A stretch of 64,000 nt of DNA, taken from an uncultured bacterium. GTDB taxonomy: Bacteria > Arandabacterota > Arandabacteria > Arandabacterales > Arandabacteraceae. The translations under genes and the position numbers were made by a program. The notes under the pieces were generated by a model. It was not told the origin of the DNA and ran no database searches. It saw only the letters and a program-made list of their open reading frames with translations. Location of the stretch: the NCBI GenBank assembly GCA_964598025.1, contig CAZRAU010000002.1:17854-81853 (forward strand). Direction: 5' to 3'. The stretch's first letter is position 1. Each line of letters opens with the position of its first letter. Of this stretch, positions 1-64,000 are shown piece after piece.

Positions 1-1275
1 TCACAGGACGCCGCGCTCCGCGCCACGCACGGCGAGCTCAAGCTTCGAGCGGAAGAGCTGCAAAGCGAGTTGGCCGGACGCAGGAAGGCCCAGGAATCTC
101 TTCAGTATCGGCTGGAGCTGGAGAAGATTATCACCTCGATCTCAGCCGCATTTATCAATGTGGATTCGACGAGGATAGACCAAACGATAATCGAGGGGCT
201 CCGCTCGATCGGAGAGTTCATGGACGTCGACCAGTGCAACGTCATCATGTTTTCCGAAGACATGGCGACTATTGACTGCACGCACGAATGGTCGCGGCCG
301 GGTGTTGATCCTATGATGGGACGGGTAAGAGGCTTGCCGGTGGATGGCTTTCCGTGGTGGATGGAAGAAATACGAAAGGGTGACGCTTTGATCATATCGA
401 GCCCGGAAGACCTGCCGCCGTTTGCGCGCGGGACGAAGGAGATGATGGAACATAGCGGACTGCTAGGGATCATAGCCGTACGAATGGTCTATGGCGGCGA
501 GATGCTTGGATATATCACCTTTGCTTCGCGCCGGCCGGGACAGGCCTGGGCAGACGAGGACATAGCACTGCTCAAGATGGTCGCGGAGACCTTCGTAGAC
601 GCCCTCGGACGCAAAAAGGCAGAGGGTCTCAGGGCCTCATTGGCTGAAAAGGAAGTGCTTCTCAAGGAGATCCACCATCGGGTCAAGAACAACCTGCAGA
701 TAATATCGAGCTTGCTCCATCTACAGTCTAGAAACGTGACAGACGCGCGGGCCCTCGAGATGTTGAGGGAAGGCCAGAACCGCGTGCAGTCAATGGCGCT
801 CATCCACGAGAATCTGTATAGATCACAGGACCTCGCGAATGTTGATTTCGGGGAGTACGTAAAGACGCTGGTGGCACATCTCTTCAGTTCGTATGGAGGG
901 GGACAGGGGAAGGTCAATCTGATTGTGGAAGTTGACCGGGTTCCCCTCAGCATAGACACCGCAATACCTTGCGGGCTCATAATCAACGAATTGGTCACAA
1001 ACTCGCTGAAGTATGCGTTCCCGAAGGGTCGAAAAGGGGAGATTCAGGTTTGCCTTCACCTTGTCGGTGACGGGGAGGTTGCACTCACGGTGAGTGACAA
1101 CGGCGTCGGCCTTCCCCCAGGGTTTGATATCGAGAGAACCGAGTCACTGGGGCTTCGTCTGGTGACCACTCTGGCGGATCAGATAGACGGCCGGGTGCAC
1201 ATCGGGTGTGACGTCGGGTCCGAATTCAAAATCAGCTTCCGAACAGGTTTGGAAAAGGTGGGCTCGCACGCATGA
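1..1275 (+). CDS. sensor histidine kinase (coiled coil + GAF-like + HisKA_2-type DHp + HATPase), 5' end truncated by window edge
   Basis: Frame of ORF 70..1275 stays open back to nt 1 ([23 protein letters not shown]...). H-box [21 protein letters not shown]-binding region [10 protein letters not shown] / DNGVGLP. Stop overlaps next start (ATGA at 1272-1275). Confidence 0.8.
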
Positions 1276-3281
1276 ATGAAAACGTCCCGATACTGGTTGT
1301 TGAGGATGAGAGCATCGTGTCCATGGATATACAGGACAGGCTCCGCCGCCTCGGGTATACGGTCGCCGGTGCGGCCTCGACGGGACGTGATGCGATCATC
1401 AAGGCCGAGAAACTCAAGCCCGCCCTTGTGCTTATGGACATCCAACTCAAGGGAGGCATGGACGGCATAGAGGCGGCGGAGGAGATTCGACGAGGCCACG
1501 ACATCCCGGTGATCTTTCTGACAGCCTTCGCAGACACGGCCACGCTGGCGCGTGCGAAGCTTACCGGCCCATTCGGCTATATCACCAAGCCCTTCGAGGA
1601 AAAGGACCTCAGGACGAGCATCGAGATAGCGATCAACAATCACCGGATGGAGCACGCGCTCAAAGCCGAGCGGGACAAGGCTCAGAAGTATCTCGACATA
1701 GCAGGGGTGATGATCGTCGCTCTTGCCGCCGACGGGGAGATAACACTCATCAACCGAAAAGGCTGCGAGGTTCTCGGTTATGACGAAGAGGGGCTGATAG
1801 GCAGGAATTGGTTCGACACGTGCATTCCTCGTGACGCCCGGGCCGGGGCGAAAGGCACATTCGACAAGATCGCCTCCGGGGAGTTCGAGATAGTTGCGCA
1901 CGATGAGAACCCCGTGGTCACCAGCTCGGGCGAAGAGAGAATCATCCTGTGGTACAACAGCGCCATACTTGATGAGACAGGCGCATTCGCGGGTTATCTG
2001 AGTTCGGGTGAGGACATCACCGAGCGAAGGAAGGCAGAGAGAGAAAGGGAAAACCTGCAGGCACAGATAGTCCAGATGCAGAAGATGGACGCGATCGGGA
2101 CGCTTGCCGGCGGAATCGCCCACGACTTCAACAATATCCTTACCACCATACAGGGCAACACCGAGCTTGCGTTGCTCAAGATCGGTCCGAATGACGAACT
2201 ACGGAGGAAACTGGACCAGATTCACATGGCTGCGGATCGGGCCGCCAATCTTACGAGGCAGCTTCTCATCTTCAGCAGGAAGCGTCCGGTAAAGATAGAG
2301 GCGGTCGATATCAATGAAACCGTGGAGAACATGCTGGACATGCTCGGCCGTCTTATCGGGGAGGAGATCAGGATCGAGACTCATCTTGCCGATCACGTTC
2401 CGCTTCTGCGCGCGGATCGAACCAACCTGGAGCAGATCCTGCTGAATCTGGTGGTTAACGCCAGGGACGCAATGCCGAATGGCGGGGCCATCGGAATCAG
2501 CACATCTTATGCCCCGTCCCTCAAGGCACTGGGAGCAACCGGCGATGGGGCCGGACCGGTCAAGGCGGTATGTCTGGCCGTGGAAGACAATGGAGTCGGG
2601 ATCGACAAGGACACGGTCGCGAAGATCTTCGATCCTTTCTTCACAACCAAGGGGATGGGGAAGGGCACCGGTTTGGGCTTGTCGGTCGTCTACGGGATCT
2701 GCGAACAGCATGGGGGCTGGGTCGAGGTAGACAGCGAGCCCGGCAGGGGCTCTACATTCAGCATATATCTGCCCGCCGTCACCGAAGACAAGAGTGGGGC
2801 TGTGGGAGAAGAGGGCTCGAGCCCGAATCTTGTCGGCGACGGGGAGCGAGTTCTCATTGTGGAAGACGAACCTGCTGTCTTGGATATCACTGAGACCGTC
2901 CTCAGAGCCCACGGCTATCAAGTGTTCCCGGCCGCCAGCGCCGAGGAAGGCCTCAGGATCTTCGACAGCGAGAAGGGGAAACTCGACCTGATCTTCAGTG
3001 ACGTTGTGCTACCGGGCATGAGCGGGTTGGATTTTATCGATGCGGTCGTATCACGCGGCTTCGGCGGAGGCATCCTGTTTGGAAGCGGCTATACCGACAA
3101 TAAGTCCCAGTGGCCGGCAATCTGTGAAAGAGGGTACAAGTTCCTGTCGAAGCCATATCCCCTCCAGAGCCTGCTCAGGTCGGTGAAGGAAATCCTCGAG
3201 AGCACCCGGGCGGAGACGCGTGCCGAGGGAATCGGCATGGAAGACAGCCAGTTGGCGTCTGGTCGGCCCATCATCGCCTGA
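1272..3281 (+). CDS. hybrid sensor histidine kinase / response regulator (REC-PAS-HisKA-HATPase-REC)
   Basis: N-terminal receiver (ILVVEDE...LMDIQL...VIFLTAF), PAS, H-box [19 protein letters not shown]-boxes [12 protein letters not shown] / [12 protein letters not shown]-terminal receiver (VLIVEDE...[12 protein letters not shown]...[11 protein letters not shown]). Confidence 0.88.
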
Positions 3282-3491
3282 GTTTGGGCCGGTCGGTTTG
3301 GCGAACTCGCGCACGCTTCATTTCGCGTTATTCCGGGGAAGCTTCATAACGGTCAACCAGAACCCCTCGATTGCCTTGACGACCTTCATGAATTGCTCAA
3401 GACCGATGGGTTTCGTGATGAAGCAATTGGCGTGCAGATTGTAGATCTTGATGATATCCCCCGCCGTCTGGGGCGGCCCTTTCGCAATCGG

Positions 3492-5402
3492 TCATCCTTG
3501 CCGTCCGATTGTGAAGTGGAAGGTCGTGCCTTCCCCGGGCTCCGATTCCACCCAGATCCTCCCGCCATGGCGCTCGACGATCTTCTTGCAGATGGTCAGC
3601 CCTATGCCGGTGCCTGGGTACTCGTCCTTGCGGTGCAACCGCTGAAATATCACGAAGATCCGATCTCTGTACTCCGGGCCGATGCCGATACCGTTGTCCC
3701 GTACCGAAAACGACCATTGATCTCCGTCTTCCTGTGCGGAGATGTGGATTCGGGGCGCCTCCGTACCCCTGAACTTGATCCCGTTCTCGATGAGATTCTG
3801 GAATAACCGCGCGAGCTGTGATTCGTCTGCGAAGACAACGGGCAGATCATCACTGGTTATCACAGCTGAGGCCTGTCTGATAACGTTCTGCAGGCTCGCA
3901 ATCGCCCTGGCGAGCGCTGTGGCCGAATCGACCCTGTCGAATAACTTCGGTCCCGTGCTCAGCGTCGAATAGGAGAGCAAATCGCTAATCATACGTTGCA
4001 TCCTGTTGGCACCATCAACCGCAAAGCCGATGAATTCGAGGGCATCGCCATCGAGTCTGTCCCTGTAACGCCTCTCCAGCAGCTGCGTATAGCTCGAGAT
4101 CATGCGCAATGGTTCCTGCAAGTCATGCGATGCGACATAGGCAAACTGCTCCAGATCGCTGTTCGACCGCTTGAGTTCCTCGTTGTACCGTTTGACCTGC
4201 TCTTCCGCCCATCTCTTTTCGGTTATGTCCTCACCGGAACTCAACGTGCCTATGATCTCGCCGGCATCATCCTTGAGGACGGTATTATGCCACGCGATCA
4301 GACGTTCCTCGCTGGGTTTCACTATAACGGGGTTCTCATGGCGCCCAGCGCCGTCGACTTCGCCCGCAAGGAGCGCGCGGAAGAGGTCCAGGGTCCTTTT
4401 CCGACACCGTGCCGGTATGAAATCGTCAAACCAGTTTCTGCCGACAACGGCGGTTGGTTCGCGACCAAGTATCTCACAGCCCTTCTGGTTTATCATGCTG
4501 ACTTGCCCGGCGGGATCGATGGCTATCAGCATGACCCCGGCTACATCGAGATAGCGCTGGGTGCGATCTCTTTCCTGGCGCAAGGCCTTCTCGGTGAGCT
4601 TGCGGTCGGTTATGTCGCTCACTATCCCATCGAAGCAAAGAACGGTGCCTTGGTCATCCTTGTCCGGAACACCGTGGTCACTGAGCCAACGCACTTCTCC
4701 GGTCTCTTTGTGCACTACTCTGTATTCGAGCCTATACTCGCTCCCGTTGGTGCGGGCATCGGCTAGTCTGCTTAGTGTTGTTTCTGCGTCGTCCGGGTGA
4801 ATCGACTTGGACCGGGTCTGATGAAGATCACAGAGATCTTCCGGATTGTAACCCGTCCAGTCCTTCCATCGCGGCGACATGTAAGTCATGGTGCCGGTTT
4901 CGTCGGGCAGCGATGTATAGACGGCATCCGGGATATTGCGAACCAGGTTTTCGAATCTGTCTCTGGCCTCCCGAATTTCAGCCTCTGCTTGTTTGCGCTC
5001 GGTGATATCCTCAATGGCCAGGAGGATCATGCGGGCGTCATCCGGCGCCCCATAGAGCCTCCTGGCGTTTAAAGACATGATGCGGAGGCCGATCTTTGGG
5101 AAGTTGTGCCTAACCTCAAAACCGTCGAAACTGGTTTCCGCCGGGAGAATGGCCTCCAGGAGGTGTCTGAGTCTGGGGATGTCCCACTGCCCATGGCCCA
5201 GGTCATAGACACGTCTGCCGACCGTCTCCTCTTCGCCAATCTGAAAGACCCGGTAGAAACAAGGATTGGCGCAAATGACTCTCAGCCGGTCATCGAGAAC
5301 AAGCACAGGTTCACGAACAGTTGCAATGATGGTCTCGGCGATTCCTTCGATTAGCAGCATAACTCGCTCCGCCTCATGGCGTTCCAATGGAATCCGGCAC
5401 AA
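3492..5402 (-). CDS. multi-PAS sensor histidine kinase (HisKA + HATPase); first in-frame ATG at 5360 is the likelier start (track start 5402 is TTG)
   Basis: Several PAS-like segments, H-box SHDLQEPLRMISSYTQLL, C-terminal HATPase DNGIGI...GTGIGLTICKKIVERHGGRIWVESEPGEGTTF. Confidence 0.85.
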   Translation of the reverse strand: MCRIPLERHEAERVMLLIEGIAETIIATVREPVLVLDDRLRVICANPCFYRVFQIGEEETVGRRVYDLGHGQWDIPRLRHLLEAILPAETSFDGFEVRHNFPKIGLRIMSLNARRLYGAPDDARMILLAIEDITERKQAEAEIREARDRFENLVRNIPDAVYTSLPDETGTMTYMSPRWKDWTGYNPEDLCDLHQTRSKSIHPDDAETTLSRLADARTNGSEYRLEYRVVHKETGEVRWLSDHGVPDKDDQGTVLCFDGIVSDITDRKLTEKALRQERDRTQRYLDVAGVMLIAIDPAGQVSMINQKGCEILGREPTAVVGRNWFDDFIPARCRKRTLDLFRALLAGEVDGAGRHENPVIVKPSEERLIAWHNTVLKDDAGEIIGTLSSGEDITEKRWAEEQVKRYNEELKRSNSDLEQFAYVASHDLQEPLRMISSYTQLLERRYRDRLDGDALEFIGFAVDGANRMQRMISDLLSYSTLSTGPKLFDRVDSATALARAIASLQNVIRQASAVITSDDLPVVFADESQLARLFQNLIENGIKFRGTEAPRIHISAQEDGDQWSFSVRDNGIGIGPEYRDRIFVIFQRLHRKDEYPGTGIGLTICKKIVERHGGRIWVESEPGEGTTFHFTIGRQG

Positions 5403-5553
5403 TCGACCCAGGGCGACGATGTCCGAGCCAGGACCGGCATAGGCACAAAGAAACGATCCGGCCCCCCTGGGGGCCGGCGTGCAGGTCGCGAGCGGCCCGG
5501 CAGGCGTCCGGACCTGGGCCGCCGGGCCCTGGATGTCGTCAAATGGATCACGC

Positions 5554-5563
5554 GGTGACCTCC
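5554..5563 (-). repeat. GGAGGTCACC motif copy (inverted orientation, 154 nt upstream of minus-strand HK ORF)
   Basis: Plus strand reads GGTGACCTCC. Confidence 0.6.
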
Positions 5564-5720
5564 AATAGGCAGTGTCGGCAGCCCTTCACTACGTCTTTAG
5601 CTTCGATCCGGCGGGTTGTGCGTTCGACCTTGGATACCCGGGCGGCGATTCGGGTCAATGAATTCGGTATTCACTATTTCAAGCTAATGCAAGACGCACA
5701 GAATGTCGATAACCGCCGAT

Positions 5721-5730
5721 GGAGGTCACC
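5721..5730 (+). repeat. GGAGGTCACC motif copy abutting ATG 5731
   Basis: gatGGAGGTCACCATGaag; SD-like GGAGG 5 nt before ATG. Confidence 0.7.
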
Positions 5731-6783
5731 ATGAAGGGCCATTGTGCGCTTGTGCCAGCCGCTTCGTTTGGCGGAGCTAGTGGTTTTTTCAAGCATCCGT
5801 TCGGCATGTTGAATTGCCTCTCTGCCTCACGATGGTGTATCAGAGGAGGGCGCGTGGCAGAAGCGAACCATGGTCCGGAACCGGTCAGCATCCTACTGGT
5901 TGAAGACGATCCCGGCGACGTGCGTCTCATTCGTGAGATGCTCACCGAATTACAGGCGGGCAGTTTCTCACTCACCGTGGCGGACACCATTGAGACGGCG
6001 ATTGCGACTATGGCGTCTGAGCGGCCGGAGGTGATCCTCCTCGATCTTTGCCTGCCCGACAGCCGGGGACTGGACACATTCATGCAAATCCGCGATCGCA
6101 CGGCGGACATACCGATCGTTGTTCTCACAGGCGTCAGCCAGTGGGACACGGGCATCGCGGCCGTCCAGAAGGGGGCTCAGGATTATCTGGTGAAGGGGCA
6201 GGTCGACGGGCAGTTACTGCGGCGGTCGATCCACTATGCGGTTGAGCGCTATCGCCTGATCATAGAGCTCGAACACTCCCGTGAGCGGGAGGAGAGGTTG
6301 CGGGAGCTCCGATCGCTGGACAGACTCGCCGGCCGGCCGCCGGATGACTGCGACGGTAAGCCGTGGGCGGAAGCGGTCCTGCGTAGTGCGCTCCCCCGGA
6401 AGTTTGTTTCACTCACTGAGAATCTCGGCGGATTGCTCGAAACGGCGCTGGAAGAGGACATTCACAAGTCAGAGAGGAAGGTGCCCGGTGAGATCAGGTC
6501 GATGGCCGAGGAGATCGGGCGGCTTGGCGGCGGCCCGCGCGATGTGGTCGACATTTACTATACGGCAATCCGCGAACGCATGGAAGTCAGCGATGCCGGC
6601 AAAGCAAAGGCCTATGTCCGGGAGGGCCGTCTTGTGCTGCTCGAGCTTCTAGGATACCTGGCTTCTTATTATCGGACCCTGTCTCTAGGTATAGTCACAG
6701 ACCCAAGAGGAGTCATCCGTGGGTACAGAGAGGCACCACCGGAGCCTGCGGGTGGGCGGACCGGTCGAATTGAGGGGGGCTGA
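5731..6783 (+). CDS. response-regulator receiver fused to a KaiA-like C-terminal helical domain (KaiA3-like); track ORF starts at 5719
   Basis: Receiver motifs VSILLVEDDPGD...VILLDLCLPDSRG...IVVLTG...KGAQDYLVKG. C-terminal 60 aa (DVVDIYYTAIRERMEVSDAGKAKAYVREGRLVLLELLGYLASYYR) resemble the C-terminus of cyanobacterial KaiA as I recall it (VVEIHMELMDEF...YRLTLIDVIAHLCEMYRRSIP). Position immediately upstream of kaiB-kaiC with 1-nt spacing. Confidence 0.6.
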   Translation: MKGHCALVPAASFGGASGFFKHPFGMLNCLSASRWCIRGGRVAEANHGPEPVSILLVEDDPGDVRLIREMLTELQAGSFSLTVADTIETAIATMASERPEVILLDLCLPDSRGLDTFMQIRDRTADIPIVVLTGVSQWDTGIAAVQKGAQDYLVKGQVDGQLLRRSIHYAVERYRLIIELEHSREREERLRELRSLDRLAGRPPDDCDGKPWAEAVLRSALPRKFVSLTENLGGLLETALEEDIHKSERKVPGEIRSMAEEIGRLGGGPRDVVDIYYTAIRERMEVSDAGKAKAYVREGRLVLLELLGYLASYYRTLSLGIVTDPRGVIRGYREAPPEPAGGRTGRIEGG

Positions 6784-6784
6784 T

Positions 6785-7090
6785 ATGAGAGGTTGCATCA
6801 AGTTGAAACTGTATATCTCCGGGCATACCGTCAGGTCTGACAACGCGATCAGCCATCTTCGCAGCATCTGCGAGGAAATGGTACGGGGCGGCTATGAGAT
6901 AAGGGTCATAGATGTCACGAGACACCCCGACCAGGCGGAGATCGATGGGGTCCTGGCCACGCCGACCCTGATCAAGGATTCGCCTCCGCCGGCTGCAAGG
7001 CTAATCGGGGACCTGTCCGATAGAGAGAGAGTAGTCACGGCGCTGGATCTGCGGTGTGAGCCGGCGGCACATGGCGCGAAGTCACTCTGA
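6785..7090 (+). CDS. kaiB: circadian clock protein KaiB homolog
   Basis: IKLKLYISGHT...EIRVIDVTRHPDQAEIDGVLATPTLIKDSPPPAARLIGDLSDRERVVTALDL matches the KaiB thioredoxin-like family signature (KLxLYV.G, ATPTL, IGDLS). ATG 6785 is one nt after the stop of the upstream gene. Confidence 0.9.
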   Translation: MRGCIKLKLYISGHTVRSDNAISHLRSICEEMVRGGYEIRVIDVTRHPDQAEIDGVLATPTLIKDSPPPAARLIGDLSDRERVVTALDLRCEPAAHGAKSL

Positions 7091-7112
7091 CCGAACAGGG
7101 GGTAACCATAGG

Positions 7113-8648
7113 ATGAGAACCAAGAGACAGGGTGCCGACATCGACAGGGTGCCGACCGGTATGCCCGGCTTCGACCTGATATCCCATGGCGGCCTGCCGG
7201 CCGATAGGAGCACGCTGATCACGGGAACGCCCGGAAGCGGAAAAACCATGTTCGCAGTTCAATTCCTGGCCGAGGGGATACGAAGACACGGGCAGTCCGG
7301 CGTTTTCGTCACCTTCGAGGAATCCACGGATGATCTGCGGAAGAACTTCATCAGCCTCGGGTGGGACATCGAGAAATGGGAGAGCGAGAACAAGTGGCGT
7401 TTTGTTGATGTATCGCCGCACGCGGGGCAACGGTTGATACGAGTCGGCAAGTTCGACCTGAGCGCTCTTCTCACAAGGATCGGGAGTGCCGTGGAGCAGG
7501 TTGGCGCCAAGCGCGTGGCCCTGGATTCACTGGGCGCCATATTCACGCAGGTAACGGATCGTTCCACGCTGCGGAGCGAGATCTTCCGCATAATGTCCGT
7601 GCTGAAAGAAATGGAAGTCACGGCGGTTCTCACCGGCGAGCACGGCAGGGACGATGAGGTCATCACGAGAAGCGACATGGAGGAATTCACCGCCGACAAC
7701 GTGGTGATAACGCGGAATATTCGTGAAGATGAGCGACGGCGGAGAACCATCGAAATCCTCAAGTTCCGGGGCACAACCCACGAGAAAGGTGAACACCCCT
7801 TCACAATAATAAGGCGCCATGGTATTGTCGTGCTGCCTCTTTCGTCAATCGAGCTGAAGCAAAAATCTACGGAAATTCGCATGACCTCCGGCAACGTCAC
7901 ACTGGACGGGATGTGTGACGGGGGGTACTTCAGGGATTTCATCGTCGCCGTAAATGGGCCGACCGGGACGGGGAAGTCCCTCATGGCGACAGAGTTTGTC
8001 AAAGGCGGACTCCATGAGGGGGACAGATGTCTCTTTCTTGGCTTCGAAGAGAGCAAGGATCAGATTTTCAGGAACGCGTCTCGCTGGGGAATCGACTTCG
8101 CGGGCGCTGAATCGGCAGGATTGCTGAAGGTGTCGTGCGAGTATCCCGAGGCAATGGGGCTGGAGGACCATTCGCAAAGGCTGCGGACTCTGGTCAAGGA
8201 ATTCAAACCCAACCGCCTGGCCCTGGACAGCCTCTCGGCCCTGGAGCGGGTAGCCTCAGGCAAGGGATATAGAAAGTTCGTTGTTGGATTGACGGCATTT
8301 CTCAAGCAGAAGGGAATCGCCTCCTTGCTTACGGTCAACACTCCGGCAATAGCGGGGTCCCCGTCGATGCCGGAGGCCGAGATATCGAGTCTGGCGGATG
8401 CGATCATCCTGCTGAGGTATGTGGAGGTCCACGGTGAGATGAGGCGGGGGCTGACCGTCCTCAAGATGCGCGGTACGAGTCACGACAAGGAGATCCGCGA
8501 ATTCGCCATTGACGGGACCGGAATGCATATAGGGCAGCCGTTTCGCAATGTGAGCGGCATCCTGACGGGATACAGTCACAACGTGGTTCCGAGCGAGCTT
8601 GAACGGGTAGGTGAACTATTCGGGGAATCCAGCTCTGCCAGGAACTGA
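7113..8648 (+). CDS. kaiC: circadian clock protein KaiC homolog (double RecA-like ATPase); start 7113 preferred over track 7056, which overlaps kaiB
   Basis: Two Walker A motifs GTPGSGKT and GPTGTGKS. Catalytic EE pairs (VTFEES, LGFEES). C-terminal region AIILLRYVEVHGEMRRGLTVLKMRGTSHDKEIREF typical of KaiC. Candidate phospho-sites ISS aligned to S. elongatus IST. SD agggg before ATG 7113. Confidence 0.92.
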   Translation: MRTKRQGADIDRVPTGMPGFDLISHGGLPADRSTLITGTPGSGKTMFAVQFLAEGIRRHGQSGVFVTFEESTDDLRKNFISLGWDIEKWESENKWRFVDVSPHAGQRLIRVGKFDLSALLTRIGSAVEQVGAKRVALDSLGAIFTQVTDRSTLRSEIFRIMSVLKEMEVTAVLTGEHGRDDEVITRSDMEEFTADNVVITRNIREDERRRRTIEILKFRGTTHEKGEHPFTIIRRHGIVVLPLSSIELKQKSTEIRMTSGNVTLDGMCDGGYFRDFIVAVNGPTGTGKSLMATEFVKGGLHEGDRCLFLGFEESKDQIFRNASRWGIDFAGAESAGLLKVSCEYPEAMGLEDHSQRLRTLVKEFKPNRLALDSLSALERVASGKGYRKFVVGLTAFLKQKGIASLLTVNTPAIAGSPSMPEAEISSLADAIILLRYVEVHGEMRRGLTVLKMRGTSHDKEIREFAIDGTGMHIGQPFRNVSGILTGYSHNVVPSELERVGELFGESSSARN

Positions 8649-8675
8649 AAGCAGGTCGCCCATCCGGTCGGCCAT

Positions 8676-10655
8676 ATGGAAGGCGGACCAAGTTCGCGCC
8701 GGGAGGTGAAGTCACACTCGATGTTTGCCGAAACCACGCGCATTCTGCTGATCGAAGACGACCCCGGTGATTGCAGACTCATCGAGGGAATGCTCCAGGA
8801 TGCGGTCGGCCCGGGCTTCGAATTGCTCACGGCCGGAAGCCTTGCGGCTGCCATTGAACAGGTCGATGCCGGCAAGCCGGACGTCGTGCTGATGGATCTC
8901 CTCCTTCCCGACAGCGGCGCTCCCGACACGTTCACATCCTTCCGCTCCAAGGTGTCCGGTGTCCCCGTAGTCGTGCTGACAGGTCTGGACGATACCGCCG
9001 CAGCGTTGAAGGCGCTTCATGACGGTGCGCAGGACTACCTCATCAAAGGACGGATCGACGGCGGCCTTCTGGCCCGCTCGATTCGCTATGCGATAGAACG
9101 GCATCAAACCCGGAATAAGCTCGAGCATCAGTCGCTGAAACTGATGGACCGCGAGAAACGGCTGGATACCATCATAAGGGCCAGTGCCGAAGGCATCGCA
9201 ATTGTGGATCGAGATGGGATCGTTCTCTTCGTCAACCCCGCCGCGGAAGCGATCCTCGGCAGAGACGCCGCGGATGTCACAGGACGGGCGTTCGGGTTTC
9301 CCCTGGTTTCGGGGCTGCAAACCGAAGTCGATGTGATCAGCGCCGATGATAGAGTTCGCGTGGCGGAGATGAGGGTCACTGAGGTCGACTGGGACGGCTC
9401 GCGGGTGCAGCTCGTGTCGCTCAGGGACATAACCCAGCACAAAGAGATGCTCAAGGAGCTCGAGGAATCCCGGAAGCAGCAGATCCACTTGAAAGACCGG
9501 TTCTTGTCCCACGTGTCCCATGAGCTCCGGTCGCCCCTCGCGGCGGTGGACCAGTTCGTGTCCATCCTGCTTGATGAGATCCCGGGCAAGCTGAGCGAGC
9601 GGCAGCGCGAGTATCTCGGGATAGTATCGCGCAATGTCGAGCAGTTAGGTGCGATGATCAACGATCTGCTCCTGGTAACGCGGAGCATGGAGGACAGGGT
9701 GTCCATCAACCGGCGTCAGGTGGACGTGTGGAAGGTTCTGAAAGAGGCAGTGTCGACCTTCAAGGCGGCGGCGGCGGAGAAGGTCGTGAAACTGGCGGTA
9801 GATGAATCGGAGGATCTTCCCCGCGTGCTTGCGGACCCTGTCCGGATCAAGGAGGTCCTGACCAATCTAATCGATAATGCCCTCAGATTCACGCCGCCCA
9901 ATGGGACCATCACGATCGGTGCATGGGTGGATGCGCAGGACCCGGATTTCGTCCGGGTATGGGTGACGGACTCGGGAAGTGGCATTGAGGAGCAGGAGAT
10001 CGAGAAGATATTCGATCCTCTCCACCAGAGCGGAAGGGGTAATGACTCGGGCCGGCAGGGTCTCGGACTGGGGCTTTCCATCTGCAAGAGTCTGGTGATT
10101 CGGCAGGGTGGGAGAATCTGGGCGGAAAGTAGGCCCGGGCACGGGACGACCATCTCGTTCACGCTACCGGCATTCTCGCTGGCCGGCCTGCTTGTCCCGA
10201 TTCTGACGCGCGACAACCTGAAGCGCGGCGTGCTGGCAGTCGTCAAAATCCTGATGGTCTTCCGGCCCGAAGCAGGGATGGTGGAATATGTAGACCGCGC
10301 AGTTCGCGCGGCACGGGATAACTTGAACCGGTGCATCGTCGAAAACAGAGATGCCGTGCTTCCAACGGTCGGGGCTGATGACAGCCATCGGTCAACGGTC
10401 ACTGTCGCATGCACCGATCGGAGAGGCGCCGAGATCCTGGTGCGGATGGCGAGGGACCGGCTTTCCCGGGTCGACGACCTGGGACCTCCACAGGTGGAAA
10501 CAACGGTAGTGTTCGACCTGGTCGAGATACCACCGGATATAGCTGAAAGTCCGGCCGAACTGGCGGCGGCCGCCCTGGCCGATGCCATCGAGGGCCTGGT
10601 CTTCGACAGTTTCGAAAAGGAGGAATGCCAATGGCAGCAAAGACAATCCTCGTGA
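8676..10655 (+). CDS. REC-PAS-HisKA-HATPase sensor kinase with an uncharacterised ~170-aa C-terminal extension; alternative start ATG 8721
   Basis: RILLIEDDPGD...VVLMDLLLPDSG receiver, PAS, H-box SHVSHELRSPLAAVDQF, HATPase DSGSGIE...GLGLGLSICKSLVIRQGGRIWAESRPGHGTT, then a 170-aa tail without recognisable motifs. Confidence 0.8.
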   Translation: MEGGPSSRREVKSHSMFAETTRILLIEDDPGDCRLIEGMLQDAVGPGFELLTAGSLAAAIEQVDAGKPDVVLMDLLLPDSGAPDTFTSFRSKVSGVPVVVLTGLDDTAAALKALHDGAQDYLIKGRIDGGLLARSIRYAIERHQTRNKLEHQSLKLMDREKRLDTIIRASAEGIAIVDRDGIVLFVNPAAEAILGRDAADVTGRAFGFPLVSGLQTEVDVISADDRVRVAEMRVTEVDWDGSRVQLVSLRDITQHKEMLKELEESRKQQIHLKDRFLSHVSHELRSPLAAVDQFVSILLDEIPGKLSERQREYLGIVSRNVEQLGAMINDLLLVTRSMEDRVSINRRQVDVWKVLKEAVSTFKAAAAEKVVKLAVDESEDLPRVLADPVRIKEVLTNLIDNALRFTPPNGTITIGAWVDAQDPDFVRVWVTDSGSGIEEQEIEKIFDPLHQSGRGNDSGRQGLGLGLSICKSLVIRQGGRIWAESRPGHGTTISFTLPAFSLAGLLVPILTRDNLKRGVLAVVKILMVFRPEAGMVEYVDRAVRAARDNLNRCIVENRDAVLPTVGADDSHRSTVTVACTDRRGAEILVRMARDRLSRVDDLGPPQVETTVVFDLVEIPPDIAESPAELAAAALADAIEGLVFDSFEKEECQWQQRQSS

Positions 10656-11041
10656 TAGACGATGACCGAGATCTCCTGCTCGGGTTGTCGGTCAGGCTGA
10701 AGGCGGAAGGCTACGAGGTCATAACGGCGGCCGATGCGGTCGCCGCTACCGGCGCGGCCCGTAAAGGGGACCCGGACGTCATAATCCTGGACCTTGGTCT
10801 ACCCGGAGGCGACGGCTACCTGGTGATGCAGCGGCTGCGTTCGATGCTGGTGTCACTGGCGCCGATCATCGTGCTCACGGCGCGCGACCCGGCAACCGAT
10901 GAATGCAGGGCAACCCAACTGGGGGCCTTCACTTACCTCCAGAAGCCGGTCAGCAATGATAGGTTGTTGAGAGCTATCAGGCGTGCGCTTAATGAACCGG
11001 TAGAGCCGGAGAAAGACCGCCTGAGTTTGATCCCGGGCTGA
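10625..11041 (+). CDS. single-domain CheY-like response regulator
   Basis: KTILVIDDDRD...VIILDLGLPGGDG...IIVLTARD...YLQKP. Confidence 0.8.
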   Translation: MPMAAKTILVIDDDRDLLLGLSVRLKAEGYEVITAADAVAATGAARKGDPDVIILDLGLPGGDGYLVMQRLRSMLVSLAPIIVLTARDPATDECRATQLGAFTYLQKPVSNDRLLRAIRRALNEPVEPEKDRLSLIPG

Positions 11042-11153
11042 CTATCACCATGACTCGTCCTGACCGGGCAGTAGCTATGGGGCCGGCCGGTGCAACGCCC
11101 ATGGGCGCATCTGTGCCTATGATCAGGGTGACGGAAATGGATACATGATCAGC

Positions 11154-11181
11154 TTGACAATACCTGGGTCTGTGCTATGCT
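11154..11181 (+). promoter_or_regulatory. candidate sigma70-type promoter TTGACA-N16-TATGCT
   Basis: Exact -35 hexamer at 11154-11159 and TATGCT at 11176-11181 in the 425-nt intergenic region, about 290 nt upstream of the CheB-CheR ORF. Confidence 0.3.
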
Positions 11182-11467
11182 GGCATCATTGCGTGTTTGG
11201 CATCAGGATCAGCGGAGTGTCTGTTGTTCGATTGCATGGCATTGTGAAGCATGTCAAGGTTGTGGACAGGTGGGGACAGACAGTTTGCGAGACCGGATGA
11301 CCGCCCTGCTCGATTCCACTTGCATGAGTTGCGACACCGTGGATAGCCAAGCCGGACCGTCTGCGATCGGGGGAGCATACGCGACGGGTGAGTTGGGATC
11401 CCGGCGGACTGGGCAATGTGCGTTCGGGGATTGACGGTGCCGCCCTGAATGCCGAGCCAGGAAGGTC

Positions 11468-14400
11468 GTGATGGTCGCCGAGAAGAGAAAGCGAAAAGCC
11501 AAACCGACTGAGCCGGACAGACCCCGGGGGAAAGCCTGTGGGCACGGGCCCAAAGCGAAATCCTGCTCCCCAGGGACCCCATCCGATGAACCCGTCGCGA
11601 TTGTAGGCATTGGGGCGTCCGCCGGCGGGCTTGAAGCTCTTGAGGGGTTCTTCGACCACCTGCCTCCGAAGAGTGGCATAGCCTATGTGGTAATCCAGCA
11701 CCTGGCGCCGCAGCATAAGAGCGTCATGGATGCGATCTTGTCCAAACACACCGGCATGAGGATCAACAGGATCACCTCCGGTATGAAAGCCGAACCCGAC
11801 AACATATATCTCAACCAGCCGGATAAAGACGTGACGATTGTAAATGGACTTCTGTGTCTGGCCGAGCTGGAAGAACCGCACGGTATCAGGTTGCCGATTG
11901 ACCGTTTTCTGCGTTCCCTTGCCGCGGACCGGGGCGAGAAAGCCGTCTGCGTCATCCTCTCAGGTACCGGGAGTGACGGTACTCAGGGGTTGAAGGCTAT
12001 CAAGGAGACGGGCGGAATGGCAATGGTCCAGGAGAAGGAACAGGCGAGGTACGAGGGCATGCCGGCGAGTGCTCTTGCAACAGGCCTTGTGGATTTCGAG
12101 CTGCCCGTTGAGGATATGGCCGACGAGATCATGAAATTCGCATCACACACCTATGTCAGATGCCAGCAGGCGGTCACCGCCCCGGAAGAAGATATGGAGG
12201 GCTCGTTTGCAAGGATATTCTCGTTTATCCGTTCGGAAACGGGTCATGACTTCTCGGGCTACAAGAGGAAAACCACCCAACGCAGGATAGAGCGTCGGAT
12301 GGCGCTGCATGGAATCGATGCGGTGGACGCCTATGTGACTTTTCTCAGAGAGGATTCCAATGAAGTCAAGGCGCTTTACCGGGATATGCTGATCACGGTC
12401 ACGAGTTTCTTCAGGGAACCGGAGGCTTTCGAGGTTCTTGAGAAAACGGCGGTGCACGAGCTGCTAGATACGAGAGAACCGGACACGGCCCTACGGGTCT
12501 GGGTACCCGGCTGTGGTACGGGAGAGGAAGCCTATTCCATTGCGATTTTGATTGCCGAACACCTGGCGGCAAGGAAACGGCACCTTGAGGTCCAGGTATT
12601 CGCTACCGATCTGGACGATGGCTCGATCGAGTACGCGCGGGCCGGCGTCTATCCCGCCAGCATAGCTGCGGATGTCAAAGCAAAGCGACTGGAGCGATTT
12701 TTCGTGAGTGTTGATGGTTCATGGAGGATCAAGCGGCGGATTCGGGAGATGCTTGTCTTCGCCGTCCAGGACCTTATCAAAGATCCGCCCTTCTCGAATC
12801 TCGATCTAATCAGCTGCAGGAACGTGCTCATATACTTGGACGGCGCCCTCCAAAAGGAGGTACTATCACTCTTCCACTATGTGCTTCGGCCCGGCGGGTA
12901 CCTCTTCCTTGGTTCCGCCGAGACGATCGGCGGATTCGGTGACCGGTTCGAGACGGTTGACTCAAAACACAGGATATACAGACGAAAGGAAGCTATTCAC
13001 GGTGAGGTCAAGCCACACGGCGTACCGCCGTTCTTTGAGCGACGCGGCAGGTATCCCTTAACCGGTGAGCCCAGCAGCCGCAGTGCGAGCGACATCCGGG
13101 GTCTCGCACACCGAGCAATCATCGACAAGTATACTCCCCCGTGTGTGCTGATAAACGGGAGACACGAGATTCTGTACTTCCACGGTGACACGGACAAGTA
13201 CCTGGCTTCACCGGCTGGAGAAGCCAGCCTCGACATCCTGAAGATGATCCGTCCGGAGATTCGCTATAAATTGAGCGGAGCACTCCACAGTGTTTCCAAG
13301 GGCCTTGAAACCGTCGTATGTGATGATCTAACCGTAGTGCACGGATGCGAGTCGGTCAGCCTGGATCTGGTGGTCAAGCCGGTGGAGGATCTCCGCGGGG
13401 CGCCGGGTATGATGCTGGTAGTGTTTGAGGAGAGGCGCAAGCCGAAGCCGGCGCGCCGGAGAGCCGGACGATACAAAGCCGATCACCCGGAGGATTCCAG
13501 TGCGACCGCGCTGCAACAGGAGCTGGCATCGACGAAGGAGCATTTGCAGGCGGCGATCGAGGAGCTGGAAACCAGCAATGAAGAACTCAGATCGGCCAAT
13601 GAAGAGCTCCAATCGACCAATGAGGAGCTCCAGTCGACCAATGAGGAGCTGGAAACCGCCAGGGAAGAACTGCGATCCTCAAATGAAGAGCTGGAGACCG
13701 TGGCCACGGAGCGTGAGCACAAGATACAGACGTTGTCGAAAGCGCATGACGACCTCAACAATCTGCTTGCGAGCACCGACATCGGAACCATCTTCCTGGA
13801 CTTGGAACTTCGCATCAAGTTTTTCACCCCACCGACAACGGCGATCTTCAACGTGATCGAGACTGATATCGGCCGGCCGATTAGCGATATCACTACGGCG
13901 GCGAAATACGCGGGCCTCGACCGGGATGCCAGAGAGGTGCTCACGACCCTTACAAAGAAGGAGACAGAGGTTCAAACCACGGATGGGAGGTGGTTCACAG
14001 TCAAGATGCTGCCGTATCGGACGACGGACAACGTCATCAATGGCGTGGTGATCACCTTTACGGACGTCACGAGGATTAAGCGCGCGCGGGAGCACCTGGC
14101 GATAAGCAGGGTCGCGTTGGCGGCCTTTATGGAGTCGGCAACCGACGGGATGATGCTGTTCGACTCGGAGGGCAATCTCATTGAGATGAATTCCGCTGCG
14201 CTTGAGTTATTTCCACGGGGCATTCGGAAGGAAGATGTGACCGGCGAGAGTATCGCGAAGGTCCTGGGCCTTATCGGCCAAGGGGACCGAGCCGAGGATT
14301 ACTATGCAACGCTGGAGACCGGAATACCCTTCATAGATGGGGAGCGGCAGCGGCATCCGAGAATCGCGGGAAGGTACTTCTCTGCAAGGGTTTTCAGGAC

Positions 14401-14869
14401 GGGAACGGGGATCGGTGTAATACTGGCGGATGAGACCATCCAGGTTGAATTCGACAAGGCGGATAAGGCCCGCCGCTACGCCGAGCGAATCGTCGACAGC
14501 GTGCGGGAACCCATGCTTGTGCTCGACTCAGGCCTGCGAGTGATTTCGGCCAGTGCCGCGTTCTTCAGCGAGTTCGCCGCAAAGCCCCGGGAGACACTGG
14601 GCTTACAGATTCATGAGATCGGAAACGCGCTGTGGGATATACCCGAGCTGAGAGACAGGCTTGAAAAGACCCTGGCCTCAGGCCTGATTCTCAGGGACCT
14701 CGTCGTGGAGCGCGACTTGCCCGGGATCGGGAGAAGAAAGATGCTTCTCAATGGGCGTAGGCTGAAAATAGCCAAGGGTGAACCCGTAATGTTGTTGCTT
14801 ACCATCGAGAATATCTCGGAAGACGCGCCCAGCCGGGCAAACGTCACGGATACCGCGTGTGATCGGTGA
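11468..14869 (+). CDS. CheB methylesterase - CheR methyltransferase fusion protein with coiled coil and PAS domains, no kinase domain
   Basis: CheB-type VAIVGIGASAGGLEALEGFF...VVIQH. CheR-type FFREPEAFEVL...LRVWVPGCGTGEEAYSIAILI. Heptad-repeat linker. PAS-like segments to the C-terminus. Confidence 0.85.
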   Translation: MMVAEKRKRKAKPTEPDRPRGKACGHGPKAKSCSPGTPSDEPVAIVGIGASAGGLEALEGFFDHLPPKSGIAYVVIQHLAPQHKSVMDAILSKHTGMRINRITSGMKAEPDNIYLNQPDKDVTIVNGLLCLAELEEPHGIRLPIDRFLRSLAADRGEKAVCVILSGTGSDGTQGLKAIKETGGMAMVQEKEQARYEGMPASALATGLVDFELPVEDMADEIMKFASHTYVRCQQAVTAPEEDMEGSFARIFSFIRSETGHDFSGYKRKTTQRRIERRMALHGIDAVDAYVTFLREDSNEVKALYRDMLITVTSFFREPEAFEVLEKTAVHELLDTREPDTALRVWVPGCGTGEEAYSIAILIAEHLAARKRHLEVQVFATDLDDGSIEYARAGVYPASIAADVKAKRLERFFVSVDGSWRIKRRIREMLVFAVQDLIKDPPFSNLDLISCRNVLIYLDGALQKEVLSLFHYVLRPGGYLFLGSAETIGGFGDRFETVDSKHRIYRRKEAIHGEVKPHGVPPFFERRGRYPLTGEPSSRSASDIRGLAHRAIIDKYTPPCVLINGRHEILYFHGDTDKYLASPAGEASLDILKMIRPEIRYKLSGALHSVSKGLETVVCDDLTVVHGCESVSLDLVVKPVEDLRGAPGMMLVVFEERRKPKPARRRAGRYKADHPEDSSATALQQELASTKEHLQAAIEELETSNEELRSANEELQSTNEELQSTNEELETAREELRSSNEELETVATEREHKIQTLSKAHDDLNNLLASTDIGTIFLDLELRIKFFTPPTTAIFNVIETDIGRPISDITTAAKYAGLDRDAREVLTTLTKKETEVQTTDGRWFTVKMLPYRTTDNVINGVVITFTDVTRIKRAREHLAISRVALAAFMESATDGMMLFDSEGNLIEMNSAALELFPRGIRKEDVTGESIAKVLGLIGQGDRAEDYYATLETGIPFIDGERQRHPRIAGRYFSARVFRTGTGIGVILADETIQVEFDKADKARRYAERIVDSVREPMLVLDSGLRVISASAAFFSEFAAKPRETLGLQIHEIGNALWDIPELRDRLEKTLASGLILRDLVVERDLPGIGRRKMLLNGRRLKIAKGEPVMLLLTIENISEDAPSRANVTDTACDR
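13559..13699 (+). repeat. in-frame tandem repeat, 6.7 x 21 nt, encoding EEL(Q/E)(S/T)(S/T/A)N heptads inside the CheB-CheR gene
   Basis: gaggagctggaaaccagcaat / gaagaactcagatcggccaat / gaagagctccaatcgaccaat / gaggagctccagtcgaccaat ... Confidence 0.9.
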
Positions 14870-14899
14870 CGGTACGACGGCGTTGGCCGGTGTTCGGAG

Positions 14900-15472
14900 G
14901 TGAGCCGGATGCAAAGAGAAAAGCGCAAGCCGCACAATGCTGACAAGCTCCGCAAGTTGGCCGAGGAGGAGGCCGGTCTGCCGGTAACCCGTCCGGTCGA
15001 TGAGAGGCACGGCGATCTCGAGGAGCTTCTCTATGAGCTGCGGATTCATCAAGCCGAGCTTGAAATTCAGAACGAAGAGCTCCTTAGGGCGCAGGCGGAG
15101 CTTGAAAGCGCACGGGCCAAGTATCTGGACCTGTTTGAATCGGCGCCAATCGGCTATCTGGTGCTGGATTCGTCCGGCATGATCGTCGACGTTAACCTTG
15201 CGGGCAGGGCGATGTTGGGGCTGGACAAGCAGGCCGGGCTTGGGGCGAAGTTCGTCCGGTTAGTGGCCGGTGATGATCGGGACCGGTTCTACCTGCATAG
15301 GATGAAGGTCATGACGACCGGAACGAGGGACACCTGCAGGCTCCGCCTGGTCGGAGAGGATGGTGCGGAGTTCGCGGCCCGGCTGGAGACTGTGCCGATT
15401 CTCGATGAGGATGGTTCCTGCACGCAGCTCCGTGTGGCGCTGCTGGACCTTAGCGGGGACCGGTCGAAGTAG
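14900..15472 (+). CDS. PAS-domain protein with N-terminal coiled coil
   Basis: ELRIHQAELEIQNEELLRAQAELE followed by a PAS core FESAPIGYLVLDSSGMIVDVNLAGRAMLGL. Confidence 0.7.
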   Translation: MSRMQREKRKPHNADKLRKLAEEEAGLPVTRPVDERHGDLEELLYELRIHQAELEIQNEELLRAQAELESARAKYLDLFESAPIGYLVLDSSGMIVDVNLAGRAMLGLDKQAGLGAKFVRLVAGDDRDRFYLHRMKVMTTGTRDTCRLRLVGEDGAEFAARLETVPILDEDGSCTQLRVALLDLSGDRSK

Positions 15473-15606
15473 CATCGCCACACCCGTGGCGACGAAAGCC
15501 TTAGAGCGGCGTCATTCATCGCAACGCCACGGTAGGCAGCCAATTTCTCTTCCCACAGCCGGCATATCCATTCAAGTGTTGAGGTGCTTCGTCCGATGTA
15601 ACTAGT

Positions 15607-15616
15607 GGAGGTCACT
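15607..15616 (+). repeat. GGAGGTCACC motif copy (9/10, GGAGGTCACt) abutting ATG 15617
   Basis: tGGAGGTCACTATGagg. Confidence 0.6.
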
Positions 15617-18600
15617 ATGAGGAATGAGCATAAGCTCATTTGGTATCCCATATCGGCCGGTCTGCTGATAGTTATTTCGCACGCCCTGATCCGACTGGGC
15701 TTCCACTTCGCCGCAGGAGCATTCTTCCGGGCTGTTATTACAGGTCTTGAGGTCGGCGCGGGCCTGCTGTTTATCGGTGTGGCGCTTGCCGTCATCATTC
15801 GCCGGCATCGTGCTGCTCGGGACCTCGTCGAACGCGGGTCCGGGGATGAGTTGGCTTGGCTATCGCAGGTCTTCGACATGACTACGGAGAGCGTATTCAT
15901 CACCAACCTCGACCGGGTGATCATCGACGTCAACCGGGCCGCGCTGGAAGCAAGCGGGCGGAGTGGCAAGTCGGAGCTGGTCGGAAGAGATGTTCTTGAT
16001 ATCCTCGTGCCGGAGGACCGGGAGCCGGCTAAGGGCGCGTTCGAGAAGGTGGTGGAAGACGGCCATTTGACGGAACGCGGCTTCAGGGTCCTGAGGCCGG
16101 ACGGGGAACGCGTTGAGGTCGAAGCGAGCGTGTCCCTGATCAGAGACCCACAGGGCTATGCGGGGGGATTCGTAGGCATTGCGCGGGATCTGCACCTGCT
16201 CAGAGAGCGAGAAAGCCAGTTGTTGGACTCGGAGCGCCGCTTCAGAACCCTGTTTGATAGCGCCACGGACGGGCTGTTGGTGGCAGACACCGATACCAAG
16301 ATGCTGATCATGGCCAACCGGAGAATCTGTGAGATGCTGGGTTACACCCAGGCCGAGCTGCTGGCCCTGGGCGTCGAAGACATACATCCGGCGAAAGACC
16401 TGCCGCGGGTGTTCCAAGTGTTCGGCGATCAGGTCGCAGGTCGGCGTTCTTTCGCGGCGGAACTGCCCCTCAAGCGAAAAGACGGCAGTGTCATTCATGC
16501 CGACGTCAACTCCTCGATGATGACGCTGGACGGCAGTCCGCGCCTGCTCGGTATCTTCAGGGACGCAACCGAACGGATGGCAGCCGATGAGGTGCTCCGC
16601 GGGCGAACTCACGAGCTAGCCGAGAGAGTCAAGGAACTCGACTGTATGAACATGGCCTCGCGCCTCATGTCCGCACAGGAGAAGTCCACGGAAGAGATTC
16701 TCGCCGAATTGGTCCGGCTTGTGCCTGCGGCGTTGCAATACCCGGATAAGGCCTGCGGCATGGTCTCGGTAGACGGGGAGAATTACAGCACGCCCGGCTT
16801 TGTGGAAACCGGCAATGCAATATCGGCCATCATACGTGTGTCAAGGATGGCCAAGGGAAGATTGCTGGTTTGTTACGCCGGCACGTTTGACTCTGGCGAA
16901 GGCGATGGCGGCGCGTTCCTGAAAGAGGAGCAGCAGCTCATTGAAACGCTGGCCCTTGAAATAGGGAAGTTCCTGGAGCGAAGGGCGGTGAAAGCGGCCC
17001 TGGTGGCGAGTGAGGAGAAATACCGGCTGCTCGTCGACAACCAGACCGATCTTGTGGTCAAAGTCGATACGGAGGGCAGGTTCCTGTTCGCAAGCCGATC
17101 CTACTGCGAGATGTTCGGCAAGACCGAGGACGAGCTTTTGGGGCGGAAATTCATGCCTTTGGTACACGAAGATGATAGGGACGCCACAGTCAGGGAGATG
17201 GAACGCCTTTATAAGGCGCCGTTCACCTGCTATGCAGAACAGCGTTCGATGACTAAGGATGGATGGCGGTGGCTGGCATGGGCGTACAAGGCGATAGTCG
17301 GTGAAGACGGCAAGATCGAGGCGGTAGTGGGTGTGGGCCGGGACGTGAGCGGGCGCAAGGCCGCGGAACAGGCACTTTATCGCTCCGAGCACGAACTCAA
17401 AGTCAGAAACGAGATTGCCGACATCTTCCTCACGGTCCCTGATGATAAAATGTATGAGCGGGTTCTAGGGGCGGTTCTCAAGGCTGCCGGGAGCAGACGT
17501 GGTTGCTTCGCTGTCATGGACGAATCCAGGAGGCTGATCTGTGCTCCGGGAGTGATCGATGCCAGGGACATCTTCGTACGCACGCAATGCAGCAACGTCC
17601 TCACCGAGGACCAGTGGCTGGAGGCATGGGGAGACCTGTTCAGAGACGGCAAAGCCGTCGTCCTCGACGGTCCCCTGGATCTGTCCGGATCTCTATTGAA
17701 TGCTCAGAGGGGCATGGCCGCTCCGCTTGTCCATCAAAAGGCACCTGTCGGACTTCTCCTGGTTGCCGACAAGCCCAGCGACTACACCGAAGACGATCGG
17801 ACGTTGCTTGAGACGATCGGCAAGAAAATCGCGCCCATTCTCGCGGCCCGGCTCGAACGGGATACGGAGGAGCGAGGGCGCCTTGCAACGGAAGCGGAAA
17901 GAGAGCAACTACAATCCCAGCTCGTACAATCCCAGAAGATAGAAGCCATAGGCATCCTGGCCGGGGGTGTTGCCCATGACTTTAACAATATTCTCTCCTC
18001 GGTACAGGGGCATTGCGAGCTGGCGATGCTGAAGGCAGGTGAAGGCTCCCGGCTTGAACACGATCTCAAGCAGGTCGGGAATGCTGCGGCCCGCGGCGCT
18101 GCGCTGACACGCAAGCTGCTGCTCTTCAGCCGCAAGCACCCAATGGAAGTATCGCTTCTGGACATCAACGAAGTGGTCACGGACATGCACGAGATGCTCG
18201 ATCGCTTGATCGGCGAGGATATCACTGTTGAAAACCGGCTTGGCGATGACATCTGGACAGTCCGGGGAGACAGGACCGGTATCGAACAGGTGATAATGAA
18301 CCTGGCCGTGAACGCAAGGGACGCCATGCCGGCGGGGGGGGCAATAGAGATATCCACTGAGAACGTGGAGGTGGACTCGACGACGAGCCCGCCTTCACCC
18401 GACGGCAAACGCGGGAAGTACGTCTGCCTGAAGGTGAGCGACAACGGCACGGGAATGGACAGAAAGACCGTCGAGCGGATTTTCGAACCGTTTTACACCA
18501 CCAAGGAGATGGATAGCGGAACCGGGCTTGGGCTCTCGGTAGTCCACGGCATCGTCAAGCACCATGGAGGTTGGATTGACGTCAAGAGCACTCGCGGTCA

Positions 18601-19096
18601 GGGAAGCACCTTCAGAGTGTACCTGGCCGCGACCGGGCGCCCTGCGGAATCCCGCCCGAAGGAAAGCGGTTCGCTCGATGCATACAAAGGGAGCGGGGAA
18701 CGGGTCCTGGTCGTGGAGGACGAGGATCCTGTCCGAGAATTGGTCATCGAAGTCCTTGAAACCAACGGCTACAAAACGACACAGGCAGCCGGCGTCAAGG
18801 AAGCTCTAGCCATCTTCGAAGGCGCGGCCGGCAACTTCGACCTGGTGGTGAGCGATGTTGTCCTGGGAGACGGCACCGGGGTCGACCTGATCGCGGAGGT
18901 GCTGTCGCAGAAACCGGAAGTCAAGTGCCTGCTCAACAGCGGCTACACCGACGAGAAGTCCCAATGGCCGGAAATACGTGACCGGGGATACAATTTCCTG
19001 CACAAGCCGTTTACCGTCATCGCCTTGCTCCGCGCGGTGAAGGCGGCCCTGGCAAGCGAGGAAAAGACCCCTTCCATGACTGCCTCCGTGCCTTAA
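15617..19096 (+). CDS. large membrane hybrid sensor kinase (TM, PAS x3, conserved 115-aa sensory module, GAF, HisKA, HATPase, REC); track start 15605 (GTG)
   Basis: Hydrophobic N-terminus. H-box [21 protein letters not shown]. HATPase NARDAMP...[32 protein letters not shown]. Receiver VLVVEDEDPV...VVSDVVLGDGTG...NSGYTDEKSQWP. Confidence 0.88.
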   Translation: MRNEHKLIWYPISAGLLIVISHALIRLGFHFAAGAFFRAVITGLEVGAGLLFIGVALAVIIRRHRAARDLVERGSGDELAWLSQVFDMTTESVFITNLDRVIIDVNRAALEASGRSGKSELVGRDVLDILVPEDREPAKGAFEKVVEDGHLTERGFRVLRPDGERVEVEASVSLIRDPQGYAGGFVGIARDLHLLRERESQLLDSERRFRTLFDSATDGLLVADTDTKMLIMANRRICEMLGYTQAELLALGVEDIHPAKDLPRVFQVFGDQVAGRRSFAAELPLKRKDGSVIHADVNSSMMTLDGSPRLLGIFRDATERMAADEVLRGRTHELAERVKELDCMNMASRLMSAQEKSTEEILAELVRLVPAALQYPDKACGMVSVDGENYSTPGFVETGNAISAIIRVSRMAKGRLLVCYAGTFDSGEGDGGAFLKEEQQLIETLALEIGKFLERRAVKAALVASEEKYRLLVDNQTDLVVKVDTEGRFLFASRSYCEMFGKTEDELLGRKFMPLVHEDDRDATVREMERLYKAPFTCYAEQRSMTKDGWRWLAWAYKAIVGEDGKIEAVVGVGRDVSGRKAAEQALYRSEHELKVRNEIADIFLTVPDDKMYERVLGAVLKAAGSRRGCFAVMDESRRLICAPGVIDARDIFVRTQCSNVLTEDQWLEAWGDLFRDGKAVVLDGPLDLSGSLLNAQRGMAAPLVHQKAPVGLLLVADKPSDYTEDDRTLLETIGKKIAPILAARLERDTEERGRLATEAEREQLQSQLVQSQKIEAIGILAGGVAHDFNNILSSVQGHCELAMLKAGEGSRLEHDLKQVGNAAARGAALTRKLLLFSRKHPMEVSLLDINEVVTDMHEMLDRLIGEDITVENRLGDDIWTVRGDRTGIEQVIMNLAVNARDAMPAGGAIEISTENVEVDSTTSPPSPDGKRGKYVCLKVSDNGTGMDRKTVERIFEPFYTTKEMDSGTGLGLSVVHGIVKHHGGWIDVKSTRGQGSTFRVYLAATGRPAESRPKESGSLDAYKGSGERVLVVEDEDPVRELVIEVLETNGYKTTQAAGVKEALAIFEGAAGNFDLVVSDVVLGDGTGVDLIAEVLSQKPEVKCLLNSGYTDEKSQWPEIRDRGYNFLHKPFTVIALLRAVKAALASEEKTPSMTASVP

Positions 19097-19209
19097 CCTA
19101 CCGCCGGGAACTGCCTGTCGCAAGTCGCAAAGCACCGGGATAGAATCTTCTTGAGGAATGCGACCTCTTTCAACTAAAGACATCGGGAGGAGTGTCGATA
19201 TATACAGAT

Positions 19210-19219
19210 GGAGGTCACC
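19210..19219 (+). repeat. GGAGGTCACC motif copy followed by AGATGG, inside a 540-nt gene-free island
   Basis: gatGGAGGTCACCagATGg. Confidence 0.7.
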
Positions 19220-19631
19220 AGATGGTTCAGTCGGAAGTCTTAGGACTAAGCAGTATCCCTGGGAAGCTCAGTGGGCAGAGATCGAATTCTCACGTGCCCC
19301 TCGCTCCCGCCGATTCGTCGGGCCGGACAGTCCACCCTCTCCTCGCGGGAGCGGCCTGTTGCCCCCCGGCTATCCTGGCCTGCGAATCACTCTGTCCGTC
19401 GCCCCCGTCTCGTCAGGGAATCCGGCGCCTCTCCTTATGCACACCAGGCTCCCCGGAGACGGTACCCCCGTGGGTGTGGCAGCCGACTGGTGAAGTTGAA
19501 GACTCCCTTCTGGCGAACCTCGCCAAGGGGGTGGGGTCCCGAAGAGCACACATTCGCGGAAGCGGGCGGCGATGTCCGACCGCTCCCTATTGGGACAACG
19601 TTGGACCCCGCCCATCCCCAACCTATATGCG

Positions 19632-20555
19632 ATGGCTACACACATGAAAGTATTGATCATAGACGATAGCCCCGATGCCATGATGATCGCAAAAGCCCGG
19701 TTGGCCGGCGAAGATATCGAGATCCTGTGTGCCGACGGCGGGCGCAGCGGCCTTGCTATTGCCGAACAGGAGAAACCGGACGCGATCCTTCTGGATCTGG
19801 ACATGCCGGACATGTCGGGATTCGATGTCTGCCGGGCGCTCAAGTCCCACCTTGAGCTCAACATGATCCCTATCGTCTTCCTGTCCGGGTCAGGCAGCCC
19901 GGAGGACAAGATAAAAGGTCTCAACCTTGGGGCCGTGGACTATGTGACGAAGCCTTTTGACGCATTCGAACTCAAGGCGCGGGTCAGGGCCGTGCTGAGA
20001 ACCAAGCGTCTGCAGGATCTCCTCGTTGAGCAAGCCCGGATCGACCCGCTGACGGGGTTGCCTAACCGCCGAGCGTTCACCGAAAAGCTCGGGCAGGAGT
20101 GGGCCAGAGTGAACCGGCACCAGGTGGCGATGTCTTTAATCATGGCCGACATCGACACCTTCAAAGCTCTGAACGATACCTACGGCCACCAGGTGGGCGA
20201 CGAAGTCTTGCAGGAAGTTGCAGCCAGGATCCGGCAGTCATGCCGGGTCAATGACATGTCCGCACGGTACGGTGGCGAGGAGTTTGTTATTGTCGCCCCC
20301 GACACAGTCGCGGTGGGGGCTTTCCGGCTCGCCGAGAGGTGCCGCCGTGCTGTGGAAGGCATCCGCCTGAAGGTTGACGGCTCGACGGTGTGTCCCACGG
20401 CAAGCTTCGGTGTCGCCGACGCGGACCAGGCGGATTCACCGGAGGCGTTGATCAGGCTGGCCGATGACGCCCTTTATCGGGCGAAAGCCGCGGGTCGTAA
20501 TCGTGTGGAATGTTCCGGTCCTGTACCCCACGAGGCACATGCCGAAGCCCTATAG
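19632..20555 (+). CDS. response regulator with GGDEF diguanylate cyclase output (REC-GGDEF); track start 19572
   Basis: MKVLIIDDSPD...AILLDLDMPDMSG receiver. RYGGEEFVIV active-site motif and RxxD-like region. Confidence 0.85.
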   Translation: MATHMKVLIIDDSPDAMMIAKARLAGEDIEILCADGGRSGLAIAEQEKPDAILLDLDMPDMSGFDVCRALKSHLELNMIPIVFLSGSGSPEDKIKGLNLGAVDYVTKPFDAFELKARVRAVLRTKRLQDLLVEQARIDPLTGLPNRRAFTEKLGQEWARVNRHQVAMSLIMADIDTFKALNDTYGHQVGDEVLQEVAARIRQSCRVNDMSARYGGEEFVIVAPDTVAVGAFRLAERCRRAVEGIRLKVDGSTVCPTASFGVADADQADSPEALIRLADDALYRAKAAGRNRVECSGPVPHEAHAEAL

Positions 20556-20684
20556 GCAGTCCGCCCTCCCTGCGGGCACACCATAAGCGCATCACCACCG
20601 AGCCGTCGGTCCGGGGATCCGGCCGGACTGCATCACGCGATTTACACTTAAACCCGAATGTCACCGGTGCCGATATGAATACAT

Positions 20685-20694
20685 GGAGGTCACC
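20685..20694 (+). repeat. GGAGGTCACC motif copy abutting ATG 20695
   Basis: catGGAGGTCACCATGtta. Confidence 0.7.
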
Positions 20695-21297
20695 ATGTTA
20701 TTCAGACTGAGAATTGCCGCGTATGCGTGTATTGCGTGCGTGCTCATCGTAACACACTTTCTTGCCGCGGTGCGCCTCCACGGTGTTGGCGGCAATCTGT
20801 CGAGCGTGTTGTACGCAGCCCCGGGTATCGCGGCATTCATTCTGCTGTCCATAGTCATACACCGTGTGACACCCACCGGAGTGTCCACAGCCGGCCGCGT
20901 TGCCCAAAGGATGAAAGGGTTACACTGTCTCTACCAGGTCTCAGCGGTCATGGCGAGGGAGCAGGGATTGGTCGAGACCCTGCAGCAGGTAGTCGATCTG
21001 ATTCCGCCCGCCATGCAGTATCCGGGCAGCGCCCAAGCCAGGATAACATGCGCAGGGATGAACTTCAATACGTCAGGGTTTGTTGAGACGGAGTGGGGGA
21101 TTTCGTCTGAAATAAAGGTGGGTGGGAGACCGGTCGGCTCGCTTCAAGCCTGCTATGCAGCGGAACGCCCGGAGACCGAGCGCGGCCCCTTCCTTGAGTA
21201 TGAAGAACTGCTTATCAAGGCTCTTGCCGCTGAGGCAGGAGCATTCATCGAACAATATCAGGCTGCAGAGTCGCCGAGACTGCGACAGCGGGTGTAA
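20695..21297 (+). CDS. small membrane protein: 2 predicted TM helices + conserved 115-aa sensory module (no output domain); track start 20683
   Basis: Hydrophobic stretches IAAYACIACVLIV and GIAAFILLSIVI. Module LHCLYQVSAVM...AMQYP...TSGFVETEWGIS...FLEYEELLIKALAAEAGAFIEQ shared with the HKs at 15617 and 24628. Confidence 0.7.
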   Translation: MLFRLRIAAYACIACVLIVTHFLAAVRLHGVGGNLSSVLYAAPGIAAFILLSIVIHRVTPTGVSTAGRVAQRMKGLHCLYQVSAVMAREQGLVETLQQVVDLIPPAMQYPGSAQARITCAGMNFNTSGFVETEWGISSEIKVGGRPVGSLQACYAAERPETERGPFLEYEELLIKALAAEAGAFIEQYQAAESPRLRQRV

Positions 21298-21298
21298 C

Positions 21299-23212
21299 AT
21301 GCGAGACGAATACAAGTTCATCATAATCGGTGGAATTGCCGGCGCTGCCATTTACTTCACTCGAAGCGTCGCCAGTCCCCTGCTTTTTCCGGATCAGTCG
21401 GCCTGGGAGTGGATCGGCAACGAACTCCCGATCTATGCGATCGTTACGGTGTTCGCAGTGGCTGCATTGCGCATTCTCAGGGGCCACAGGGCGGTTGTTC
21501 GAACCACGAAACAGCTTCAACATGAGTCCGATATCCGTGACCGGATCAGCAGGACATTCCTGTTGGCCCCGGAAGAGAACGTGTACTCGGACGTGCTGGA
21601 TCACATAATCAAGTTCACCGGCAGCAAGCACGGCGTCTTCGGCTATCTGGATGAGCGCGGGCGCCTGGTATGTCCGTCCCTCACCGACCGCCAATGGGAT
21701 TTGCTGCAATCGCAGGATACAGGCATCGTCTTCAAGCGGCATACCTGGACGGGCCTATGGGGACGTGCGCTTACCGAACGAAGGCTCGTATGGTCGAACA
21801 GTAGCATAACCACACCAGGGGGGCCCGGGGCAGTACACCGGGCGGTAGGCGTTCCGCTAATGCATGAGCGCAAGGTCATCGGACTCCTGATGGTCGGGGA
21901 GAAACCGACGGACTACTCGCTTGCGGACCGGGTGTTCATTCAACATATTGCAGACCATATCGGGCCCATCCTGAACCGGAAACTCGAGGCATTCACGCCG
22001 GACTCGGAGGGTGGGGCCGGCTCGGACAGGCAGCAAGCACAGATCCGGATTCTCCAGCAGCAGCGTCTGGACGCTACATCCGCCGCGACGAGTGCCGTCG
22101 CCACCCAGTTCAGCCGGTGTGTATCCGGCACAGGGACCAAAATAGCCTCAGCGGTCAAGGGAGACGACCGGCGCCTGTTGCTCGGGGACCTCAGGCGGGT
22201 CTATGAGATCGGGCTCAGGTCGGTCAACCTGACACGGCAATTGCTGCTTCTTAATCGAAAGCACTTCATCAGGCCAGTTACCCTGGACATAAGCGTTGTA
22301 ATGCATGAAGTGCTGAAGATGATGGGCAATCTGCTAGGTGAAGATGTCGAGGTCACCGCCGATCTGGAGGCGGACCTCTGGTCTGTTCAAGCAGACCGAG
22401 CCGCGATAGAGCAGGTAATAACGGAACTGGTCATGAATGCCCTCGCTGCGATGCCGGCGGGAGGACATCTCCGGATTGAAACCCAAAACGCCGCCATCGG
22501 GGAAGGGGAATACGAGCTGACCGAAGAAGCCCGTCCCGGCAATTTCGTGTGCATATCGGTGACGGATGACGGGCACGGAATGGACAGGACCAAGCTCAAG
22601 AACGTATTCGAGCCGTTTACCGGTGGGGAAGAGGAAGAGGCGGGACCGGGCGTGGGCCTCTCGGTGGCCCGGAGCATAATCAGACAGCATGAAGGTTGGA
22701 TCAACGCATACAGTGAGCCGGGGCGAGGCTCGACGTTCAAGATGTACTTGCCCGGATTGGCGATTGCGCGCCGGGAGACCCATGAAGGGCCGGCGTCGAA
22801 TGAGGCCGTCAGGGGCCACGGAGAGAGAATCCTCCTGGTCGAAGACGAGGACGAAATCTGCGAATTGGTCGCACTCCTGCTTGCGGAGAACGGATACGCG
22901 GTGACCAGTGCCGCGCATGCCAATGAGGCCATCAGGATCTTCAGAAGCGAGAATGGGACATTCGACTTGTTATTCAGCGACATCGCACTACCCGACGAGG
23001 ACGGTATCTCCCTCGCAAACAGGCTGGTGCGAATCAAGCCCGATCTCCCGGTCTTGCTTACCAGCGGCTACATGGACGCCGAAGGCCAGTGGCGTATCAA
23101 GTGCGACAAGGGATACGGTTTCGTCAGCAAGCCCTTCTCGACCGCAGTCATGCTGAAGGAGGTCTCCCAGGCTCTCACCCAGGGTAGTGCCGTGGACAAG
23201 GTCACAGCGTAG
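21299..23212 (+). CDS. hybrid histidine-kinase-like protein (2TM-GAF-DHp-HATPase-REC) whose H-box histidine appears replaced (AVATQFSR instead of VAHDFNN)
   Basis: ATG 21299 one nt after the TAA of the upstream ORF. GAF similar to the 15617 protein. DHp alignment anchored on LTRQLLLLNRKH. Intact N/G boxes ([46 protein letters not shown]). Receiver with Asp (LLFSDIALPDEDG). Confidence 0.8.
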   Translation: MRDEYKFIIIGGIAGAAIYFTRSVASPLLFPDQSAWEWIGNELPIYAIVTVFAVAALRILRGHRAVVRTTKQLQHESDIRDRISRTFLLAPEENVYSDVLDHIIKFTGSKHGVFGYLDERGRLVCPSLTDRQWDLLQSQDTGIVFKRHTWTGLWGRALTERRLVWSNSSITTPGGPGAVHRAVGVPLMHERKVIGLLMVGEKPTDYSLADRVFIQHIADHIGPILNRKLEAFTPDSEGGAGSDRQQAQIRILQQQRLDATSAATSAVATQFSRCVSGTGTKIASAVKGDDRRLLLGDLRRVYEIGLRSVNLTRQLLLLNRKHFIRPVTLDISVVMHEVLKMMGNLLGEDVEVTADLEADLWSVQADRAAIEQVITELVMNALAAMPAGGHLRIETQNAAIGEGEYELTEEARPGNFVCISVTDDGHGMDRTKLKNVFEPFTGGEEEEAGPGVGLSVARSIIRQHEGWINAYSEPGRGSTFKMYLPGLAIARRETHEGPASNEAVRGHGERILLVEDEDEICELVALLLAENGYAVTSAAHANEAIRIFRSENGTFDLLFSDIALPDEDGISLANRLVRIKPDLPVLLTSGYMDAEGQWRIKCDKGYGFVSKPFSTAVMLKEVSQALTQGSAVDKVTA

Positions 23213-23408
23213 CGTCGAGACTTCTGTCGCGGGCGGGCCGGCTCGCGTCATCCGCGAACCTCGGTCGCGAGGTGACGGAGATGCCGGTGCCGTGGCAGAG
23301 GGTTTGTGAATAATCAGGGCTAGGTGGGACGGCGGAGGCTCCGGGTATCGGAGCGCCCCAGCGATGGAATCTGCGGGGCTGGCCGCGCTCGGCCAATGAC
23401 CGCGGTTT

Positions 23409-23418
23409 GGAGGTCACC
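23409..23418 (+). repeat. GGAGGTCACC motif copy in gene-free convergent intergenic island
   Basis: gtttGGAGGTCACCtaagg. Confidence 0.7.
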
Positions 23419-23474
23419 TAAGGAAGGTGCCGCGGCCAGAGGAGTGCGGCCAGCCCCATTGCCGCTCTCACACT

Positions 23475-23484
23475 GGAGGTCACC
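23475..23484 (+). repeat. GGAGGTCACC motif copy followed by AGATG (same extended form as copy at 19210)
   Basis: actGGAGGTCACCagATGtgg. Confidence 0.7.
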
Positions 23485-23885
23485 AGATGTGGGGTGAGCG
23501 GCATTGCAGATCGTATCGCTTCGGCGGGCGCGCCCGTGCAGCCGGCCATGTGGCCGGAACGGGGCCGTCGTCTGAAAACCGAACACGGGGATTGGAGTCC
23601 TCGTCGTCCCGGCTCCATCAGATCTTTTCGGCATGCCCAAAGCCTCCGCGTTTTCGTCTATCAAAAAAGGCACAATCGATGTCGTCTCACGTTTACGACG
23701 ACTCAATTGCGCCTTCGACTTGCAGGTCTTATAACCTGCCCGGCAAGGCGGCCCGCGCCCAAGTCGCGAGCCTTTTTCACTATCCAACTATCTACTTCGA
23801 CACATGGCCTGGAAACTTTAGCTGTTTTTGTGGCATCTTTTCTTTTTCACTCTTGGGCGCCATGCACGCTCGTCGGACGGCTGTC

Positions 23886-24635
23886 TCAATCGGTCGCGTC
23901 GACCAGGTCCTCAATCTTCTTGCGTAGGTCGCTGAGCTCCTTGGATCTGAACGACCGCTTGGACTTCTCGAGCACGTCGATCGTCTCCTTCATGGTGTCG
24001 ACGAGTTTCCTGGTTCTCGGGCAATCCAACAGACGGCAGATCTCGCCCTTGCCGGCTGAATCGGCAATAGCGGCCATGGCCGTCCTCAGGTCGGCCAAGC
24101 CGCCGGCGATGTGGCTGAGAGTCAACGCCACATACGTATCGGTGGGGACCGCGGGCAGGCCGGCCGGCTTTTCGGAAAGAACGCTCTTTATCTCGTCGAG
24201 GTCGCGGTCCCAGTCCAGGAGGCGCTGTTGAGTCTTACATACGGCCTTGAAAACCCTGGAACGTGAAAGGGCGGATTCGATCGCGGTCAGTAAGGCCGGA
24301 AAATCTATCGGTTTCAACACATAGGCAACGACGGGCAGGCTTACCGAATCTATGGCGGTTCTCATCGAGGGGTAGCCGGTTACCAGGATTACCGGGAGGC
24401 CATCGTCCAGGTCCTTGACTTTCCGAATAAGCTCCAGGTCGGGGTTCCCGGGCATCTTTATATCCGCGATAAGGAGATCGTACTTGTCCAGCCGCAGTGC
24501 CTCTGCCGCGGCCCTCCCATCCGGGACACAACAGCACTCATATCCCTCATCACGGAGAAGGTCACCGGTGGATTTCAGAAACGACATCTCATCGTCGGCA
24601 AGCAGCAGTTTCCCCTTAGAGGTGGTATCAGGCAT
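23886..24635 (-). CDS. response regulator: receiver + uncharacterised ~120-aa helical C-terminal domain
   Basis: KLLLADDEMSF...LLIADIKMPGNPD...VILVTGY...VAYVLKP. Overlaps the end of the upstream HK by 8 nt (operon). Confidence 0.75.
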   Translation of the reverse strand: MPDTTSKGKLLLADDEMSFLKSTGDLLRDEGYECCCVPDGRAAAEALRLDKYDLLIADIKMPGNPDLELIRKVKDLDDGLPVILVTGYPSMRTAIDSVSLPVVAYVLKPIDFPALLTAIESALSRSRVFKAVCKTQQRLLDWDRDLDEIKSVLSEKPAGLPAVPTDTYVALTLSHIAGGLADLRTAMAAIADSAGKGEICRLLDCPRTRKLVDTMKETIDVLEKSKRSFRSKELSDLRKKIEDLVDATD

Positions 24636-27471
24636 TCTGATCCTCCGATCTCCACGGCAATCTTACGATGAAGGTTGTCCCTTTGCCAACAGCAGTCTCG
24701 AAAGCGATGGTCCCTCCCATGGCCTCGATCATGTTCTTCGATACCGATAACCCCAGCCCCAGGCCGCGCAGATCGCCTTCGGACCTCGTGGTGAAAAACG
24801 GTTCGAATATCAGATCCCGGTGTTCGGGCGCGATCCCTGTACCGGCATCCTCAACTTCGATAACCACGCCGGAAGCCTCTCGATTGATGGACACCGTTAT
24901 CGTCCCGGATGTCGGGGACGCCTCAATGGCGTTGCTGAGCAGGTTGAACATCACCTGGCTGAAGTATCCGACCGGCAGCCTGACATTCACGGGCTCCTGC
25001 GGCGCGTTGCAGAGCAGCTTGATCTCCCTTGCCCTCAGACTGCTCTCGAGCAGAGTGAAGACCTCCTTAACCGAGTCGACCACCGAGATCGCGCGGCGCG
25101 GCTGCACCTCGTCGCGGTAAAGCTCGAACATCTTACGGATTATCAAGGCGATCCGGTCGATTTCGTGTCCGACCAGATCGACATACTCGAAACGCGGATG
25201 ATCCTTAGGGACGGCTCCCTTGATCAGAAGAAACGAGTTCTTGATGCCGGCAAGCGGATTGTTTATCTCATGGGCGATTCTGGCCGCCATCCTGCCGGTC
25301 GCGGCGATTCCTTCAGCGGAGGCGCGCTGCCGCTCGAGATCATGTATGCGCTGCGTTCGTTGCTCCACGAGTCTCTCCAATTCCTCGCTGTAGGTTCTAA
25401 TCTGCGCTTCCGCGAGGCGGAGCCCGCCCTCGCTGTTCTTAAGATTGGTGATGTCAACCGCCGAGACAAGCAGGTTTGTAGACATGTCCCGGGATGGGGC
25501 AACGGCAACCGAGCGGAGGCTGACATATCGCTCGCGGCCTTTGGCCGTGCGCGTGCGATACTCCGCATGGAAGCGAGCATTGCCGCCGGCGAGCGCTATG
25601 ATGGTGCCCACAAACGGCTCCAGCGCGGGGCCGCGGATACTCGAGACAACGAACTCTCGGAACTCATCCATTGTGGCACATTCATACAATCTCAGGGCCG
25701 CGTCATTCGCCCGGTCTATGCTCATCACTTGTGCGCATGCCGAGAGGTCATCCGGATGGCTTCGGAGGTGGGCTGCGCAGTCTGTAATGGCCCGTGATCG
25801 GAGATCATCGAGGTAGGCTATCACTTTCGCACAATCGATCTCGACCAGGGCGATGGGTGCTTCCTCGAACAGACGCCTGTAGGCTTCCTCGCTCTTCCTG
25901 AGTGCGCCTTCGGTTCGCTTGAGATCGGTAATATCCAGGATAACCCCCAGGAACCCCGCAAGCGACCCGTCCGGGCCGGCATACGTGGCCTTGTTGAAGA
26001 CCACGTCCCTGACGTCGCCGGCCGCCGTTTTGACCCGCCGCTCGTAGGTTTGGGTGCCTGGGTTCGCGAAGAGCTCGGCGTCCATCTTCGTACACTCGTC
26101 GGCGACCTCCTTGGGCGCTATCTCGTACCCGGTTTTGCCGATTATCTCAGCCTGCGTCAGCCCTATGAAGCGCTCGAAAGCCCGGTTACAGCCCGTGTAG
26201 CGCCCTTCCGGGCCCTTGTAGAACACAGGATTGGGGATTGTGTCCATCAGTATGCGTAGCAGCTCAAGCTGGCGCTTGAGTTCGACCTCGGCCTGTTTGC
26301 GCTGCGTGACGTCGCGGGCGACATTCATGATCTCGACAACCTTCCCATCCCTCAAGATCGGGATCGCGTTTATCTCGAAGCTGCGAACCGTGGCTTCGTC
26401 GAGATGCACTGCAACGTCGAAGCCCCGCACCTCCTCGCCGGCCCGCAGCCGCCCTGCAACCGTGGAGATGGCATCGGGGTCGGTTGCGGTGAAGAGTGAC
26501 AGGACATTGACATTCCTCGCTTCCTCCAGTGTGAGCCCGAGGAGGTCGAGGCTGGCCTTGTTTGCATAAAGGATACGGCCGTCGGCATCGGTGAGGTACG
26601 TGTGATCAGGATTAGCCGACAGGAAGAGATTCAGTCTCCGTTCGTGCTCGGCGATCTCCATCCGCCCCCATCTTCGCTCGATGAAACCGGCGATGTCTCC
26701 TGCCAATATGTCGATGAGCCGCTTCTCCTCCTCAAGGAAGGGGGCTTCGGTGGGCCGGGCCGGATCCTCAAGGTAGTAAACCTCTATGGCCCCGACGAGA
26801 GCATCCTTTACTCTTATGTCCGATGACATCCTGCATGGGCTTTCCTCGAAGCCGGAGGTTCTCACCTCGGTACCGGACAATACGATTCGCACGCATGTGT
26901 CGCCGGGGCGGCTCATGGCCGACGGCAGTAGATTCGCTATCTCCTGGAGCACCCGGGGGACTTCGGCTTCCGGGTCTGCCATCGCTTTCGACGTCGCGTG
27001 AAGGCAACTGAGTTCTCGCACCCGCACATGGAGTTTTCCCCGCTTGTCTTCCAGTTGCGCCATCGCAGTCTTCTGCTCGGTAATGTCACGGAAGATTTCC
27101 ACTCTGTGGCGGGTCCCATCAGGATTCCGGACCAGCGTATCAATGATGTCGTATATCCGCTTGTTCTTCGGGCAGAACCATTCCCTTCGGGACTTCTCTC
27201 CGCGGTAAACCGCCTCACTCGGACAGCCCTCGCAGGTTGTCGGGCCTTGTTCGAAGTACTCATAGCACTTTCTGCCCTCCCAGGGGCCGTATAGGTCTTC
27301 GATCAAGTGGTTGACATAGAGGACGTCACGGGTCTGGTTGGTGATCAACAAGCCGTCTTCGAGGGCATCAAACACCCTGCGGAGATTATCAAGATCGTCC
27401 ATCAACCGCGCGCGGGCCCCTTCCGGCTCCCGTACCGACCGGTTCTTGGTCTTCGCTCGATCTCCCATCAT
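24628..27471 (-). CDS. multi-PAS sensor histidine kinase carrying the conserved 115-aa sensory module; ATG 27471 preferred (track GTG 27516)
   Basis: H-box AHEINNPLAGIKNSFLL. HATPase NLLSNAIEASPTSG...DAGTGIAPEH...GLGLGLSVSKNMIEAMGGTIAFETAVGKGTTF. Module LSCLHATSKAM...SAMSRP...TSGFEESPC...FLEEEKRLIDILAGDIAGFIERR. GGGAGG SD before ATG 27471. Confidence 0.85.
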   Translation of the reverse strand: MMGDRAKTKNRSVREPEGARARLMDDLDNLRRVFDALEDGLLITNQTRDVLYVNHLIEDLYGPWEGRKCYEYFEQGPTTCEGCPSEAVYRGEKSRREWFCPKNKRIYDIIDTLVRNPDGTRHRVEIFRDITEQKTAMAQLEDKRGKLHVRVRELSCLHATSKAMADPEAEVPRVLQEIANLLPSAMSRPGDTCVRIVLSGTEVRTSGFEESPCRMSSDIRVKDALVGAIEVYYLEDPARPTEAPFLEEEKRLIDILAGDIAGFIERRWGRMEIAEHERRLNLFLSANPDHTYLTDADGRILYANKASLDLLGLTLEEARNVNVLSLFTATDPDAISTVAGRLRAGEEVRGFDVAVHLDEATVRSFEINAIPILRDGKVVEIMNVARDVTQRKQAEVELKRQLELLRILMDTIPNPVFYKGPEGRYTGCNRAFERFIGLTQAEIIGKTGYEIAPKEVADECTKMDAELFANPGTQTYERRVKTAAGDVRDVVFNKATYAGPDGSLAGFLGVILDITDLKRTEGALRKSEEAYRRLFEEAPIALVEIDCAKVIAYLDDLRSRAITDCAAHLRSHPDDLSACAQVMSIDRANDAALRLYECATMDEFREFVVSSIRGPALEPFVGTIIALAGGNARFHAEYRTRTAKGRERYVSLRSVAVAPSRDMSTNLLVSAVDITNLKNSEGGLRLAEAQIRTYSEELERLVEQRTQRIHDLERQRASAEGIAATGRMAARIAHEINNPLAGIKNSFLLIKGAVPKDHPRFEYVDLVGHEIDRIALIIRKMFELYRDEVQPRRAISVVDSVKEVFTLLESSLRAREIKLLCNAPQEPVNVRLPVGYFSQVMFNLLSNAIEASPTSGTITVSINREASGVVIEVEDAGTGIAPEHRDLIFEPFFTTRSEGDLRGLGLGLSVSKNMIEAMGGTIAFETAVGKGTTFIVRLPWRSEDQNA

Positions 27472-27531
27472 GGGCCTCCCGGAGTGGGTAATAGCGATGC
27501 ACCGGACACCCGGCACCGCTATGGTATACCA

Positions 27532-27559
27532 AACATAGCACCACCTTGATGTTTGTCAA
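27532..27559 (-). promoter_or_regulatory. candidate sigma70-type promoter TTGACA-N16-TATGTT for the minus-strand HK/RR operon
   Basis: Minus strand reads gcTTGACAaacatcaaggtggtgcTATGTTtgg, about 60 nt upstream of ATG 27471. Confidence 0.3.
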
Positions 27560-27714
27560 GCTTGCCCGGAAGGCGCGTATGCGAGGCCCGGGGAAAGAAG
27601 AGAGCGGCTGGACGGCCGGGCAAGCCTGAGGAGACCGGCCCGGGGGCGGGGGATGCGGGAGCTGTTGCCGGATAGCAACCTCAAGTTGTTCATCCCCAGG
27701 CCGATAATAAGACC

Positions 27715-27724
27715 GGAGGTCACC
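27715..27724 (+). repeat. GGAGGTCACC motif copy about 100 nt upstream of the CHASE-HK ORF
   Basis: gaccGGAGGTCACCggtccaATG (short ORF only). Confidence 0.6.
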
Positions 27725-27821
27725 GGTCCAATGAAATGCATATCCCGGGACCAACGGCTGACGCGTGCCGGCGGCGGCACCGGAAGGTCATGAGGCATTC
27801 CTGGCACCCGCTGCCTGAGAG

Positions 27822-30800
27822 GTGGGCGAGACCTTGGATACGGCAAGAGCACTTCCGAAGCACTCAGGTTTGAGAGCATACGTGACCCCGGCCATCATAG
27901 TATGCCTGGGCATATGGATGTCGGTGTATAGTTTCACGACGGCGAGGGGACGGGCCGCGAAGCAGAAGAAGTCCATCTTCGCCGAATCTGCCAGAAAAGA
28001 CGTGGCCCGGTTGAGTGGGCATTTGGCGACCCATGAGATCGTTCTCAGGTCGCTGAGAGCTTTCTATGAGGGGTCGGAGTACGTAAGCCGCAAGGAGTTC
28101 CAGGACTTCACGAATATAGTGCTTTCCGGCCTCACGGATGTCGATGCCCTGATGTGGTTACCCAGGGTGGCGGCCGGCGAACGTGACGCCGTCGAGCGCG
28201 AAGCGGCTGCTTCCGGTGTTCTTGGTTTCGAGATAATCTCTCTCGGTGAGCAGGGCCTGCCGGTCCGTGCCGATGACCGGGTTGAGTATTTCCCCATTCT
28301 ATACATAAGCCCCATGGCCGGCAATCAGAGCCGCCTGGGCATGGATTGGGGTGAGGTTCCCGAGCTCAGACTCGGATTGGACCGCGCAAGGGACGGCGAC
28401 AGACCGGTCACAGTCCGCTTCCCTCCCGGAGCCTGGGGCGATGAGCCGGCGCCGGTCCTTGCAACCATCCTACCCGTCTATCGAAAGGGAACATGGATCC
28501 AATCGATGGACAATAGGCGCACATACCTGGAAGGTTTCCTGGTCGAGGTGTATGAACCCGACCGGATTCTCGGAATGGGCGCCTTGCCCGGGGATTCTCA
28601 TGCCGCCGGCCTCATGATCGCTATGATCAGAGACGACACGTCAGGCGCGGTGATATATGAGAACGGCGTCGTTCCAAGCGTCATGACGGCACCCGACGGC
28701 GATATGGTCTTTCCCGAGATTGACGGCGCGCTCCATGGTGTCGCTACCCTGGGCGTGGGGCGGGCGGCATGGACGGTGTTCTCGACCCCCGGCGCCGAGC
28801 TGGCATCTCTCAGCAAGGGATGGTCTTCATGGTTGCTCCTCTTCACGGGATTGGCCCTCACCGGAGGGATCGCGACCTACCTCGTCATCGTGCAACGAAG
28901 TTCCGCCGAGATTGCGTGGTATGCGGACGAACTCCAGGTGACCCAGACCGAGCTCGAGCGCAGGCTCTCGGAATACCTCATTGCCGAGAAGACCCTCAAT
29001 GAGAGCGAACGCTATCTCAAGGTGATATTCGACACGGTTTCAACCGGCATGCTGGTGATCGATCCGGAGTCTCACACCATAGTCGATGCCAACATGGCCG
29101 CTGCAGGTCTGGTCGGTGTGCGTAAGGAACACCTGGTGGGCCGGGGCTGTCAGGGCCTTGTCTGCAATACCGAGAGCGGGGGTTGTCCTGTTACGGACAG
29201 GGGCGAGATCCTCGACAATTCCGAATCCACGTTCCTTAATGCTTCCGGAGAAGAGGTGCCCTGCCTCAGGACCGTGGTGCCGATCACGCTCAAGGGCAAG
29301 AAGCATCTCCTGGATTGCATTGTGGACATAAGCAGCCAGAAACGCGCGCAAGCGGCGGCCGAGCGTGAGAGCGCGAAATTGTCGGCCATGATTTCGGGCA
29401 TGGAAGAGGGGGTCGTATTCGCGGATGCGCAGAACGTGATTACGGGGGTGAACGATTTCTTCTGCCGGTTTGTGGGTAAGGACGGCGATGAGATCCTCGG
29501 CAGGCACATTGAGGCCCTTCACTCCGGCCGCATACTGGACCACGTCAAGGGATTGCTCCAGGGTTTCCGCTCGAATGTTCACTCCGAGCCATTTACCTTG
29601 CAGCGACAACTCGGTGGCGCCGAGGTGCTCCTCCGAATACAGCCGATCTACCGCGGGGGTGACTATGACGGTGTGCTTCTCAACGTAATCGACGTGAGCA
29701 AACTCGTCGGCGCGCGGCGGCAGGCGGAGGAAGCGACGAGGGCCAAGAGCGAGTTCCTTGCCAACATGAGCCACGAGATAAGGACGCCCATGACCGCGAT
29801 CATGGGCTATGCCGACCTGCTTACCGGTCCGGGGCTCGATGACAAAGACAGGCTGGACTATCTGGACATCATCCGACGCAACGGCGCCCATCTGTTGGCC
29901 CTCATTAACGACATACTTGACCTCTCCAAGATCGAAGCCGGGAGACTGCTGATCGAAAAGGACAGCAGCGACCTGCTGGCAATGCTGGCGGACGTCGCGA
30001 GCACAATGCGGGTGAGGGCGAGGGAGCGTGATACCGAACTCAGGACCGAATTCCCCACCAGCCTGCCGAAGACCATCATGACGGATCGGTCCAGGCTGCA
30101 TCAGGTACTCGTCAATCTCGTCGGCAACGCAGTGAAATTCACCAAAGGCGGCAGCGTTACCGTAAGGACATCGGTCTTGTCCGAGTGGCATGGGGAAGGG
30201 CCTGCGGTACGCATCGAGGTCATCGACACCGGAATAGGAGTCAGCAAGGAGAGACTGCCCAGGCTTTTTGAACCCTTTGTGCAGGCGGATGCGTCCACCT
30301 CGCGGGAGTATGGTGGAACCGGCTTGGGTCTCACCATCAGCGCTCGCATCATGGGTTTGCTCGGTGGTGAGATTTCCGCCGCGAGCGAACCCGGCAAGGG
30401 CAGCACCTTCGCTGTCACAGTACCCACTGGTGATCTTGAAGGTGTTGAAGTGATAGAAACGCCGAGCGAGTCTCTCATCGAAGCCAGGGCGGACCTCGGC
30501 CCGGCTGTTGTCGATCCGGATGCCCTCAAGGGGTTGCGCATTCTTGTTGCCGAGGACGGCCCGGACAACCAGCGCCTCATCAAGACCGTGTTGTCGAATG
30601 CGGGAGGGCTTGTGACACTGGTCGAGGACGGGAGCGCCGCTGTCGATGCCGTAGCAAACGGTGTCTTTGATGTGGTGCTCATGGATCTTCAGATGCCGAC
30701 TATGGACGGCTACGAGGCCACAAGGACACTCAGGGCCCGAGGCTACAAGATCCCGATCCTAGCCCTGACGGCTCACGCTATGTCGGCGGATCGGGATAAA

Positions 30801-31292
30801 TGCATGGCCGCCGGTTGTGATGATCACCTGACGAAGCCCATCAATCAGCAGAAACTCATAACGAAGGTAGTCCGGTGGGCAAGGAATCACGGCGCACCGG
30901 AAGACGGCCGGCTCGTTACCGGTGTTCAAGACAGGGATGACGGGGAGGTGATATCACACGTGGAGCGAGTGGTTTCCGAGTATGCAGACGATCCGGCCCT
31001 CGCCGGGATACTCGAGGTGTTTGTTACCGGGTTGACCGGGAAAGTCCATGCCATGAAAGATCATCTCGCCAATGGGAATCTTGATGAACTCGAGCGCCTG
31101 GCCCACCAACTCAAGGGGGCCGGCGGCAGCTATGGCTACCCGATTATTACGGAAGCAGCGGCCGGGATCGAGGCCGCTTGCCAGAAGGGCGACAAGGAGG
31201 CGGTTCCGCGGGGGATTGATCTGCTGGAGCGGCTTTGCGGGGCCATCACGGCGGGATTCGAAAAGACGACGAAATCGCCTGCCGGCGTCTAG
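27822..31292 (+). CDS. unorthodox hybrid sensor kinase: TM - periplasmic CHASE-like domain - TM - PAS x2 - HisKA - HATPase - REC - HPt
   Basis: TM AIIVCLGIWMSVYSF and WSSWLLLFTGLALTGGIATYLVIV flanking a ~300-aa CHASE-like domain. H-box ANMSHEIRTPMTAIMGYADLL. HATPase GNAVKFT...DTGIGV...GTGLGLTISARIMGLLGG. Receiver LRILVAEDGPDNQ...VLMDLQMPTMDG...ILALTAHA. HPt HQLKGAGGSYG. Confidence 0.88.
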   Translation: MGETLDTARALPKHSGLRAYVTPAIIVCLGIWMSVYSFTTARGRAAKQKKSIFAESARKDVARLSGHLATHEIVLRSLRAFYEGSEYVSRKEFQDFTNIVLSGLTDVDALMWLPRVAAGERDAVEREAAASGVLGFEIISLGEQGLPVRADDRVEYFPILYISPMAGNQSRLGMDWGEVPELRLGLDRARDGDRPVTVRFPPGAWGDEPAPVLATILPVYRKGTWIQSMDNRRTYLEGFLVEVYEPDRILGMGALPGDSHAAGLMIAMIRDDTSGAVIYENGVVPSVMTAPDGDMVFPEIDGALHGVATLGVGRAAWTVFSTPGAELASLSKGWSSWLLLFTGLALTGGIATYLVIVQRSSAEIAWYADELQVTQTELERRLSEYLIAEKTLNESERYLKVIFDTVSTGMLVIDPESHTIVDANMAAAGLVGVRKEHLVGRGCQGLVCNTESGGCPVTDRGEILDNSESTFLNASGEEVPCLRTVVPITLKGKKHLLDCIVDISSQKRAQAAAERESAKLSAMISGMEEGVVFADAQNVITGVNDFFCRFVGKDGDEILGRHIEALHSGRILDHVKGLLQGFRSNVHSEPFTLQRQLGGAEVLLRIQPIYRGGDYDGVLLNVIDVSKLVGARRQAEEATRAKSEFLANMSHEIRTPMTAIMGYADLLTGPGLDDKDRLDYLDIIRRNGAHLLALINDILDLSKIEAGRLLIEKDSSDLLAMLADVASTMRVRARERDTELRTEFPTSLPKTIMTDRSRLHQVLVNLVGNAVKFTKGGSVTVRTSVLSEWHGEGPAVRIEVIDTGIGVSKERLPRLFEPFVQADASTSREYGGTGLGLTISARIMGLLGGEISAASEPGKGSTFAVTVPTGDLEGVEVIETPSESLIEARADLGPAVVDPDALKGLRILVAEDGPDNQRLIKTVLSNAGGLVTLVEDGSAAVDAVANGVFDVVLMDLQMPTMDGYEATRTLRARGYKIPILALTAHAMSADRDKCMAAGCDDHLTKPINQQKLITKVVRWARNHGAPEDGRLVTGVQDRDDGEVISHVERVVSEYADDPALAGILEVFVTGLTGKVHAMKDHLANGNLDELERLAHQLKGAGGSYGYPIITEAAAGIEAACQKGDKEAVPRGIDLLERLCGAITAGFEKTTKSPAGV

Positions 31293-31375
31293 CCCGGATT
31301 ATTCACAGGCACGACCGGGCGGCATCAAGTGGGGGGTGCGGGTTTCACGGGGTGTAGGCTTCCGCTGGGCGGCGG

Positions 31376-32554
31376 TCATGCCACCCTCGAGTGACGCACC
31401 GGATTCGGTCCGGATCTTCTCAAGAAGGGTTTCATCAGGCTCATACCGAAGAGCAATAGATCGGCATGGTAGTCGAAACTTACCTTCCGCCTGATCAAAC
31501 CCCTCAGGTGCATGTTCCGTCTGATCAGCCGGAAAAGCGAGTCCACATGTTCAGGATTCATGCTCTCCATGAGGCTGCGCACCTTGCACCCGGTCATGAT
31601 TTCCTTTCCGATCATCGCTCGCCAGGCTTTCTCATAAGTACATAGACAACCGGCACTCAGGTCTCCCTTCCTGAAAGCCTGCAGCAGAACGTCGACGGCG
31701 ACATCGGAGCACATCAGGCCATAGAATATGCCCCCACCGGTCGTCGTCTTGATCTGCCCCGCCGCTTCTCCGACCGCGATAACGCGGTCGGCCACGGTCC
31801 GGTCCATCAACCCATGTGCTATGGGCTTGTGCGCGATCACGGGATCGACTTGGTTTCCCCCAGCCGCCACGCGGGCCCGCACGAATCTTGTGAGTTCCCT
31901 GATGTCCTGGTTCCTTGTCAGGGCGCCAACGCGGGCTTGGCCCCCGCCGGCTGGGACCACCCAGGCGAAGGAACCGCGCGTCAGGTCGTTAAGGTATATC
32001 TCAGGCCTCTCGAGGTCCGGCATCTCCACAACGGTTTGGAGCGCGAAGAGGAACGCCGGCGGTCTGCCGAAACCAAGGGCCCTGTGGAGGTCATAGTCGA
32101 CTCCGGTGGCAAGGACCACTACGCGGGCGCGGATCTCCTCCGTCTCCTCCGGCGCCCCGGCCCTGATGCTGCAGAGATCGGGCCCGACGGTTATACCGGT
32201 CACCTTCTGCCCGATGTGCGGGACCACGCCCTTGGCTATCGCCTCTTGGAGAATGCCCCTGTCGAAGAGGCCACGGTCGATGACGTATGAGAAAGGTTCG
32301 GTTGATGTGTAGTCCAGCGTTTCGCCTGACGGAGAGAAGAAAGTAACGGAGTCCATCTTATACAGCACCGAATCCGCCGGCAGATCGTGTTGCTTGAAAG
32401 CCTCCGCCCCCACGATTCCGGTGCAGACGACGTCGCGTCCGATCTCGGTGTCCTTTTCAAAAAGCGCCACATCAAATCCGAGGTCGGCCAGCCGGTACGC
32501 CGTGTATGAACCTACCGGCCCTCCACCGACGACGGCGATGTCATGCGTTCTCAT
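31376..32554 (-). CDS. FAD-dependent oxidoreductase, geranylgeranyl reductase family
   Basis: N-terminal dinucleotide-binding HDIAVVGGGPVGSYTAYRLADLGFDVALFEK. Length and internal motifs typical of the GGR/ChlP family. Last gene of the minus-strand glycan operon. Confidence 0.75.
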   Translation of the reverse strand: MRTHDIAVVGGGPVGSYTAYRLADLGFDVALFEKDTEIGRDVVCTGIVGAEAFKQHDLPADSVLYKMDSVTFFSPSGETLDYTSTEPFSYVIDRGLFDRGILQEAIAKGVVPHIGQKVTGITVGPDLCSIRAGAPEETEEIRARVVVLATGVDYDLHRALGFGRPPAFLFALQTVVEMPDLERPEIYLNDLTRGSFAWVVPAGGGQARVGALTRNQDIRELTRFVRARVAAGGNQVDPVIAHKPIAHGLMDRTVADRVIAVGEAAGQIKTTTGGGIFYGLMCSDVAVDVLLQAFRKGDLSAGCLCTYEKAWRAMIGKEIMTGCKVRSLMESMNPEHVDSLFRLIRRNMHLRGLIRRKVSFDYHADLLLFGMSLMKPFLRRSGPNPVRHSRVA

Positions 32555-32597
32555 GGTACCTCCAAGTGACTCTGAGTTGCACCACGGGTGCTGAGCG

Positions 32598-33296
32598 TCA
32601 GACCTTGCTGCCTCTCTCCTCCCACCTGCCGCGGAAGGTAATCAGAAACGAAAGCAAGATCAGTTTGAGATCCAGCCGGAAAGTCTGGTTGCCGACATAG
32701 AGGAGATCATGCCTGAATTTCTCGGCGCGCGGGACATCACGCGGGGCATACACCTGTGCCAGCCCGGTGAGGCCCGGCCTGACGGCCAGGCGTTCTTCAA
32801 AACCGGGAATCTGCTCATCGGGCAGGTGCCCGGAGGTCTCCTGTACCTGTACCTCGTTGAGGGGAAGTGCTCTCGGCCCGACGAAACTCATGTCGCCCTT
32901 CAGGATATTGAGAAGTTGAGGCATTTCATCGAGTGCGGTGGCCCGTAAGAACTTCCCGATCCGTGTAATCCTCGGGTCGTCCTCTGTGGCCTGAGTCGAC
33001 CCCCAGTCGGCGTCGGCGTTGGGGACCATGGAGCGGAACTTGTGAGCCTCGAACCGCGACTTGTACCGGCCCCACCTTTCCTGGATATAGAGCACAGGGC
33101 CGCCGTCCTCCAGCTTTATTGCGGCGGCAATCACGAGCCAGAGCGGGGCCGACAGTGCAAGGCCGATGGCGGCCAGGACGGCGTCAAACGGTCGTTTGAG
33201 CAAGGGTTCCCTTGGCCGGTTTGTCGCGCTGCTCGGGGCCGAAACCGCACTTGACAGGGGGGCACCGCTTTGGAAACCGACGCCTGCGGTTTTCAT
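32598..33296 (-). CDS. polyprenyl-phosphate sugar-1-phosphate transferase (small PglC/WbaP-C-terminal type, Bac_transf family)
   Basis: N-terminal membrane anchor LAAIGLALSAPLWLVIAAAIKL. Catalytic region YIQERWGRYKSRFEAHKFRSM...DPRITRIGKFLRATALDEMPQLLNILKGDMSFVGPRA. Confidence 0.85.
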   Translation of the reverse strand: MKTAGVGFQSGAPLSSAVSAPSSATNRPREPLLKRPFDAVLAAIGLALSAPLWLVIAAAIKLEDGGPVLYIQERWGRYKSRFEAHKFRSMVPNADADWGSTQATEDDPRITRIGKFLRATALDEMPQLLNILKGDMSFVGPRALPLNEVQVQETSGHLPDEQIPGFEERLAVRPGLTGLAQVYAPRDVPRAEKFRHDLLYVGNQTFRLDLKLILLSFLITFRGRWEERGSKV

Positions 33297-34291
33297 ACGA
33301 CCAACCCGAGGTTCATTCGCTCGGCGCTGTACCGGATAACGTCGGTGAGAATCTGGTTAAGGTCGTGACTCGGCCGGTAGCCGATGTACTGCCTTATCTT
33401 GGTCGTGTCCGGGATCCGGCACCTAATATCCTCGAAGCCTTTCCCGTAAGCTTCCTCATACGGCACGAGAGCCACCTGGGAATCACTGCCGGTGAGTTGC
33501 TTCACCCTGGATGCCAGGTCTCCGATCGTGATAGGCTCGTCGTTGCCTATGTTGAAGATCTCTCCGATCGCCCGGTCCGATACCATCAGTTCAATGGTTG
33601 CATCCACTGCATCACCCACCCAGGTGAAACTTCTCGTCTGGTACCCGTCTCCGTAGACCTGGATGGGTCTGCCGGCCAGAGCCGCCTCCACGAACCTCGG
33701 GATCACCATGCCGTAGGCGCCGGTCTGTCTGGGGCCGACCGTGTTGAAGAAACGGCAGATGATCACCGGCAACCCGTTTTGCCGGTAGTAGGCCATTGCA
33801 AGGTGCTCGTCGAGGGCCTTAGCGGCGGCATAGCACCAGCGTTGCGAGACGCCGAGCGTTATGTCGTCCGTTTCCTTGAAGCCTCGATCCGGCAATGGGG
33901 TATCCTTGCCGTAAACCTCCGAGGTCGAAGCGATGAGGACTTTCCGCCCATACCTCAGCGCGGATTCCAGAACGATCTCGGTCCCCCCGACATTCGTTGT
34001 CAGCGTATAGATGGGGCGCTCGAAGATCAGCCTCACGCCGACCGCCGCCGCGAGATGAAACACCGCATGGCATTTCTCCATCAAACGATTGACCGCCTTC
34101 ACATCAAGAACGGAGCCGAGAACGAAGTGCATATTCGGATTGTCCATGAGATGCTGTATGTTCTCGAGGTTTCCGGTCGAAAGATCGTCGAGCACGTATA
34201 CCTCTGCGCCGAGATCCAGCAGGGCCTCAGTAAGCCACGAGCCGATGAAGCCGGCACCGCCGGTCACTAGGTATCTGTCTGCAGTTTCCAT
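33293..34291 (-). CDS. NAD-dependent sugar-nucleotide epimerase/dehydratase (UDP-glucuronate decarboxylase / 4-epimerase-like)
   Basis: [14 protein letters not shown] Rossmann motif, YAAAK catalytic YxxxK. Confidence 0.8.
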   Translation of the reverse strand: METADRYLVTGGAGFIGSWLTEALLDLGAEVYVLDDLSTGNLENIQHLMDNPNMHFVLGSVLDVKAVNRLMEKCHAVFHLAAAVGVRLIFERPIYTLTTNVGGTEIVLESALRYGRKVLIASTSEVYGKDTPLPDRGFKETDDITLGVSQRWCYAAAKALDEHLAMAYYRQNGLPVIICRFFNTVGPRQTGAYGMVIPRFVEAALAGRPIQVYGDGYQTRSFTWVGDAVDATIELMVSDRAIGEIFNIGNDEPITIGDLASRVKQLTGSDSQVALVPYEEAYGKGFEDIRCRIPDTTKIRQYIGYRPSHDLNQILTDVIRYSAERMNLGLVV

Positions 34292-35547
34292 TGGTCTTCC
34301 CCCTTCTGTTCGCCTGGCGACCGGTCGACGTCGCGCATACCCTCGAAGAGACGTGCGTATCGCCGGACTGCTGTTTGTCTGGAATGTCTAAGATCTGCCG
34401 CCGACCGTGCATTCGTGCCGTATTGTGCCCGGAGGTCCGGTCTCGCCATGAGTCGGCGAATCGCCTGAACCATCTTGTGCGGATCCCCCGGCTCGATCAC
34501 GACACCGCACTTTGCCCGCTTGACTGTCCGGGCCACTTCACACTCGTTCTCGACTGCGGCCAGGACCGGCCTGGCGCTGGCGAGGATGCCGTATAGCTTG
34601 CTCGGCACGATGTAGCCGGCAAGACCGGATTTCAGCGAAACCACCGAGAGATCCGCCGAGGCGAGGGAGTACCTGAGTGCGTCACGGTCCTGATATGGGA
34701 CAAACCTGACATTGCTCAGTGAGAGGTCGGTCGCCCTCTCCTCGAGGGCGGCCTTGCCCACGCCGTCTCCGATGATCACGAATTCCACACCCGCATCCGA
34801 CTTCATGAGGTCGGCCGCTTCAAGGAGGGTATCGAGATCCTGGGAGAGGCCGACGTTTCCCGAATGCATGATCACGAAACGCCCGCATAGATCGTTCCTG
34901 AGCGAGAATCCATTGACCCTGTCCTCGGGTGAGATAGAAGCGGTGTCGGCCCAGTTCTCGATCACGGTGACGCGCCGGGGATCGGCGCCCTTGTCGATCA
35001 GACGCTTTCGCATGGTTCCCCCGATGGCGACGATGCCGGCGGCCTTGCCGAGCAGGAACCTATTCAGCGTGTCCAGCAGCAGAACCAGCGGACGCGCATT
35101 CATGACGCCGAGGACCTGGCCGACCTCGGGGAACACATCCTGACTGATGAAAACGAAACGGGCCCGCCTGATCCGGCTGACCAGGTAACCGACCAATCCG
35201 ATTACCGGCGGGTCCGTCATGGTGGCGACCACGTCGGCGGGGCCTGCGAGGATCAACGCGCCGATAAGCGAGGAGCATAGGAAGGAAAGGTAGTTGGTGA
35301 TCCTTCCGATGGGCGACCTGCGGGGCCAACCCGTGGTAAAGGTCCGGATCACTCTGGCGTTCCCGATTCGCTCCGAGGCGAAAAGGCGGAGCCGGGGAAG
35401 CCTGTTCCGATGGCTAACGTAGCTTGGGAAGCCGGTCACGACGGTAACCTCGTGGCTCGCGCTAAGATCGGCGGCCAGCTCGGTGAGCAGCTGGCCGGTC
35501 GAGGCGGGGTCCGGGTGGAAATACTGGTTTATGAACAGAATGCGCAT
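34267..35547 (-). CDS. GT4-family glycosyltransferase; ATG 35547 preferred (track extension to 35688 is low-complexity)
   Basis: [25 protein letters not shown]-terminus. C-terminal GT4 region with paired E residues. aagga SD. Confidence 0.8.
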
Positions 35548-36482
35548 TGGCGGTTCCTTGTGTACCAGTCGACCGTTTCGACCAGGCCGACGCTGAGGGG
35601 GGTCCTGGCTTCGAACCCGAACTCCCTGAGAGCCCTGGATGTATCGAGCCTGCGCCGTGGCTGGCCGTCGGGACGGGAGGTGTTCCATCTCACGAGGCCG
35701 TCGAAACCGGTCAGAGCGGCGATCAGGTCGACGAGTCCCTTGATCCGGACCTCCCTTCCGGATCCGAGGTTGACCGGCTGGGGTGAATCATAGTGTTCCG
35801 CCGCGAGTACTATGCCCTCAGCCGCATCTTTGACATAGAGAAACTCGCGCGATGCGTTGCCGCTGCCCCAGGCCTCGATCTCGGGGTCACCGTTTTCCTT
35901 GGCCTCGACCATCTTTCTGATGATGGCCGGGATGACGTGCGAAGACTCGAGATCGAAGTTGTCCCGGGGGCCGTACAAGTTGACCGGGAGCAGGTAGATG
36001 GCATTGAAGCCGTATTGCTCGCGGTATGCCTGCGCCTGGACCAGGAGCATCTTCTTGGCCAGGCCGTAGGGCGCATTGGTTTCCTCCGGATAGCCGTCCC
36101 AGAGATGTTCTTCCTTGAAGGGTACCGGAGTGTGCTTGGGATAAGCGCAGATGGTGCCGATGGCGACGAATTTCTCGATTCCCCAGACCCGCCCCAGCTC
36201 CATCATCTGGGTACCCATGATCAGGTTATCGTAGAAGAATCCGCCCGGATTGGCCTGGTTGGCGCCGATCCCGCCCACCTTTGCGGCCAGATGTATTACG
36301 ATATCCGGGCTATGGTCTCGATATGCCGCCTGAGCATCCTCCATGTCGATGAGATCGTAATCCCGGCTGCGGGGTACGAAGATATCCCGGCAGCCCCGGG
36401 CTTCCAGCACCTCGACTACGTGTGAGCCAAGGAAGCCGGCTCCGCCCGTGACAAGGACTCGTTTGCTCGTCCAGAAAGCCAT
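35529..36482 (-). CDS. fcl: GDP-L-fucose synthase (GDP-4-keto-6-deoxymannose 3,5-epimerase/4-reductase)
   Basis: [16 protein letters not shown]...[13 protein letters not shown]...NLYGPRDNF...IPAIIRK signature of Fcl/WcaG. Strong AGGAGG SD before ATG 36482. Confidence 0.88.
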
Positions 36483-37528
36483 TGTTCCTCCTTCCACCAT
36501 CTGTTCGGAAACTTGCGTTCCAGTATGCTGTCGCCTTCGCCGGGTGCCTCGAGTCCGATGCGCCGCATCTCGGCGTCGACCATTACTCTGGCGAGATCGT
36601 CAAACCGGAGCCTCGGCGCGGATCCCAACAGCCGAGAAGCTCTTGCAGGGTCGGCAGTCAGCTCTCCAACGTCGGTGGGCCGCAGGTAGCGTTCGTCGAT
36701 ACGGATGTGGTTCTCCAAGTCAAGGCCGGCATAGTCGAAGGCGACCTCGGCGAATTCCCTGACCGAATGGGCTTCGCCGGTCCCGAGCACGAAATCTCCG
36801 GGGCTATCCAGCTGGAGCATCTTGTGCATGGCCTCAACATACTCCGGGGCGTAACCCCAATCACGCCGGGCGCCCAGATTTCCCAAGTAGAGATAACGCT
36901 GGCGGCCTGCGGCAATGGCGGCGGCCGCCCGCGCGATCTTTCTGGTTACGAATGTTTCCCCTCTGCGCGGACTTTCATGGTTGAAGAGGATTCCGTTACA
37001 GATGAAAAGGTTGTAACCCTCGCGGTAATTGGCGGCCATCCAGTAAGAATAGAGCTTGCTGCAAGCGTAAGGACTTCGGGGCATGAAAGGCGTGCTCTCG
37101 TTCTGAGGCGGCGGCGCGGCCCCGAACATCTCGCTGCTGGAGGCTTGATAGAAGCGTATGTGATTGCCGCTTCTTCTTATGGCCTCGAGTATTCTCGTTG
37201 TGCCGAGGCCGGTGATATTACCGCTGTACTCGGGAATGTCGAAGCTGACCCGGACGTGGCTCTGGGCTCCCAGATGATATACCTCATCGGGTTTTATGTT
37301 GTATATCATGTTCGACACCTGTTCGGAGTCGGACAGGTCGCCGTAATGCAGAAAGAGCCGGGTATCGTCGGCGTGGGGATCCGCATAGATATGGTTGATT
37401 CTGCCCGTATTAAAGGTGCTCGCCCTGCGGATTATGCCGTGCACTTCATACCCCTTCGCAATCAGGAGCTCCGCAAGATACGATCCGTCTTGTCCCGTGA
37501 TTCCGGTAATCAATGCCTTTTTCGCCAT
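36416..37528 (-). CDS. gmd: GDP-mannose 4,6-dehydratase
   Basis: [48 protein letters not shown]..., near-invariant Gmd N-terminus. C-terminal tail is ~45 aa longer than usual and overlaps the fcl start by 67 nt. Confidence 0.9.
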
Positions 37529-37529
37529 A

Positions 37530-39287
37530 TCAATCACCCCTGTGGAGGGCCTGGGAACCCATAACAAGCACATCCATCCTGGTCCGCAGGAAACAGTCGA
37601 TCGCCTCAGCCGGTGTGCAAACGATGGGCTCATTCTCGTTGAAGGATGTATTGAGCACAACGGGCACGCCGGTGATCTTCTGAAATTCCCTGATCAGCTG
37701 CCAGTATGGGCGGTTGGCGTCCTTGCTCACGCTTTGCGGGCGGGCCGTCCCGTCGACGTGCGTTACCGCCGGGATATCGGCGCGCTTGGCGTCTGCGACA
37801 TCGAGGGACATCAGCATGAAGGGGGTGGGACATGCACCCTCGAAATACTCGTGTTGAGCCTCTTCGAGAACGGATGGGGCGAACGGTCTGAAGGGCTCGC
37901 GACGCTTTATTCGGTTATTGAGGACCTCCTTCATCTCCGGCTTGCGGGGGTCGACGACGATACTCCTGTTGCCGAGCGCGCGGGGCCCGAACTCGGACCG
38001 GCCCTGGAACCATCCGACGACTTTGCCCCGGGCCACCTGGCCGGCCGTCCACCTGCAAGTGCCGTCGAGGTCGTCGAACTTCCTGGCCCGACACCCGTTC
38101 CGTCGAATCTCGGGCTCCTTCCCGGCTAGCGCCGCGGCTATGTCGCCGTCATCGAACCCCGGCCCCCAGTAGACGTGGTCCATCGTGAAGGTGCGTGGTT
38201 TGTCCAGAATTTGGTTCCATACCCAGTACGCGGCCCCGAGCGAGGTTCCGCCGTCATGGCTGGCCGGCTGGATGTAGACTTCCTCGAAAGGGGTTTGCGA
38301 CAGGATCTTGCCGTTGACCACGCAGTTGAGGGCCACACCGCCGGCCAGACACAGCTTGTCGACGCCGTAGGCCTCGTGAAGCTTGCCAAGCAGGTTGAAC
38401 ATGGCGATCTCCAGCATCGCCTGGAGGGAGGCGGCGATGTCCTGGTGTCTCCGCTCGATCTCGGCCCCGGGCTCGCGCGGCGGCCCCAGCATCTCGGTCA
38501 TCTTCCCGGAATACGCGTTTGCCATTACCGGCGGTCCGTCATCCCACGTCATCGCAACACCGTCGCGGTGGTGGACGAAGTAGGGCAGATTGAGATTGTA
38601 GCCGAGCCCGTTGCCGTTCACCTTGACCAGCTCCCGGAATTCCGCCAGGTAAGCGGGTTCGCCGTAAGATGCAAGGCCCATGACCTTGTACTCGTCGCCG
38701 TACTTGGGAAATCCGAGAAACTGGGTCACCGCGGTGTATGCAAGGCCGAGCGAGTGCGGGAACTCGACCCAACCGCCCACGTCGATCTTGTTATCATGAC
38801 CGAGCCCCCACATGCAACTGACGAAGTCACCGAACCCATCAACCGAGAGCACGGCTGCCTCATCGAAGTCGGAAACGAAGTAGGCGCTTCCAAGGTGGGC
38901 CCGGTGGTGCTCCACGTTGTGGAGCCGGGCCTTGATGTTGCGGGCGTCGGTGCCCAATGCTTCGGCTACCTGTTCTCTGGTGTCGCCGATGCGCATCGCA
39001 TTGGACAGCCTATCGCCGAGCATGCCGATGCTCGGCATTCTCGAGAACGTATAGAGTATCTTTCTGTGAATGTGGGCGCTGGGGTTCCGGGATATGGCGA
39101 TATGATCGATATCCTCGGCCCTGAGGCCGGCGGCGGCCACGCAGTATCGGACTGCGTCGTAGGGAAACCCGGCGATATGCTTGATCCGCTTGAACCTTTC
39201 CTCCTCGACTGCCGCGACAAGCCGGCCGTCCGAGACGAGCGCGGCCGAGGCGTCTCCGTGATAGGCATTGATGCCCAGTATGTTCAT
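37530..39287 (-). CDS. carbamoyltransferase (NodU/CmcH family)
   Basis: [38 protein letters not shown]-terminal signature; length ~585 aa; ATGA overlap with downstream GT. Confidence 0.85.
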
Positions 39288-40642
39288 CTCGTCCTCCCTT
39301 GACAGTTGCCGATGTAGCAATTCACACCTGAGGCGGCCGGAGCACCGGTAACGTCCGCCGTCACCGGCCCCAAGACCGCGGACTTGTAGAGGTCTTCCAT
39401 CCGGCGAATAGGGCCGTCCCATGAAAGTTCCGAAGCTGCAGCCGGGGCATTTCCCCTGAATGTCGATATCAGACCATCGTCGGTGATGGTCCGGACCAAA
39501 GCCTCGCGCAAAGCGGTTTCATTAAATGGGATGACCAGGCCTACTCTTCCAACGGTATATATGTTCCGGCCGCTGTTTGCCTCCGGGTGATCGCCGGGCC
39601 CCGACACCACAGGCGGACATCCCGTCTGATGGAGGCGACGGGGCGGCGCCGGGTCGGTGGTGCCTAAGACGAAGGGGGCGATCCCGCATCGATCGGTGAC
39701 TATGACCGGCGTTCCGCAGGCTACCGCCTCGGCTACGACGTTTCCAAAGTTCTCATTTGCCGAGGGCAGCACCAGCACATCGGAGTCGTGTAGCGCCTCG
39801 ACCTTCTCCTGCCCATAGAGAGGCCCGGTGAAAGCGACCCGTGCGGTGAGCGCCGAAGTGTCGACCAGGTTCTCGAGCCTGTGCACATGGCCGTCGCAAT
39901 CATCGGGACCTACCACGGCGAGATGGGTTCGTGCCAGGCGCGCATCGCAGAGCGACCGTATGAGTAGACCGATCCCCTTCTTTTTCGAAATCCTGCCCAG
40001 GTAAAGCACAAGGCGGTCGGTATCTCCCAATCCCAACCGCCGGCGGAACGCCCCCGGTCGCGGGGAAACCCGTAACTCGTCAAGGTCAACCCCATTACGC
40101 CGTATGATGACTCGGCCCGGATCGATTCCACGCTCGATGATCTCCCGGCGCTCGGCTGTGGATGTGGCTATGACTCCGGCGGCCAGTTGGGCCATGCCGT
40201 CGCCATAGACCCAGTCATACAGGCGTTTTTGCAGCAGACTTCTGATCATGGGTTTGAACATGCCCATCGGTTCGATGAAATAGGGAACGTGGCGTCGGCG
40301 GGCGTACCAGGATACGAAGGTCGAGATGAAATCCCGGTAGCCGTATACGTGTATTACATCAAACTGAGTGAGTTCTCTGCGGCAAAACCCGAAAACATCG
40401 GGGGTGATCGGGTCCCAGTGGTAATTCAACACACTGTTCAGGTAGACGATTCGGGCGCCATCCATCTCGCAGACCGAGGTTCCGTCGGACATCTTCCGCC
40501 TGGGGTTGAGCAAGTTGGAGGTGTAGACCGTCACCTTGTGACCCCGCCCGATGAGACCCCGGCTGAGAGCGAGCATCTTGCCTATGGGTCCGCCGTACTC
40601 CGCGGCGGGGTGGTAGCAACGAGAGACCTTGAGAATCCTCAT
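39284..40642 (-). CDS. GT4-family glycosyltransferase
   Basis: MRILKVSRCYHPAAEYGGPIGKMLALSRGL N-terminus, C-terminal GT4 fold motifs. Confidence 0.8.
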   Translation of the reverse strand: MRILKVSRCYHPAAEYGGPIGKMLALSRGLIGRGHKVTVYTSNLLNPRRKMSDGTSVCEMDGARIVYLNSVLNYHWDPITPDVFGFCRRELTQFDVIHVYGYRDFISTFVSWYARRRHVPYFIEPMGMFKPMIRSLLQKRLYDWVYGDGMAQLAAGVIATSTAERREIIERGIDPGRVIIRRNGVDLDELRVSPRPGAFRRRLGLGDTDRLVLYLGRISKKKGIGLLIRSLCDARLARTHLAVVGPDDCDGHVHRLENLVDTSALTARVAFTGPLYGQEKVEALHDSDVLVLPSANENFGNVVAEAVACGTPVIVTDRCGIAPFVLGTTDPAPPRRLHQTGCPPVVSGPGDHPEANSGRNIYTVGRVGLVIPFNETALREALVRTITDDGLISTFRGNAPAAASELSWDGPIRRMEDLYKSAVLGPVTADVTGAPAASGVNCYIGNCQGRTR

Positions 40643-41859
40643 TGTTGTCGCACTCGCACGGTGTCTCGTGCCCGCTTTTCGGCGAGCATCGTATCGATTG
40701 TGGCCTTAAGCAAGGCGCCGTTCCTACCCCATGTGCAGGATCGGGCGGTTTGGCGTGCCCGCAGTCCAAGCGCCTTGCACAACGCCGGGTCACGCAGCAA
40801 CTGCACGATCTTGGCCGCCAGGCCCGGGGCGTCGTCGGGATCGTCCAGGATCAACCCGTCATCGCCGTCGGTGATGAGCTCTGAGACGCCGGCCCGGGAG
40901 CTCACGACTACTGGAAGGCCGCAGGCCATGGCCTCGAGCGGGGGAAGCGCGAATGCATCTTCCAGCGATGGCCCGACGTAGGCGTCAGCCAGGGCATAGA
41001 AACGCAGGACGTCGTCATGGGGCGGCAAGAACAGTACGCGCCCGGGGCCGGCGGCGGATACCTGTTTGTGAAATGCGGCCTCAGTGTCGGTGCCGACCAC
41101 CACGATCTTGAGGCGTGGGTCGCCGGCGGCCGTGACCGCTCCTATAAGCGTCCTGAGGCCCTTGGTGATCCAGTCGTTCCCGATCAGAAGCAAGACGAAG
41201 TCGGTGGGCATTATTCCCGTATTGCGACGCTCCACGGCTCGCAGTGCTTCTCTGGACACGGGGTTGAAGTAAGACGCGTCGACCCCGTTATGGATCACGG
41301 TATCATTCGGGTTCGAGCGTCCGATGTGCGTTCTGACCTCGCGGGAGATTCTCCGGGAAACGTAGATCATGGAGATGTTGCGGCTCCGGTAGACCAACCT
41401 CTCCAGACACATAATCAACTTGTAGTAGATCCGTCGGTGGAGCAGCCGGAGGCCGTCCCTGGGGGAGAGGCATCCGGACGCGCCCGGCTCCCGCCGCCGG
41501 CGATAGAGGCTGTGGAACAATATGTGTATGGCGATAAGGTTGGCGTCCAGGCAGTTGACGCAGGGCGAGTACCTCACCGGGTACCTTGCCCCGCGGACGG
41601 CCGCGTCATAGCCCCGCACAATGTGATTAGCCACGAAGAACCAGATATATTTGATGATATGCGGCCCCGGTATGCCCGGTATCCGTCGAACACTGATATT
41701 GCCGCTTGAGAGATCCAGACCGGTGGCCCGCTGCGTGTAAACACAGACGGGATAGTGATGCGCAATACGCTCTACCTGTTCGGCCAGGCACCTTTCACTT
41801 CCATGGCACCTGTCCAGGAAGGGCGTGATCACCGCTATGGTAGGTGTATCAGATTTCAC
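40639..41859 (-). CDS. GT4-family glycosyltransferase
   Basis: C-terminal ...PSLEDAFALPPLEAMACGLPVVVSSRAGVSELITDG... GT4 signature. Confidence 0.8.
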   Translation of the reverse strand: MKSDTPTIAVITPFLDRCHGSERCLAEQVERIAHHYPVCVYTQRATGLDLSSGNISVRRIPGIPGPHIIKYIWFFVANHIVRGYDAAVRGARYPVRYSPCVNCLDANLIAIHILFHSLYRRRREPGASGCLSPRDGLRLLHRRIYYKLIMCLERLVYRSRNISMIYVSRRISREVRTHIGRSNPNDTVIHNGVDASYFNPVSREALRAVERRNTGIMPTDFVLLLIGNDWITKGLRTLIGAVTAAGDPRLKIVVVGTDTEAAFHKQVSAAGPGRVLFLPPHDDVLRFYALADAYVGPSLEDAFALPPLEAMACGLPVVVSSRAGVSELITDGDDGLILDDPDDAPGLAAKIVQLLRDPALCKALGLRARQTARSCTWGRNGALLKATIDTMLAEKRARDTVRVRQQ

Positions 41860-43387
41860 GGCGTTGCGTCTCCGCAGCGAGCTTGGGCAGTCTCATCAGG
41901 ATTCCCACGAGGAACCAGAGAAATGCGGCGGTGATATAGTTCTGATAGACCTGAAACCCGAGGAACGTCCACAGGACCAGAATCGAGAATGCATAATAGG
42001 ATATCATCACGGCCAGCCAGTAGAATCTTGTGCCGGCCAGTGACATGGTGATGCCGACCGATCGGCGGGTGAGGCTCAGCACCCACCACAGCCAGAGGGC
42101 CAAGCCTATGATTCCCCATTCCCAGATGATCGCGCCGTATCCCATCTCGACGCCGCCCATCCAGGGGGCATCGGGCATGTAGAGGTTGTCGGTGCCGTAC
42201 AGGTATTGACGTCCGAGTGAATTCGTGCCGGTACCGTGGCCGATGATCGGCGACTTGGACAGGGCGTACCTGAACTGCCATACCATGGAGTTGATCCTCT
42301 GGGGCACTTCGAAGCCGGCCTCCGCCGGACTCAGGGTTTTGGTGTAGAAGTCATATGTCGCATGAACGCGCTGGGGAAGCAGGAGCCAAAGGCCCAGGAA
42401 TCCCGCAAGCAGCACTACGCCGAGTTTGAGCAGCGGCATGCCACCCGCGATACCGCGGCGTGCCCGGGACTCATAGCGGCGAAATATCAGAACGACGGGG
42501 ATGCCGAGGAGCACGAGATATATGGCGGCCCGTTGCCCGCTTACATAGATGGCCGCGCACAGAAGTGTCAAGGAGAGCCACAACCACGGTGAAGACCGAC
42601 GCCGGCCGCCCCTGTTCCGGGGCCGGCGGGAGTCTGCCGCGAGCGTGCCCAGACACACCAGGATAATCACGTAGAGATACTGGGCCAACCTGCCGGCATC
42701 GACGAAAACGGAATTCGGCCGGGGGACCGCCCCCCCCTCGTCGCCGACCGAACGGACAAGAAAGAGGCGCAGGTACGGCACAAACTCATCGGGATTCAAG
42801 AACCCCAGTCCCACGACCACCTGGATGATCCCAAGCGTTGCGATGATCGTCCCTATCGCGATATTGAGTTTCAGAAAGCGCGACAGGCTGTTGGGACTCT
42901 CGGCAAATCGGTAACCTAGGTAGATCATGGGAACGTAGAAGAAGCTCATGCGGAAACCGACCAGTGGCTCGAGGGGATGACCGATTCCGGGATTGAGCAC
43001 TTCTACCAGCGCCCAGATGAACCAGGCAAGGATCGGTACAAACAGCGGATTCTTGAAATCGTCACCTGGTCTCCACTTGAGCATAACCGGTATGAAGAAG
43101 GCGACGTATGCGAGTGCCACCAACGTGTCCTTTGCGAGGTACAGCATCATATCGTTGCCGATGTACTTGCGCAGCAAGTCCTCCGCCGCAATCCAGATGA
43201 AGAATGCGAATATTCCGACCTGCCACTTCTTCAGTATGACAAGCACCAGACCGAGCACACCCGCGAACGAGGAGGCTATCGTGACAAGCCTGAGGTTGCC
43301 CGATGCGATCCACATGCTGATGAAGTAGCCGACAAGCGCGATGGCGACTATCGCGGCTATGATAGCGAGTCTACTGAGTGGATTCAT
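41849..43387 (-). CDS. polytopic membrane protein of the O-antigen ligase / polymerase (WaaL/Wzy-like) type; ATG 43387 preferred
   Basis: Starts MNPLSRLAIIAAIVAIALVGYF; at least 10 hydrophobic segments and a large loop. ATGA overlap with the upstream GT stop. Track N-terminal extension (to 43978) is Arg/Gly/Pro-rich and overlaps the upstream GT gene. Confidence 0.7.
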   Translation of the reverse strand: MNPLSRLAIIAAIVAIALVGYFISMWIASGNLRLVTIASSFAGVLGLVLVILKKWQVGIFAFFIWIAAEDLLRKYIGNDMMLYLAKDTLVALAYVAFFIPVMLKWRPGDDFKNPLFVPILAWFIWALVEVLNPGIGHPLEPLVGFRMSFFYVPMIYLGYRFAESPNSLSRFLKLNIAIGTIIATLGIIQVVVGLGFLNPDEFVPYLRLFLVRSVGDEGGAVPRPNSVFVDAGRLAQYLYVIILVCLGTLAADSRRPRNRGGRRRSSPWLWLSLTLLCAAIYVSGQRAAIYLVLLGIPVVLIFRRYESRARRGIAGGMPLLKLGVVLLAGFLGLWLLLPQRVHATYDFYTKTLSPAEAGFEVPQRINSMVWQFRYALSKSPIIGHGTGTNSLGRQYLYGTDNLYMPDAPWMGGVEMGYGAIIWEWGIIGLALWLWWVLSLTRRSVGITMSLAGTRFYWLAVMISYYAFSILVLWTFLGFQVYQNYITAAFLWFLVGILMRLPKLAAETQRREI

Positions 43388-44601
43388 GTTGCCATCAGCT
43401 GGGGAATGAGTCCCGGGCGGTCCTGCGACGTCGCCGACAGGTTTGCGATGCGATCGGCATACTGCGAGGTGATCCTGTCGGCGGCGAAGTGCTCCGCACG
43501 GGCAAGCCCGCACCGGCTGAACCAAGCCCGCAGATCGGGTCTTATCAGCAGGCGCGTGATGGCGGAGGCCAGGCGCTCGTGGTCGCCGACCGGGACCAGC
43601 AGGCCGTCGGCCCCGCGCCTCAGAATCTCCTCCGGCCCCGATGGGCAGCATGTCGAAACCACCGGTACGCCGAGGGCCATCGCCTCGACAAGCACCAACC
43701 CGAAGCCCTCGAACTTCGACGGCAGTACGAAAACGCTGGCTCTTGCCATGTACTTGTAGGGATTCGGCCGGTATCCGACGAAGGCCGTGTCCTCTGCGAC
43801 GCCGAGCTCCCATGCCAGGCCCCGGAGACGGTTCTTCTCCGGGCCGTCTCCTATGAGGACCAGTCGTGCCGGGTAGGTCCGCCTGAGTATCGCGAAGGCT
43901 CTTAATAGTGTCGGGAAATCCTTCTGTGATGTCATGCGTCCCGCCGATGCGATGACGGGCCGCACCGACGCGAACCATGGGTGCCCGGCGGGCTCGGCTC
44001 CGAGGTCGCGGACCCTGCGAAGATCAACGGGATCGTAGACGACTGCGATCTTCTCAGGCGGCAGGCCGAAGTTGCCCACGAGGTCGTCTCTGACGCCCTG
44101 GGAAACTGCAATGATCTGATCGGCTGATGGATAAAGCCACCGGATCATCTTACGCTTCACGATTCCGAGGGGTTCCTCGGCGCTCGCGTACATCTGCGTC
44201 GGGTTTATGTGTTCGGTGACCACAATCCGGGTGCCTGTCTTCGCCAGGCGATGCGCCAGGAGCACTACGAGATTGGCGAGTCCGGTAAAGGCAACGGCGA
44301 TATCCGGCCGCTCCCTGCGCAGCACGTCCGCCATCTTGAAGATAAGTCCCGGGAAACTGAACCTGGACTCGCGCTTCAGATCGTGAACGCGCAGCCAGTC
44401 GGGGACTTCTCCCTGATAGGAACCGGTCGTGCTCAGGGCCGCCAGAACCGGCTTGTATGCGCGGCGGTCCATCGTCGCTATGAGCGTCAGCAGAACACGT
44501 TCAGCACCCCCGAAGGCAAGCGTGGGGGTGACGAACAGCACTTTCGATACCTCTTCTCGCGCCTCGGTATGCACTAGCGGCATGTCAAGCCCTCCATGCA
44601 A
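43384..44601 (-). CDS. GT4-family glycosyltransferase (tandem paralog 1 of 3)
   Basis: VLFVTPTLAFGGAERV N-terminus; C-terminal VFVLPSKFEGFGLVLVEAMALGVPVVST. Confidence 0.85.
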   Translation of the reverse strand: MHGGLDMPLVHTEAREEVSKVLFVTPTLAFGGAERVLLTLIATMDRRAYKPVLAALSTTGSYQGEVPDWLRVHDLKRESRFSFPGLIFKMADVLRRERPDIAVAFTGLANLVVLLAHRLAKTGTRIVVTEHINPTQMYASAEEPLGIVKRKMIRWLYPSADQIIAVSQGVRDDLVGNFGLPPEKIAVVYDPVDLRRVRDLGAEPAGHPWFASVRPVIASAGRMTSQKDFPTLLRAFAILRRTYPARLVLIGDGPEKNRLRGLAWELGVAEDTAFVGYRPNPYKYMARASVFVLPSKFEGFGLVLVEAMALGVPVVSTCCPSGPEEILRRGADGLLVPVGDHERLASAITRLLIRPDLRAWFSRCGLARAEHFAADRITSQYADRIANLSATSQDRPGLIPQLMAT

Positions 44602-45755
44602 TGTTCATAGGCCCTGACCATTGTCCGAAGGCGGAAAGTGTCGGCCTTGGCCCGCCCTCTCTCGGCTAACACCGCCCGCAACGCAGGGTCGTCCAGAAGT
44701 CTGATCACACCTGCCGACAATGCACTGCAATCCCCGACCGGCACGAGAACCCCGCATCTGCCCCCTTCCAGCAGCTCTTCGGGGCCGGAAGGACATCTGG
44801 TGCTGACAATCGGGACCCCCAGTGCCATCGCCTCGAGCAGTACGGTGGGCAGGGCCTCACCGACGGATGACAAGACGAAAACCGTCGATCGGGCAAGATA
44901 CTTGTAGGGGTTGGGCTGCCTGCCCATCAATGCAACGTGCTCGTCAAGGCCCAGGCCGGTTATGATCTTTTCCAGCTCGGATCTCAGCTTGCCTTCCCCC
45001 AGGATCACCAGCTTGGCCTGTGAGTGACGGCATACGTCTCCGAAGGCCTTGATCAGCAAATCGAAGTTCTTCTGCTCGGTCAGACGCCCGATGCCGATGA
45101 TGATGGGCTGACGGCCCTCGAACCACGGATGATCCACCTTCTCCCCGGCCATCCGGCGAATGCCGGCCAGGTCGATTCCATTATAGATCGTCCGTATCCG
45201 CTCCGCTCTTGCCCCGTGGTTTGCCGCCAGGTCCCTCGCGACGTCCCGCGCTACCGGGACAATCATGTCGGCGTTCCTGTAGCAATAGCGGTGCAGCCAC
45301 GCGCTCAGAAGGGACATCGCCGGGCGCTTGTGCCTGAGACTTCGAAGCGAGCCGGATACGTGGATATGCTCGTTGATGACGATCGCGAAGCGTCTTCCCG
45401 AAAGCAGTCGAGCCAGGTGCAGCACGGCACCCCAGGTGTGAAGCAAGCTGATTACGACATCCGGTCTTTCCCTTCGGATTGTCTTCACCAGTCCGATGGT
45501 GAGCCTCGGCCACTCGATAAAGAACCGCCTCTTCTGCCGCAGATCGTAGGTTGGGACATCACGGGGTATCTCTCGCAGAAAGTGTGAATCTATGTGCTCG
45601 AAGAAAACCAGAGCGGCCCTGAAGCGGGAACGGTCGAGATGCTGGAGCAGGCTGAGCCAGATCCTCTCCCCGCCGCCATCCGAGAAGCGGGGTGTCACGA
45701 AGAGGACCCTGACGGCTTTAGCGGGCATTATTCGCACGCCCTCTGCTTCGCCCAT
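44574..45755 (-). CDS. GT4-family glycosyltransferase (tandem paralog 2 of 3)
   Basis: VLFVTPRFSDGGGERI; STVFVLSSVGEALPTVLLEAMALGVPIVSTRCPSGPEELL. Confidence 0.85.
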   Translation of the reverse strand: MGEAEGVRIMPAKAVRVLFVTPRFSDGGGERIWLSLLQHLDRSRFRAALVFFEHIDSHFLREIPRDVPTYDLRQKRRFFIEWPRLTIGLVKTIRRERPDVVISLLHTWGAVLHLARLLSGRRFAIVINEHIHVSGSLRSLRHKRPAMSLLSAWLHRYCYRNADMIVPVARDVARDLAANHGARAERIRTIYNGIDLAGIRRMAGEKVDHPWFEGRQPIIIGIGRLTEQKNFDLLIKAFGDVCRHSQAKLVILGEGKLRSELEKIITGLGLDEHVALMGRQPNPYKYLARSTVFVLSSVGEALPTVLLEAMALGVPIVSTRCPSGPEELLEGGRCGVLVPVGDCSALSAGVIRLLDDPALRAVLAERGRAKADTFRLRTMVRAYEHCMEGLTCR

Positions 45756-45792
45756 CGGCGTGCTCTCTTCCTTGTCGGGTGAAGTCTGTGGA

Positions 45793-46959
45793 TTATGCGG
45801 GCTGCGAGTGTTGACAGAAGACCTCCTCGTATTCGGGGACGACCGTCTTGACCGAGAAGTCGCGAGCTCTTTGGCGGCCCAGTGAAGACAGGCGTTCCCT
45901 GAGCCCTGCGTCCCGTATCACCTCGAGTATGGCATGGCTGAGCGCTTGGACGTCCCCCTGGGGAACCAGAAGTCCGCACCGGCCCCGCTGGAGGATCTCG
46001 GTGGAGCCGGTGCAGCGGGTGGCAACCACGGGAGTGCCGACCGCCAGGGCCTCCTCCACCACATAGGGGCAGCCCTCCGACACCGACGGGCACACGAAGA
46101 GAGTCGAACGCGCCACATACTTGAATGGATTACTCCGGTAGCCGAGTATGGCAACCGCATCGCCGATGCCGAGCTCCCCGATCAGCGCCTCGATCTCGGG
46201 GCGTTCAGGCCCATCTGCGACTATCATCAACCTGGCAGGATGCTCGGAATTCACCTGCGCGAACGCTCTTACAAGATGCTTGTTTCCTTTGTGCGCGGCC
46301 AGTCTGCCGACCCCGATTACAACCGGCAGGCCGTCATGGAGCCACGGATGGTCAACCTCCTCCTGTGCCATCTTCTCGACCGCCGCGACGTCAAGCGGGT
46401 TGAGAATAGGGCGGAGATTCCGGCGATCGCTCCCGAAGTTGACGGCGAAGTCGTCCGCGACATCGTTGGAGCAGCATATGACGGAGTCTGCATACTTGAG
46501 GTAGATGTGCTTATAGAGAAAGCGGACGATCGCCGCCCTTGTGGGACGCTTCTCTCGAAGAAAATCCAGCCAGGACGAGATCCCGCCTTGTTCCTCGAGA
46601 ATCAGAGCGGGCTTGAGGCCGCTCAAGGCCCTTGCCAGGAAGGTCGCGATGTGCCACTCGTTGAGCATGCAGACGATAATGTGGGGTCTCTCGCTCCTGA
46701 TCAGCCGCGCCATTCTCCAGATGAGGCCCGGCAGCCTGTAGCGGAACCGTCCCCGCAGGTCGAGATCGATATGTTTGACATGCCGGGGTATCATGTCGCT
46801 GAGATGGCTCCTGCGAACACACCAGCTGAGGAGGGTGACTCGGAAGCGTTCGGTATCGATGTTGTCGAACAGATTGAGCATGAAGCGTTCGCCGCCGCCC
46901 TCTTCGAAGCCTGGTGTCACAAACAGGATTTTCTTCCCTTCGCGCCTCTCACGTTTCAT
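45793..46959 (-). CDS. GT4-family glycosyltransferase (tandem paralog 3 of 3)
   Basis: ILFVTPGFEEGGGERF; STLFVCPSVSEGCPYVVEEALAVGTPVVATRCTGSTEIL. Confidence 0.85.
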   Translation of the reverse strand: MKRERREGKKILFVTPGFEEGGGERFMLNLFDNIDTERFRVTLLSWCVRRSHLSDMIPRHVKHIDLDLRGRFRYRLPGLIWRMARLIRSERPHIIVCMLNEWHIATFLARALSGLKPALILEEQGGISSWLDFLREKRPTRAAIVRFLYKHIYLKYADSVICCSNDVADDFAVNFGSDRRNLRPILNPLDVAAVEKMAQEEVDHPWLHDGLPVVIGVGRLAAHKGNKHLVRAFAQVNSEHPARLMIVADGPERPEIEALIGELGIGDAVAILGYRSNPFKYVARSTLFVCPSVSEGCPYVVEEALAVGTPVVATRCTGSTEILQRGRCGLLVPQGDVQALSHAILEVIRDAGLRERLSSLGRQRARDFSVKTVVPEYEEVFCQHSQPA

Positions 46960-46974
46960 GTTTCGAGCCTCGCT

Positions 46975-48039
46975 TCAACATAGAGGGTCTGCGCCGGACG
47001 GCTTCCGGCGGGCCATGAGCCATAGGCTGTAGGATGCCTGGCCGCTGATCCGGAACGGCAGCCAGAGCGGAAACCAGAGCAGGGTCGAAACGCTGTAGAG
47101 CGCGATCTTGAATGCTCGACTGGCAATGGAATCCTCGTGGAATACGCGGCAGCCGCCATCCTCCAACCGGATACGACGTTCTCGCTGCATGGCGCGTATC
47201 AGAGGGGCTATCAGGGGCTTGAACCGGTACAGCAGGATATCCCCGGATTCATAGAAGCCGTACAAGTCGGAACGCCGGCTATAGAGGGTCACGACCTCAA
47301 AGCCGCCGTGCGTAATAAAGTTCCTGAGGGCCGCTGCGTTCCATCGCGTCATGTGATTAGGGGGGTAGTCGGCTACGGCCATCATGTCCGCGCTGAAGGA
47401 TTTTCTGTCGCGATTCGGGAGACTGATGACAAGCACCCCCTCCGGAGTAAGCAGGTCCTTGACAATGGCGAGGTGTCCCGCCGGATCGTCGAGGTGCTCG
47501 AGCACGTCGAACATTGTTATGACATCGAAACGGTCGTCGCCGCAGGTCCGACTGAATTCCTTCAGGCTCATCGCGTATACATGGTCTATCCCGTACATTT
47601 CCCCGGCCGCGGCGACCGCATCCCGGTCTATGTCGATGCCCGTGACCCGATAGTGGCGTTTCGCGTAATGGAGGAAAAGACCCTCGCCGCAGCCGATGTC
47701 GAGCAGTCTGCCGCCCGAAGCCGGCCTCCGCTTGAGTACGAGCCTCCCGTTCTGAGACACGCTCTCCCAGCCCTTACGCACGAATTTCCTCTCACCGTAT
47801 ATCTGCTCGAGGCAATCGTAGCCGTGGCTGCCGGGATGCTCGTAGAAACCCGATCCGGCGGGGTCCATGGGGTCGGCAAAGACCGCGTCGCATTCAGGGC
47901 ATCGGCGGAGCGTGTAAGGTTCCCACCGCTCAATCCCGGGGCACCTGCACGCGGCGTCACAGACAGGGCAGTGCATTTGCTTGATGCCCTCCGGGTAGAT
48001 CGTCTCTTGATGCTGCTTCGGCTTCAAGGCTGTCGGCAT
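46975..48039 (-). CDS. class I SAM-dependent methyltransferase with N-terminal Cys4 zinc-ribbon; ATG 48039 preferred
   Basis: CPVCDAACRC...CPECDAVF zinc ribbon. LLDIGCGEGLF SAM motif I. DVITMFDVLEHL. Track N-terminal 71 aa are low-complexity. Confidence 0.8.
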   Translation of the reverse strand: MPTALKPKQHQETIYPEGIKQMHCPVCDAACRCPGIERWEPYTLRRCPECDAVFADPMDPAGSGFYEHPGSHGYDCLEQIYGERKFVRKGWESVSQNGRLVLKRRPASGGRLLDIGCGEGLFLHYAKRHYRVTGIDIDRDAVAAAGEMYGIDHVYAMSLKEFSRTCGDDRFDVITMFDVLEHLDDPAGHLAIVKDLLTPEGVLVISLPNRDRKSFSADMMAVADYPPNHMTRWNAAALRNFITHGGFEVVTLYSRRSDLYGFYESGDILLYRFKPLIAPLIRAMQRERRIRLEDGGCRVFHEDSIASRAFKIALYSVSTLLWFPLWLPFRISGQASYSLWLMARRKPSGADPLC

Positions 48040-49079
48040 GATCGGACCGGTTTCGTTCCCCTCCTTTCGGATTCGATTGCAGCGACCCGCCCGCCGTGCG
48101 GCACGCTTCTGCACCGGCGGTTCCAGGCCCTGAGCCTCCTGATGCCGTCGAGTAGGGGCGGCGGGGTGATGGTCCGGGCGGCCAGGTGGAGCAAGGCGGG
48201 TTCCAGCAATGCGCCGGAAGGGTCGGCCGTCACGGCCTTGGCCAGGTAGCATCCGACCGTCCTATTCTCCCTCCGGGTGTGGTAATCGCGGGCAAGCGCT
48301 ACATAGAGATTGCGTATGGCTCGTCGTTTTCTATCCGCGGGTAATCTCGTGTTTCCCCCCAGGATTTCAAGATGCTTCCGGTGTACCCTGATATACACGT
48401 GAGATAGATTGGGGGGTGCGATCAACTCATCCCTGCGCGTGCGATATCTGCAGACCGGAGCCCCGGCAAGCGAGCCTATCGGGTAGGCGAGCGCGATTCT
48501 GAGATAGATATCGAGGTCCTCTCTTGGATCGAGTGCCGGGTCGAACAAGCCGACCGCATCGAACACCCTCCGGGGAACTATCGTTGTGGAGGTATACATT
48601 GAATGGTGCAGGATAAGGCGCTCGTATGTTTCGCCTTCGGCTTGCTGGCGCGCAAGTCCGGACCTGAAGTTGCGAGTGACATCGGCCATAAGAGCGCCTT
48701 CCTCATCGACAACTTCTACCGGACCGTGGAGCAAGCCGAGTGCCGGATTGCGTCCGAGCTCTGCGATCTGACGGGCGAGTTTGTCCGGAAACCATGTGTC
48801 GTCCGAGTCCAGAAATGCGCAGTAGCGGCCCCCCGCAAGCCCTATGCCCCGGTTGCGGGCCGCCGACCGACCGCATCGATCCTGGCGGACATACCGTATG
48901 TCGCTACGGTACGGGGCGAGCGTTTCGGCGGTGTCGTCGGTGGAGCCGTCGTCGATTACGATGACCTCGAAGTCTCGAAAAGTCTGGGCCAGGACGCTCT
49001 CTATCGCCTGGCAGACGAACCGTCCCCTGTTATAGGTTGGGATAATGACGCTGATTTCCGGCATGGCGTCAGTCGCCAT
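48024..49079 (-). CDS. GT2-family glycosyltransferase; ATG 49079 preferred
   Basis: ISVIIPTYNRGRFVCQAIESVLAQTFRDFEVIVIDDGSTDDT...DSDD. Confidence 0.85.
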   Translation of the reverse strand: MATDAMPEISVIIPTYNRGRFVCQAIESVLAQTFRDFEVIVIDDGSTDDTAETLAPYRSDIRYVRQDRCGRSAARNRGIGLAGGRYCAFLDSDDTWFPDKLARQIAELGRNPALGLLHGPVEVVDEEGALMADVTRNFRSGLARQQAEGETYERLILHHSMYTSTTIVPRRVFDAVGLFDPALDPREDLDIYLRIALAYPIGSLAGAPVCRYRTRRDELIAPPNLSHVYIRVHRKHLEILGGNTRLPADRKRRAIRNLYVALARDYHTRRENRTVGCYLAKAVTADPSGALLEPALLHLAARTITPPPLLDGIRRLRAWNRRCRSVPHGGRVAAIESERRGTKPVRSCRQP

Positions 49080-50193
49080 CGCGGTCTGCACGGTAGTGAA
49101 CGCTTCTGTACATGTCGATGTAATCCTGCTTGAGATGGCTCCAGTCGAACCGCTGCTGAGCCTGGCTCCTGAGGGATGCGCCGAGAGCCACAAGACCTTC
49201 CGGATCGGAGGTCAGCGCGGCGATGCGTCCGGCCAGGGCGCCGGGCCGGGTCATATCGATATGGCATGAGTGCAGGCCCGCGAGCCAGCGGAAGTGGACA
49301 TTGTCGTGCATGAGCACAGGAAGTCCCGCGCACATGGCTTCCACGATGCCGAGCCCGAAGCCTTCGGTGAGGGATGTACTGACGGCAATGTCGGCGGTGC
49401 CGTATATCTCTGCGATCTCATCGCGGAGCGGTCGCGTTATCAACATATGGCGGCCGGGGAGCCGTCTTGCGGCGAGCTCCACGAGTGACGGATCTTCCGG
49501 GTGTCCCGCCACAACAAGGAAACAGCCCGGATCCAGCTTCGCCATCTCTTCGATCAGATAGTCGATGCGTTTGTGCCCGCGGTTCAGCGCGGCGACGCAG
49601 AGTATCACGGTGCTGTTCTCCGGGATGCGCCATCTGGCGCGCAGCTCGGTCCGGTCCCGCCCGCTCCGATAGGCCCGCGATTTAACACCTAGAGGGACAA
49701 GGGCCATACGCTCTTTAGCGAAGCCGCGTTCGACGCACTGGTTGTAAGGCACCGGGCTTGCGTGATGGACGAAGTCGGCCCTGGCGCAATATTCGGGGGG
49801 CAGCGCAAGCGCGTTGGTGATCATGGTCTTGAACCTGAACCTCAAGCCGAGTTTCGAGCATGCATGGAAATACAGATTGCCCAGCGTAGGGTCCACATAG
49901 TGAAGAACGTCGTATCTGCCCACCAGCAGGTGAGGCAGGAGCGCGACCCCGAAGGACAGCACCTCGAAGTAGTAGGGATCGCGGTATCGGCCGTTTCGTG
50001 TCAACGGTAAACGACCTACCCAGCCGTCACGGCGCAGATTCGGAACGACAACCTCGCCGTCGGATCTGCTGCCGCCGCCTTTGAAAAGGGTGATGTCGAT
50101 ATCGGTTTTCAGGATCGAATAAAGGTCCTCCGTGAACTTCTCGTACCCACGCCGCACGTTACCTAGACCCGTACACGCAAGTGCTATCCTCAT
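49069..50193 (-). CDS. GT4-family glycosyltransferase; ATG 50193 preferred
   Basis: MRIALACTGLGNVRRGYE; C-terminal STSLTEGFGLGIVEAMCAGLPVLM. Confidence 0.8.
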   Translation of the reverse strand: MRIALACTGLGNVRRGYEKFTEDLYSILKTDIDITLFKGGGSRSDGEVVVPNLRRDGWVGRLPLTRNGRYRDPYYFEVLSFGVALLPHLLVGRYDVLHYVDPTLGNLYFHACSKLGLRFRFKTMITNALALPPEYCARADFVHHASPVPYNQCVERGFAKERMALVPLGVKSRAYRSGRDRTELRARWRIPENSTVILCVAALNRGHKRIDYLIEEMAKLDPGCFLVVAGHPEDPSLVELAARRLPGRHMLITRPLRDEIAEIYGTADIAVSTSLTEGFGLGIVEAMCAGLPVLMHDNVHFRWLAGLHSCHIDMTRPGALAGRIAALTSDPEGLVALGASLRSQAQQRFDWSHLKQDYIDMYRSVHYRADRDGD

Positions 50194-51193
50194 GGATGCC
50201 TTTCCCGGCTGAGCCGAAGTAGGTTCGATACCATTCAATGGTCATGGCGAGACCCTCCGCCAGCCCGGTGAGGGGCCTCCAGCCGAGTAAACGCTCAGCT
50301 TTGGAGGCATCGAGGCTCTGCCTGTCTATCTCTCCCTGAAGACCCGGCGCTGAGCGGGGTCTCGGGACTATCCCCGCTTCCCCTGAAAGCCGGATGACCA
50401 ACTCAACGAGATGCAAAGCAGAGGTCGCCGACCCTGTCCCGAAGTTGAACGCCTGCCCCGCGATGGAAGGGTCGGTCCTGACCTTATCGGCCAGCAACAT
50501 GTAGCCACGGACGGCATCGTCTACAAAGACGTAATCTCGTTCGGGCGTACCGTCACTGCGCATGGCCGGGTCCTTGCCTGCCAGTATGGATCGAATGGTT
50601 CCCGGTATGAGGCGGGAGAAGTTGAAATCTCCGCCGCCGTATATGTTTGCCATTCGGGCGACAACCACGGGTAACCCGTACGTGTGGTGGTAGCAGCGGG
50701 CAAGGACGTCCGCGCAGGCTTTCGATGCGTCATAGGGGTATAAGCCGTCCAGAGTGAAATCCTCGGTGTAGGGGAGGCGTTCATGATCGCCGTACGCCTT
50801 GTCGCTCGAGGCGACCACCACGCCTTCCACAAAGCCGGACTGCCTGCACGCTTCCAGGATGTTCCAGGTCCCGCGGATGTTTGCGTCGAAGGTGGCACGT
50901 GGTGACCGGTGGGCGATACCCACGATCGGCTGTGCCGCCAGGTGGTAGCACATGCGCACCTCATACTCATTCACAACACGCTCTACGACATGGAAGTCCG
51001 TGGTGTCGCCCCACACGATATCGACGCGGTCTTCCATTCCCAGGGCCGACAATGCGGCCAGCCGAGGTTTGTCGCGCAGCATGCAGACCACGGCCGCGCC
51101 TCCGTCGGCGAGGGCTCTCGCCAGCCAGGAACCGACGAAGCCCCCCGCACCGGTTACGAGGATTCTGTTATCTGCACTAAATCCGTACGACAT
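50159..51193 (-). CDS. NAD-dependent epimerase/dehydratase (CDP-glucose 4,6-dehydratase-like); ATG 51193 preferred
   Basis: ILVTGAGGFVGSWLARAL; YDASKACADVL catalytic YxxxK. Confidence 0.8.
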   Translation of the reverse strand: MSYGFSADNRILVTGAGGFVGSWLARALADGGAAVVCMLRDKPRLAALSALGMEDRVDIVWGDTTDFHVVERVVNEYEVRMCYHLAAQPIVGIAHRSPRATFDANIRGTWNILEACRQSGFVEGVVVASSDKAYGDHERLPYTEDFTLDGLYPYDASKACADVLARCYHHTYGLPVVVARMANIYGGGDFNFSRLIPGTIRSILAGKDPAMRSDGTPERDYVFVDDAVRGYMLLADKVRTDPSIAGQAFNFGTGSATSALHLVELVIRLSGEAGIVPRPRSAPGLQGEIDRQSLDASKAERLLGWRPLTGLAEGLAMTIEWYRTYFGSAGKGIHEDSTCVYGSR

Positions 51194-51302
51194 TGTTCGC
51201 TCCGCATCCTCCAGGGGACGTCGCCGGCGTTCCGGGGTGCTTCCCCGGGTGTGTTCCCTTGCAGCCACTCAGGCTTACGGTCCGCACTATTCCAACCCTC
51301 CC

Positions 51303-52499
51303 TTAGCCGGCTCTGTTGCGGTCCAGCAGCCCGGTGTAGAAGGCCGCCAGAGTCTCGCTGTGTATGCGCCAGGAGAGCACATGCTCCGCCGCCGACCGGG
51401 CGGCAAGTGAGCAGCGTCTGCGCAACTCGGCATTGTCGGCCAGCACCAGTATCTTCTCTGCGAAATCACGCGGTGATCCGTCAGCCGGCAGGCCGACGCG
51501 GTATCGTCTTACGAAATCGCCTATGTCGCCGACATCACCGGCGACCACCGGCTTGCCCGCAGCCAGGTAGTCTCCGAATTTGTTGGGGAACCTGTATCTA
51601 TTGGTTTTATTGTCTGTGCATGGTAGGAAAGCGATGTCACCCGCCCCAAGAAAACGCGCAAACTGGGTGAGCGGGACGTTGCCGAAATGTACGATTGAAT
51701 CCTCCGGGAGGCCGAGCCGCCGTCTCTCACGGTCGACCGGCTCTCTCGATAAGCCGCTCACCAGCAGTTTCACATCGGACATCTCGCGGACGAGACCCAA
51801 CGTCGAGAGCATTGTAGTGAGGTCGGCCTCGGGTATCGAAAAGCCGGAGTAGACCAGCGCGAGACCGCCAAAGTCCAACCCCAGACGTCTCCGTGCGCGG
51901 TCCCGGGGAAAAGGCACGATGTTTTCGGTGTCGGCGCCGGCCGGGATGTACTGTATGCGTTCCTCGTCGACCCCAAGACCCGCCGCGCGCTTCTCGAGCG
52001 CCCTGCTGATCGCCGTCACCCCATCGGCGTTGATTCGGGCTGATCTTTCCAGCCGGGCTTCGACACGGTATCTCCATCGGGGAATCCCGGGGTTGCTGCC
52101 GTCCCCGAACCAGCCGCCGTCCGTCCACAGATCGTCCCAGTCGTTTACGAACAGATCCGCTCGGCCGAGAATCTTGGCCAGACGCCATGGCACATAACCG
52201 CTGAGATGATGGGAGAACAGGTGCAGCACATCGTATCGGTTCCCTACCAGGTGCCATATTCTCGCAAGGATGTCTGAGGGCAGTCTGTCGTTTCCGAACC
52301 AGCGCATGCCCCAGAACCGGGGCATTTCCAGAACCCGGATCCCATTGATCTCGCTTGTCAGTATCCTGGTTCGTGACCGCTCGGACACCTTGACCACGAC
52401 TACGTCGTGGCCCTGTCTACCGAGCCATCTGGAGAGCTCCTGACAACGGACATACGTGCCTCCATACGTAAGCGCAGAGCTCAGGAACATTATCTTCAT
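51303..52499 (-). CDS. GT4-family glycosyltransferase; ATG 52499 preferred
   Basis: MKIMFLSSALTYGGTYVRCQELSRWL. C-terminal GT4 signature. Confidence 0.8.
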   Translation of the reverse strand: MKIMFLSSALTYGGTYVRCQELSRWLGRQGHDVVVVKVSERSRTRILTSEINGIRVLEMPRFWGMRWFGNDRLPSDILARIWHLVGNRYDVLHLFSHHLSGYVPWRLAKILGRADLFVNDWDDLWTDGGWFGDGSNPGIPRWRYRVEARLERSARINADGVTAISRALEKRAAGLGVDEERIQYIPAGADTENIVPFPRDRARRRLGLDFGGLALVYSGFSIPEADLTTMLSTLGLVREMSDVKLLVSGLSREPVDRERRRLGLPEDSIVHFGNVPLTQFARFLGAGDIAFLPCTDNKTNRYRFPNKFGDYLAAGKPVVAGDVGDIGDFVRRYRVGLPADGSPRDFAEKILVLADNAELRRRCSLAARSAAEHVLSWRIHSETLAAFYTGLLDRNRAG

Positions 52500-52516
52500 C
52501 GGGTTCTTGGCACGAC

Positions 52517-53809
52517 TCACGTCTTGAGCGCCGGGTCTCTCGTCGGGATTGTCCTGGGTGGGGCGGGGAATTCCCCCAGCGACACCAGGTGTTTTGCGAC
52601 GGCCATCTTGACCAGAGTGGCCGGGATTGACTGCATGCACAGGGGTTCATCATAACGGCACGGGCCGCAGCGATCGATATGATGCTCGCCGTGACACGGG
52701 CCGCAGGGGAGGCTTGCTGAAATCACTCTGTGGCTGGGCCCCCAGGGCCCGAACCTGTGCTGGCAGCTGGAGGCGAATATGGCAACCACAGGTGTCCCAC
52801 AGGCAGCCGCGAGATGCATAAGGCCGGTGTCGCCGCCCACATAGAGACTGCACGCGCGGAGTAGAGCTCCGGCCTGCCGCAGAGTGGTTTTGCCGGTCAT
52901 GTCTATCGCAGTGGGGCCGAGGTCCGACCGCATTCTCCGTCCGAGGCGGCGATCGGCGGGGCCGCCGAAAACCACGATCCGTGCACCGTACTCGGTCTTG
53001 AGCCAGTTGCCGACCTCGACGAAGCGTTGAACCGGCCACTGCTTGAGGTGAGAATTGCCGCCGGATGGTCCGATCCCTATGAGTCGATCATCCGCTCTCA
53101 CTCCATGCTCCTTCAGGGTCGCGCGGGCATAAGCCTCATCTGCCGGCAGGGGCCAGACCTCCAGGCCGTCTTGCTTGACTGCGCCGCCAAGGCAGGTAAT
53201 CAGATCAAGGCTGTGGCGGACCTCGTGCTTAAGACCGTCATCGTTCACCACGTGGGTGTAAAGGGTGTCGTAGCCGGAATTGAGTTGCATCTTGTACTTC
53301 GAGACATGCTCCGAGAAGCCCACCCTCCAGGCAGCTCCACTGAAATAGGCCAGGAACGCGGCGTGGACATGATCCACGTCCCACCGTGGCACGATCGCCA
53401 GATCAAGCCGGCGGGGCCAGAAGCGGCGCCGGGCCAATCGCAGGCAACCTAAGAGGCTCCGGAGAGTCGCGAACCGCCCTGGCGCGCGGACGTCGTGGAC
53501 AAGCACTTCATCGACGTAGGGGCAGGGTTCCATCAGGTTGTGAGTGTCGGGGTTCACCACAAGCGTGATCCAGGCCTCTTGTAGATTCTGCCGGAGCTCT
53601 CTCAGGAAGGGAGTGGTCATCACGAGGTCGCCGATCTCGTCGAGACGGACGACCAGCACACTCTTGACCAGCGGAAGGTCCACCTTCTCCGCCCCGCGGG
53701 GCTTCCCGAACAGCCTGAAAAGCGGCTCTCCGACAGCGTATGTCAGGCGGGGCAAGGCCGTCCGGCGCAGAACACCTATGAGCGCGGATCTCACGCTTCG
53801 AGCAAGCAC
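52517..53809 (-). CDS. GT9-family glycosyltransferase (ADP-heptose:LPS heptosyltransferase-like)
   Basis: VLVVRLDEIGDLVMTTPFLRELRQ...; C-terminal GGDTGLMHLAAACGTPVVAIF. Confidence 0.8.
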   Translation of the reverse strand: MLARSVRSALIGVLRRTALPRLTYAVGEPLFRLFGKPRGAEKVDLPLVKSVLVVRLDEIGDLVMTTPFLRELRQNLQEAWITLVVNPDTHNLMEPCPYVDEVLVHDVRAPGRFATLRSLLGCLRLARRRFWPRRLDLAIVPRWDVDHVHAAFLAYFSGAAWRVGFSEHVSKYKMQLNSGYDTLYTHVVNDDGLKHEVRHSLDLITCLGGAVKQDGLEVWPLPADEAYARATLKEHGVRADDRLIGIGPSGGNSHLKQWPVQRFVEVGNWLKTEYGARIVVFGGPADRRLGRRMRSDLGPTAIDMTGKTTLRQAGALLRACSLYVGGDTGLMHLAAACGTPVVAIFASSCQHRFGPWGPSHRVISASLPCGPCHGEHHIDRCGPCRYDEPLCMQSIPATLVKMAVAKHLVSLGEFPAPPRTIPTRDPALKT

Positions 53810-54966
53810 GGCTCAGGCCTCCATGACTTGTTCCCGTCAAGCACACCACGGATCAGGTTGGCATAGGTGTCCCAGGTCCGGCGGCGAAGCACCGCGAGCC
53901 TCTCAGCCTCGTCGGCGCGGCGTTCCAGCAGGTCTTCGGCGAGTCCCTCCAGCATGCCCGGGGTCGCGTCTTTGACATAGATACCGGGCAACCCGAAGGC
54001 CTCCACCATCAGAAGCCTGGTGTCGGTGCAGACGGCGATCGATGGCACACCGATGCCGGCAAGGGCCACGGAAGCGTGCATTCTGTTGCATATCGCCAGC
54101 TTTGAACCGGATGCGATCTCGGAGTACTGGTTGGTGGTCCTCGGCCACAGCCGGGGCAGGCTCGGATCGAGGCCCTTTGCCAGATCGAACTCCCTGCCGT
54201 CATGGCACAGGAAGCCGAGTTTATGCCTGCGCTTAAGCCGCCGGAGCAGGTTCCTCACGGTGTCGGCCCACGCGTCGGCCTCGATGCCCTGTTCGCAATC
54301 GTAGTGGCCGCCCCCATACATGTAGTTGACGAGCACCATGTCGTCCCGACTACCTGCCGCGGCAGTGCCCGCATGGGGGGGATTGGTTGCCAGCGATGCC
54401 GCGCACGGGATGAAAGTGCTTTCGATTTCCATGGACCGGAGCAGGGCAAAGGCCAGTCTGTCCCGGACGGTGGTCACGCGGCAGTATGCCGTGATCGCCC
54501 TTATGTACGTTGCGTCTTCGGGATCGGTTATGGAAGTCGGTTGGCGCTCCCACGGATAGCAGGACCCCGCCGCCAGGTTTAGTACGGGTATCCGCTTCGA
54601 CAACCTCCCAATTACATGATGCCATATCGGAACGGCCCATTCGCACCCGTGACACCCGGGCCAGAATACGGGGGTACCGCACTGAACGATCATGTCGCAG
54701 GTGTCGAAACGGCTCATATTCAAACCGGCGGCGAGCCGTTCGATTGTGGTGCCTGCCAGCGTCTTGCCTCGAGGTAGAAATCGGGCGAGTCTCGCGGCTT
54801 GTACCGGGTGCCATTCCGGATAGACCGTCAGCGGGTTGTGCTTGTTCACGGGAACAAACTCGATGTTGCGCGGGGAGAAGATGCTCCGCAGGACACGGCA
54901 TATACCGTCCCGGATCAGGGTGTCCCCGATATTGGTGTCGATTGTCGTTACCAGACCTATGCGCAC
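53791..54966 (-). CDS. polysaccharide pyruvyl transferase family protein
   Basis: MRIGLVTTIDTNIGDTLIRDGICRVL N-terminal PS_pyruv_trans signature, ~390 aa. Confidence 0.75.
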   Translation of the reverse strand: MRIGLVTTIDTNIGDTLIRDGICRVLRSIFSPRNIEFVPVNKHNPLTVYPEWHPVQAARLARFLPRGKTLAGTTIERLAAGLNMSRFDTCDMIVQCGTPVFWPGCHGCEWAVPIWHHVIGRLSKRIPVLNLAAGSCYPWERQPTSITDPEDATYIRAITAYCRVTTVRDRLAFALLRSMEIESTFIPCAASLATNPPHAGTAAAGSRDDMVLVNYMYGGGHYDCEQGIEADAWADTVRNLLRRLKRRHKLGFLCHDGREFDLAKGLDPSLPRLWPRTTNQYSEIASGSKLAICNRMHASVALAGIGVPSIAVCTDTRLLMVEAFGLPGIYVKDATPGMLEGLAEDLLERRADEAERLAVLRRRTWDTYANLIRGVLDGNKSWRPEPCLLEA

Positions 54967-55983
54967 TCAAGCCTCCCCATAGCCGACATCGATTACCCGC
55001 GCATCGCGTGCCCATTTCAGTGTTCCGGCAATGCCGTCCTCCAGAGGGATCTGAAAAGGCAGATCCAGGGCCCGGAACGTTTCCTCCATCGAATAAGCCC
55101 GATGAACGCGCCGACCGGACGGGGCCATTAGATACGTGATGAAATCCATGCCGTTCCCGCGTTTGTGATACTCACGCCTGAGCAGGAGAAACAGCTCGTC
55201 CACCTTGTGCCTCGGCCTCTGCATGAGCGGTCTGGCGAGTATCCGGCCGGTGATCTCGAAGATCTTGCCCACAGTCGCATACTCGCCCCCCAGGGTTAGG
55301 GTTGCAGTCGGGACATCCTGCCCACAGGCCGCAATAATGCCCTCGGTGACATCTCGATTGTGGATTGGGTGGATATACCTGTCGGCGTAGACAGGCAGGA
55401 ATTCCAGCAACCTGTTTCTCGTAAGGATCGCCTCGGCGATATCGGTGACGAAGCTTATGTGCCCCGGACCGTAGACATTACCTATTCGCAGGATCACGGT
55501 GGGGAAGTGTCCAGCGGCCGCCCCCAGCAAAATCCTCTCAGCGGCGACCTTGCTTGCCCCATAGGCGCTCAACGGCCGGCACGGGGTGTCATGTGGGGCC
55601 GGGACGGCGGCCGCGGCCACCGGGCCGACGGCCTCGATACTGCTTGCGTATACGAATCTCCCGGCGGCCGCCAGCTTGGCCAGCTCCAGGACATTGCCGG
55701 TTCCGGCAACATTGGTTGTGTATGTCTCCCGTGCGTCATAGTAGTCGAGAGAAGCCGCAAGGTGGATGACGGCATCGAGCGGTCTGCACATGTCCGCGAT
55801 TGATACGATCGTGCCCGGATCCGTCACGTCCGCCTCAAGGACGTCCAGGTTCGCCGAGTCCGGCCGGGACAGCTTGCTCTTGTCGCGGGTCACGAGGATG
55901 ACATGCCACGAATCCCTGAGCAGCCTGCCCACCAGGTGCCGGCCGATGAAACCGGTGCCGCCCGTAACCAGCGCACGCATCAC
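54967..55983 (-). CDS. NAD-dependent epimerase/dehydratase family protein
   Basis: MMRALVTGGTGFIGRHLVGRLL...YGASKVAAE. Confidence 0.8.
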   Translation of the reverse strand: MMRALVTGGTGFIGRHLVGRLLRDSWHVILVTRDKSKLSRPDSANLDVLEADVTDPGTIVSIADMCRPLDAVIHLAASLDYYDARETYTTNVAGTGNVLELAKLAAAGRFVYASSIEAVGPVAAAAVPAPHDTPCRPLSAYGASKVAAERILLGAAAGHFPTVILRIGNVYGPGHISFVTDIAEAILTRNRLLEFLPVYADRYIHPIHNRDVTEGIIAACGQDVPTATLTLGGEYATVGKIFEITGRILARPLMQRPRHKVDELFLLLRREYHKRGNGMDFITYLMAPSGRRVHRAYSMEETFRALDLPFQIPLEDGIAGTLKWARDARVIDVGYGEA

Positions 55984-57530
55984 AGGTCGCCTCCCGCCGA
56001 ACCGGAGGCGACGGTTGCTGTGTCACCCGCGGGACATTCATCGGCCCTATCGATTCGGGGGGAAACACCGCACATCGGGGCTTTCACCCTCCCGTCTCCA
56101 ATCGCCAGATTCTGTACGATGAACCTGTGCTTCCCCCTCGTGGTTCTTGCAATGTCGTCAACGATCCGGATCTCCAGGTCTATGCCGGGCCCCATCTTGC
56201 CGAGCATGGCTTCCCTTATGCGCCGGATGCGGTCGGTCCCACAGGAGGGGCTCTTGATGATGTCCATACGCACCATCCCGGGGGTATCCTGGTGGAATTG
56301 GTAGGTCCGGACGTCGTCGAATGTGTTGGAATGAACATTGAGAGCCGAGTTCGGGATGAGTCTCCCGTCACGGGCGACAAGATATTCCTGGGTTCGGCCC
56401 GAGATCATCTTTACAAGCGGATAGTTGCGGCCGCACTTGGTGCAGCCGGAGGCGCCCACCACCCCCCGATCGCCGGTCCTGTATCTTATGAAGGGGGTGG
56501 CAAGATTGTGGAAACCGGTAAGGACTATCTCGCCTTCGCCACCTTGCTCGGTGACAGGCCTGCCGCTGTCGTCGAGAACCTCCAGTATGCCGGCCTGTGG
56601 GAAGAAGTGGTACTCATCGCTGTGCTCGCAGCCCGAAGCGAACCCGGCGTACTCGGCCATCCCATACCAGGATAGGATCCGGCACCGGAAGACATCGGCG
56701 ATGTAGCGACGCTGCGATTCATGCATGACCTCGGATGAGGTGATGACCGCCCGGACGGTCCCAATCGGCGTACCATAGATACGGCCCAGCTGTGCAAGCA
56801 GTGTGACAGTCGATGGAAAGCCGAGTACGAATTCGGGCCGGAAAGACTTCACGGCCTCTGCGGCGGCCCTGAAACCTCGGCGCCCTAGTGCGGAGATCGA
56901 CAGGAATAGGGTCTTGGACTCGGGCGCATACTGGAAAGGGTCGCCGTCGAAAGAGGCCGTGACATCCAACACGCGGGTGCCGGGCTTGTAGCCTGCGCGG
57001 CCCCACATCATGAGTCTGTAAGCAGTTGCCACCTCGTCGTTGTATGTCCGGACGTGATAGAATCCCGTCGGCTTCCCGGTTGTTCCCCCCGACATGACAT
57101 ACTGCAGGCGCTCCTCGGGGATATCGCCCGCGATGTATTCGGACGGCAGATGCCGGAGCGCATCCTTCGTCAAACAGGGTAATCGGCGGATCGAGTCGAC
57201 CGATTCTATGTCATTGGAGCCGATGCCAAGCAGGGTCAGAGCCGTCCTGTATGCCGGGACATTGACGCTTACATGGCGGATGAGCTCCACGAGCCGGGAA
57301 CGCTGATACTCGAGCATCTGCTCGCGGCTCCACATTTCCGACTCCTTCAGGAATGCATACGTGGTTCGCAGAGTCTCACCCGCCCGCCACCAGTAGGGCA
57401 GCCTCCTGTAGATCTGTCTCAGGGGTTGTTTCAGTCCCGGCGGGAGCAGCCGGCGCGCCGATCGTCCCAGCGCACATTTCAGGTGTGGTGCGATGGGACG
57501 TGCGACCGGACTTGAATTGCCGTTGCTCAT
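55980..57530 (-). CDS. CapK-like / coenzyme F390 synthetase family adenylate-forming enzyme (phenylacetate-CoA ligase superfamily); ATG 57530 preferred
   Basis: AMP-binding P-loop-like SGGTTGKPTGFYH. Family-typical length and order of motifs. ATGA overlaps on both sides. Confidence 0.7.
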   Translation of the reverse strand: MSNGNSSPVARPIAPHLKCALGRSARRLLPPGLKQPLRQIYRRLPYWWRAGETLRTTYAFLKESEMWSREQMLEYQRSRLVELIRHVSVNVPAYRTALTLLGIGSNDIESVDSIRRLPCLTKDALRHLPSEYIAGDIPEERLQYVMSGGTTGKPTGFYHVRTYNDEVATAYRLMMWGRAGYKPGTRVLDVTASFDGDPFQYAPESKTLFLSISALGRRGFRAAAEAVKSFRPEFVLGFPSTVTLLAQLGRIYGTPIGTVRAVITSSEVMHESQRRYIADVFRCRILSWYGMAEYAGFASGCEHSDEYHFFPQAGILEVLDDSGRPVTEQGGEGEIVLTGFHNLATPFIRYRTGDRGVVGASGCTKCGRNYPLVKMISGRTQEYLVARDGRLIPNSALNVHSNTFDDVRTYQFHQDTPGMVRMDIIKSPSCGTDRIRRIREAMLGKMGPGIDLEIRIVDDIARTTRGKHRFIVQNLAIGDGRVKAPMCGVSPRIDRADECPAGDTATVASGSAGGDL

Positions 57531-58357
57531 GGTTTCCGGTTCCGGTCCGACTTGGGGAACCCTACTGCGCAGATCGAGTAGTCGAACTCCCCGAGCAGCC
57601 TCAGACACGCCGCATACGTGATTCTGAGAAGTTTCTTCTTGATCGAACCGCAGCCCCAATTCATGTGCACATGACACATCCAGCAGCGGCCCCGGTACCC
57701 GGAACGGGCGAGCAAGCGCTCAAGGGCCTGACGTGTCCAGCGGGTCAGATGATGGGGTGGGTAGTCGAGGCGGCGGTTGAACTCCGGAACCTTCAAAGAT
57801 CTCTGTGGGGTTGGGACGCTCAGGCACAGAGTGGCTTCGGAAAACCGCCGCCTGATGCTCTTGACAAGGCCCGTGGGGTCGGGGAAGCGTACAAGGCTCT
57901 CCAGCATGACGACCGCCCTGGGCTCGGGCCAGTTTCCGGGATAAGCCTCCACCGATCCGGTGGCCACCGCAAATCCGTGGCTTCGAAGCGCCTCGACGTG
58001 TGCGGGCAGGGGATCCATTCCCATGGGACTCAGGCCGGTGGATTTCAAACCCATGAGAAAGCGCCCTGATTCAAAGCAGATCTCGAGCACCGGCGCGCGG
58101 GGGGGCAGATTGCGCCTGAGCCAGCGCAGGATGGCACGTTCGTTCGCGGTGAGCGACAGCCCCGCCCCGTTGCCCTCTCCGTGTGCCGGCATCGCCGGCG
58201 CTGCCTCGGAGAAATCCTGAAAGACCGGTTGGGTGGTGTCGAGCCTGCTGATGTGTTGGAGTCCGCATTCCGGACAGAGATGAAAAACCTCCGACCCGAG
58301 ATCCTCCACTATAGGCCTGTTGGATGTGGACCCGCAGGCAGGGCAGGAGCTCAGCAT
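57527..58357 (-). CDS. SAM-dependent methyltransferase with N-terminal zinc ribbon; ATG 58357 preferred
   Basis: CPACGS...CPECGL zinc ribbon. VLEICFESGRF. Class I methyltransferase-like core. Confidence 0.7.
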   Translation of the reverse strand: MLSSCPACGSTSNRPIVEDLGSEVFHLCPECGLQHISRLDTTQPVFQDFSEAAPAMPAHGEGNGAGLSLTANERAILRWLRRNLPPRAPVLEICFESGRFLMGLKSTGLSPMGMDPLPAHVEALRSHGFAVATGSVEAYPGNWPEPRAVVMLESLVRFPDPTGLVKSIRRRFSEATLCLSVPTPQRSLKVPEFNRRLDYPPHHLTRWTRQALERLLARSGYRGRCWMCHVHMNWGCGSIKKKLLRITYAACLRLLGEFDYSICAVGFPKSDRNRKP

Positions 58358-59718
58358 CGGGGTGCCTTGATCTGGGCGAACCGGCGGCCGTGCAGCCGCC
58401 GGTTCGCAGCCGGACGTCGGTGGGGTTGGGTATTCAAGTGCCGGACATGCCACGGCAGTCGAGGGCATACGAGTCCGAGCCTGTTATCTGATGTTGTGCC
58501 GTCGAGGTCGCCCGCGATTTCGACGTCGAAGGACACGACGCTATCCATGAAAAGTATCGATTCCACCTTCGGGATGTCGATCCCGAGCGAAATCGAGTAC
58601 CGGCCTCTGTTTAGAAAACCTCCGGGGATCGTGCATCTGCTCACATAGGCTCCGGGCGCGCAGTCTGCCTCGGCCCGGCACGCGCCGTCGCGGTCGGTGG
58701 AGCTGAGCACGATCGTGCCGTCGGAGGCCAGGAGTCGGTACCCGACGCGTAAGCCGGGTACGGGCCCGGCCAGCTCATACTCGATTTCGACAAAGCAATC
58801 ATGTCGCGTATCGATGGCGCCGCGCCCGGAACCCTCGCAGTCCTTGACGCGGACAGCGCGGAGGATGAAGCTGCCGTTTCCCGGGGCCTCGGCTGGGTCG
58901 GTCACGGCGTATTCGGCGCTCATGCCGCCTTTGGACGAGAGATACCTGGTGATCACCTCTCCGGTCTCGCCGGACATCTCGAGGCGGCCGTCGTCGAGCC
59001 ATATAGACCGAGTGCAGAGCTTGGCCACCGCACCCATGTTGTGGCTGACAAATACCACGGTTCGGCCTTCCCTGGCGACGTCGCCCATCTTCCCCAGGCA
59101 CTTCCTCTGGAACACGGCGTCACCGACTGCAAGCACCTCGTCCACAAGCAGGATCTCCGGCTCCAGGTGGGCGGCCACGGCGAATCCGAGCCTCACCCAC
59201 ATGCCGCTGGAGTATCGCTTAACCGGTGTGTCCACGAATCTCTCAATGCCGGCGAAGCCGACGATCCGGTCGAATTTGCTCCGCACGTCGTTGCGGCTCA
59301 TTCCAAGGATGGTGCCGCTGAGATATATGTTCTCCCGCCCGGTCAGCTCCGGATGAAAGCCCGTGCCGACTTCGAGGAGGCTGCCGACACGGCCCCTTAT
59401 GGTAGCCCTGCCTTCGGTCGGCTCCGTGATTCTGGAGAGCACCTTCAGCAACGTGCTCTTGCCGGCACCATTGCTCCCTATGAGTCCCAGGGTCTCGCCC
59501 TCTTCTACGCCGAATGAGACCTCCCGGAGCGCCCAGACGTCCACGGACGGGGGGACCCCGTCCACCCGCGCCGGTTTCCTCAGGAGCCGGAGGGGCGCCC
59601 TCATGGCCGTCGCGACCCTCTCGCGCAACGCCCCGTATTGGTACATTCCGCTTCCGACATACTGGCCGAGCCGGTAACGCTTGCCGATGTTTGCGGCTTC
59701 TATTGCCAATGGTTTCAT
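58351..59718 (-). CDS. wzt: ABC transporter ATP-binding protein of the Wzt/TagH type with C-terminal glycan-binding extension
   Basis: Walker A GSNGAGKST. ABC signature YSSGMWVRLGFAVA. Walker B ILLVDEVLAVGD. About 170 extra C-terminal residues as in O-antigen-binding Wzt proteins. Confidence 0.88.
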   Translation of the reverse strand: MKPLAIEAANIGKRYRLGQYVGSGMYQYGALRERVATAMRAPLRLLRKPARVDGVPPSVDVWALREVSFGVEEGETLGLIGSNGAGKSTLLKVLSRITEPTEGRATIRGRVGSLLEVGTGFHPELTGRENIYLSGTILGMSRNDVRSKFDRIVGFAGIERFVDTPVKRYSSGMWVRLGFAVAAHLEPEILLVDEVLAVGDAVFQRKCLGKMGDVAREGRTVVFVSHNMGAVAKLCTRSIWLDDGRLEMSGETGEVITRYLSSKGGMSAEYAVTDPAEAPGNGSFILRAVRVKDCEGSGRGAIDTRHDCFVEIEYELAGPVPGLRVGYRLLASDGTIVLSSTDRDGACRAEADCAPGAYVSRCTIPGGFLNRGRYSISLGIDIPKVESILFMDSVVSFDVEIAGDLDGTTSDNRLGLVCPRLPWHVRHLNTQPHRRPAANRRLHGRRFAQIKAPRC

Positions 59719-59816
59719 GATCCGTATTCCCGGTTACTGATTGTGGTGCTCAAGACCAGAGTCTCCTCACCGGTTGAGTCTCCGGATCGCCGGTGTCCGA
59801 ATAGATGGAGGAACCG

Positions 59817-60659
59817 TCAGTCTGAATACCCCAGTCGCTCCAGGAGATCACCGGTGATCTCCCTGAAGTAGGCGGTCACCGCCCGGTCGAAGTGGTTATG
59901 CCAATCACCTGCCGTGCCCATCCTGTAGTGGGACGCCGGGTCGGATTGACCGACGCTCCGCCCCCCCGAGTTGACCTCGAAGGTGTGTGCGCGGTACAAT
60001 ACGTCGAACTCGTCTGCGGGCATCCTCACATCCAGAAACTCGAGAATGCCGTGCAGGAATGCCGACTGATCTGCTGCCAGGTCCTCATATCGGAAGAGTT
60101 TCACGCGGGCTCCGGCCGCGTTCATCCATGACAACTGGGCATGGAAGAGCCCCCGGTCCCACAAGGTGTCAATGCCGTACCTGAGCCCCGCATGGAGATC
60201 AAGGCATGCAAGGTCTTTTCGGAACTTCGGGATCAGACCGGTCGGTCGATGAGAATACCTGGCCGAGAAATACCATGAAGTCACTATGTCACGAGGGTCC
60301 CTCAACACGAAGAATGCCTTGTAGGCGTTCGGTTTAGGGAGATTCACAAAGGTCGAGTAGTCTATGTACAGGTTCGTGCCTATGGTCTTCCCGGGGAGGG
60401 GTTCGTCTATCCGGGCATCCTGGACGCGCTCCGGATCCTGAGTGAAAGGCAATGGCCGAAGCCCCGAGTAACAATAGAACAGCGGATCTGAGAATACATC
60501 CTTCAGCATCCGGCTGGCCGTCCGCTGGGTACAACAGTGGTACGCGTTGTCATAGGAAACGTGGTGCACGACCCTGGGGGATCCGTATGTCTCCCTGATG
60601 CGACGTGGTACCAGGTCCGTGACACGCTTTTTCAGGCGCTCGAGGGTCAAAGGTCCCAC
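59817..60659 (-). CDS. sulfotransferase family protein
   Basis: PAPS-binding 3'-PB-like region KAFFVLRDPRDIVTSWYFS plus further sulfotransferase-family spacing. Sits between wzt and wzm. Confidence 0.7.
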   Translation of the reverse strand: MGPLTLERLKKRVTDLVPRRIRETYGSPRVVHHVSYDNAYHCCTQRTASRMLKDVFSDPLFYCYSGLRPLPFTQDPERVQDARIDEPLPGKTIGTNLYIDYSTFVNLPKPNAYKAFFVLRDPRDIVTSWYFSARYSHRPTGLIPKFRKDLACLDLHAGLRYGIDTLWDRGLFHAQLSWMNAAGARVKLFRYEDLAADQSAFLHGILEFLDVRMPADEFDVLYRAHTFEVNSGGRSVGQSDPASHYRMGTAGDWHNHFDRAVTAYFREITGDLLERLGYSD

Positions 60660-60839
60660 AGCGCCCCCCCGAAAACCGGGACTCCAGGCTGCCCAAGAAC
60701 ACCCATCTGCTTCATTATGCTCGACTCCCGGCCCTGCGGCGTACGCTGAAGTACGCCTCGCTCCCTGAGCCTTCGCAAGCCTCGCATCTGGCTGTTCTTG
60801 ACCAGCCTGATACAGCCCGCTTTTTCAACAGCCCCACTC

Positions 60840-61685
60840 CTACACTATGTCGGCGAACCATCGCTCCATCCTCCTGAAGTAAACCAGTCCACACGCGAAC
60901 AAGACGGCGGCGGCCAGAGTAGACACGCCCAGCTCGGTCCATCTGAAGGGAGTGCCCAGGATGGCGGAGCGGTAGCCGCCGACGATGCCGGCCATCGGGT
61001 TTACATGCGCCACCCACTTCCACGGACCGTTGAGAATTCCGACCGGATATATTACCGGAGTCAGAAACATCCAGATCTGTATAAGGAAGGGAAGCACGTA
61101 GCGGAAATCCCTGTATGCCACATTCAGCGCACTGATGAGCATTCCGACGCCGAGCGCGGCAATGACCACGGCCATCACCAGGGGCACCACCATCAGTACG
61201 TTCAGGGTCGGCACGATGCCGTAGAAGATCATCAAGACGATGAGGATCCCGAACGATACCGCGAAATCGACGAGGCAAGCCCCGACTGCGGCTATGGGGA
61301 TGATGATTCTTGAAAAGTAGACCTTTCTTATCAGGTTGGCACTCCCCACCACGCTTTCGCCGCTTCTGGTGACGGCGCCGGCGAAGAACTCCCATGGCAG
61401 GAGCCCCGCATAGACAAACACCGGGTACGGGAAACCCTCCGAGCCGATCTTCGCCAGGCGTCCGAAGACCAGGCTGAAAACCAGCATCTTGGTCGCAGGC
61501 TGAAGCACGGCCCACAAGAAGCCGATGGCGGTCTGTTTGTATCGCACCTTGACATCGCGCCACGTCAGGAAATAGAGCAGCTCGCGGTACTGCCAGATCT
61601 CGCGCAGCCGCAGCGAGAGCCAACCGCGCGACGGCTCGACCACAGTGACCGGAGTTGCCTCGCAGGCCTGGCCCACGTGATTCAT
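60840..61685 (-). CDS. wzm: ABC-2 type polysaccharide export permease
   Basis: LREIWQYRELLYFLTWRDVKVRYKQTAIGFLWAVLQP ABC-2 signature, six hydrophobic segments. ATG 61685 overlaps the asnB-like stop (ATGA). Confidence 0.88.
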   Translation of the reverse strand: MNHVGQACEATPVTVVEPSRGWLSLRLREIWQYRELLYFLTWRDVKVRYKQTAIGFLWAVLQPATKMLVFSLVFGRLAKIGSEGFPYPVFVYAGLLPWEFFAGAVTRSGESVVGSANLIRKVYFSRIIIPIAAVGACLVDFAVSFGILIVLMIFYGIVPTLNVLMVVPLVMAVVIAALGVGMLISALNVAYRDFRYVLPFLIQIWMFLTPVIYPVGILNGPWKWVAHVNPMAGIVGGYRSAILGTPFRWTELGVSTLAAAVLFACGLVYFRRMERWFADIV

Positions 61686-63559
61686 AGAGCGTCCTTCAGC
61701 CAGTGGTTCAGGACGACCAGACTCCAGACCCGTGACCAATGCACTCCGCCTTCTCCAAAACCGCGCAGGAGCGATCGAACATAAGGCTTGTTAAGATGCG
61801 GACTCTCGAGGATGGGCTCAGTGAACTCTCTCAGGCTCTTCCTGAGCCATGTATCGAACGGGAACACGAAGCCCTGCTTTCGCCGGTGGACTACCTCGCG
61901 CGGCAACCCGTTTTCCAGGGCCTTCGCCAGGAGGGGTTTCGGCCCCGCGCCGCCGACCTTATGACGGTCGGGGATGCGCGCAAGCAGTTCCACCAGGACA
62001 TGGTCGACGAAGGGCGACCGAACCTCCAGGGAGTGCGCCATACTGAAGGCGTCCGTGTCCCTCAGGAGCTGATTCGCCATATAGCGGGTGGTCTCCAGGA
62101 ACCCGACCTGGCCCTGTATGGTCTTGTGGGGCAGGCCTTCCGGAGCCGCGGTTCCAATATGTCCTGTCGCCTCGCGAGCAAAGGCCGGGTCCAGCAAACC
62201 TCTGATCTGGTCTACCGTGAATATCTGCCTGTAGGACCTGTAGATGTCCGGGACGGATCCGCCCCCGGAAAGGATGGAAGCCAGCTTGGCGGTTCGCGAC
62301 CGCCCGCGGGTATTGAGAAGTCTGCCGGCCAGGAGTCTGCCCATAGGTAGACACGAAACGGCGCGGTGCAATCTGTGGAGGTAGGGTATCCACCTGAACG
62401 ATGGATATCCCCAGAAGATCTCGTCGCCACCAAGGCCCGACAGCGCCACCTTCAGCCCCGCACGGGCTGCCGCGAGCGCAACGAAGTAGGTGTTGACACC
62501 GTCAACGGTCGGCTGGTCCGCGACATCGAGTATTCGCTCCATGTGATCCCGGAGATCGGCGCCGCTCACGGTGACCTCAACATGGTCTGTGGCGTAGGTG
62601 TCGGCGACTCGCCTGGCGAAGCCGCTCTCGTCATAGGCTGTGCCCGGGAAGCCGACGGATACGGTTCTTATAGGGTGGTGGTCCAACTGCCTCATGACAG
62701 CCACGATGGAACTCGAGTCGATGCCGCCGCTCAGGAAGACACCAATCGGGACATCGCTTATCAGGTGACATTTCACGGTGTCCAATAGACATGAATGAAC
62801 GCGGTCGATAGCCTCGGATTCAGTCATGTCCCAGAGAGAGTTCTCGCGACATGCCTTGCTCAGATCGTAGTAGCGGTGCTCCGCCGGACCACTCTGGTCC
62901 ACAACCAGGTAGTGGCCGGGTTTGAGGGCGGAGATCCCGCGGTAAACGGTGCCGGGAGGCGGCACATGGCCGAAGTGCAGGTAAGAGCCGACCGCCGGGG
63001 GGTCGATTTCCGGTTCGACCATCCCGGACGCAAGGATGGCCCGGATCTCCGATGCGAAGACGAAACCGGCGCTGGAATGAGCATAGTAGAGCGGTTTCTG
63101 GCCGAACCGGTCGCGGGCCAGCAAGAGACGCCGGCGCGGCGGTGCGGTGCCCCGGCAGTCATAGACAGCGAAACTGAACATGCCTCGAAGGCGGGTCAGC
63201 AAACCCTCGATGCCCCACTGCTCGTAACCATGGATAAGCACCTCGGTGTCCGTGTTGCTCTTGAAGACATGGCCGCATGCTTGAAGCTCGGGGCGGAGGT
63301 CGGGAAAGTTGTATATCTCACCGTTGTAGGTTGTCCAGATCCGCCCGGTCTCGTTGGGCATGGGCTGGTGGCCGGCGGCCGATGGATCTATGATTGACAG
63401 CCTCGTATGTCCCAGGCCGACGGGTCCGTGGCCGGATGTGAACACACCGGAATCATCGGGGCCGCGCCGGTCCATGACGGCCGTCATCCGCCCGAGCGCT
63501 GCCGTAATGGCCCCCGCGGCGACTTCGCCGTTCCGGTATATTCCGGCTACTCCACACAT
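61682..63559 (-). CDS. asparagine synthase (glutamine-hydrolysing) family amidotransferase
   Basis: N-terminal MCGVAGIY (Cys2 nucleophile). SGGIDSS PP-loop. ~625 aa. Confidence 0.88.
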   Translation of the reverse strand: MCGVAGIYRNGEVAAGAITAALGRMTAVMDRRGPDDSGVFTSGHGPVGLGHTRLSIIDPSAAGHQPMPNETGRIWTTYNGEIYNFPDLRPELQACGHVFKSNTDTEVLIHGYEQWGIEGLLTRLRGMFSFAVYDCRGTAPPRRRLLLARDRFGQKPLYYAHSSAGFVFASEIRAILASGMVEPEIDPPAVGSYLHFGHVPPPGTVYRGISALKPGHYLVVDQSGPAEHRYYDLSKACRENSLWDMTESEAIDRVHSCLLDTVKCHLISDVPIGVFLSGGIDSSSIVAVMRQLDHHPIRTVSVGFPGTAYDESGFARRVADTYATDHVEVTVSGADLRDHMERILDVADQPTVDGVNTYFVALAAARAGLKVALSGLGGDEIFWGYPSFRWIPYLHRLHRAVSCLPMGRLLAGRLLNTRGRSRTAKLASILSGGGSVPDIYRSYRQIFTVDQIRGLLDPAFAREATGHIGTAAPEGLPHKTIQGQVGFLETTRYMANQLLRDTDAFSMAHSLEVRSPFVDHVLVELLARIPDRHKVGGAGPKPLLAKALENGLPREVVHRRKQGFVFPFDTWLRKSLREFTEPILESPHLNKPYVRSLLRGFGEGGVHWSRVWSLVVLNHWLKDAL

Positions 63560-63664
63560 GTTCGCGTCTGTGGCATTTCCGTGGTGGTATTGTCCGGCAT
63601 GGCCGGCGGGACCGGGATGGCCGCGGGTTTCCGGCCCTGCCGGTGGCGGGTGAGGTCCCGGTTC

Positions 63665-64000
63665 CTAAAACCTGTCAACTTCCTCATCCGAGAGGTGCAC
63701 GGCTACGGAGCGGCCAAGCAGTTCCACCGATATCACCAGTTTCCGCTTGTTCGGCCGGGTCGCCAGTATATGGCCGATCGCGCCTTTGAGTGGGCCGGAG
63801 ACCACGATGACCTCATCGCCCTCCTCGAAATACGGATGCGGCTCGAGCACCCGGTCCGACGACAGCAGGATTATCAGGCTCTGCATCTCGCTTGGTGCGA
63901 CCTGCTCGGGGCCGTTCCCGTTGCCCAGAATTCTTGCGAGTCCGGGGGTTTCAAGCATCCGGGCGAAGCGCTGCGGGAACGGTTCGGTCTGGACGAAGAG
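63665..64000 (-). CDS. NusG-family transcription antiterminator paralog (RfaH/UpxY/LoaP-like); C-terminal KOW domain present, N-terminus beyond the window edge
   Basis: KOW signature FEEGDEVIVVSGPLKGAIGHILATRPNKRKLVISVELLGRSVAVHL. Reading frame stays open to nt 64000. Sits at the 5' end of the 32-kb minus-strand glycan operon. Confidence 0.7.
   Translation of the reverse strand, partial: LFVQTEPFPQRFARMLETPGLARILGNGNGPEQVAPSEMQSLIILLSSDRVLEPHPYFEEGDEVIVVSGPLKGAIGHILATRPNKRKLVISVELLGRSVAVHLSDEEVDRF

What the first reader, a model, noticed from the sequence alone, without database searches (positions are those of the whole stretch)
31376..64000. 32-kb single-strand glycan operon headed by a NusG-paralog antiterminator
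- Operon layout: about 25 consecutive minus-strand genes, many with ATGA or 4-19 nt overlaps and no intervening opposite-strand gene. They run from the asparagine-synthase-like gene down to the geranylgeranyl-reductase-like gene.
- Antiterminator: immediately upstream on the same strand is a gene whose product has a NusG KOW domain and continues beyond the window. This is the arrangement seen for RfaH/UpxY/LoaP-type specialised antiterminators, which make very long polysaccharide operons processive.
- Spacer: the 105-nt spacer 63560-63664 would be the place for a recruitment (ops-like) element.
Basis: partly seen in the sequence, partly recalled or inferred. Interest (0 to 1): 0.6.

Follow-up and report, generated by a model that had tools for sequence, protein, structure and literature searches.

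The report
Glycan operon with UpxY-like NusG paralog
A 32-kb run of 27 same-strand sugar-polymer genes sits directly behind a specialised copy of the transcription factor NusG, a layout already known from Bacteroides capsule operons, so this is a new example of a known design.

Summary
Window 31376-63559 carries 27 consecutive minus-strand glycan genes, most of them overlapping or abutting. No antisense ORF matches a protein family.

The cut ORF at 63665-64000 is the last 111 residues of a 200-aa NGN+KOW protein. That protein scores just under the UpxY-family cut-off and at half the cut-offs for housekeeping NusG and RfaH. In every close relative it lies between a Wzc-type tyrosine kinase gene and the asparagine-synthase-like gene, never next to secE/rplK. 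It is therefore a specialised NusG paralog.

Two corrections:
- **Position.** In relatives the paralog is the third co-directional gene, after a small SLBB export gene and Wzc.
- **Recruitment site.** The 105-nt spacer is not conserved; it is 18 nt and 3 nt in two syntenic relatives. The conserved non-coding element, CGGTTATGTAACCGAC, lies upstream of the paralog gene, beyond the window edge.

This element looks like a shortened form of a leader found upstream of many distant family members. That leader is a covarying hairpin plus a GCGRAGC mini-hairpin, resembling Bacteroides opsX.

Antitermination and single-transcript status are inferred, not shown. Verdict: a new member of a known kind, of moderate interest.

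The parts
63665..64000 (-). 3' part (111 codons plus stop) of a specialised NusG paralog (NusG-SP, UpxY-like). About 267 nt of the gene lie beyond the window.
   Evidence: Identical to residues 90-200 of P0009. P0009 scores UpxY 97.4 and nusG 67.6 bits. AF2 gives NGN plus a beta-barrel KOW, pLDDT 85.9.
63560..63664 (-). 105-nt spacer between the NusG paralog and AsnB. Not a conserved element.
   Evidence: Fold z -1.16. The spacer is 18 nt in L004 and 3 nt in L172, and is unalignable elsewhere. No leader-model hit.
61682..63559 (-). Glutamine-dependent amidotransferase of the asparagine synthase family (AsnB-like).
   Evidence: Asn_synthase 1e-78 and GATase_7. TIGR01536 427.8 bits against a cut-off of 267. 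It always follows the paralog in the clade, except in L001.
60840..61685 (-). ABC-2 permease (Wzm-like). Its start overlaps the AsnB stop (ATGA).
   Evidence: ABC2_membrane 6.8e-23. Start chosen. Length of 281 aa matches L004.
60660..60839 (-). 180-nt imperfect palindromic insertion between Wzm and the sulfotransferase. It belongs to a small repeat family.
   Evidence: RNA fold -88.3 kcal/mol, z -5.84. Absent in L004 and L166, where the gap is 19-25 nt. Two copies at about 79% identity in L172 6410-6490 and 6556-6636.
59817..60659 (-). Sulfotransferase.
   Evidence: Sulfotransfer_1 7.4e-15.
58351..59718 (-). ABC ATPase with a carbohydrate-binding C-terminal domain (Wzt-like).
   Evidence: ABC_tran 9.9e-22 and Wzt_C 7.3e-6. 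Teichoic-acid and galactan exporter models match at 1e-56 to 1e-58.
53791..58357 (-). Four modification genes: methyltransferase (57527-58357), CapK-like adenylate-forming enzyme (55980-57530), NAD-dependent epimerase/dehydratase (54967-55983), polysaccharide pyruvyl transferase (53791-54966).
   Evidence: Junctions are -7, -4, -4 and 0 nt. Same order in L004.
43384..53809 (-). Nine genes: GT9 (52517-53809), GT4 (51303-52520), epimerase/dehydratase (50159-51268), GT4 (49069-50193), GT2 (48024-49091), methyltransferase (46975-48039), and three GT4 (45793-46959, 44574-45755, 43384-44583).
   Evidence: Junctions.
41849..43387 (-). Polytopic membrane protein with a weak O-antigen ligase/polymerase (Wzy_C) match.
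   Evidence: Wzy_C 9.9e-6, 25.9 bits, below the cut-off of 31.7. No NCBIfam match.
33293..41859 (-). Seven genes: two GT4 (40639-41859, 39284-40642), carbamoyltransferase (37530-39287), GDP-mannose 4,6-dehydratase (36416-37528), GDP-fucose-synthase-like epimerase/reductase (35529-36482), GT4 (34267-35547), epimerase/dehydratase (33293-34291).
   Evidence: Junctions.
32598..33296 (-). Initiating polyprenyl-phosphate glycosyl-phosphotransferase (Bac_transf).
   Evidence: Bac_transf 3.6e-58. TIGR03025 231 bits.
31376..32554 (-). Geranylgeranyl-reductase-family flavoprotein, the last gene of the run, 43 nt after Bac_transf.
   Evidence: TIGR02032 171.5 bits against a cut-off of 158.8. The convergent histidine kinase ends at 31292.

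Best explanation
**What it is.** The window holds most of one long glycan biosynthesis and export locus. It combines an ABC-transporter route (Wzm/Wzt), ten GT4, one GT2 and one GT9 glycosyltransferases, and a GDP-fucose/deoxyhexose branch. It also carries sulfo-, methyl-, carbamoyl- and pyruvyl-transferases and an initiating phosphoglycosyl transferase.

**The regulator.** Immediately 5' on the same strand is a locus-resident specialised NusG paralog (NusG-SP). Its nearest family model is the UpxY family.

**Likely mechanism (inferred by analogy with UpxY, RfaH and LoaP; not shown).** RNA polymerase pauses at a short conserved element in the leader just upstream of the paralog gene. The paralog's NGN domain binds the paused complex there in place of housekeeping NusG. 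It then stays bound and suppresses pausing, Rho-dependent termination and hairpin-dependent termination across the roughly 33 kb that follow.

**Where the loading site is.**
- In close relatives the candidate site is CGGTTATGTAACCGAC(G/A)GGGG, 12-60 nt before the paralog's start codon.
- In the window's organism this position would be about 280-330 nt beyond coordinate 64000.
- The 105-nt spacer inside the window is not that site.

**Where the locus starts.** The full locus probably begins further upstream with a small SLBB export gene and a Wzc-type co-polymerase/tyrosine kinase.
For: **Shown.**
- 27 co-directional glycan genes with overlapping or abutting junctions.
- No antisense ORF with a family match.
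- σ70-like promoter and intrinsic-terminator counts equal shuffled expectation, and none falls in a gap.
- The fragment equals residues 90-200 of P0009.
- P0009 scores UpxY 97.4/100, LoaP 91.2/125, RfaH 67.8/144.5 and nusG 67.6/135.7.
- More distant family members pass the UpxY cut-off at 115-127 bits.
- AF2 gives NGN plus a beta-barrel KOW with pLDDT 85.9. The best structural matches are NusG, a NusG-RNA complex and RfaH.
- L004 is fully syntenic at 72-80% nucleotide identity. The order SLBB-Wzc-paralog-AsnB-Wzm recurs in all loci that reach far enough.
- The 11-mer ATGTAACCGAC occurs exactly once in 10 clade loci, always just upstream of the paralog. It is absent from 162 other loci.
- A strand-specific leader lies upstream of distant paralogs. 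GGCGAAGC occurs 54 times sense against 1 antisense, and GGCGGAGC 31 against 2. 75 loci carry the 20-mer core.
- The leader stem pair switches between G-C (23 sequences) and C-G (19 sequences).
- All 24 covariance-model hits are on the sense strand.

**From the literature.**
- UpxY recruitment sites lie in the leader upstream of upxY, with the start codon at +9 to +111.
- They combine a pause hairpin with a YGCGNAGCR non-template DNA hairpin (PMC11685472).
- NusG-SPs encoded inside long glycan operons are an established class (PMC7593976, PMC7819879).
Against: - No expression data exist. Co-transcription and antitermination are inferences.
- P0009 falls 2.6 bits short of the UpxY cut-off. There is no UpxZ-like partner, and the paralog is not the first co-directional gene.
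- The window's own leader could not be read, because contig look-ups and collection scans were exhausted. The element is inferred from relatives with 55-87% protein identity.
- The closest relatives lack the GCGNAGC mini-hairpin; they read GGGGGATTCGTG instead. The link to opsX therefore rests on the TGTAA-NN-GAC-N-GGGG part and on L172.
- The covariance model matches the clade element only weakly, at E 4.7 and 6.7.
- A GC-rich hairpin right after Wzc in relatives may be a terminator. That would make SLBB-Wzc a separate unit.
- Gaps of 180, 105 and 98 nt could hide promoters of a type the σ70 scan does not detect.
Confidence: 0.7

Rival explanations
1. The cluster is several independent transcription units with internal promoters in the 180-, 105- and 98-nt gaps. 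The NusG paralog would then be irrelevant to most of it, or would act only on the first few genes.
For: - Three gaps are long enough for promoters.
- The 98-100-nt sulfotransferase-to-Wzt gap keeps its length in L004 and L166.
- The σ70 scan may not describe promoters of this uncultivated lineage.
- σ28-like promoters occur elsewhere in the window.
Against: - About 20 of 27 junctions overlap or abut.
- The 98-nt gap has no conserved sequence block.
- The 180-nt gap is a lineage-specific palindromic insertion that is missing in relatives.
- No promoter-like or terminator-like site falls in any gap.
Confidence: 0.2
2. One reading: the paralog is loaded at an ops-like element in the 105-nt spacer 63560-63664, downstream of its own gene.
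For: - In two distant relatives a copy of the family leader lies immediately after the paralog gene: L039 10681-10746 and L025 10498-10563.
- In L003 the equivalent spacer contains GCGGTAGC, the ops core.
Against: - The spacer shrinks to 18 nt in L004 and 3 nt in L172, both of which keep the whole gene order.
- There is no conserved block, and the fold is ordinary at z -1.16.
- Neither the leader model nor motif searches find it in the window above chance.
Confidence: 0.06
3. The ORF is the housekeeping NusG, and its position next to the glycan genes is coincidental.
For: Only the KOW half is visible in the window. On the fragment alone the nusG model scores 42.1 bits, close to UpxY at 43.4.
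Against: - The full-length protein scores 67.6 bits against a nusG cut-off of 135.7.
- No secE or rplK neighbour appears in any of about 15 related loci.
- The family sits 5' of glycan genes in most loci.
Confidence: 0.02
4. The paralog acts mainly in trans on other loci, like RfaH. Its linkage to this cluster would then be incidental or only partial.
For: - The ops consensus GGCGGTAGNNTG matches exactly once inside the cluster, at 39717-39728 on the sense strand.
- In L001 the paralog is followed by a response regulator, not AsnB.
Against: - The ops match is at chance level: 8 hits against 4.4±2.0 with one mismatch allowed.
- The RfaH model score is 67.8 against 144.5.
- AF2 gives a beta-barrel CTD, not an alpha-hairpin CTD.
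- Linkage to glycan genes is conserved across the family.
Confidence: 0.08

Closest known systems
UpxY family (Bacteroides capsular polysaccharide operons; NCBIfam NF033644)
   Same: - NGN+KOW paralog encoded in cis at the 5' end of a long polysaccharide operon.
- Best-scoring family model, 97.4 bits. More distant members of the same hit list pass the cut-off.
- The conserved candidate loading site lies in the leader just upstream of the paralog's own start codon.
- The wider family's leader has a hairpin plus a GCG(A/G)AGC mini-hairpin, like opsX YGCGNAGCR (PMC11685472).
   Different: - 2.6 bits below the curated cut-off.
- No UpxZ-type inhibitor gene and no invertible promoter were seen.
- In this clade SLBB and Wzc precede it.
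- It has a 38-aa N-terminal extension and a clade-specific TRCHHE motif.
- The closest relatives lack the GCGNAGC hairpin.
- Not a Bacteroidota organism; the nearest named relatives are Candidatus Eisenbacteria MAGs.
RfaH (Enterobacteria; ops GGCGGTAGnnTG)
   Same: Specialised NusG paralog that makes long LPS, capsule and conjugation operons processive. It is loaded at a short non-template DNA hairpin in the leader. NGN alignment is 27% identical.
   Different: [quoted passage not shown]
- It has an alpha-helical autoinhibitory CTD, whereas the CTD here is predicted as a beta-barrel.
- The RfaH model scores 67.8 against 144.5.
- No ops enrichment in the window.
LoaP (Firmicutes and others; NF033641)
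   Same: Cis-encoded NusG-SP for very long operons. Second-best model at 91.2 bits. The best low-rmsd structural match is the 'NusG-RNA complex' 8f5g.
   Different: LoaP is below its cut-off of 125 here. LoaP loci are polyketide and antibiotic clusters, and its recruitment is proposed to use a nascent-RNA hairpin (PMC11685472, PMC12691694).
RfaH cluster CL7 of Shewanella, encoded inside exopolysaccharide operons (PMC7593976)
   Same: A NusG-SP embedded within, not at the very start of, an EPS operon, next to ABC-transporter and signalling genes.
   Different: A different protein lineage (RfaH-like). No sequence comparison was made here.

Membership tests
UpxY family antiterminator (NF033644) | Whole-protein HMM score at or above the curated cut-off of 100 bits | tested here: inconclusive
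   P0009 scores 97.4 bits. Clade members score 86.8-100.4, and P0003 passes at 100.4. More distant relatives score 114.7-126.5. It is the best-scoring family in every case.
UpxY family antiterminator (NF033644) | NGN domain plus a single KOW domain, about 170-200 aa | tested here: met
   PF02357 is precomputed for P0009. KOW match on the window fragment. AF2 model with NGN and a 5-strand KOW, pLDDT 85.9.
UpxY family antiterminator (NF033644) | First gene of its polysaccharide operon, followed by upxZ | tested here: not met
   In the clade SLBB and Wzc precede it, and AsnB follows. It is the first gene only in the sister subclade: L086, L173, L175.
UpxY family antiterminator (NF033644) | Locus-specific recruitment site (pause hairpin plus GCGNAGC non-template hairpin) in the leader upstream of its own gene | tested here: inconclusive
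   - A conserved element lies 12-60 nt upstream of the gene in relatives.
- GCGAAGC is kept in L172 only.
- The window's own leader is not available.
- Pausing and binding are not testable with these tools.
RfaH (TIGR01955) | HMM score at or above 144.5 bits | tested here: not met
   67.8 bits.
RfaH (TIGR01955) | ops element GGCGGTAGnnTG in the leader of target operons | tested here: not met
   One exact match, inside a GT4 coding region at 39717-39728. The count is at chance level and there is none in the gaps.
RfaH (TIGR01955) | Alpha-helical, autoinhibitory CTD in the free protein | tested here: inconclusive
   AF2 predicts a beta-barrel CTD. A prediction cannot exclude fold switching.
LoaP (NF033641) | HMM score at or above 125 bits | tested here: not met
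   91.2 bits.
Housekeeping NusG (TIGR00922) | HMM score at or above 135.7 bits and a secE-nusG-rplK neighbourhood | tested here: not met
   67.6 bits. Neighbours in relatives are Wzc and AsnB.
ABC-transporter-dependent glycan pathway (Wzm/Wzt) | ABC-2 permease plus an ATPase with a Wzt C-terminal glycan-binding domain, an initiating phosphoglycosyl transferase, and cytoplasmic glycosyltransferases | tested here: met
   ABC2_membrane, ABC_tran plus Wzt_C (26.5 bits, below the 30.4 cut-off), Bac_transf, 12 GTs. A Wzy_C-like protein, together with Wzc and SLBB in relatives, shows mixed features.
XrtA/PEP-CTERM EPS locus | EpsI-type amidotransferase TIGR03108 at or above 816.9 bits | tested here: not met
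   443.7 bits. The Wzc of L004 is below the TIGR03007 and TIGR03018 cut-offs.

The most novel reading that the evidence does not exclude
A structured leader of about 50 nt sits upstream of NusG-SP genes in Acidobacteriota, Desulfobacterota, Nitrospirota and other phyla. It reads GGGTTAG-[G/C]TCAC-N5-6-CCC-TGTAA-GTGA[C/G]-GGG-GCG[A/G]AGC-TGT, is strictly sense-strand, shows G-C/C-G covariation in its stem, and matches no Rfam family. It may be an undescribed, phylum-spanning opsX-type loading site.

The window's clade carries a version shortened by 15 nt, in which the closest relatives have replaced the GCGNAGC mini-hairpin. That would imply a changed recognition mode, co-evolving with the clade-specific TRCHHE motif in the NGN domain.
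Probability: 0.35. Interest if true: 0.55.

Novelty: new member of a known kind. Interest (0 to 1): 0.35.

Why it matters
Specialised NusG paralogs explain how bacteria express very long, termination-prone surface-glycan and antibiotic operons. Mechanistic work exists only for RfaH, LoaP and Bacteroides UpxY.

This locus, and the several hundred relatives found here, show the same cis-encoded design in uncultivated lineages: an Eisenbacteria-like clade, Acidobacteriota, Desulfobacterota and Nitrospirota. They also supply a conserved, testable candidate loading site.

In practice, heterologous expression of such 30-kb glycan clusters would probably need the paralog and its leader to be included. 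The window itself adds no new principle.

Tried and rejected
- **Recovering the window's own upstream sequence.** P0009 has no gene record and no accession. The first genome scan found nothing. The second genome scan and the metagenome scan returned only more distant relatives. Contig look-ups were then exhausted, so the window's own leader was never read.
- **Rfam.** No family matched the window, the clade loci or the distant leaders. The only hits were an unrelated group II intron fragment in L096 and a sub-threshold chrB-b match.
- **Spacer as a structured element.** The fold was ordinary.
- **The 98-nt gap as a conserved element.** Its length is conserved but its sequence is not.
- **σ54 or σ70 reading of the GGAGGTCGCGG block upstream of SLBB.** Spacing is inconsistent between loci, judged by inspection.
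- **ATGTAACCGAC as a σ70 -10 box.** No conserved -35 is present, judged by inspection.
- **A small conserved ORF upstream of SLBB.** The frame is not kept in L003, judged by inspection.
- **Covariance model of the distant leader against the clade.** Only weak hits at E 4.7-6.7, though at the expected place. Nothing in the window.
- **Consensus RNA fold of the Wzc-to-paralog gap.** Only a 4-bp stem with no covariation.
- **PEP-CTERM/XrtA membership.** Scores were below cut-off.
Full report
**1. Observation.**

ORF listing and translation followed by Pfam and NCBIfam scans show 27 complete minus-strand genes between 63559 and 31376. In 5'-to-3' order they are:
- an AsnB-like amidotransferase;
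- a Wzm permease;
- a sulfotransferase;
- a Wzt ATPase;
- a methyltransferase;
- a CapK-like adenylate-forming enzyme;
- an epimerase;
- a pyruvyl transferase;
- GT9, then GT4;
- an epimerase;
- GT4, then GT2;
- a methyltransferase;
- three GT4;
- a Wzy_C-like membrane protein;
- two GT4;
- a carbamoyltransferase;
- GDP-mannose dehydratase;
- a GDP-fucose-synthase-like enzyme;
- GT4;
- an epimerase;
- the initiating Bac_transf enzyme;
- a geranylgeranyl-reductase-family flavoprotein.

A start-codon survey shows that about 20 junctions overlap or leave at most 1 nt. Up to nine junctions, depending on the start codon chosen, can be read as 4-nt ATGA/GTGA overlaps. The larger gaps are 105, 180, 98, 43, 37, 34 and 15 nt. 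The nine longest plus-strand ORFs in the region, and one alternative minus-strand frame, match no Pfam family. A convergent hybrid histidine kinase (27822-31292, +) closes the cluster. The description is therefore correct. There are slightly more genes than stated, and one overlap (GMD to fcl) reaches 67 nt.

**2. The NusG-like gene.**

The ORF that runs off the window (63665-64000) gives 111 residues. They have a near-threshold KOW match and align to the C-terminal two-thirds of the LoaP, UpxY, NusG and RfaH models.

A database search found close homologs with an NGN domain. One of them, P0009 (200 aa), contains the fragment exactly as residues 90-200. Its longest contig is 86,827 nt, the same length as for P0121, which is identical to the window's AsnB. 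P0009 is thus the full-length product.
- It scores UpxY 97.4 (cut-off 100), LoaP 91.2 (125), RfaH 67.8 (144.5) and housekeeping nusG 67.6 (135.7).
- More distant members of the same hit list pass the UpxY cut-off at 115-127 bits.
- AlphaFold2 with a 99-sequence alignment gives NGN plus a beta-barrel KOW (pLDDT 85.9). The first 22 residues or so are disordered, and there is no RfaH-like helical CTD.
- The nearest solved structures are NusG, a NusG-RNA complex (8f5g) and RfaH.

This is a specialised NusG paralog, not the housekeeping factor.

**3. What lies upstream, from relatives.**

L004, from a JGI metagenome contig, is 72-80% identical in DNA to the window. It has the same gene order from the paralog through GT9.

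In L004, L003/L006 (a Candidatus Eisenbacteria MAG), L005, L166-L172 and L176 the order is: SLBB export protein (about 162 aa), Wzc-type co-polymerase/tyrosine kinase (about 730 aa), a gap of about 85-195 nt, the paralog, then AsnB and Wzm. L001 has Wzc, then the paralog, then a response regulator.

No locus has secE or rplK nearby. In this clade, however, the paralog is the third co-directional gene, not the head.

In the sister subclade the paralog is first. In L086 and L175 two tRNA genes on the other strand are followed by the paralog, SLBB and Wzc. In L173/174 the paralog is followed by sulfate-activation genes and, further on, Poly_export and Wzz.

Among 58 distant relatives (<50% identity) with at least 8 kb on both sides, same-strand glycan genes lie downstream in 32 and upstream in 9. 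That is 70 hits against 11.

**4. The spacer and the real conserved element.**

The 105-nt spacer has an ordinary predicted fold (z -1.16). The equivalent spacer is 18 nt in L004 and 3 nt in L172, where CCC is followed directly by ATGTGCGGC. The other loci share no conserved block. It is therefore not a conserved recruitment site.

The Wzc-to-paralog gap, by contrast, holds an invariant ATGTAACCGAC inside CGGTTATGTAACCGAC(G/A)GGGG. This occurs once per locus in 10 clade loci, with one mismatch in L004, at 12-60 nt before the paralog's start. It is absent from 162 other loci. Only a 4-bp stem is predicted there, with no covariation. The element would lie a few hundred bases beyond the window edge. 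It is not found inside the window above chance.

**5. A family-wide leader.**

A k-mer count on the 260 nt upstream of the NGN domain in 143 non-redundant distant loci gave strongly strand-specific words. GGCGAAGC occurs 54 times sense against 1 antisense, GGCGGAGC 31 against 2, and TGTAAGTGA 45 against 1. Seventy-five loci carry the core TGTAAGTGACGGGGCGAAGC with up to 5 substitutions, 50-300 nt before the NGN domain.

The aligned element reads GGGTTAG-[G/C]TCAC-N5-6-CCC-TGTAA-GTGA[C/G]-GGG-GCG[A/G]AGC-TGT.
- One pair of the GTCAC/GTGAC stem switches between G-C (23 sequences) and C-G (19 sequences).
- A covariance model built from it finds 24 hits at E ≤ 0.01 in 1.39 Mb of GTDB loci, all on the sense strand. 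Most lie 100-180 nt upstream of the paralog. Many of these sequences were used to build the model, so they match by construction.
- Hits outside the training set include copies just after the paralog gene in L039 and L025.
- No Rfam family matches.

The GCG(A/G)AGC heptamer is the same GCG..AGC mini-hairpin as in E. coli ops (GCGGTAGC) and Bacteroides opsX (YGCGNAGCR). In those systems a pause hairpin and the non-template DNA hairpin load UpxY just upstream of its own start codon (PMC11685472). From my own knowledge, d(GCGAAGC) is a classic very stable DNA mini-hairpin.

The clade element looks like this leader with the internal 15 nt removed: GGTTA|TGTAA-CC-GAC-G-GGGG.
- L172 keeps GGGGCGAAGC.
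- L003 has GGGCGTGC.
- The closest relatives read GGGGGATTCGTG instead.
- With filters off, the model's only two hits in 67.5 kb of clade loci fall exactly on this element, but weakly, at E 4.7 and 6.7.

Homology of the two elements is therefore likely but not proven.

**6. Is it one operon?**

σ70-like promoter and intrinsic-terminator counts equal shuffled expectation, and no site falls in a gap.

The 180-nt gap (60660-60839) is a long imperfect palindrome (-88.3 kcal/mol, z -5.84). It is missing from L004 and L166, and two homologous copies occur upstream of SLBB in L172. It is thus a small mobile or REP-like repeat inserted inside the operon. It has no U-tract. It is the kind of obstacle a processive antiterminator would override.

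The 98-nt gap keeps its length in relatives but not its sequence. Co-transcription is likely but unproven.

In relatives a GC-rich hairpin, whose sequence differs between loci, follows the Wzc stop codon. Lower-GC members have an AT-rich stretch just before the element. The paralog may therefore begin its own transcript after all. This remains open.

**7. Mechanism and rivals.**

Best explanation, confidence 0.7: a cis-encoded UpxY-like NusG-SP is loaded at a leader element upstream of its own gene. It then carries RNA polymerase through roughly 33 kb of glycan genes. Identity and context are shown; the activity is inferred by analogy.

The rivals are:
- several independent units (0.2);
- loading in the 105-nt spacer (0.06);
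- housekeeping NusG (0.02);
- RfaH-like action in trans (0.08).

**8. Comparison and novelty.**

NusG-SPs inside or beside long polysaccharide operons are established: UpxY, RfaH cluster CL7 in Shewanella, and TaA and LoaP for antibiotic clusters (PMC7593976, PMC7819879). This locus works like UpxY. It fails or only borders several membership criteria: it is 2.6 bits under the cut-off, has no UpxZ, and is not the first gene. I classify it as a new member of a known kind.

The most novel element is the unannotated family-wide leader and its shortened clade variant, both of which lie outside the window.

**9. Limits.**

The window's own leader was never read. No expression or biochemical data exist. 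Several promoter readings are based on inspection only.

Noticed in passing
window 60660-60839 (-); L172 6410-6490 and 6556-6636: A 180-nt imperfect palindrome (-88.3 kcal/mol, z -5.84) is inserted between Wzm and the sulfotransferase. It is absent from syntenic relatives, but two copies at about 79% identity occur in another relative's intergenic region. This looks like a small REP/MITE-like repeat family.
   Followed up: partly
window 5554-5563(-), 5721, 19210, 20685, 23409, 23475, 27715 (+): GGAGGTCACC occurs 7 times against 0.2 expected (0 of 100 shuffles reach 7). Six of the seven copies lie 0-6 nt before an ATG or GTG; the copy at 23409 has a GTG 8 nt downstream. Most copies are preceded by CTAAAG, 16-17 nt, then (G/T)YCGATA(A/T), which fits the σ28/FliA consensus TAAA-N15-GCCGATAA (my own knowledge). 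All lie in front of signalling genes. The same tripartite motif, with a weaker -10, lies about 350 nt upstream of SLBB in L004, L166, L169 and L171.
   Followed up: partly
window 1-31292: The other half of the window is a dense signalling island. It holds at least eight histidine kinases or hybrid kinases rich in PAS and GAF domains, several response regulators, a KaiC homolog (7056-8648), a CheB-CheR fusion with PAS domains (11468-14869) and a response-regulator-GGDEF protein (19572-20555).
   Followed up: partly
L163 3695-3761, L041 9830-9895 and about 75 other loci: A strand-specific leader of about 50 nt lies upstream of distant NusG-SP genes. It has a covarying 5-bp stem plus a GCG(A/G)AGC mini-hairpin and matches no Rfam family. 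Extra copies lie just after the paralog gene (L039 10681-10746, L025 10498-10563) or 1.5-2.4 kb away (L022, L024, L042).
   Followed up: partly
L004 7119-7129, L166 1772-1782, L169 2448-2458, L172 7043-7053, L003 6911-6921: AACCGT(C/T)-N0-2-GGAGGTC(G/A)CG is invariant about 85-100 nt upstream of the SLBB start codon in six clade loci. Its function is unknown. No consistent σ54 or σ70 spacing was seen.
   Followed up: partly
window 39717-39728 (-): An exact match to the E. coli ops consensus (GGCGGTAGCCTG) lies on the sense strand inside a GT4 coding region. About 0.2 such matches are expected by chance, so it is probably coincidental. L003 has GCGGTAGC in its paralog-to-AsnB spacer, and L169 has GGCGGTAGC far upstream of SLBB.
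   Followed up: partly
window 31376-32554 (-): A geranylgeranyl-reductase-family flavoprotein is the last gene of the glycan run, 43 nt after the initiating phosphoglycosyl transferase. It might saturate the polyprenyl carrier lipid. This is speculative.
   Followed up: no
window 36416-36482 (-): The GDP-mannose dehydratase and the following fcl-like gene appear to overlap by 67 nt, unusually long compared with the other junctions.
   Followed up: no
P0009 residues 1-38 and 44-49; alignments A2 and A3: The clade's paralogs have a poorly conserved N-terminal extension of about 38 aa. It is disordered in the AF2 model apart from one short strand. They also have an invariant TRCHHE motif where the wider family has TRSRHE. 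This region aligns with RfaH residues 9-14, next to the residues I recall as contacting ops.
   Followed up: partly
L173 2329-2489, L175 282-442, L086 490-650: In the sister subclade the paralog gene is preceded by adjoining tRNA-Leu(GAG) and tRNA-Arg(CCU) genes on the opposite strand, and by a good σ70-like promoter (TTGACT-N17-TATAAT in L173).
   Followed up: partly
L096 1-155 (-): A group II intron D1-D4 fragment (RF02003, 54.1 bits) lies at the end of an acidobacterial-type contig. It is unrelated to the finding.
   Followed up: no

What the first reader, a model, noticed from the sequence alone, without database searches (positions are those of the whole stretch)
57527..61685. ABC-transporter-dependent pathway with CBM-bearing Wzt flanked by sulfotransferase and Zn-ribbon methyltransferases
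- Wzt extension: the Wzt ATPase carries the C-terminal extension characteristic of transporters that recognise a chain-terminating modification on the glycan.
- Candidate terminators: the genes wedged around wzm/wzt are a sulfotransferase-family protein (RDPRDIVTSWY) and a zinc-ribbon SAM methyltransferase, with a second similar methyltransferase at 46975. These are candidates for the terminator activity that sets chain length.
- Novelty: methyl or phosphate caps are known. A sulfate cap, or a sulfated repeat unit, would be unusual for a bacterial O-antigen-type polymer.
Basis: partly seen in the sequence, partly recalled or inferred. Interest (0 to 1): 0.6.

Follow-up and report, generated by a model that had tools for sequence, protein, structure and literature searches.

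The report
Glycan export operon with added sulfotransferase
This is an ordinary ABC-transporter (Wzm/Wzt) surface-polysaccharide operon from an uncultured bacterium that picked up a genuine-looking sulfotransferase between its two transporter genes; comparison with relatives suggests the sulfate is an optional decoration, not the "finished chain" signal the transporter reads.

Summary
On the minus strand lie wzm (60840-61685), a Sulfotransfer_1 gene (59817-60659), wzt with a C-terminal domain (58351-59718) and a zinc-ribbon methyltransferase-fold gene (57527-58357). They sit inside a ~32 kb glycan operon.

- The sulfotransferase keeps all three PAPS-binding motifs and models as a SULT fold.
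- The Wzt extension models as a beta-sandwich whose top 16 PDB matches are all Wzt carbohydrate-binding domains.

The "sulfate cap" idea is not supported, because sulfotransferase and binding domain do not travel together:
- Loci whose binding domain is 50-60% identical to this one have wzm directly abutting wzt, with no sulfotransferase. Nearly all keep wzt-MT1-CapK-SDR-pyruvyltransferase-GT9.
- The closest outside sulfotransferase (55% identical) sits beside a Wzt whose binding domain shows no detectable similarity to this one.

The sulfotransferase is therefore a clade-specific insertion. It most likely sulfates the polymer in the cytoplasm before export. A methyl cap, or another cap made by the conserved module, is the likelier export signal. 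Two caveats: MT1 has a non-canonical SAM motif, and the canonical catalytic His of the sulfotransferase is Asn here. No PAPS-synthesis genes are in the window. Sulfated bacterial O-polysaccharides and ABC-exported capsules are already known. Verdict: new member of a known kind, modest interest.

The parts
63665..63958 (-). C-terminal part of a NusG-paralogue antiterminator (LoaP/UpxY-like). The gene runs off the window end. It marks the head of the operon.
   Evidence: NCBIfam LoaP 1.1e-11, NusG 1.3e-10, UpxY 3e-9, all below cut-off because the gene is truncated. A NusG-domain gene sits at the same position in L001 and L002.
61682..63559 (-). Asparagine-synthase-family glutamine amidotransferase (AsnB-like). 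Its stop overlaps the wzm start (ATGA).
   Evidence: PF00733 1e-78, GATase_7 1.3e-41. TIGR01536 scores 427.8 bits against a cut-off of 267.
60840..61685 (-). wzm, the ABC-2 permease of the glycan exporter (281 aa from the ATG at 61685).
   Evidence: PF01061 6.8e-23. Wzm/KpsM-type NCBIfam hits are below cut-off. 69-74% identical to Wzm of L001 and L002.
59817..60659 (-). Soluble SULT-fold sulfotransferase (280 aa). It is flanked by 180-bp and 98-bp intergenic gaps and is a clade-specific insertion between wzm and wzt.
   Evidence: PF00685 55.5 bits. Conserved motifs HCCTQ[K/R]TAS, RDPRDxxxS and RxGxxGDW. AF2 pLDDT 92.5 with SULT top hits. The gene is absent from loci with the same Wzt binding-domain subfamily.
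58351..59718 (-). wzt (455 aa): nucleotide-binding domain at about aa 1-260, carbohydrate-binding domain at about aa 275-425 (about 58444-58896), then a ~30-aa Arg/Pro-rich tail.
   Evidence: ABC_tran 1e-21 and Wzt_C 7.3e-6. The AF2 model of aa 258-455 is all-beta with pLDDT 85.5. The Foldseek top 16 are Wzt binding domains, TM to target 0.58-0.73 for the isolated-domain entries.
57527..58357 (-). MT1: zinc ribbon plus class-I methyltransferase fold (276 aa). It overlaps the wzt stop by 7 nt. SAM motif I is non-canonical.
   Evidence: PF13489 36 bits. P0221 is 100% identical and 276 aa. The family alignment shows conserved CxxC..CxxC and 'VLE[LIV]C[CF]E[SAV]GRF' in place of GxGxG. It follows wzt in 7 loci that lack the sulfotransferase.
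55980..57530 (-). CapK / phenylacetate-CoA-ligase-like adenylate-forming enzyme. The start is probably the ATG at 57530, overlapping the MT1 stop.
   Evidence: PF00501 2.1e-9. PaaK/F390-synthetase-type NCBIfam hits are below cut-off. Homologues carry CapK_C.
54967..55983 (-). SDR-family NAD-dependent epimerase/reductase of the conserved module.
   Evidence: PF01370 6.1e-37. Conserved after the CapK-like gene in L084, L087 and L092.
53791..54966 (-). Polysaccharide pyruvyl-transferase-family protein.
   Evidence: PF04230 6.9e-7, 29.9 bits against a cut-off of 25.3. 50-60% identical homologues in L084, L085, L087 and L092.
52517..53809 (-). GT9 (heptosyltransferase-family) glycosyltransferase. 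Last gene of the conserved module.
   Evidence: PF01075 1.8e-31. Heptosyltransferase NCBIfam hits are below cut-off.
46975..48252 (-). MT2: zinc ribbon plus canonical SAM methyltransferase. The likely start is at 48039 or 47976.
   Evidence: PF13489 9.2e-24, canonical 'LLDIGCGEGLF', CPVC...CPEC. Two copies lie in L086, the close relative that lacks both MT1 and the sulfotransferase.
31376..52640 (-). Rest of the glycan operon: eight GT4, one GT2, a 709-aa Wzy_C/O-antigen-ligase-like membrane protein (41849-43978), a NodU-like carbamoyltransferase (37530-39422), Gmd (36416-37660), an Fcl-like gene (35529-36500), SDR enzymes, a small polyprenyl-phosphate sugar-phosphate transferase (32598-33296) and a geranylgeranyl-reductase-family gene (31376-32554).
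   Evidence: Pfam and NCBIfam scans. Gmd TIGR01472 scores 476 bits against a cut-off of 415. Wzy_C is weak, at 25.9 bits against a cut-off of 31.7.

Best explanation
The region is the export-and-finishing core of an ABC-transporter-dependent surface-glycan operon (O-antigen or EPS-like) in an uncultured bacterium. The nearest named relative is a Candidatus Eisenbacteria MAG.

How it most likely works:
1. The polymer is probably rich in mannose or 6-deoxyhexose, since Gmd, an Fcl-like gene and many GT4 enzymes are present. This is inferred.
2. It is built on a polyprenyl carrier at the cytoplasmic face. This is inferred from the pathway type.
3. It is then handed to Wzm/Wzt. The Wzt C-terminal beta-sandwich binds a feature of the finished chain. 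The fold is shown; the ligand is inferred.
4. That feature is most likely made by genes that travel with this binding-domain subfamily. These are the zinc-ribbon methyltransferases (MT1 and/or MT2, giving a methyl cap as in A. aeolicus, E. coli O8 and probably P. aeruginosa CPA) or another enzyme of the MT1-CapK-SDR-pyruvyltransferase-GT9 module.
5. The sulfotransferase is a PAPS-dependent, soluble, cytoplasmic enzyme acquired by one subclade and inserted between wzm and wzt. It most likely O-sulfates sugar residues of the lipid-linked polymer before export. It acts as an accessory decoration that changes surface charge or antigenicity, not as the export signal.
For: **Gene identities.**

**Binding-domain fold.** pLDDT is 85.5. 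The top 16 PDB matches are all Wzt carbohydrate-binding domains, including the A. aeolicus domain bound to 3-O-methyl-mannose (8dky, E=3.9e-7, rmsd 2.2 Å).

**Sulfotransferase.**
- The family alignment has Q45 in 35/36 sequences and K/R46 in 36/36 (K in 32, R in 4).
- R120 is present in 35/36. D121, P122, R123, D124, S128, R246 and W253 are invariant in all 36.
- A profile-to-PDB search aligns the 3'-PB and RKGxxGDW motifs to SULT2A1.
- The model has pLDDT 92.5 with SULT top hits at probability 1.0.
- There is no transmembrane segment; the N-terminal helix is charged.

**Double dissociation.**
- Loci with binding domains 51-60% identical lack the sulfotransferase. L084, L085, L087, L089, L090, L091 and L092 keep wzt-MT1. 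The longer of these contigs (L084, L085, L087, L092) run on through CapK, SDR, PyrT and GT9; L091 ends within CapK. L086 instead has two MT2 copies.
- Loci with binding domains below 47% identity have no MT1.
- The sulfotransferase-bearing loci form a nested subclade of the MT1-linked Wzt clade.
- The nearest outside sulfotransferase (P0007, 55% identical) lies in a Wzm-Wzt cluster whose binding domain has no detectable similarity to this one.
- Only 6 of 59 long genome loci with this sulfotransferase family have a Wzm.

**Other.** Overlapping stop/start codons link wzt, MT1 and the CapK-like gene, whereas the sulfotransferase has 180-bp and 98-bp gaps on either side. Methyl caps read by Wzt binding domains are established (PMC9445017).
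Against: - MT1, the most constant partner of this binding-domain subfamily, lacks the GxGxG SAM loop. 'CCESG' is conserved in all 21 family members, so its methyltransferase activity is not assured.
- The canonical catalytic His column of SULTs is Asn96 here. It is His in only 20 of 36 family members, so the catalytic base is unknown.
- No PAPS-synthesis genes are in the 64 kb window.
- Sulfotransferases of this family recur next to Wzt(Wzt_C) and next to methyltransferases in several unrelated lineages: L010, L021, L033, L034, L063 and L111. A role at the chain terminus in some systems therefore cannot be excluded.
- Binding domains at 50-60% identity could still have shifted specificity.
- Nothing here is biochemical.
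Confidence: 0.55

Rival explanations
1. One reading: the sulfotransferase adds a sulfate to the non-reducing terminal sugar. This stops elongation, and the sulfated end is what the Wzt binding domain recognises. Sulfate would play the role that methyl-phosphate plays in E. coli O9a.
For: - The sulfotransferase is wedged between wzm and wzt, and that position is conserved at 63-69% identity in relatives.
- The PAPS-binding motifs are intact.
- Family members sit immediately beside Wzt proteins with Wzt_C in several distant lineages.
- The enzyme is cytoplasmic, as a terminator must be.
Against: - The same binding-domain subfamily (51-60% identity) works in at least 8 loci with no sulfotransferase.
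- L086, nested inside the sulfotransferase-bearing clade, lacks the gene.
- The closest sulfotransferase relative is paired with an unrelated binding-domain sequence.
- No consistent basic-residue gain separates the binding domains of the sulfotransferase clade. This rests on inspection of the A3 sequences.
- In A. salmonicida a sulfotransferase-domain ORF lies next to wzt, yet no sulfate is found in the O-antigen (PMC4483657).
Confidence: 0.1
2. The cap read by this binding-domain subfamily is neither methyl nor sulfate. It is a group installed by the conserved CapK-like / SDR / pyruvyl-transferase-like / GT9 genes, such as a terminal pyruvate ketal, an acyl or aminoacyl substituent, or a unique terminal sugar. 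MT1 would be a non-catalytic or repurposed methyltransferase-fold partner. The sulfotransferase remains an accessory decorator.
For: - The five-gene module follows wzt in loci of this binding-domain subfamily across phyla, including Longimicrobiaceae and Eisenbacteria. An NC10-labelled protein (P0111) belongs to the same Wzt subfamily, but its locus was not examined.
- MT1 lacks the canonical SAM loop.
- A unique-sugar cap has precedent: Kdo in K. pneumoniae O12 / R. terrigena (PMC9445017).
Against: - L086 has a binding domain 60% identical but lacks the whole module, having two MT2-type methyltransferases instead. This points to methylation as the common denominator.
- MT1 keeps the fold, the conserved Asp of motif II and a Pfam score above threshold.
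Confidence: 0.22
3. The sulfotransferase does not act on this glycan at all. It is inactive, it acts on a lipid, small molecule or protein, or PAPS is not available. The polymer would then be unsulfated, as reported for Aeromonas salmonicida.
For: - The canonical catalytic His is replaced by Asn96.
- No PAPS genes are in the window.
- Most family members are not in Wzm/Wzt clusters, and only 18 of 59 loci show a detectable glycosyltransferase nearby.
- The A. salmonicida precedent (PMC4483657).
Against: - Strong purifying selection acts on all PAPS-binding motifs across 36 diverse sequences.
- The operon position is conserved in at least 3 relatives.
- The His column varies across the whole family, so the family probably uses another base. 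H41, H137 and H244 are near-invariant.
- The tblastn-based glycosyltransferase detection has low sensitivity.
Confidence: 0.12

Closest known systems
Aquifex aeolicus WzmWzt with a binding domain that recognises a 3-O-methyl-Man/Rha cap (PDB 8dky, 6o14, 7k2t; PMC9445017)
   Same: - Wzm plus a Wzt carrying a C-terminal jelly-roll binding domain. It is the best structural match to the model (E=3.9e-7, TM to target 0.70, rmsd 2.2 Å).
- The glycan is probably Man/6-deoxyhexose based (Gmd present).
- Methyltransferases sit in the cluster.
   Different: - The binding-domain sequences are only about 16% identical, and no sequence-level hit was found.
- The ligand here is unknown.
- The operon additionally holds a sulfotransferase, a carbamoyltransferase, a pyruvyltransferase-like gene and a CapK-like gene.
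E. coli O9a/O8 system: WbdD terminator (kinase plus methyltransferase, or methyltransferase alone) and Wzt binding domain (PDB 2r5o; PMC3482155)
   Same: ABC-transporter-dependent pathway in which a terminal modification stops elongation and is read by the Wzt C-terminal domain. Fold match (ranks 9 and 12).
   Different: - No WbdD-like protein: MT1 and MT2 are 276 aa and about 330-350 aa, with a zinc ribbon, no kinase domain and no long coiled-coil.
- The sulfotransferase has no counterpart in that system.
Pseudomonas aeruginosa CPA locus (gmd/rmd, wzm, wzt, GT4 rhamnosyltransferases, small methyltransferases PA5457/PA5459; PMC3560663)
   Same: - Gmd-dependent 6-deoxyhexose polymer, GT4 enzymes and Wzm/Wzt.
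- Small stand-alone methyltransferases that lack WbdD's membrane and glycosyltransferase-interaction domains. In CPA they are jointly required for polymer production.
   Different: - Homology of MT1/MT2 to PA5457/PA5459 was not tested here.
- CPA has no sulfotransferase.
Sulfated, ABC-exported capsules of Vibrio sp. KMM 8419 and Cobetia marina KMM 1449; sulfated O-polysaccharides of Cobetia spp. (PMC11641403, PMC11766843)
   Same: Cytoplasmic sulfotransferase genes are embedded in ABC-transporter-dependent polysaccharide clusters. Sulfate is on repeat-unit sugars (for example Rha2S).
   Different: - Those use Kps-type (KpsMT/ED) transporters without a Wzt binding domain.
- Their clusters carry cysDN/cysC PAPS genes, described there as a hallmark. 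None are in this window.
Aeromonas salmonicida wbsalmo cluster ORF19 (sulfotransferase-domain protein next to wzt; PMC4483657)
   Same: A sulfotransferase-domain ORF lies immediately beside wzt in an ABC-2-dependent O-antigen cluster.
   Different: - It is 216 aa. Homology to this family was not tested.
- No sulfate was found in that O-antigen, and its function is unknown.
Sinorhizobium meliloti LpsS, an LPS sulfotransferase (Cronan and Keating 2004, cited in PMC12445080)
   Same: A bacterial PAPS-type sulfotransferase that modifies LPS.
   Different: LpsS is annotated as Stf0 family, not the Sulfotransfer_1 subfamily found here, and it is not located in a wzm/wzt operon.

Membership tests
ABC-transporter-dependent glycan pathway with cap-reading Wzt (E. 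coli O9a / A. aeolicus type) | Adjacent ABC-2 permease (Wzm) and ATPase (Wzt) | tested here: met
   PF01061 6.8e-23 and PF00005 1e-21. The two genes are separated only by the inserted sulfotransferase. They are directly adjacent in relatives L084-L092.
ABC-transporter-dependent glycan pathway with cap-reading Wzt (E. coli O9a / A. aeolicus type) | C-terminal jelly-roll carbohydrate-binding domain on Wzt | tested here: met
   Wzt_C E=7.3e-6, at 26.5 bits below the 30.4-bit cut-off. The AF2 model is all-beta with pLDDT 85.5. The Foldseek top 16 PDB hits are Wzt binding domains.
ABC-transporter-dependent glycan pathway with cap-reading Wzt (E. coli O9a / A. aeolicus type) | A dedicated enzyme that modifies the non-reducing terminus and stops elongation | tested here: inconclusive
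   Candidates exist: MT1, MT2, the sulfotransferase, the pyruvyltransferase-like gene and GT9. Co-occurrence favours the zinc-ribbon methyltransferases and their module over the sulfotransferase. No activity data are available.
ABC-transporter-dependent glycan pathway with cap-reading Wzt (E. coli O9a / A. aeolicus type) | The binding domain binds the capped terminus, and export depends on the cap | not testable with these tools
   Requires binding assays and genetics.
ABC-transporter-dependent glycan pathway with cap-reading Wzt (E. coli O9a / A. aeolicus type) | Cytoplasmic assembly on a polyprenyl carrier (initiating phosphoglycosyl transferase plus processive or multiple GTs, no Wzx) | tested here: met
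   Bac_transf 3.6e-58, eight GT4, one GT2 and one GT9. No Polysacc_synt/Wzx hit was found among the ORFs scanned.
ABC-transporter-dependent glycan pathway with cap-reading Wzt (E. coli O9a / A. aeolicus type) | Ligation to lipid A-core by WaaL (which would make it an O-antigen) | tested here: inconclusive
   The 709-aa membrane protein gives only a weak Wzy_C hit, 25.9 bits against a cut-off of 31.7. Relatives carry a Wzz/tyrosine-kinase co-polymerase and an SLBB export protein upstream, which is more typical of EPS or capsule.
PAPS-dependent sulfotransferase (Sulfotransfer_1 / SULT fold) | Family profile match above threshold, and SULT fold | tested here: met
   PF00685 55.5 bits against a cut-off of 22. 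pLDDT 92.5. The top 50 PDB matches are SULT-fold sulfotransferases (including the SULT-like retinol dehydratase) at probability 1.0, with TM about 0.5 and 14-18% identity.
PAPS-dependent sulfotransferase (Sulfotransfer_1 / SULT fold) | 5'-phosphosulfate-binding loop (PKSGTT-type strand-loop-helix with Lys) | tested here: met
   'HCCTQ[K/R]TAS' is conserved: K in 32 of 36 sequences and R in 4, including the window. It lies at the junction of strand 38-43 and helix 46-56 in the model. Equivalence to the canonical loop is inferred from position and architecture, because the sequence profile did not align this part.
PAPS-dependent sulfotransferase (Sulfotransfer_1 / SULT fold) | 3'-phosphate-binding motif (RxPxDxxxS) and C-terminal RKGxxGDW motif | tested here: met
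   R120 is present in 35/36; D121, P122, R123, D124, S128, R246 and W253 are invariant in all 36. These align to SULT2A1 'MRNPRDVLVSGYF' and 'RKGVSGDWKNHF'.
PAPS-dependent sulfotransferase (Sulfotransfer_1 / SULT fold) | Catalytic His of cytosolic SULTs (His108 in SULT1 numbering) | tested here: not met
   The column that should correspond (profile position about 95; one search aligns profile 92-269 to SULT1D1 105-279) is Asn96 in the window. It is His in only 20 of 36 family members. The correspondence is inferred from coordinates, not from a printed alignment. H41, H137 and H244 are near-invariant alternatives.
PAPS-dependent sulfotransferase (Sulfotransfer_1 / SULT fold) | PAPS supply (cysDN/cysC, cysQ) in the genome or cluster | not testable with these tools
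   None were found among the ORFs scanned across the 64 kb window. The rest of the genome is not available: exact look-ups failed.
Class I SAM-dependent methyltransferase (MT1) | Profile match and Gly-rich SAM-binding motif I (E/DxGxGxG) | tested here: inconclusive
   PF13489 is above threshold at 36.5 bits against 27. Motif I, however, is 'LE[LIV]C[CF]E[SAV]G' in all 21 family members, whereas MT2 and outgroups have 'LDIGCGxG'. The motif II Asp (D115) is invariant.
WbdD-type chain terminator | Kinase and/or methyltransferase domain fused to a long coiled-coil and membrane-anchoring region that sets chain length | tested here: not met
   MT1 (276 aa) and MT2 have only a zinc ribbon plus a methyltransferase domain. 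No kinase or coiled-coil family hit was found.

The most novel reading that the evidence does not exclude
In this clade the sulfate ester is part of the terminal epitope that the Wzt binding domain reads. This could be sulfate alone or sulfate on an O-methylated end sugar. It would make sulfate a fourth chemical class of export and chain-length cap, after methyl, (methyl)phosphate and Kdo. The binding domains of the sulfotransferase-bearing subclade would have shifted specificity despite 50-60% identity to sulfotransferase-less relatives.

A second, less radical novelty is also not excluded: the cross-phylum module MT1 (non-canonical SAM loop)-CapK-SDR-pyruvyltransferase-GT9 may build a previously undescribed cap.
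Probability: 0.1. Interest if true: 0.7.

Novelty: new member of a known kind. Interest (0 to 1): 0.3.

Why it matters
If the polymer is sulfated, it would extend sulfated Wzm/Wzt-exported surface glycans to an uncultured, poorly known lineage related to Candidatus Eisenbacteria. It would also supply a compact, soluble glycan sulfotransferase family with a distinctive HCCTQKTAS loop and at least 130 genomic members across cyanobacteria, actinomycetes, Planctomycetota and Chloroflexota. Glycan sulfotransferases are of biotechnological interest.

The comparative result is useful for cap prediction. Which enzyme a Wzt binding-domain subfamily co-travels with appears to be a better guide to the export signal than which enzyme sits closest to wzt in one genome. 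The conserved MT1-CapK-SDR-PyrT-GT9 module is a concrete target for finding new cap chemistries.

As it stands, the locus is an ordinary member of a well-understood pathway.

Tried and rejected
- **Exact-sequence look-ups** of the window's sulfotransferase and Wzt, and of P0010 and P0101, found no contig. The source genome and its PAPS genes could therefore not be examined.
- **Sequence searches of the Wzt C-domain against the PDB**, as a single sequence and as an 18-sequence profile, found nothing at E up to 10. Only fold comparison linked it to Wzt binding domains. Ligand-pocket residues could not be mapped onto the A. aeolicus structure.
- **Signs of recent insertion around the sulfotransferase** were not convincing. 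GC is 0.579 and GC3 is 0.712, low but within the operon's range. There are no flanking inverted repeats and only one 14-nt chance-level direct repeat. No Rfam hit was found. Promoter- and terminator-like sites were at or below shuffle expectation.
- **A dedicated 'sulfotransferase-associated' binding-domain subfamily** was considered for the wzm-wzt-ST loci (L021, L033, L034). They group loosely near the base of the Wzt tree, but on long branches. Two are from the same class, and the tree is a quick NJ tree. This was not pursued.
- **A 'methyl-sulfate' cap** by analogy with O9a methyl-phosphate was considered because the sulfotransferase and methyltransferases recur together. I rejected it as chemically implausible, since sulfate diesters are alkylating agents. 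This rests on my own knowledge.
- **NCBIfam** gave no named family for the sulfotransferase, MT1, the pyruvyltransferase-like protein or the Wzy_C protein.

Full report
**1. What is there**

The second half of the window (31376-63958) is one long minus-strand polysaccharide operon. The first half encodes sensor kinases, a KaiC homologue and a CheB-CheR fusion.

The finding's span holds four genes.
- wzm: 60840-61685, PF01061 6.8e-23.
- A sulfotransferase: 59817-60659, PF00685 at 55.5 bits, containing the quoted RDPRDIVTSWY.
- wzt: 58351-59718, ABC_tran 1e-21 plus a Wzt_C match at aa 280-401. That match has E=7.3e-6 and sits just under Pfam's cut-off.
- A zinc-ribbon methyltransferase-fold gene, MT1. 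Its real start is the ATG at 58357, because the database gene call is 276 aa and 100% identical.

Genes flanking the span:
- Upstream are an AsnB-like amidotransferase and the tail of a NusG/LoaP-like antiterminator.
- Downstream follow a CapK-like adenylating enzyme, an SDR, a pyruvyl-transferase-family protein and a GT9.
- Further downstream are many GT4 enzymes and one GT2, then a second zinc-ribbon methyltransferase (MT2, 46975-48252) and a Wzy_C-like membrane protein.
- The operon ends with a carbamoyltransferase, Gmd, an Fcl-like gene and a small phosphoglycosyl transferase.

**2.

*PAPS-binding residues.*
- I aligned 36 family members at 35-68% identity.
- The alignment shows a conserved N-terminal 'HCCTQ[K/R]TAS', with Arg in the window and Lys in 32 of 36.
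- 'RDPRDxxxS' is essentially invariant (R120 in 35/36), and so is 'RxGxxGDW' (R246 and W253 in 36/36).
- A profile search of the PDB aligns the last two motifs to the 3'-phosphate-binding and RKGxxGDW motifs of SULT2A1.
- The AlphaFold model (pLDDT 92.5) places the first motif at a strand-loop-helix junction. All of its best PDB matches are SULT-fold sulfotransferases.
- So the enzyme looks PAPS-dependent.
- One caveat: the column expected to hold the catalytic His of cytosolic SULTs is Asn96 here, and His in only 20 of 36 members. This correspondence is inferred from the coordinates.

*The Wzt extension.*
- A model of aa 258-455 (pLDDT 85.5) is all-beta.
- Its 16 best PDB matches are exclusively Wzt carbohydrate-binding domains: A. 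aeolicus, E. coli O9a and R. terrigena O12.

Neither test refutes the finding.

**3. Does the sulfotransferase make the cap?**

Comparative genomics says probably not.

- Wzt proteins with Wzt_C are extremely common; the search returned 8000 hits at its cap.
- Splitting Wzt into its nucleotide-binding and carbohydrate-binding domains defines a binding-domain subfamily at least 50% identical to this one.
- I fetched loci for that subfamily from assemblies and metagenomes.
- In L084, L085 (Longimicrobiaceae), L087, L089, L090, L091 and L092, wzm directly abuts wzt. No sulfotransferase is present.
- In those loci wzt is followed by MT1. Where the contig is long enough, the CapK-like gene, the SDR, the pyruvyltransferase and GT9 follow as well.
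- Loci with binding domains below 47% identity have no MT1.
- L086 is as close to the window as the Eisenbacteria MAG is. It lacks both the sulfotransferase and the MT1 module, and joins wzt directly to GT4b-GT2-MT2-MT2'-GT4c-d-e-Wzy_C.
- In an NJ tree of Wzt, the sulfotransferase-bearing loci form one subclade nested inside the MT1-linked clade. L086 is sister to the Eisenbacteria locus.

The converse also holds.
- The sulfotransferase family is widespread: 132 genomic loci, including cyanobacteria, Actinoplanes/Micromonospora, Planctomycetota and Chloroflexota.
- Only 6 of 59 long loci contain a Wzm.
- The closest sulfotransferase outside the clade (P0007, 55% identical) lies in a Wzm-Wzt(Wzt_C)-x-ST-MT-MT cluster. 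That Wzt's binding domain has no detectable sequence similarity to the window's.

Sulfotransferase and binding domain therefore do not co-evolve. The common partner of this binding-domain subfamily is a zinc-ribbon methyltransferase (MT1 or MT2).

Gene spacing agrees with this. wzt, MT1 and the CapK-like gene overlap at their stop/start codons, whereas the sulfotransferase has 180-bp and 98-bp gaps on either side. Composition does not mark it as recently foreign.

**4. Most likely mechanism**

1. A mannose/6-deoxyhexose-rich polymer is assembled on a polyprenyl carrier in the cytoplasm. This is inferred from Gmd, the Fcl-like gene, the GT4 enzymes and the phosphoglycosyl transferase.
2. The polymer is modified in the cytoplasm. 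The candidate enzymes are the methyltransferases, the sulfotransferase, the pyruvyl- and carbamoyl-transferases and the amidotransferase. Such modification must precede ABC export, which follows from established knowledge of the pathway.
3. A terminal modification is bound by the Wzt binding domain. The fold is shown; the ligand is inferred. A methyl group is the best guess by analogy with A. aeolicus and E. coli O8 (PMC9445017, PMC3482155).
4. The sulfotransferase adds sulfate as a clade-specific decoration.

Reservations:
- MT1's SAM loop is 'CCESG' in all 21 family members instead of GxGxG. It may not be a conventional methyltransferase, so a cap made by the rest of the conserved module is a serious rival.
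- No PAPS genes are in the window.
- Sulfotransferases of this family recur beside Wzt and methyltransferases in several lineages, so a terminal role somewhere in nature is not excluded.

**5. Comparison with what is known**

- The system works like the cap-dependent Wzm/Wzt pathways. It meets their testable defining features: transporter pair, binding-domain fold and cytoplasmic assembly.
- The terminator enzyme and the ligand remain unproven.
- It has no WbdD-type terminator.
- Whether the product is an O-antigen or an EPS/capsule is open. The Wzy_C hit is weak. Relatives carry a Wzz/tyrosine-kinase co-polymerase and an SLBB export protein upstream.
- Sulfated bacterial glycans are uncommon but documented: sulfated O-polysaccharides in Cobetia, sulfated ABC-exported capsules in Vibrio and Cobetia with PAPS genes in the cluster, and LPS sulfation by LpsS (PMC11766843, PMC11641403, PMC12445080).
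- A sulfotransferase-domain ORF beside wzt exists in A. salmonicida without detectable sulfate in the O-antigen (PMC4483657).
- Sulfated EPS has been proposed, but not yet demonstrated, for an Actinoplanes missouriensis gene cluster that encodes two sulfotransferases (PMC13390465).

**6. Verdict**

- The locus is a new member of a known kind. It has two small open questions: the role of the inserted sulfotransferase, and the nature of the conserved MT1-CapK-SDR-PyrT-GT9 module.
- Interest is about 0.3.
- The sulfate-cap reading keeps about 10% probability and would be notable if true.

Noticed in passing
window 57527-58357; alignment A4: All 21 members of the MT1 family replace the SAM-binding GxGxG loop with a conserved 'C[CF]E[SAV]G', and 'VLEHxxDP' with 'SLVRFPDP'. 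The paralogous MT2 and outgroups keep the canonical motifs. MT1 may be a repurposed or atypical methyltransferase fold.
   Followed up: partly
L084 7101-15111; L085 7091-15350; L087; L091; L092; window 52517-61685: A module Wzm-Wzt(one binding-domain subfamily)-MT1-CapK-like-SDR-pyruvyltransferase-like-GT9 is conserved across distant lineages (Longimicrobiaceae, Eisenbacteria-like; an NC10-labelled Wzt, P0111, belongs to the same subfamily). Its product is unknown and it could build an undescribed cap or adaptor.
   Followed up: partly
L086 1-10420 versus window 41849-61685: In a close relative, wzt is joined directly to GT4b-GT2-MT2-MT2'-GT4c-GT4d-GT4e-Wzy_C. The sulfotransferase and the MT1-to-Epi2 block are missing. 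The window's operon is therefore a mosaic of exchangeable blocks.
   Followed up: yes
window 31376-32554: A geranylgeranyl-reductase-family flavoprotein (TIGR02032, 171 bits, above cut-off) is the last gene of the glycan operon, next to the phosphoglycosyl transferase. It may saturate the polyprenyl carrier.
   Followed up: no
window 63665-63958: A truncated NusG-paralogue (LoaP/UpxY-like antiterminator) sits at the head of the operon. Full-length copies occupy the same position in L001 and L002, preceded there by a Wzz/tyrosine-kinase and an SLBB export gene. This hints at capsule/EPS-type outer-membrane export alongside the ABC transporter.
   Followed up: partly
window 58351-58440 (Wzt aa ~426-455): Wzt in the window's closest relatives (P0103, P0104) shares a ~30-residue Arg/Pro-rich C-terminal tail beyond the binding domain. 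The tail is absent from other members of the subfamily. It overlaps the MT1 start region.
   Followed up: no
L021 6769-17269: A deltaproteobacterial MAG has a duplicated ArsR-Wzm-Wzt(Wzt_C) unit. A 743-aa radical-SAM::pyruvyl-transferase fusion lies immediately after its wzt-adjacent sulfotransferase.
   Followed up: no
L033 14112-15794; L111 10879-11619; L062 2595-4285: Several sulfotransferase-bearing clusters contain a second sulfotransferase-like gene: a 560-aa protein with C-terminal Sulfotransfer_1, a faint Sulfotransfer_2 hit, and a tandem pair. Methyltransferases sit directly beside the sulfotransferase (also in L112). The glycans may be both methylated and multiply sulfated.
   Followed up: no
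window 7056-8648 and 11468-14869: A KaiC homologue (PF06745, 5e-110) and a CheB-CheR-PAS fusion (1133 aa) lie among at least seven hybrid sensor kinases and response regulators, upstream of and divergent from the glycan operon.
   Followed up: no
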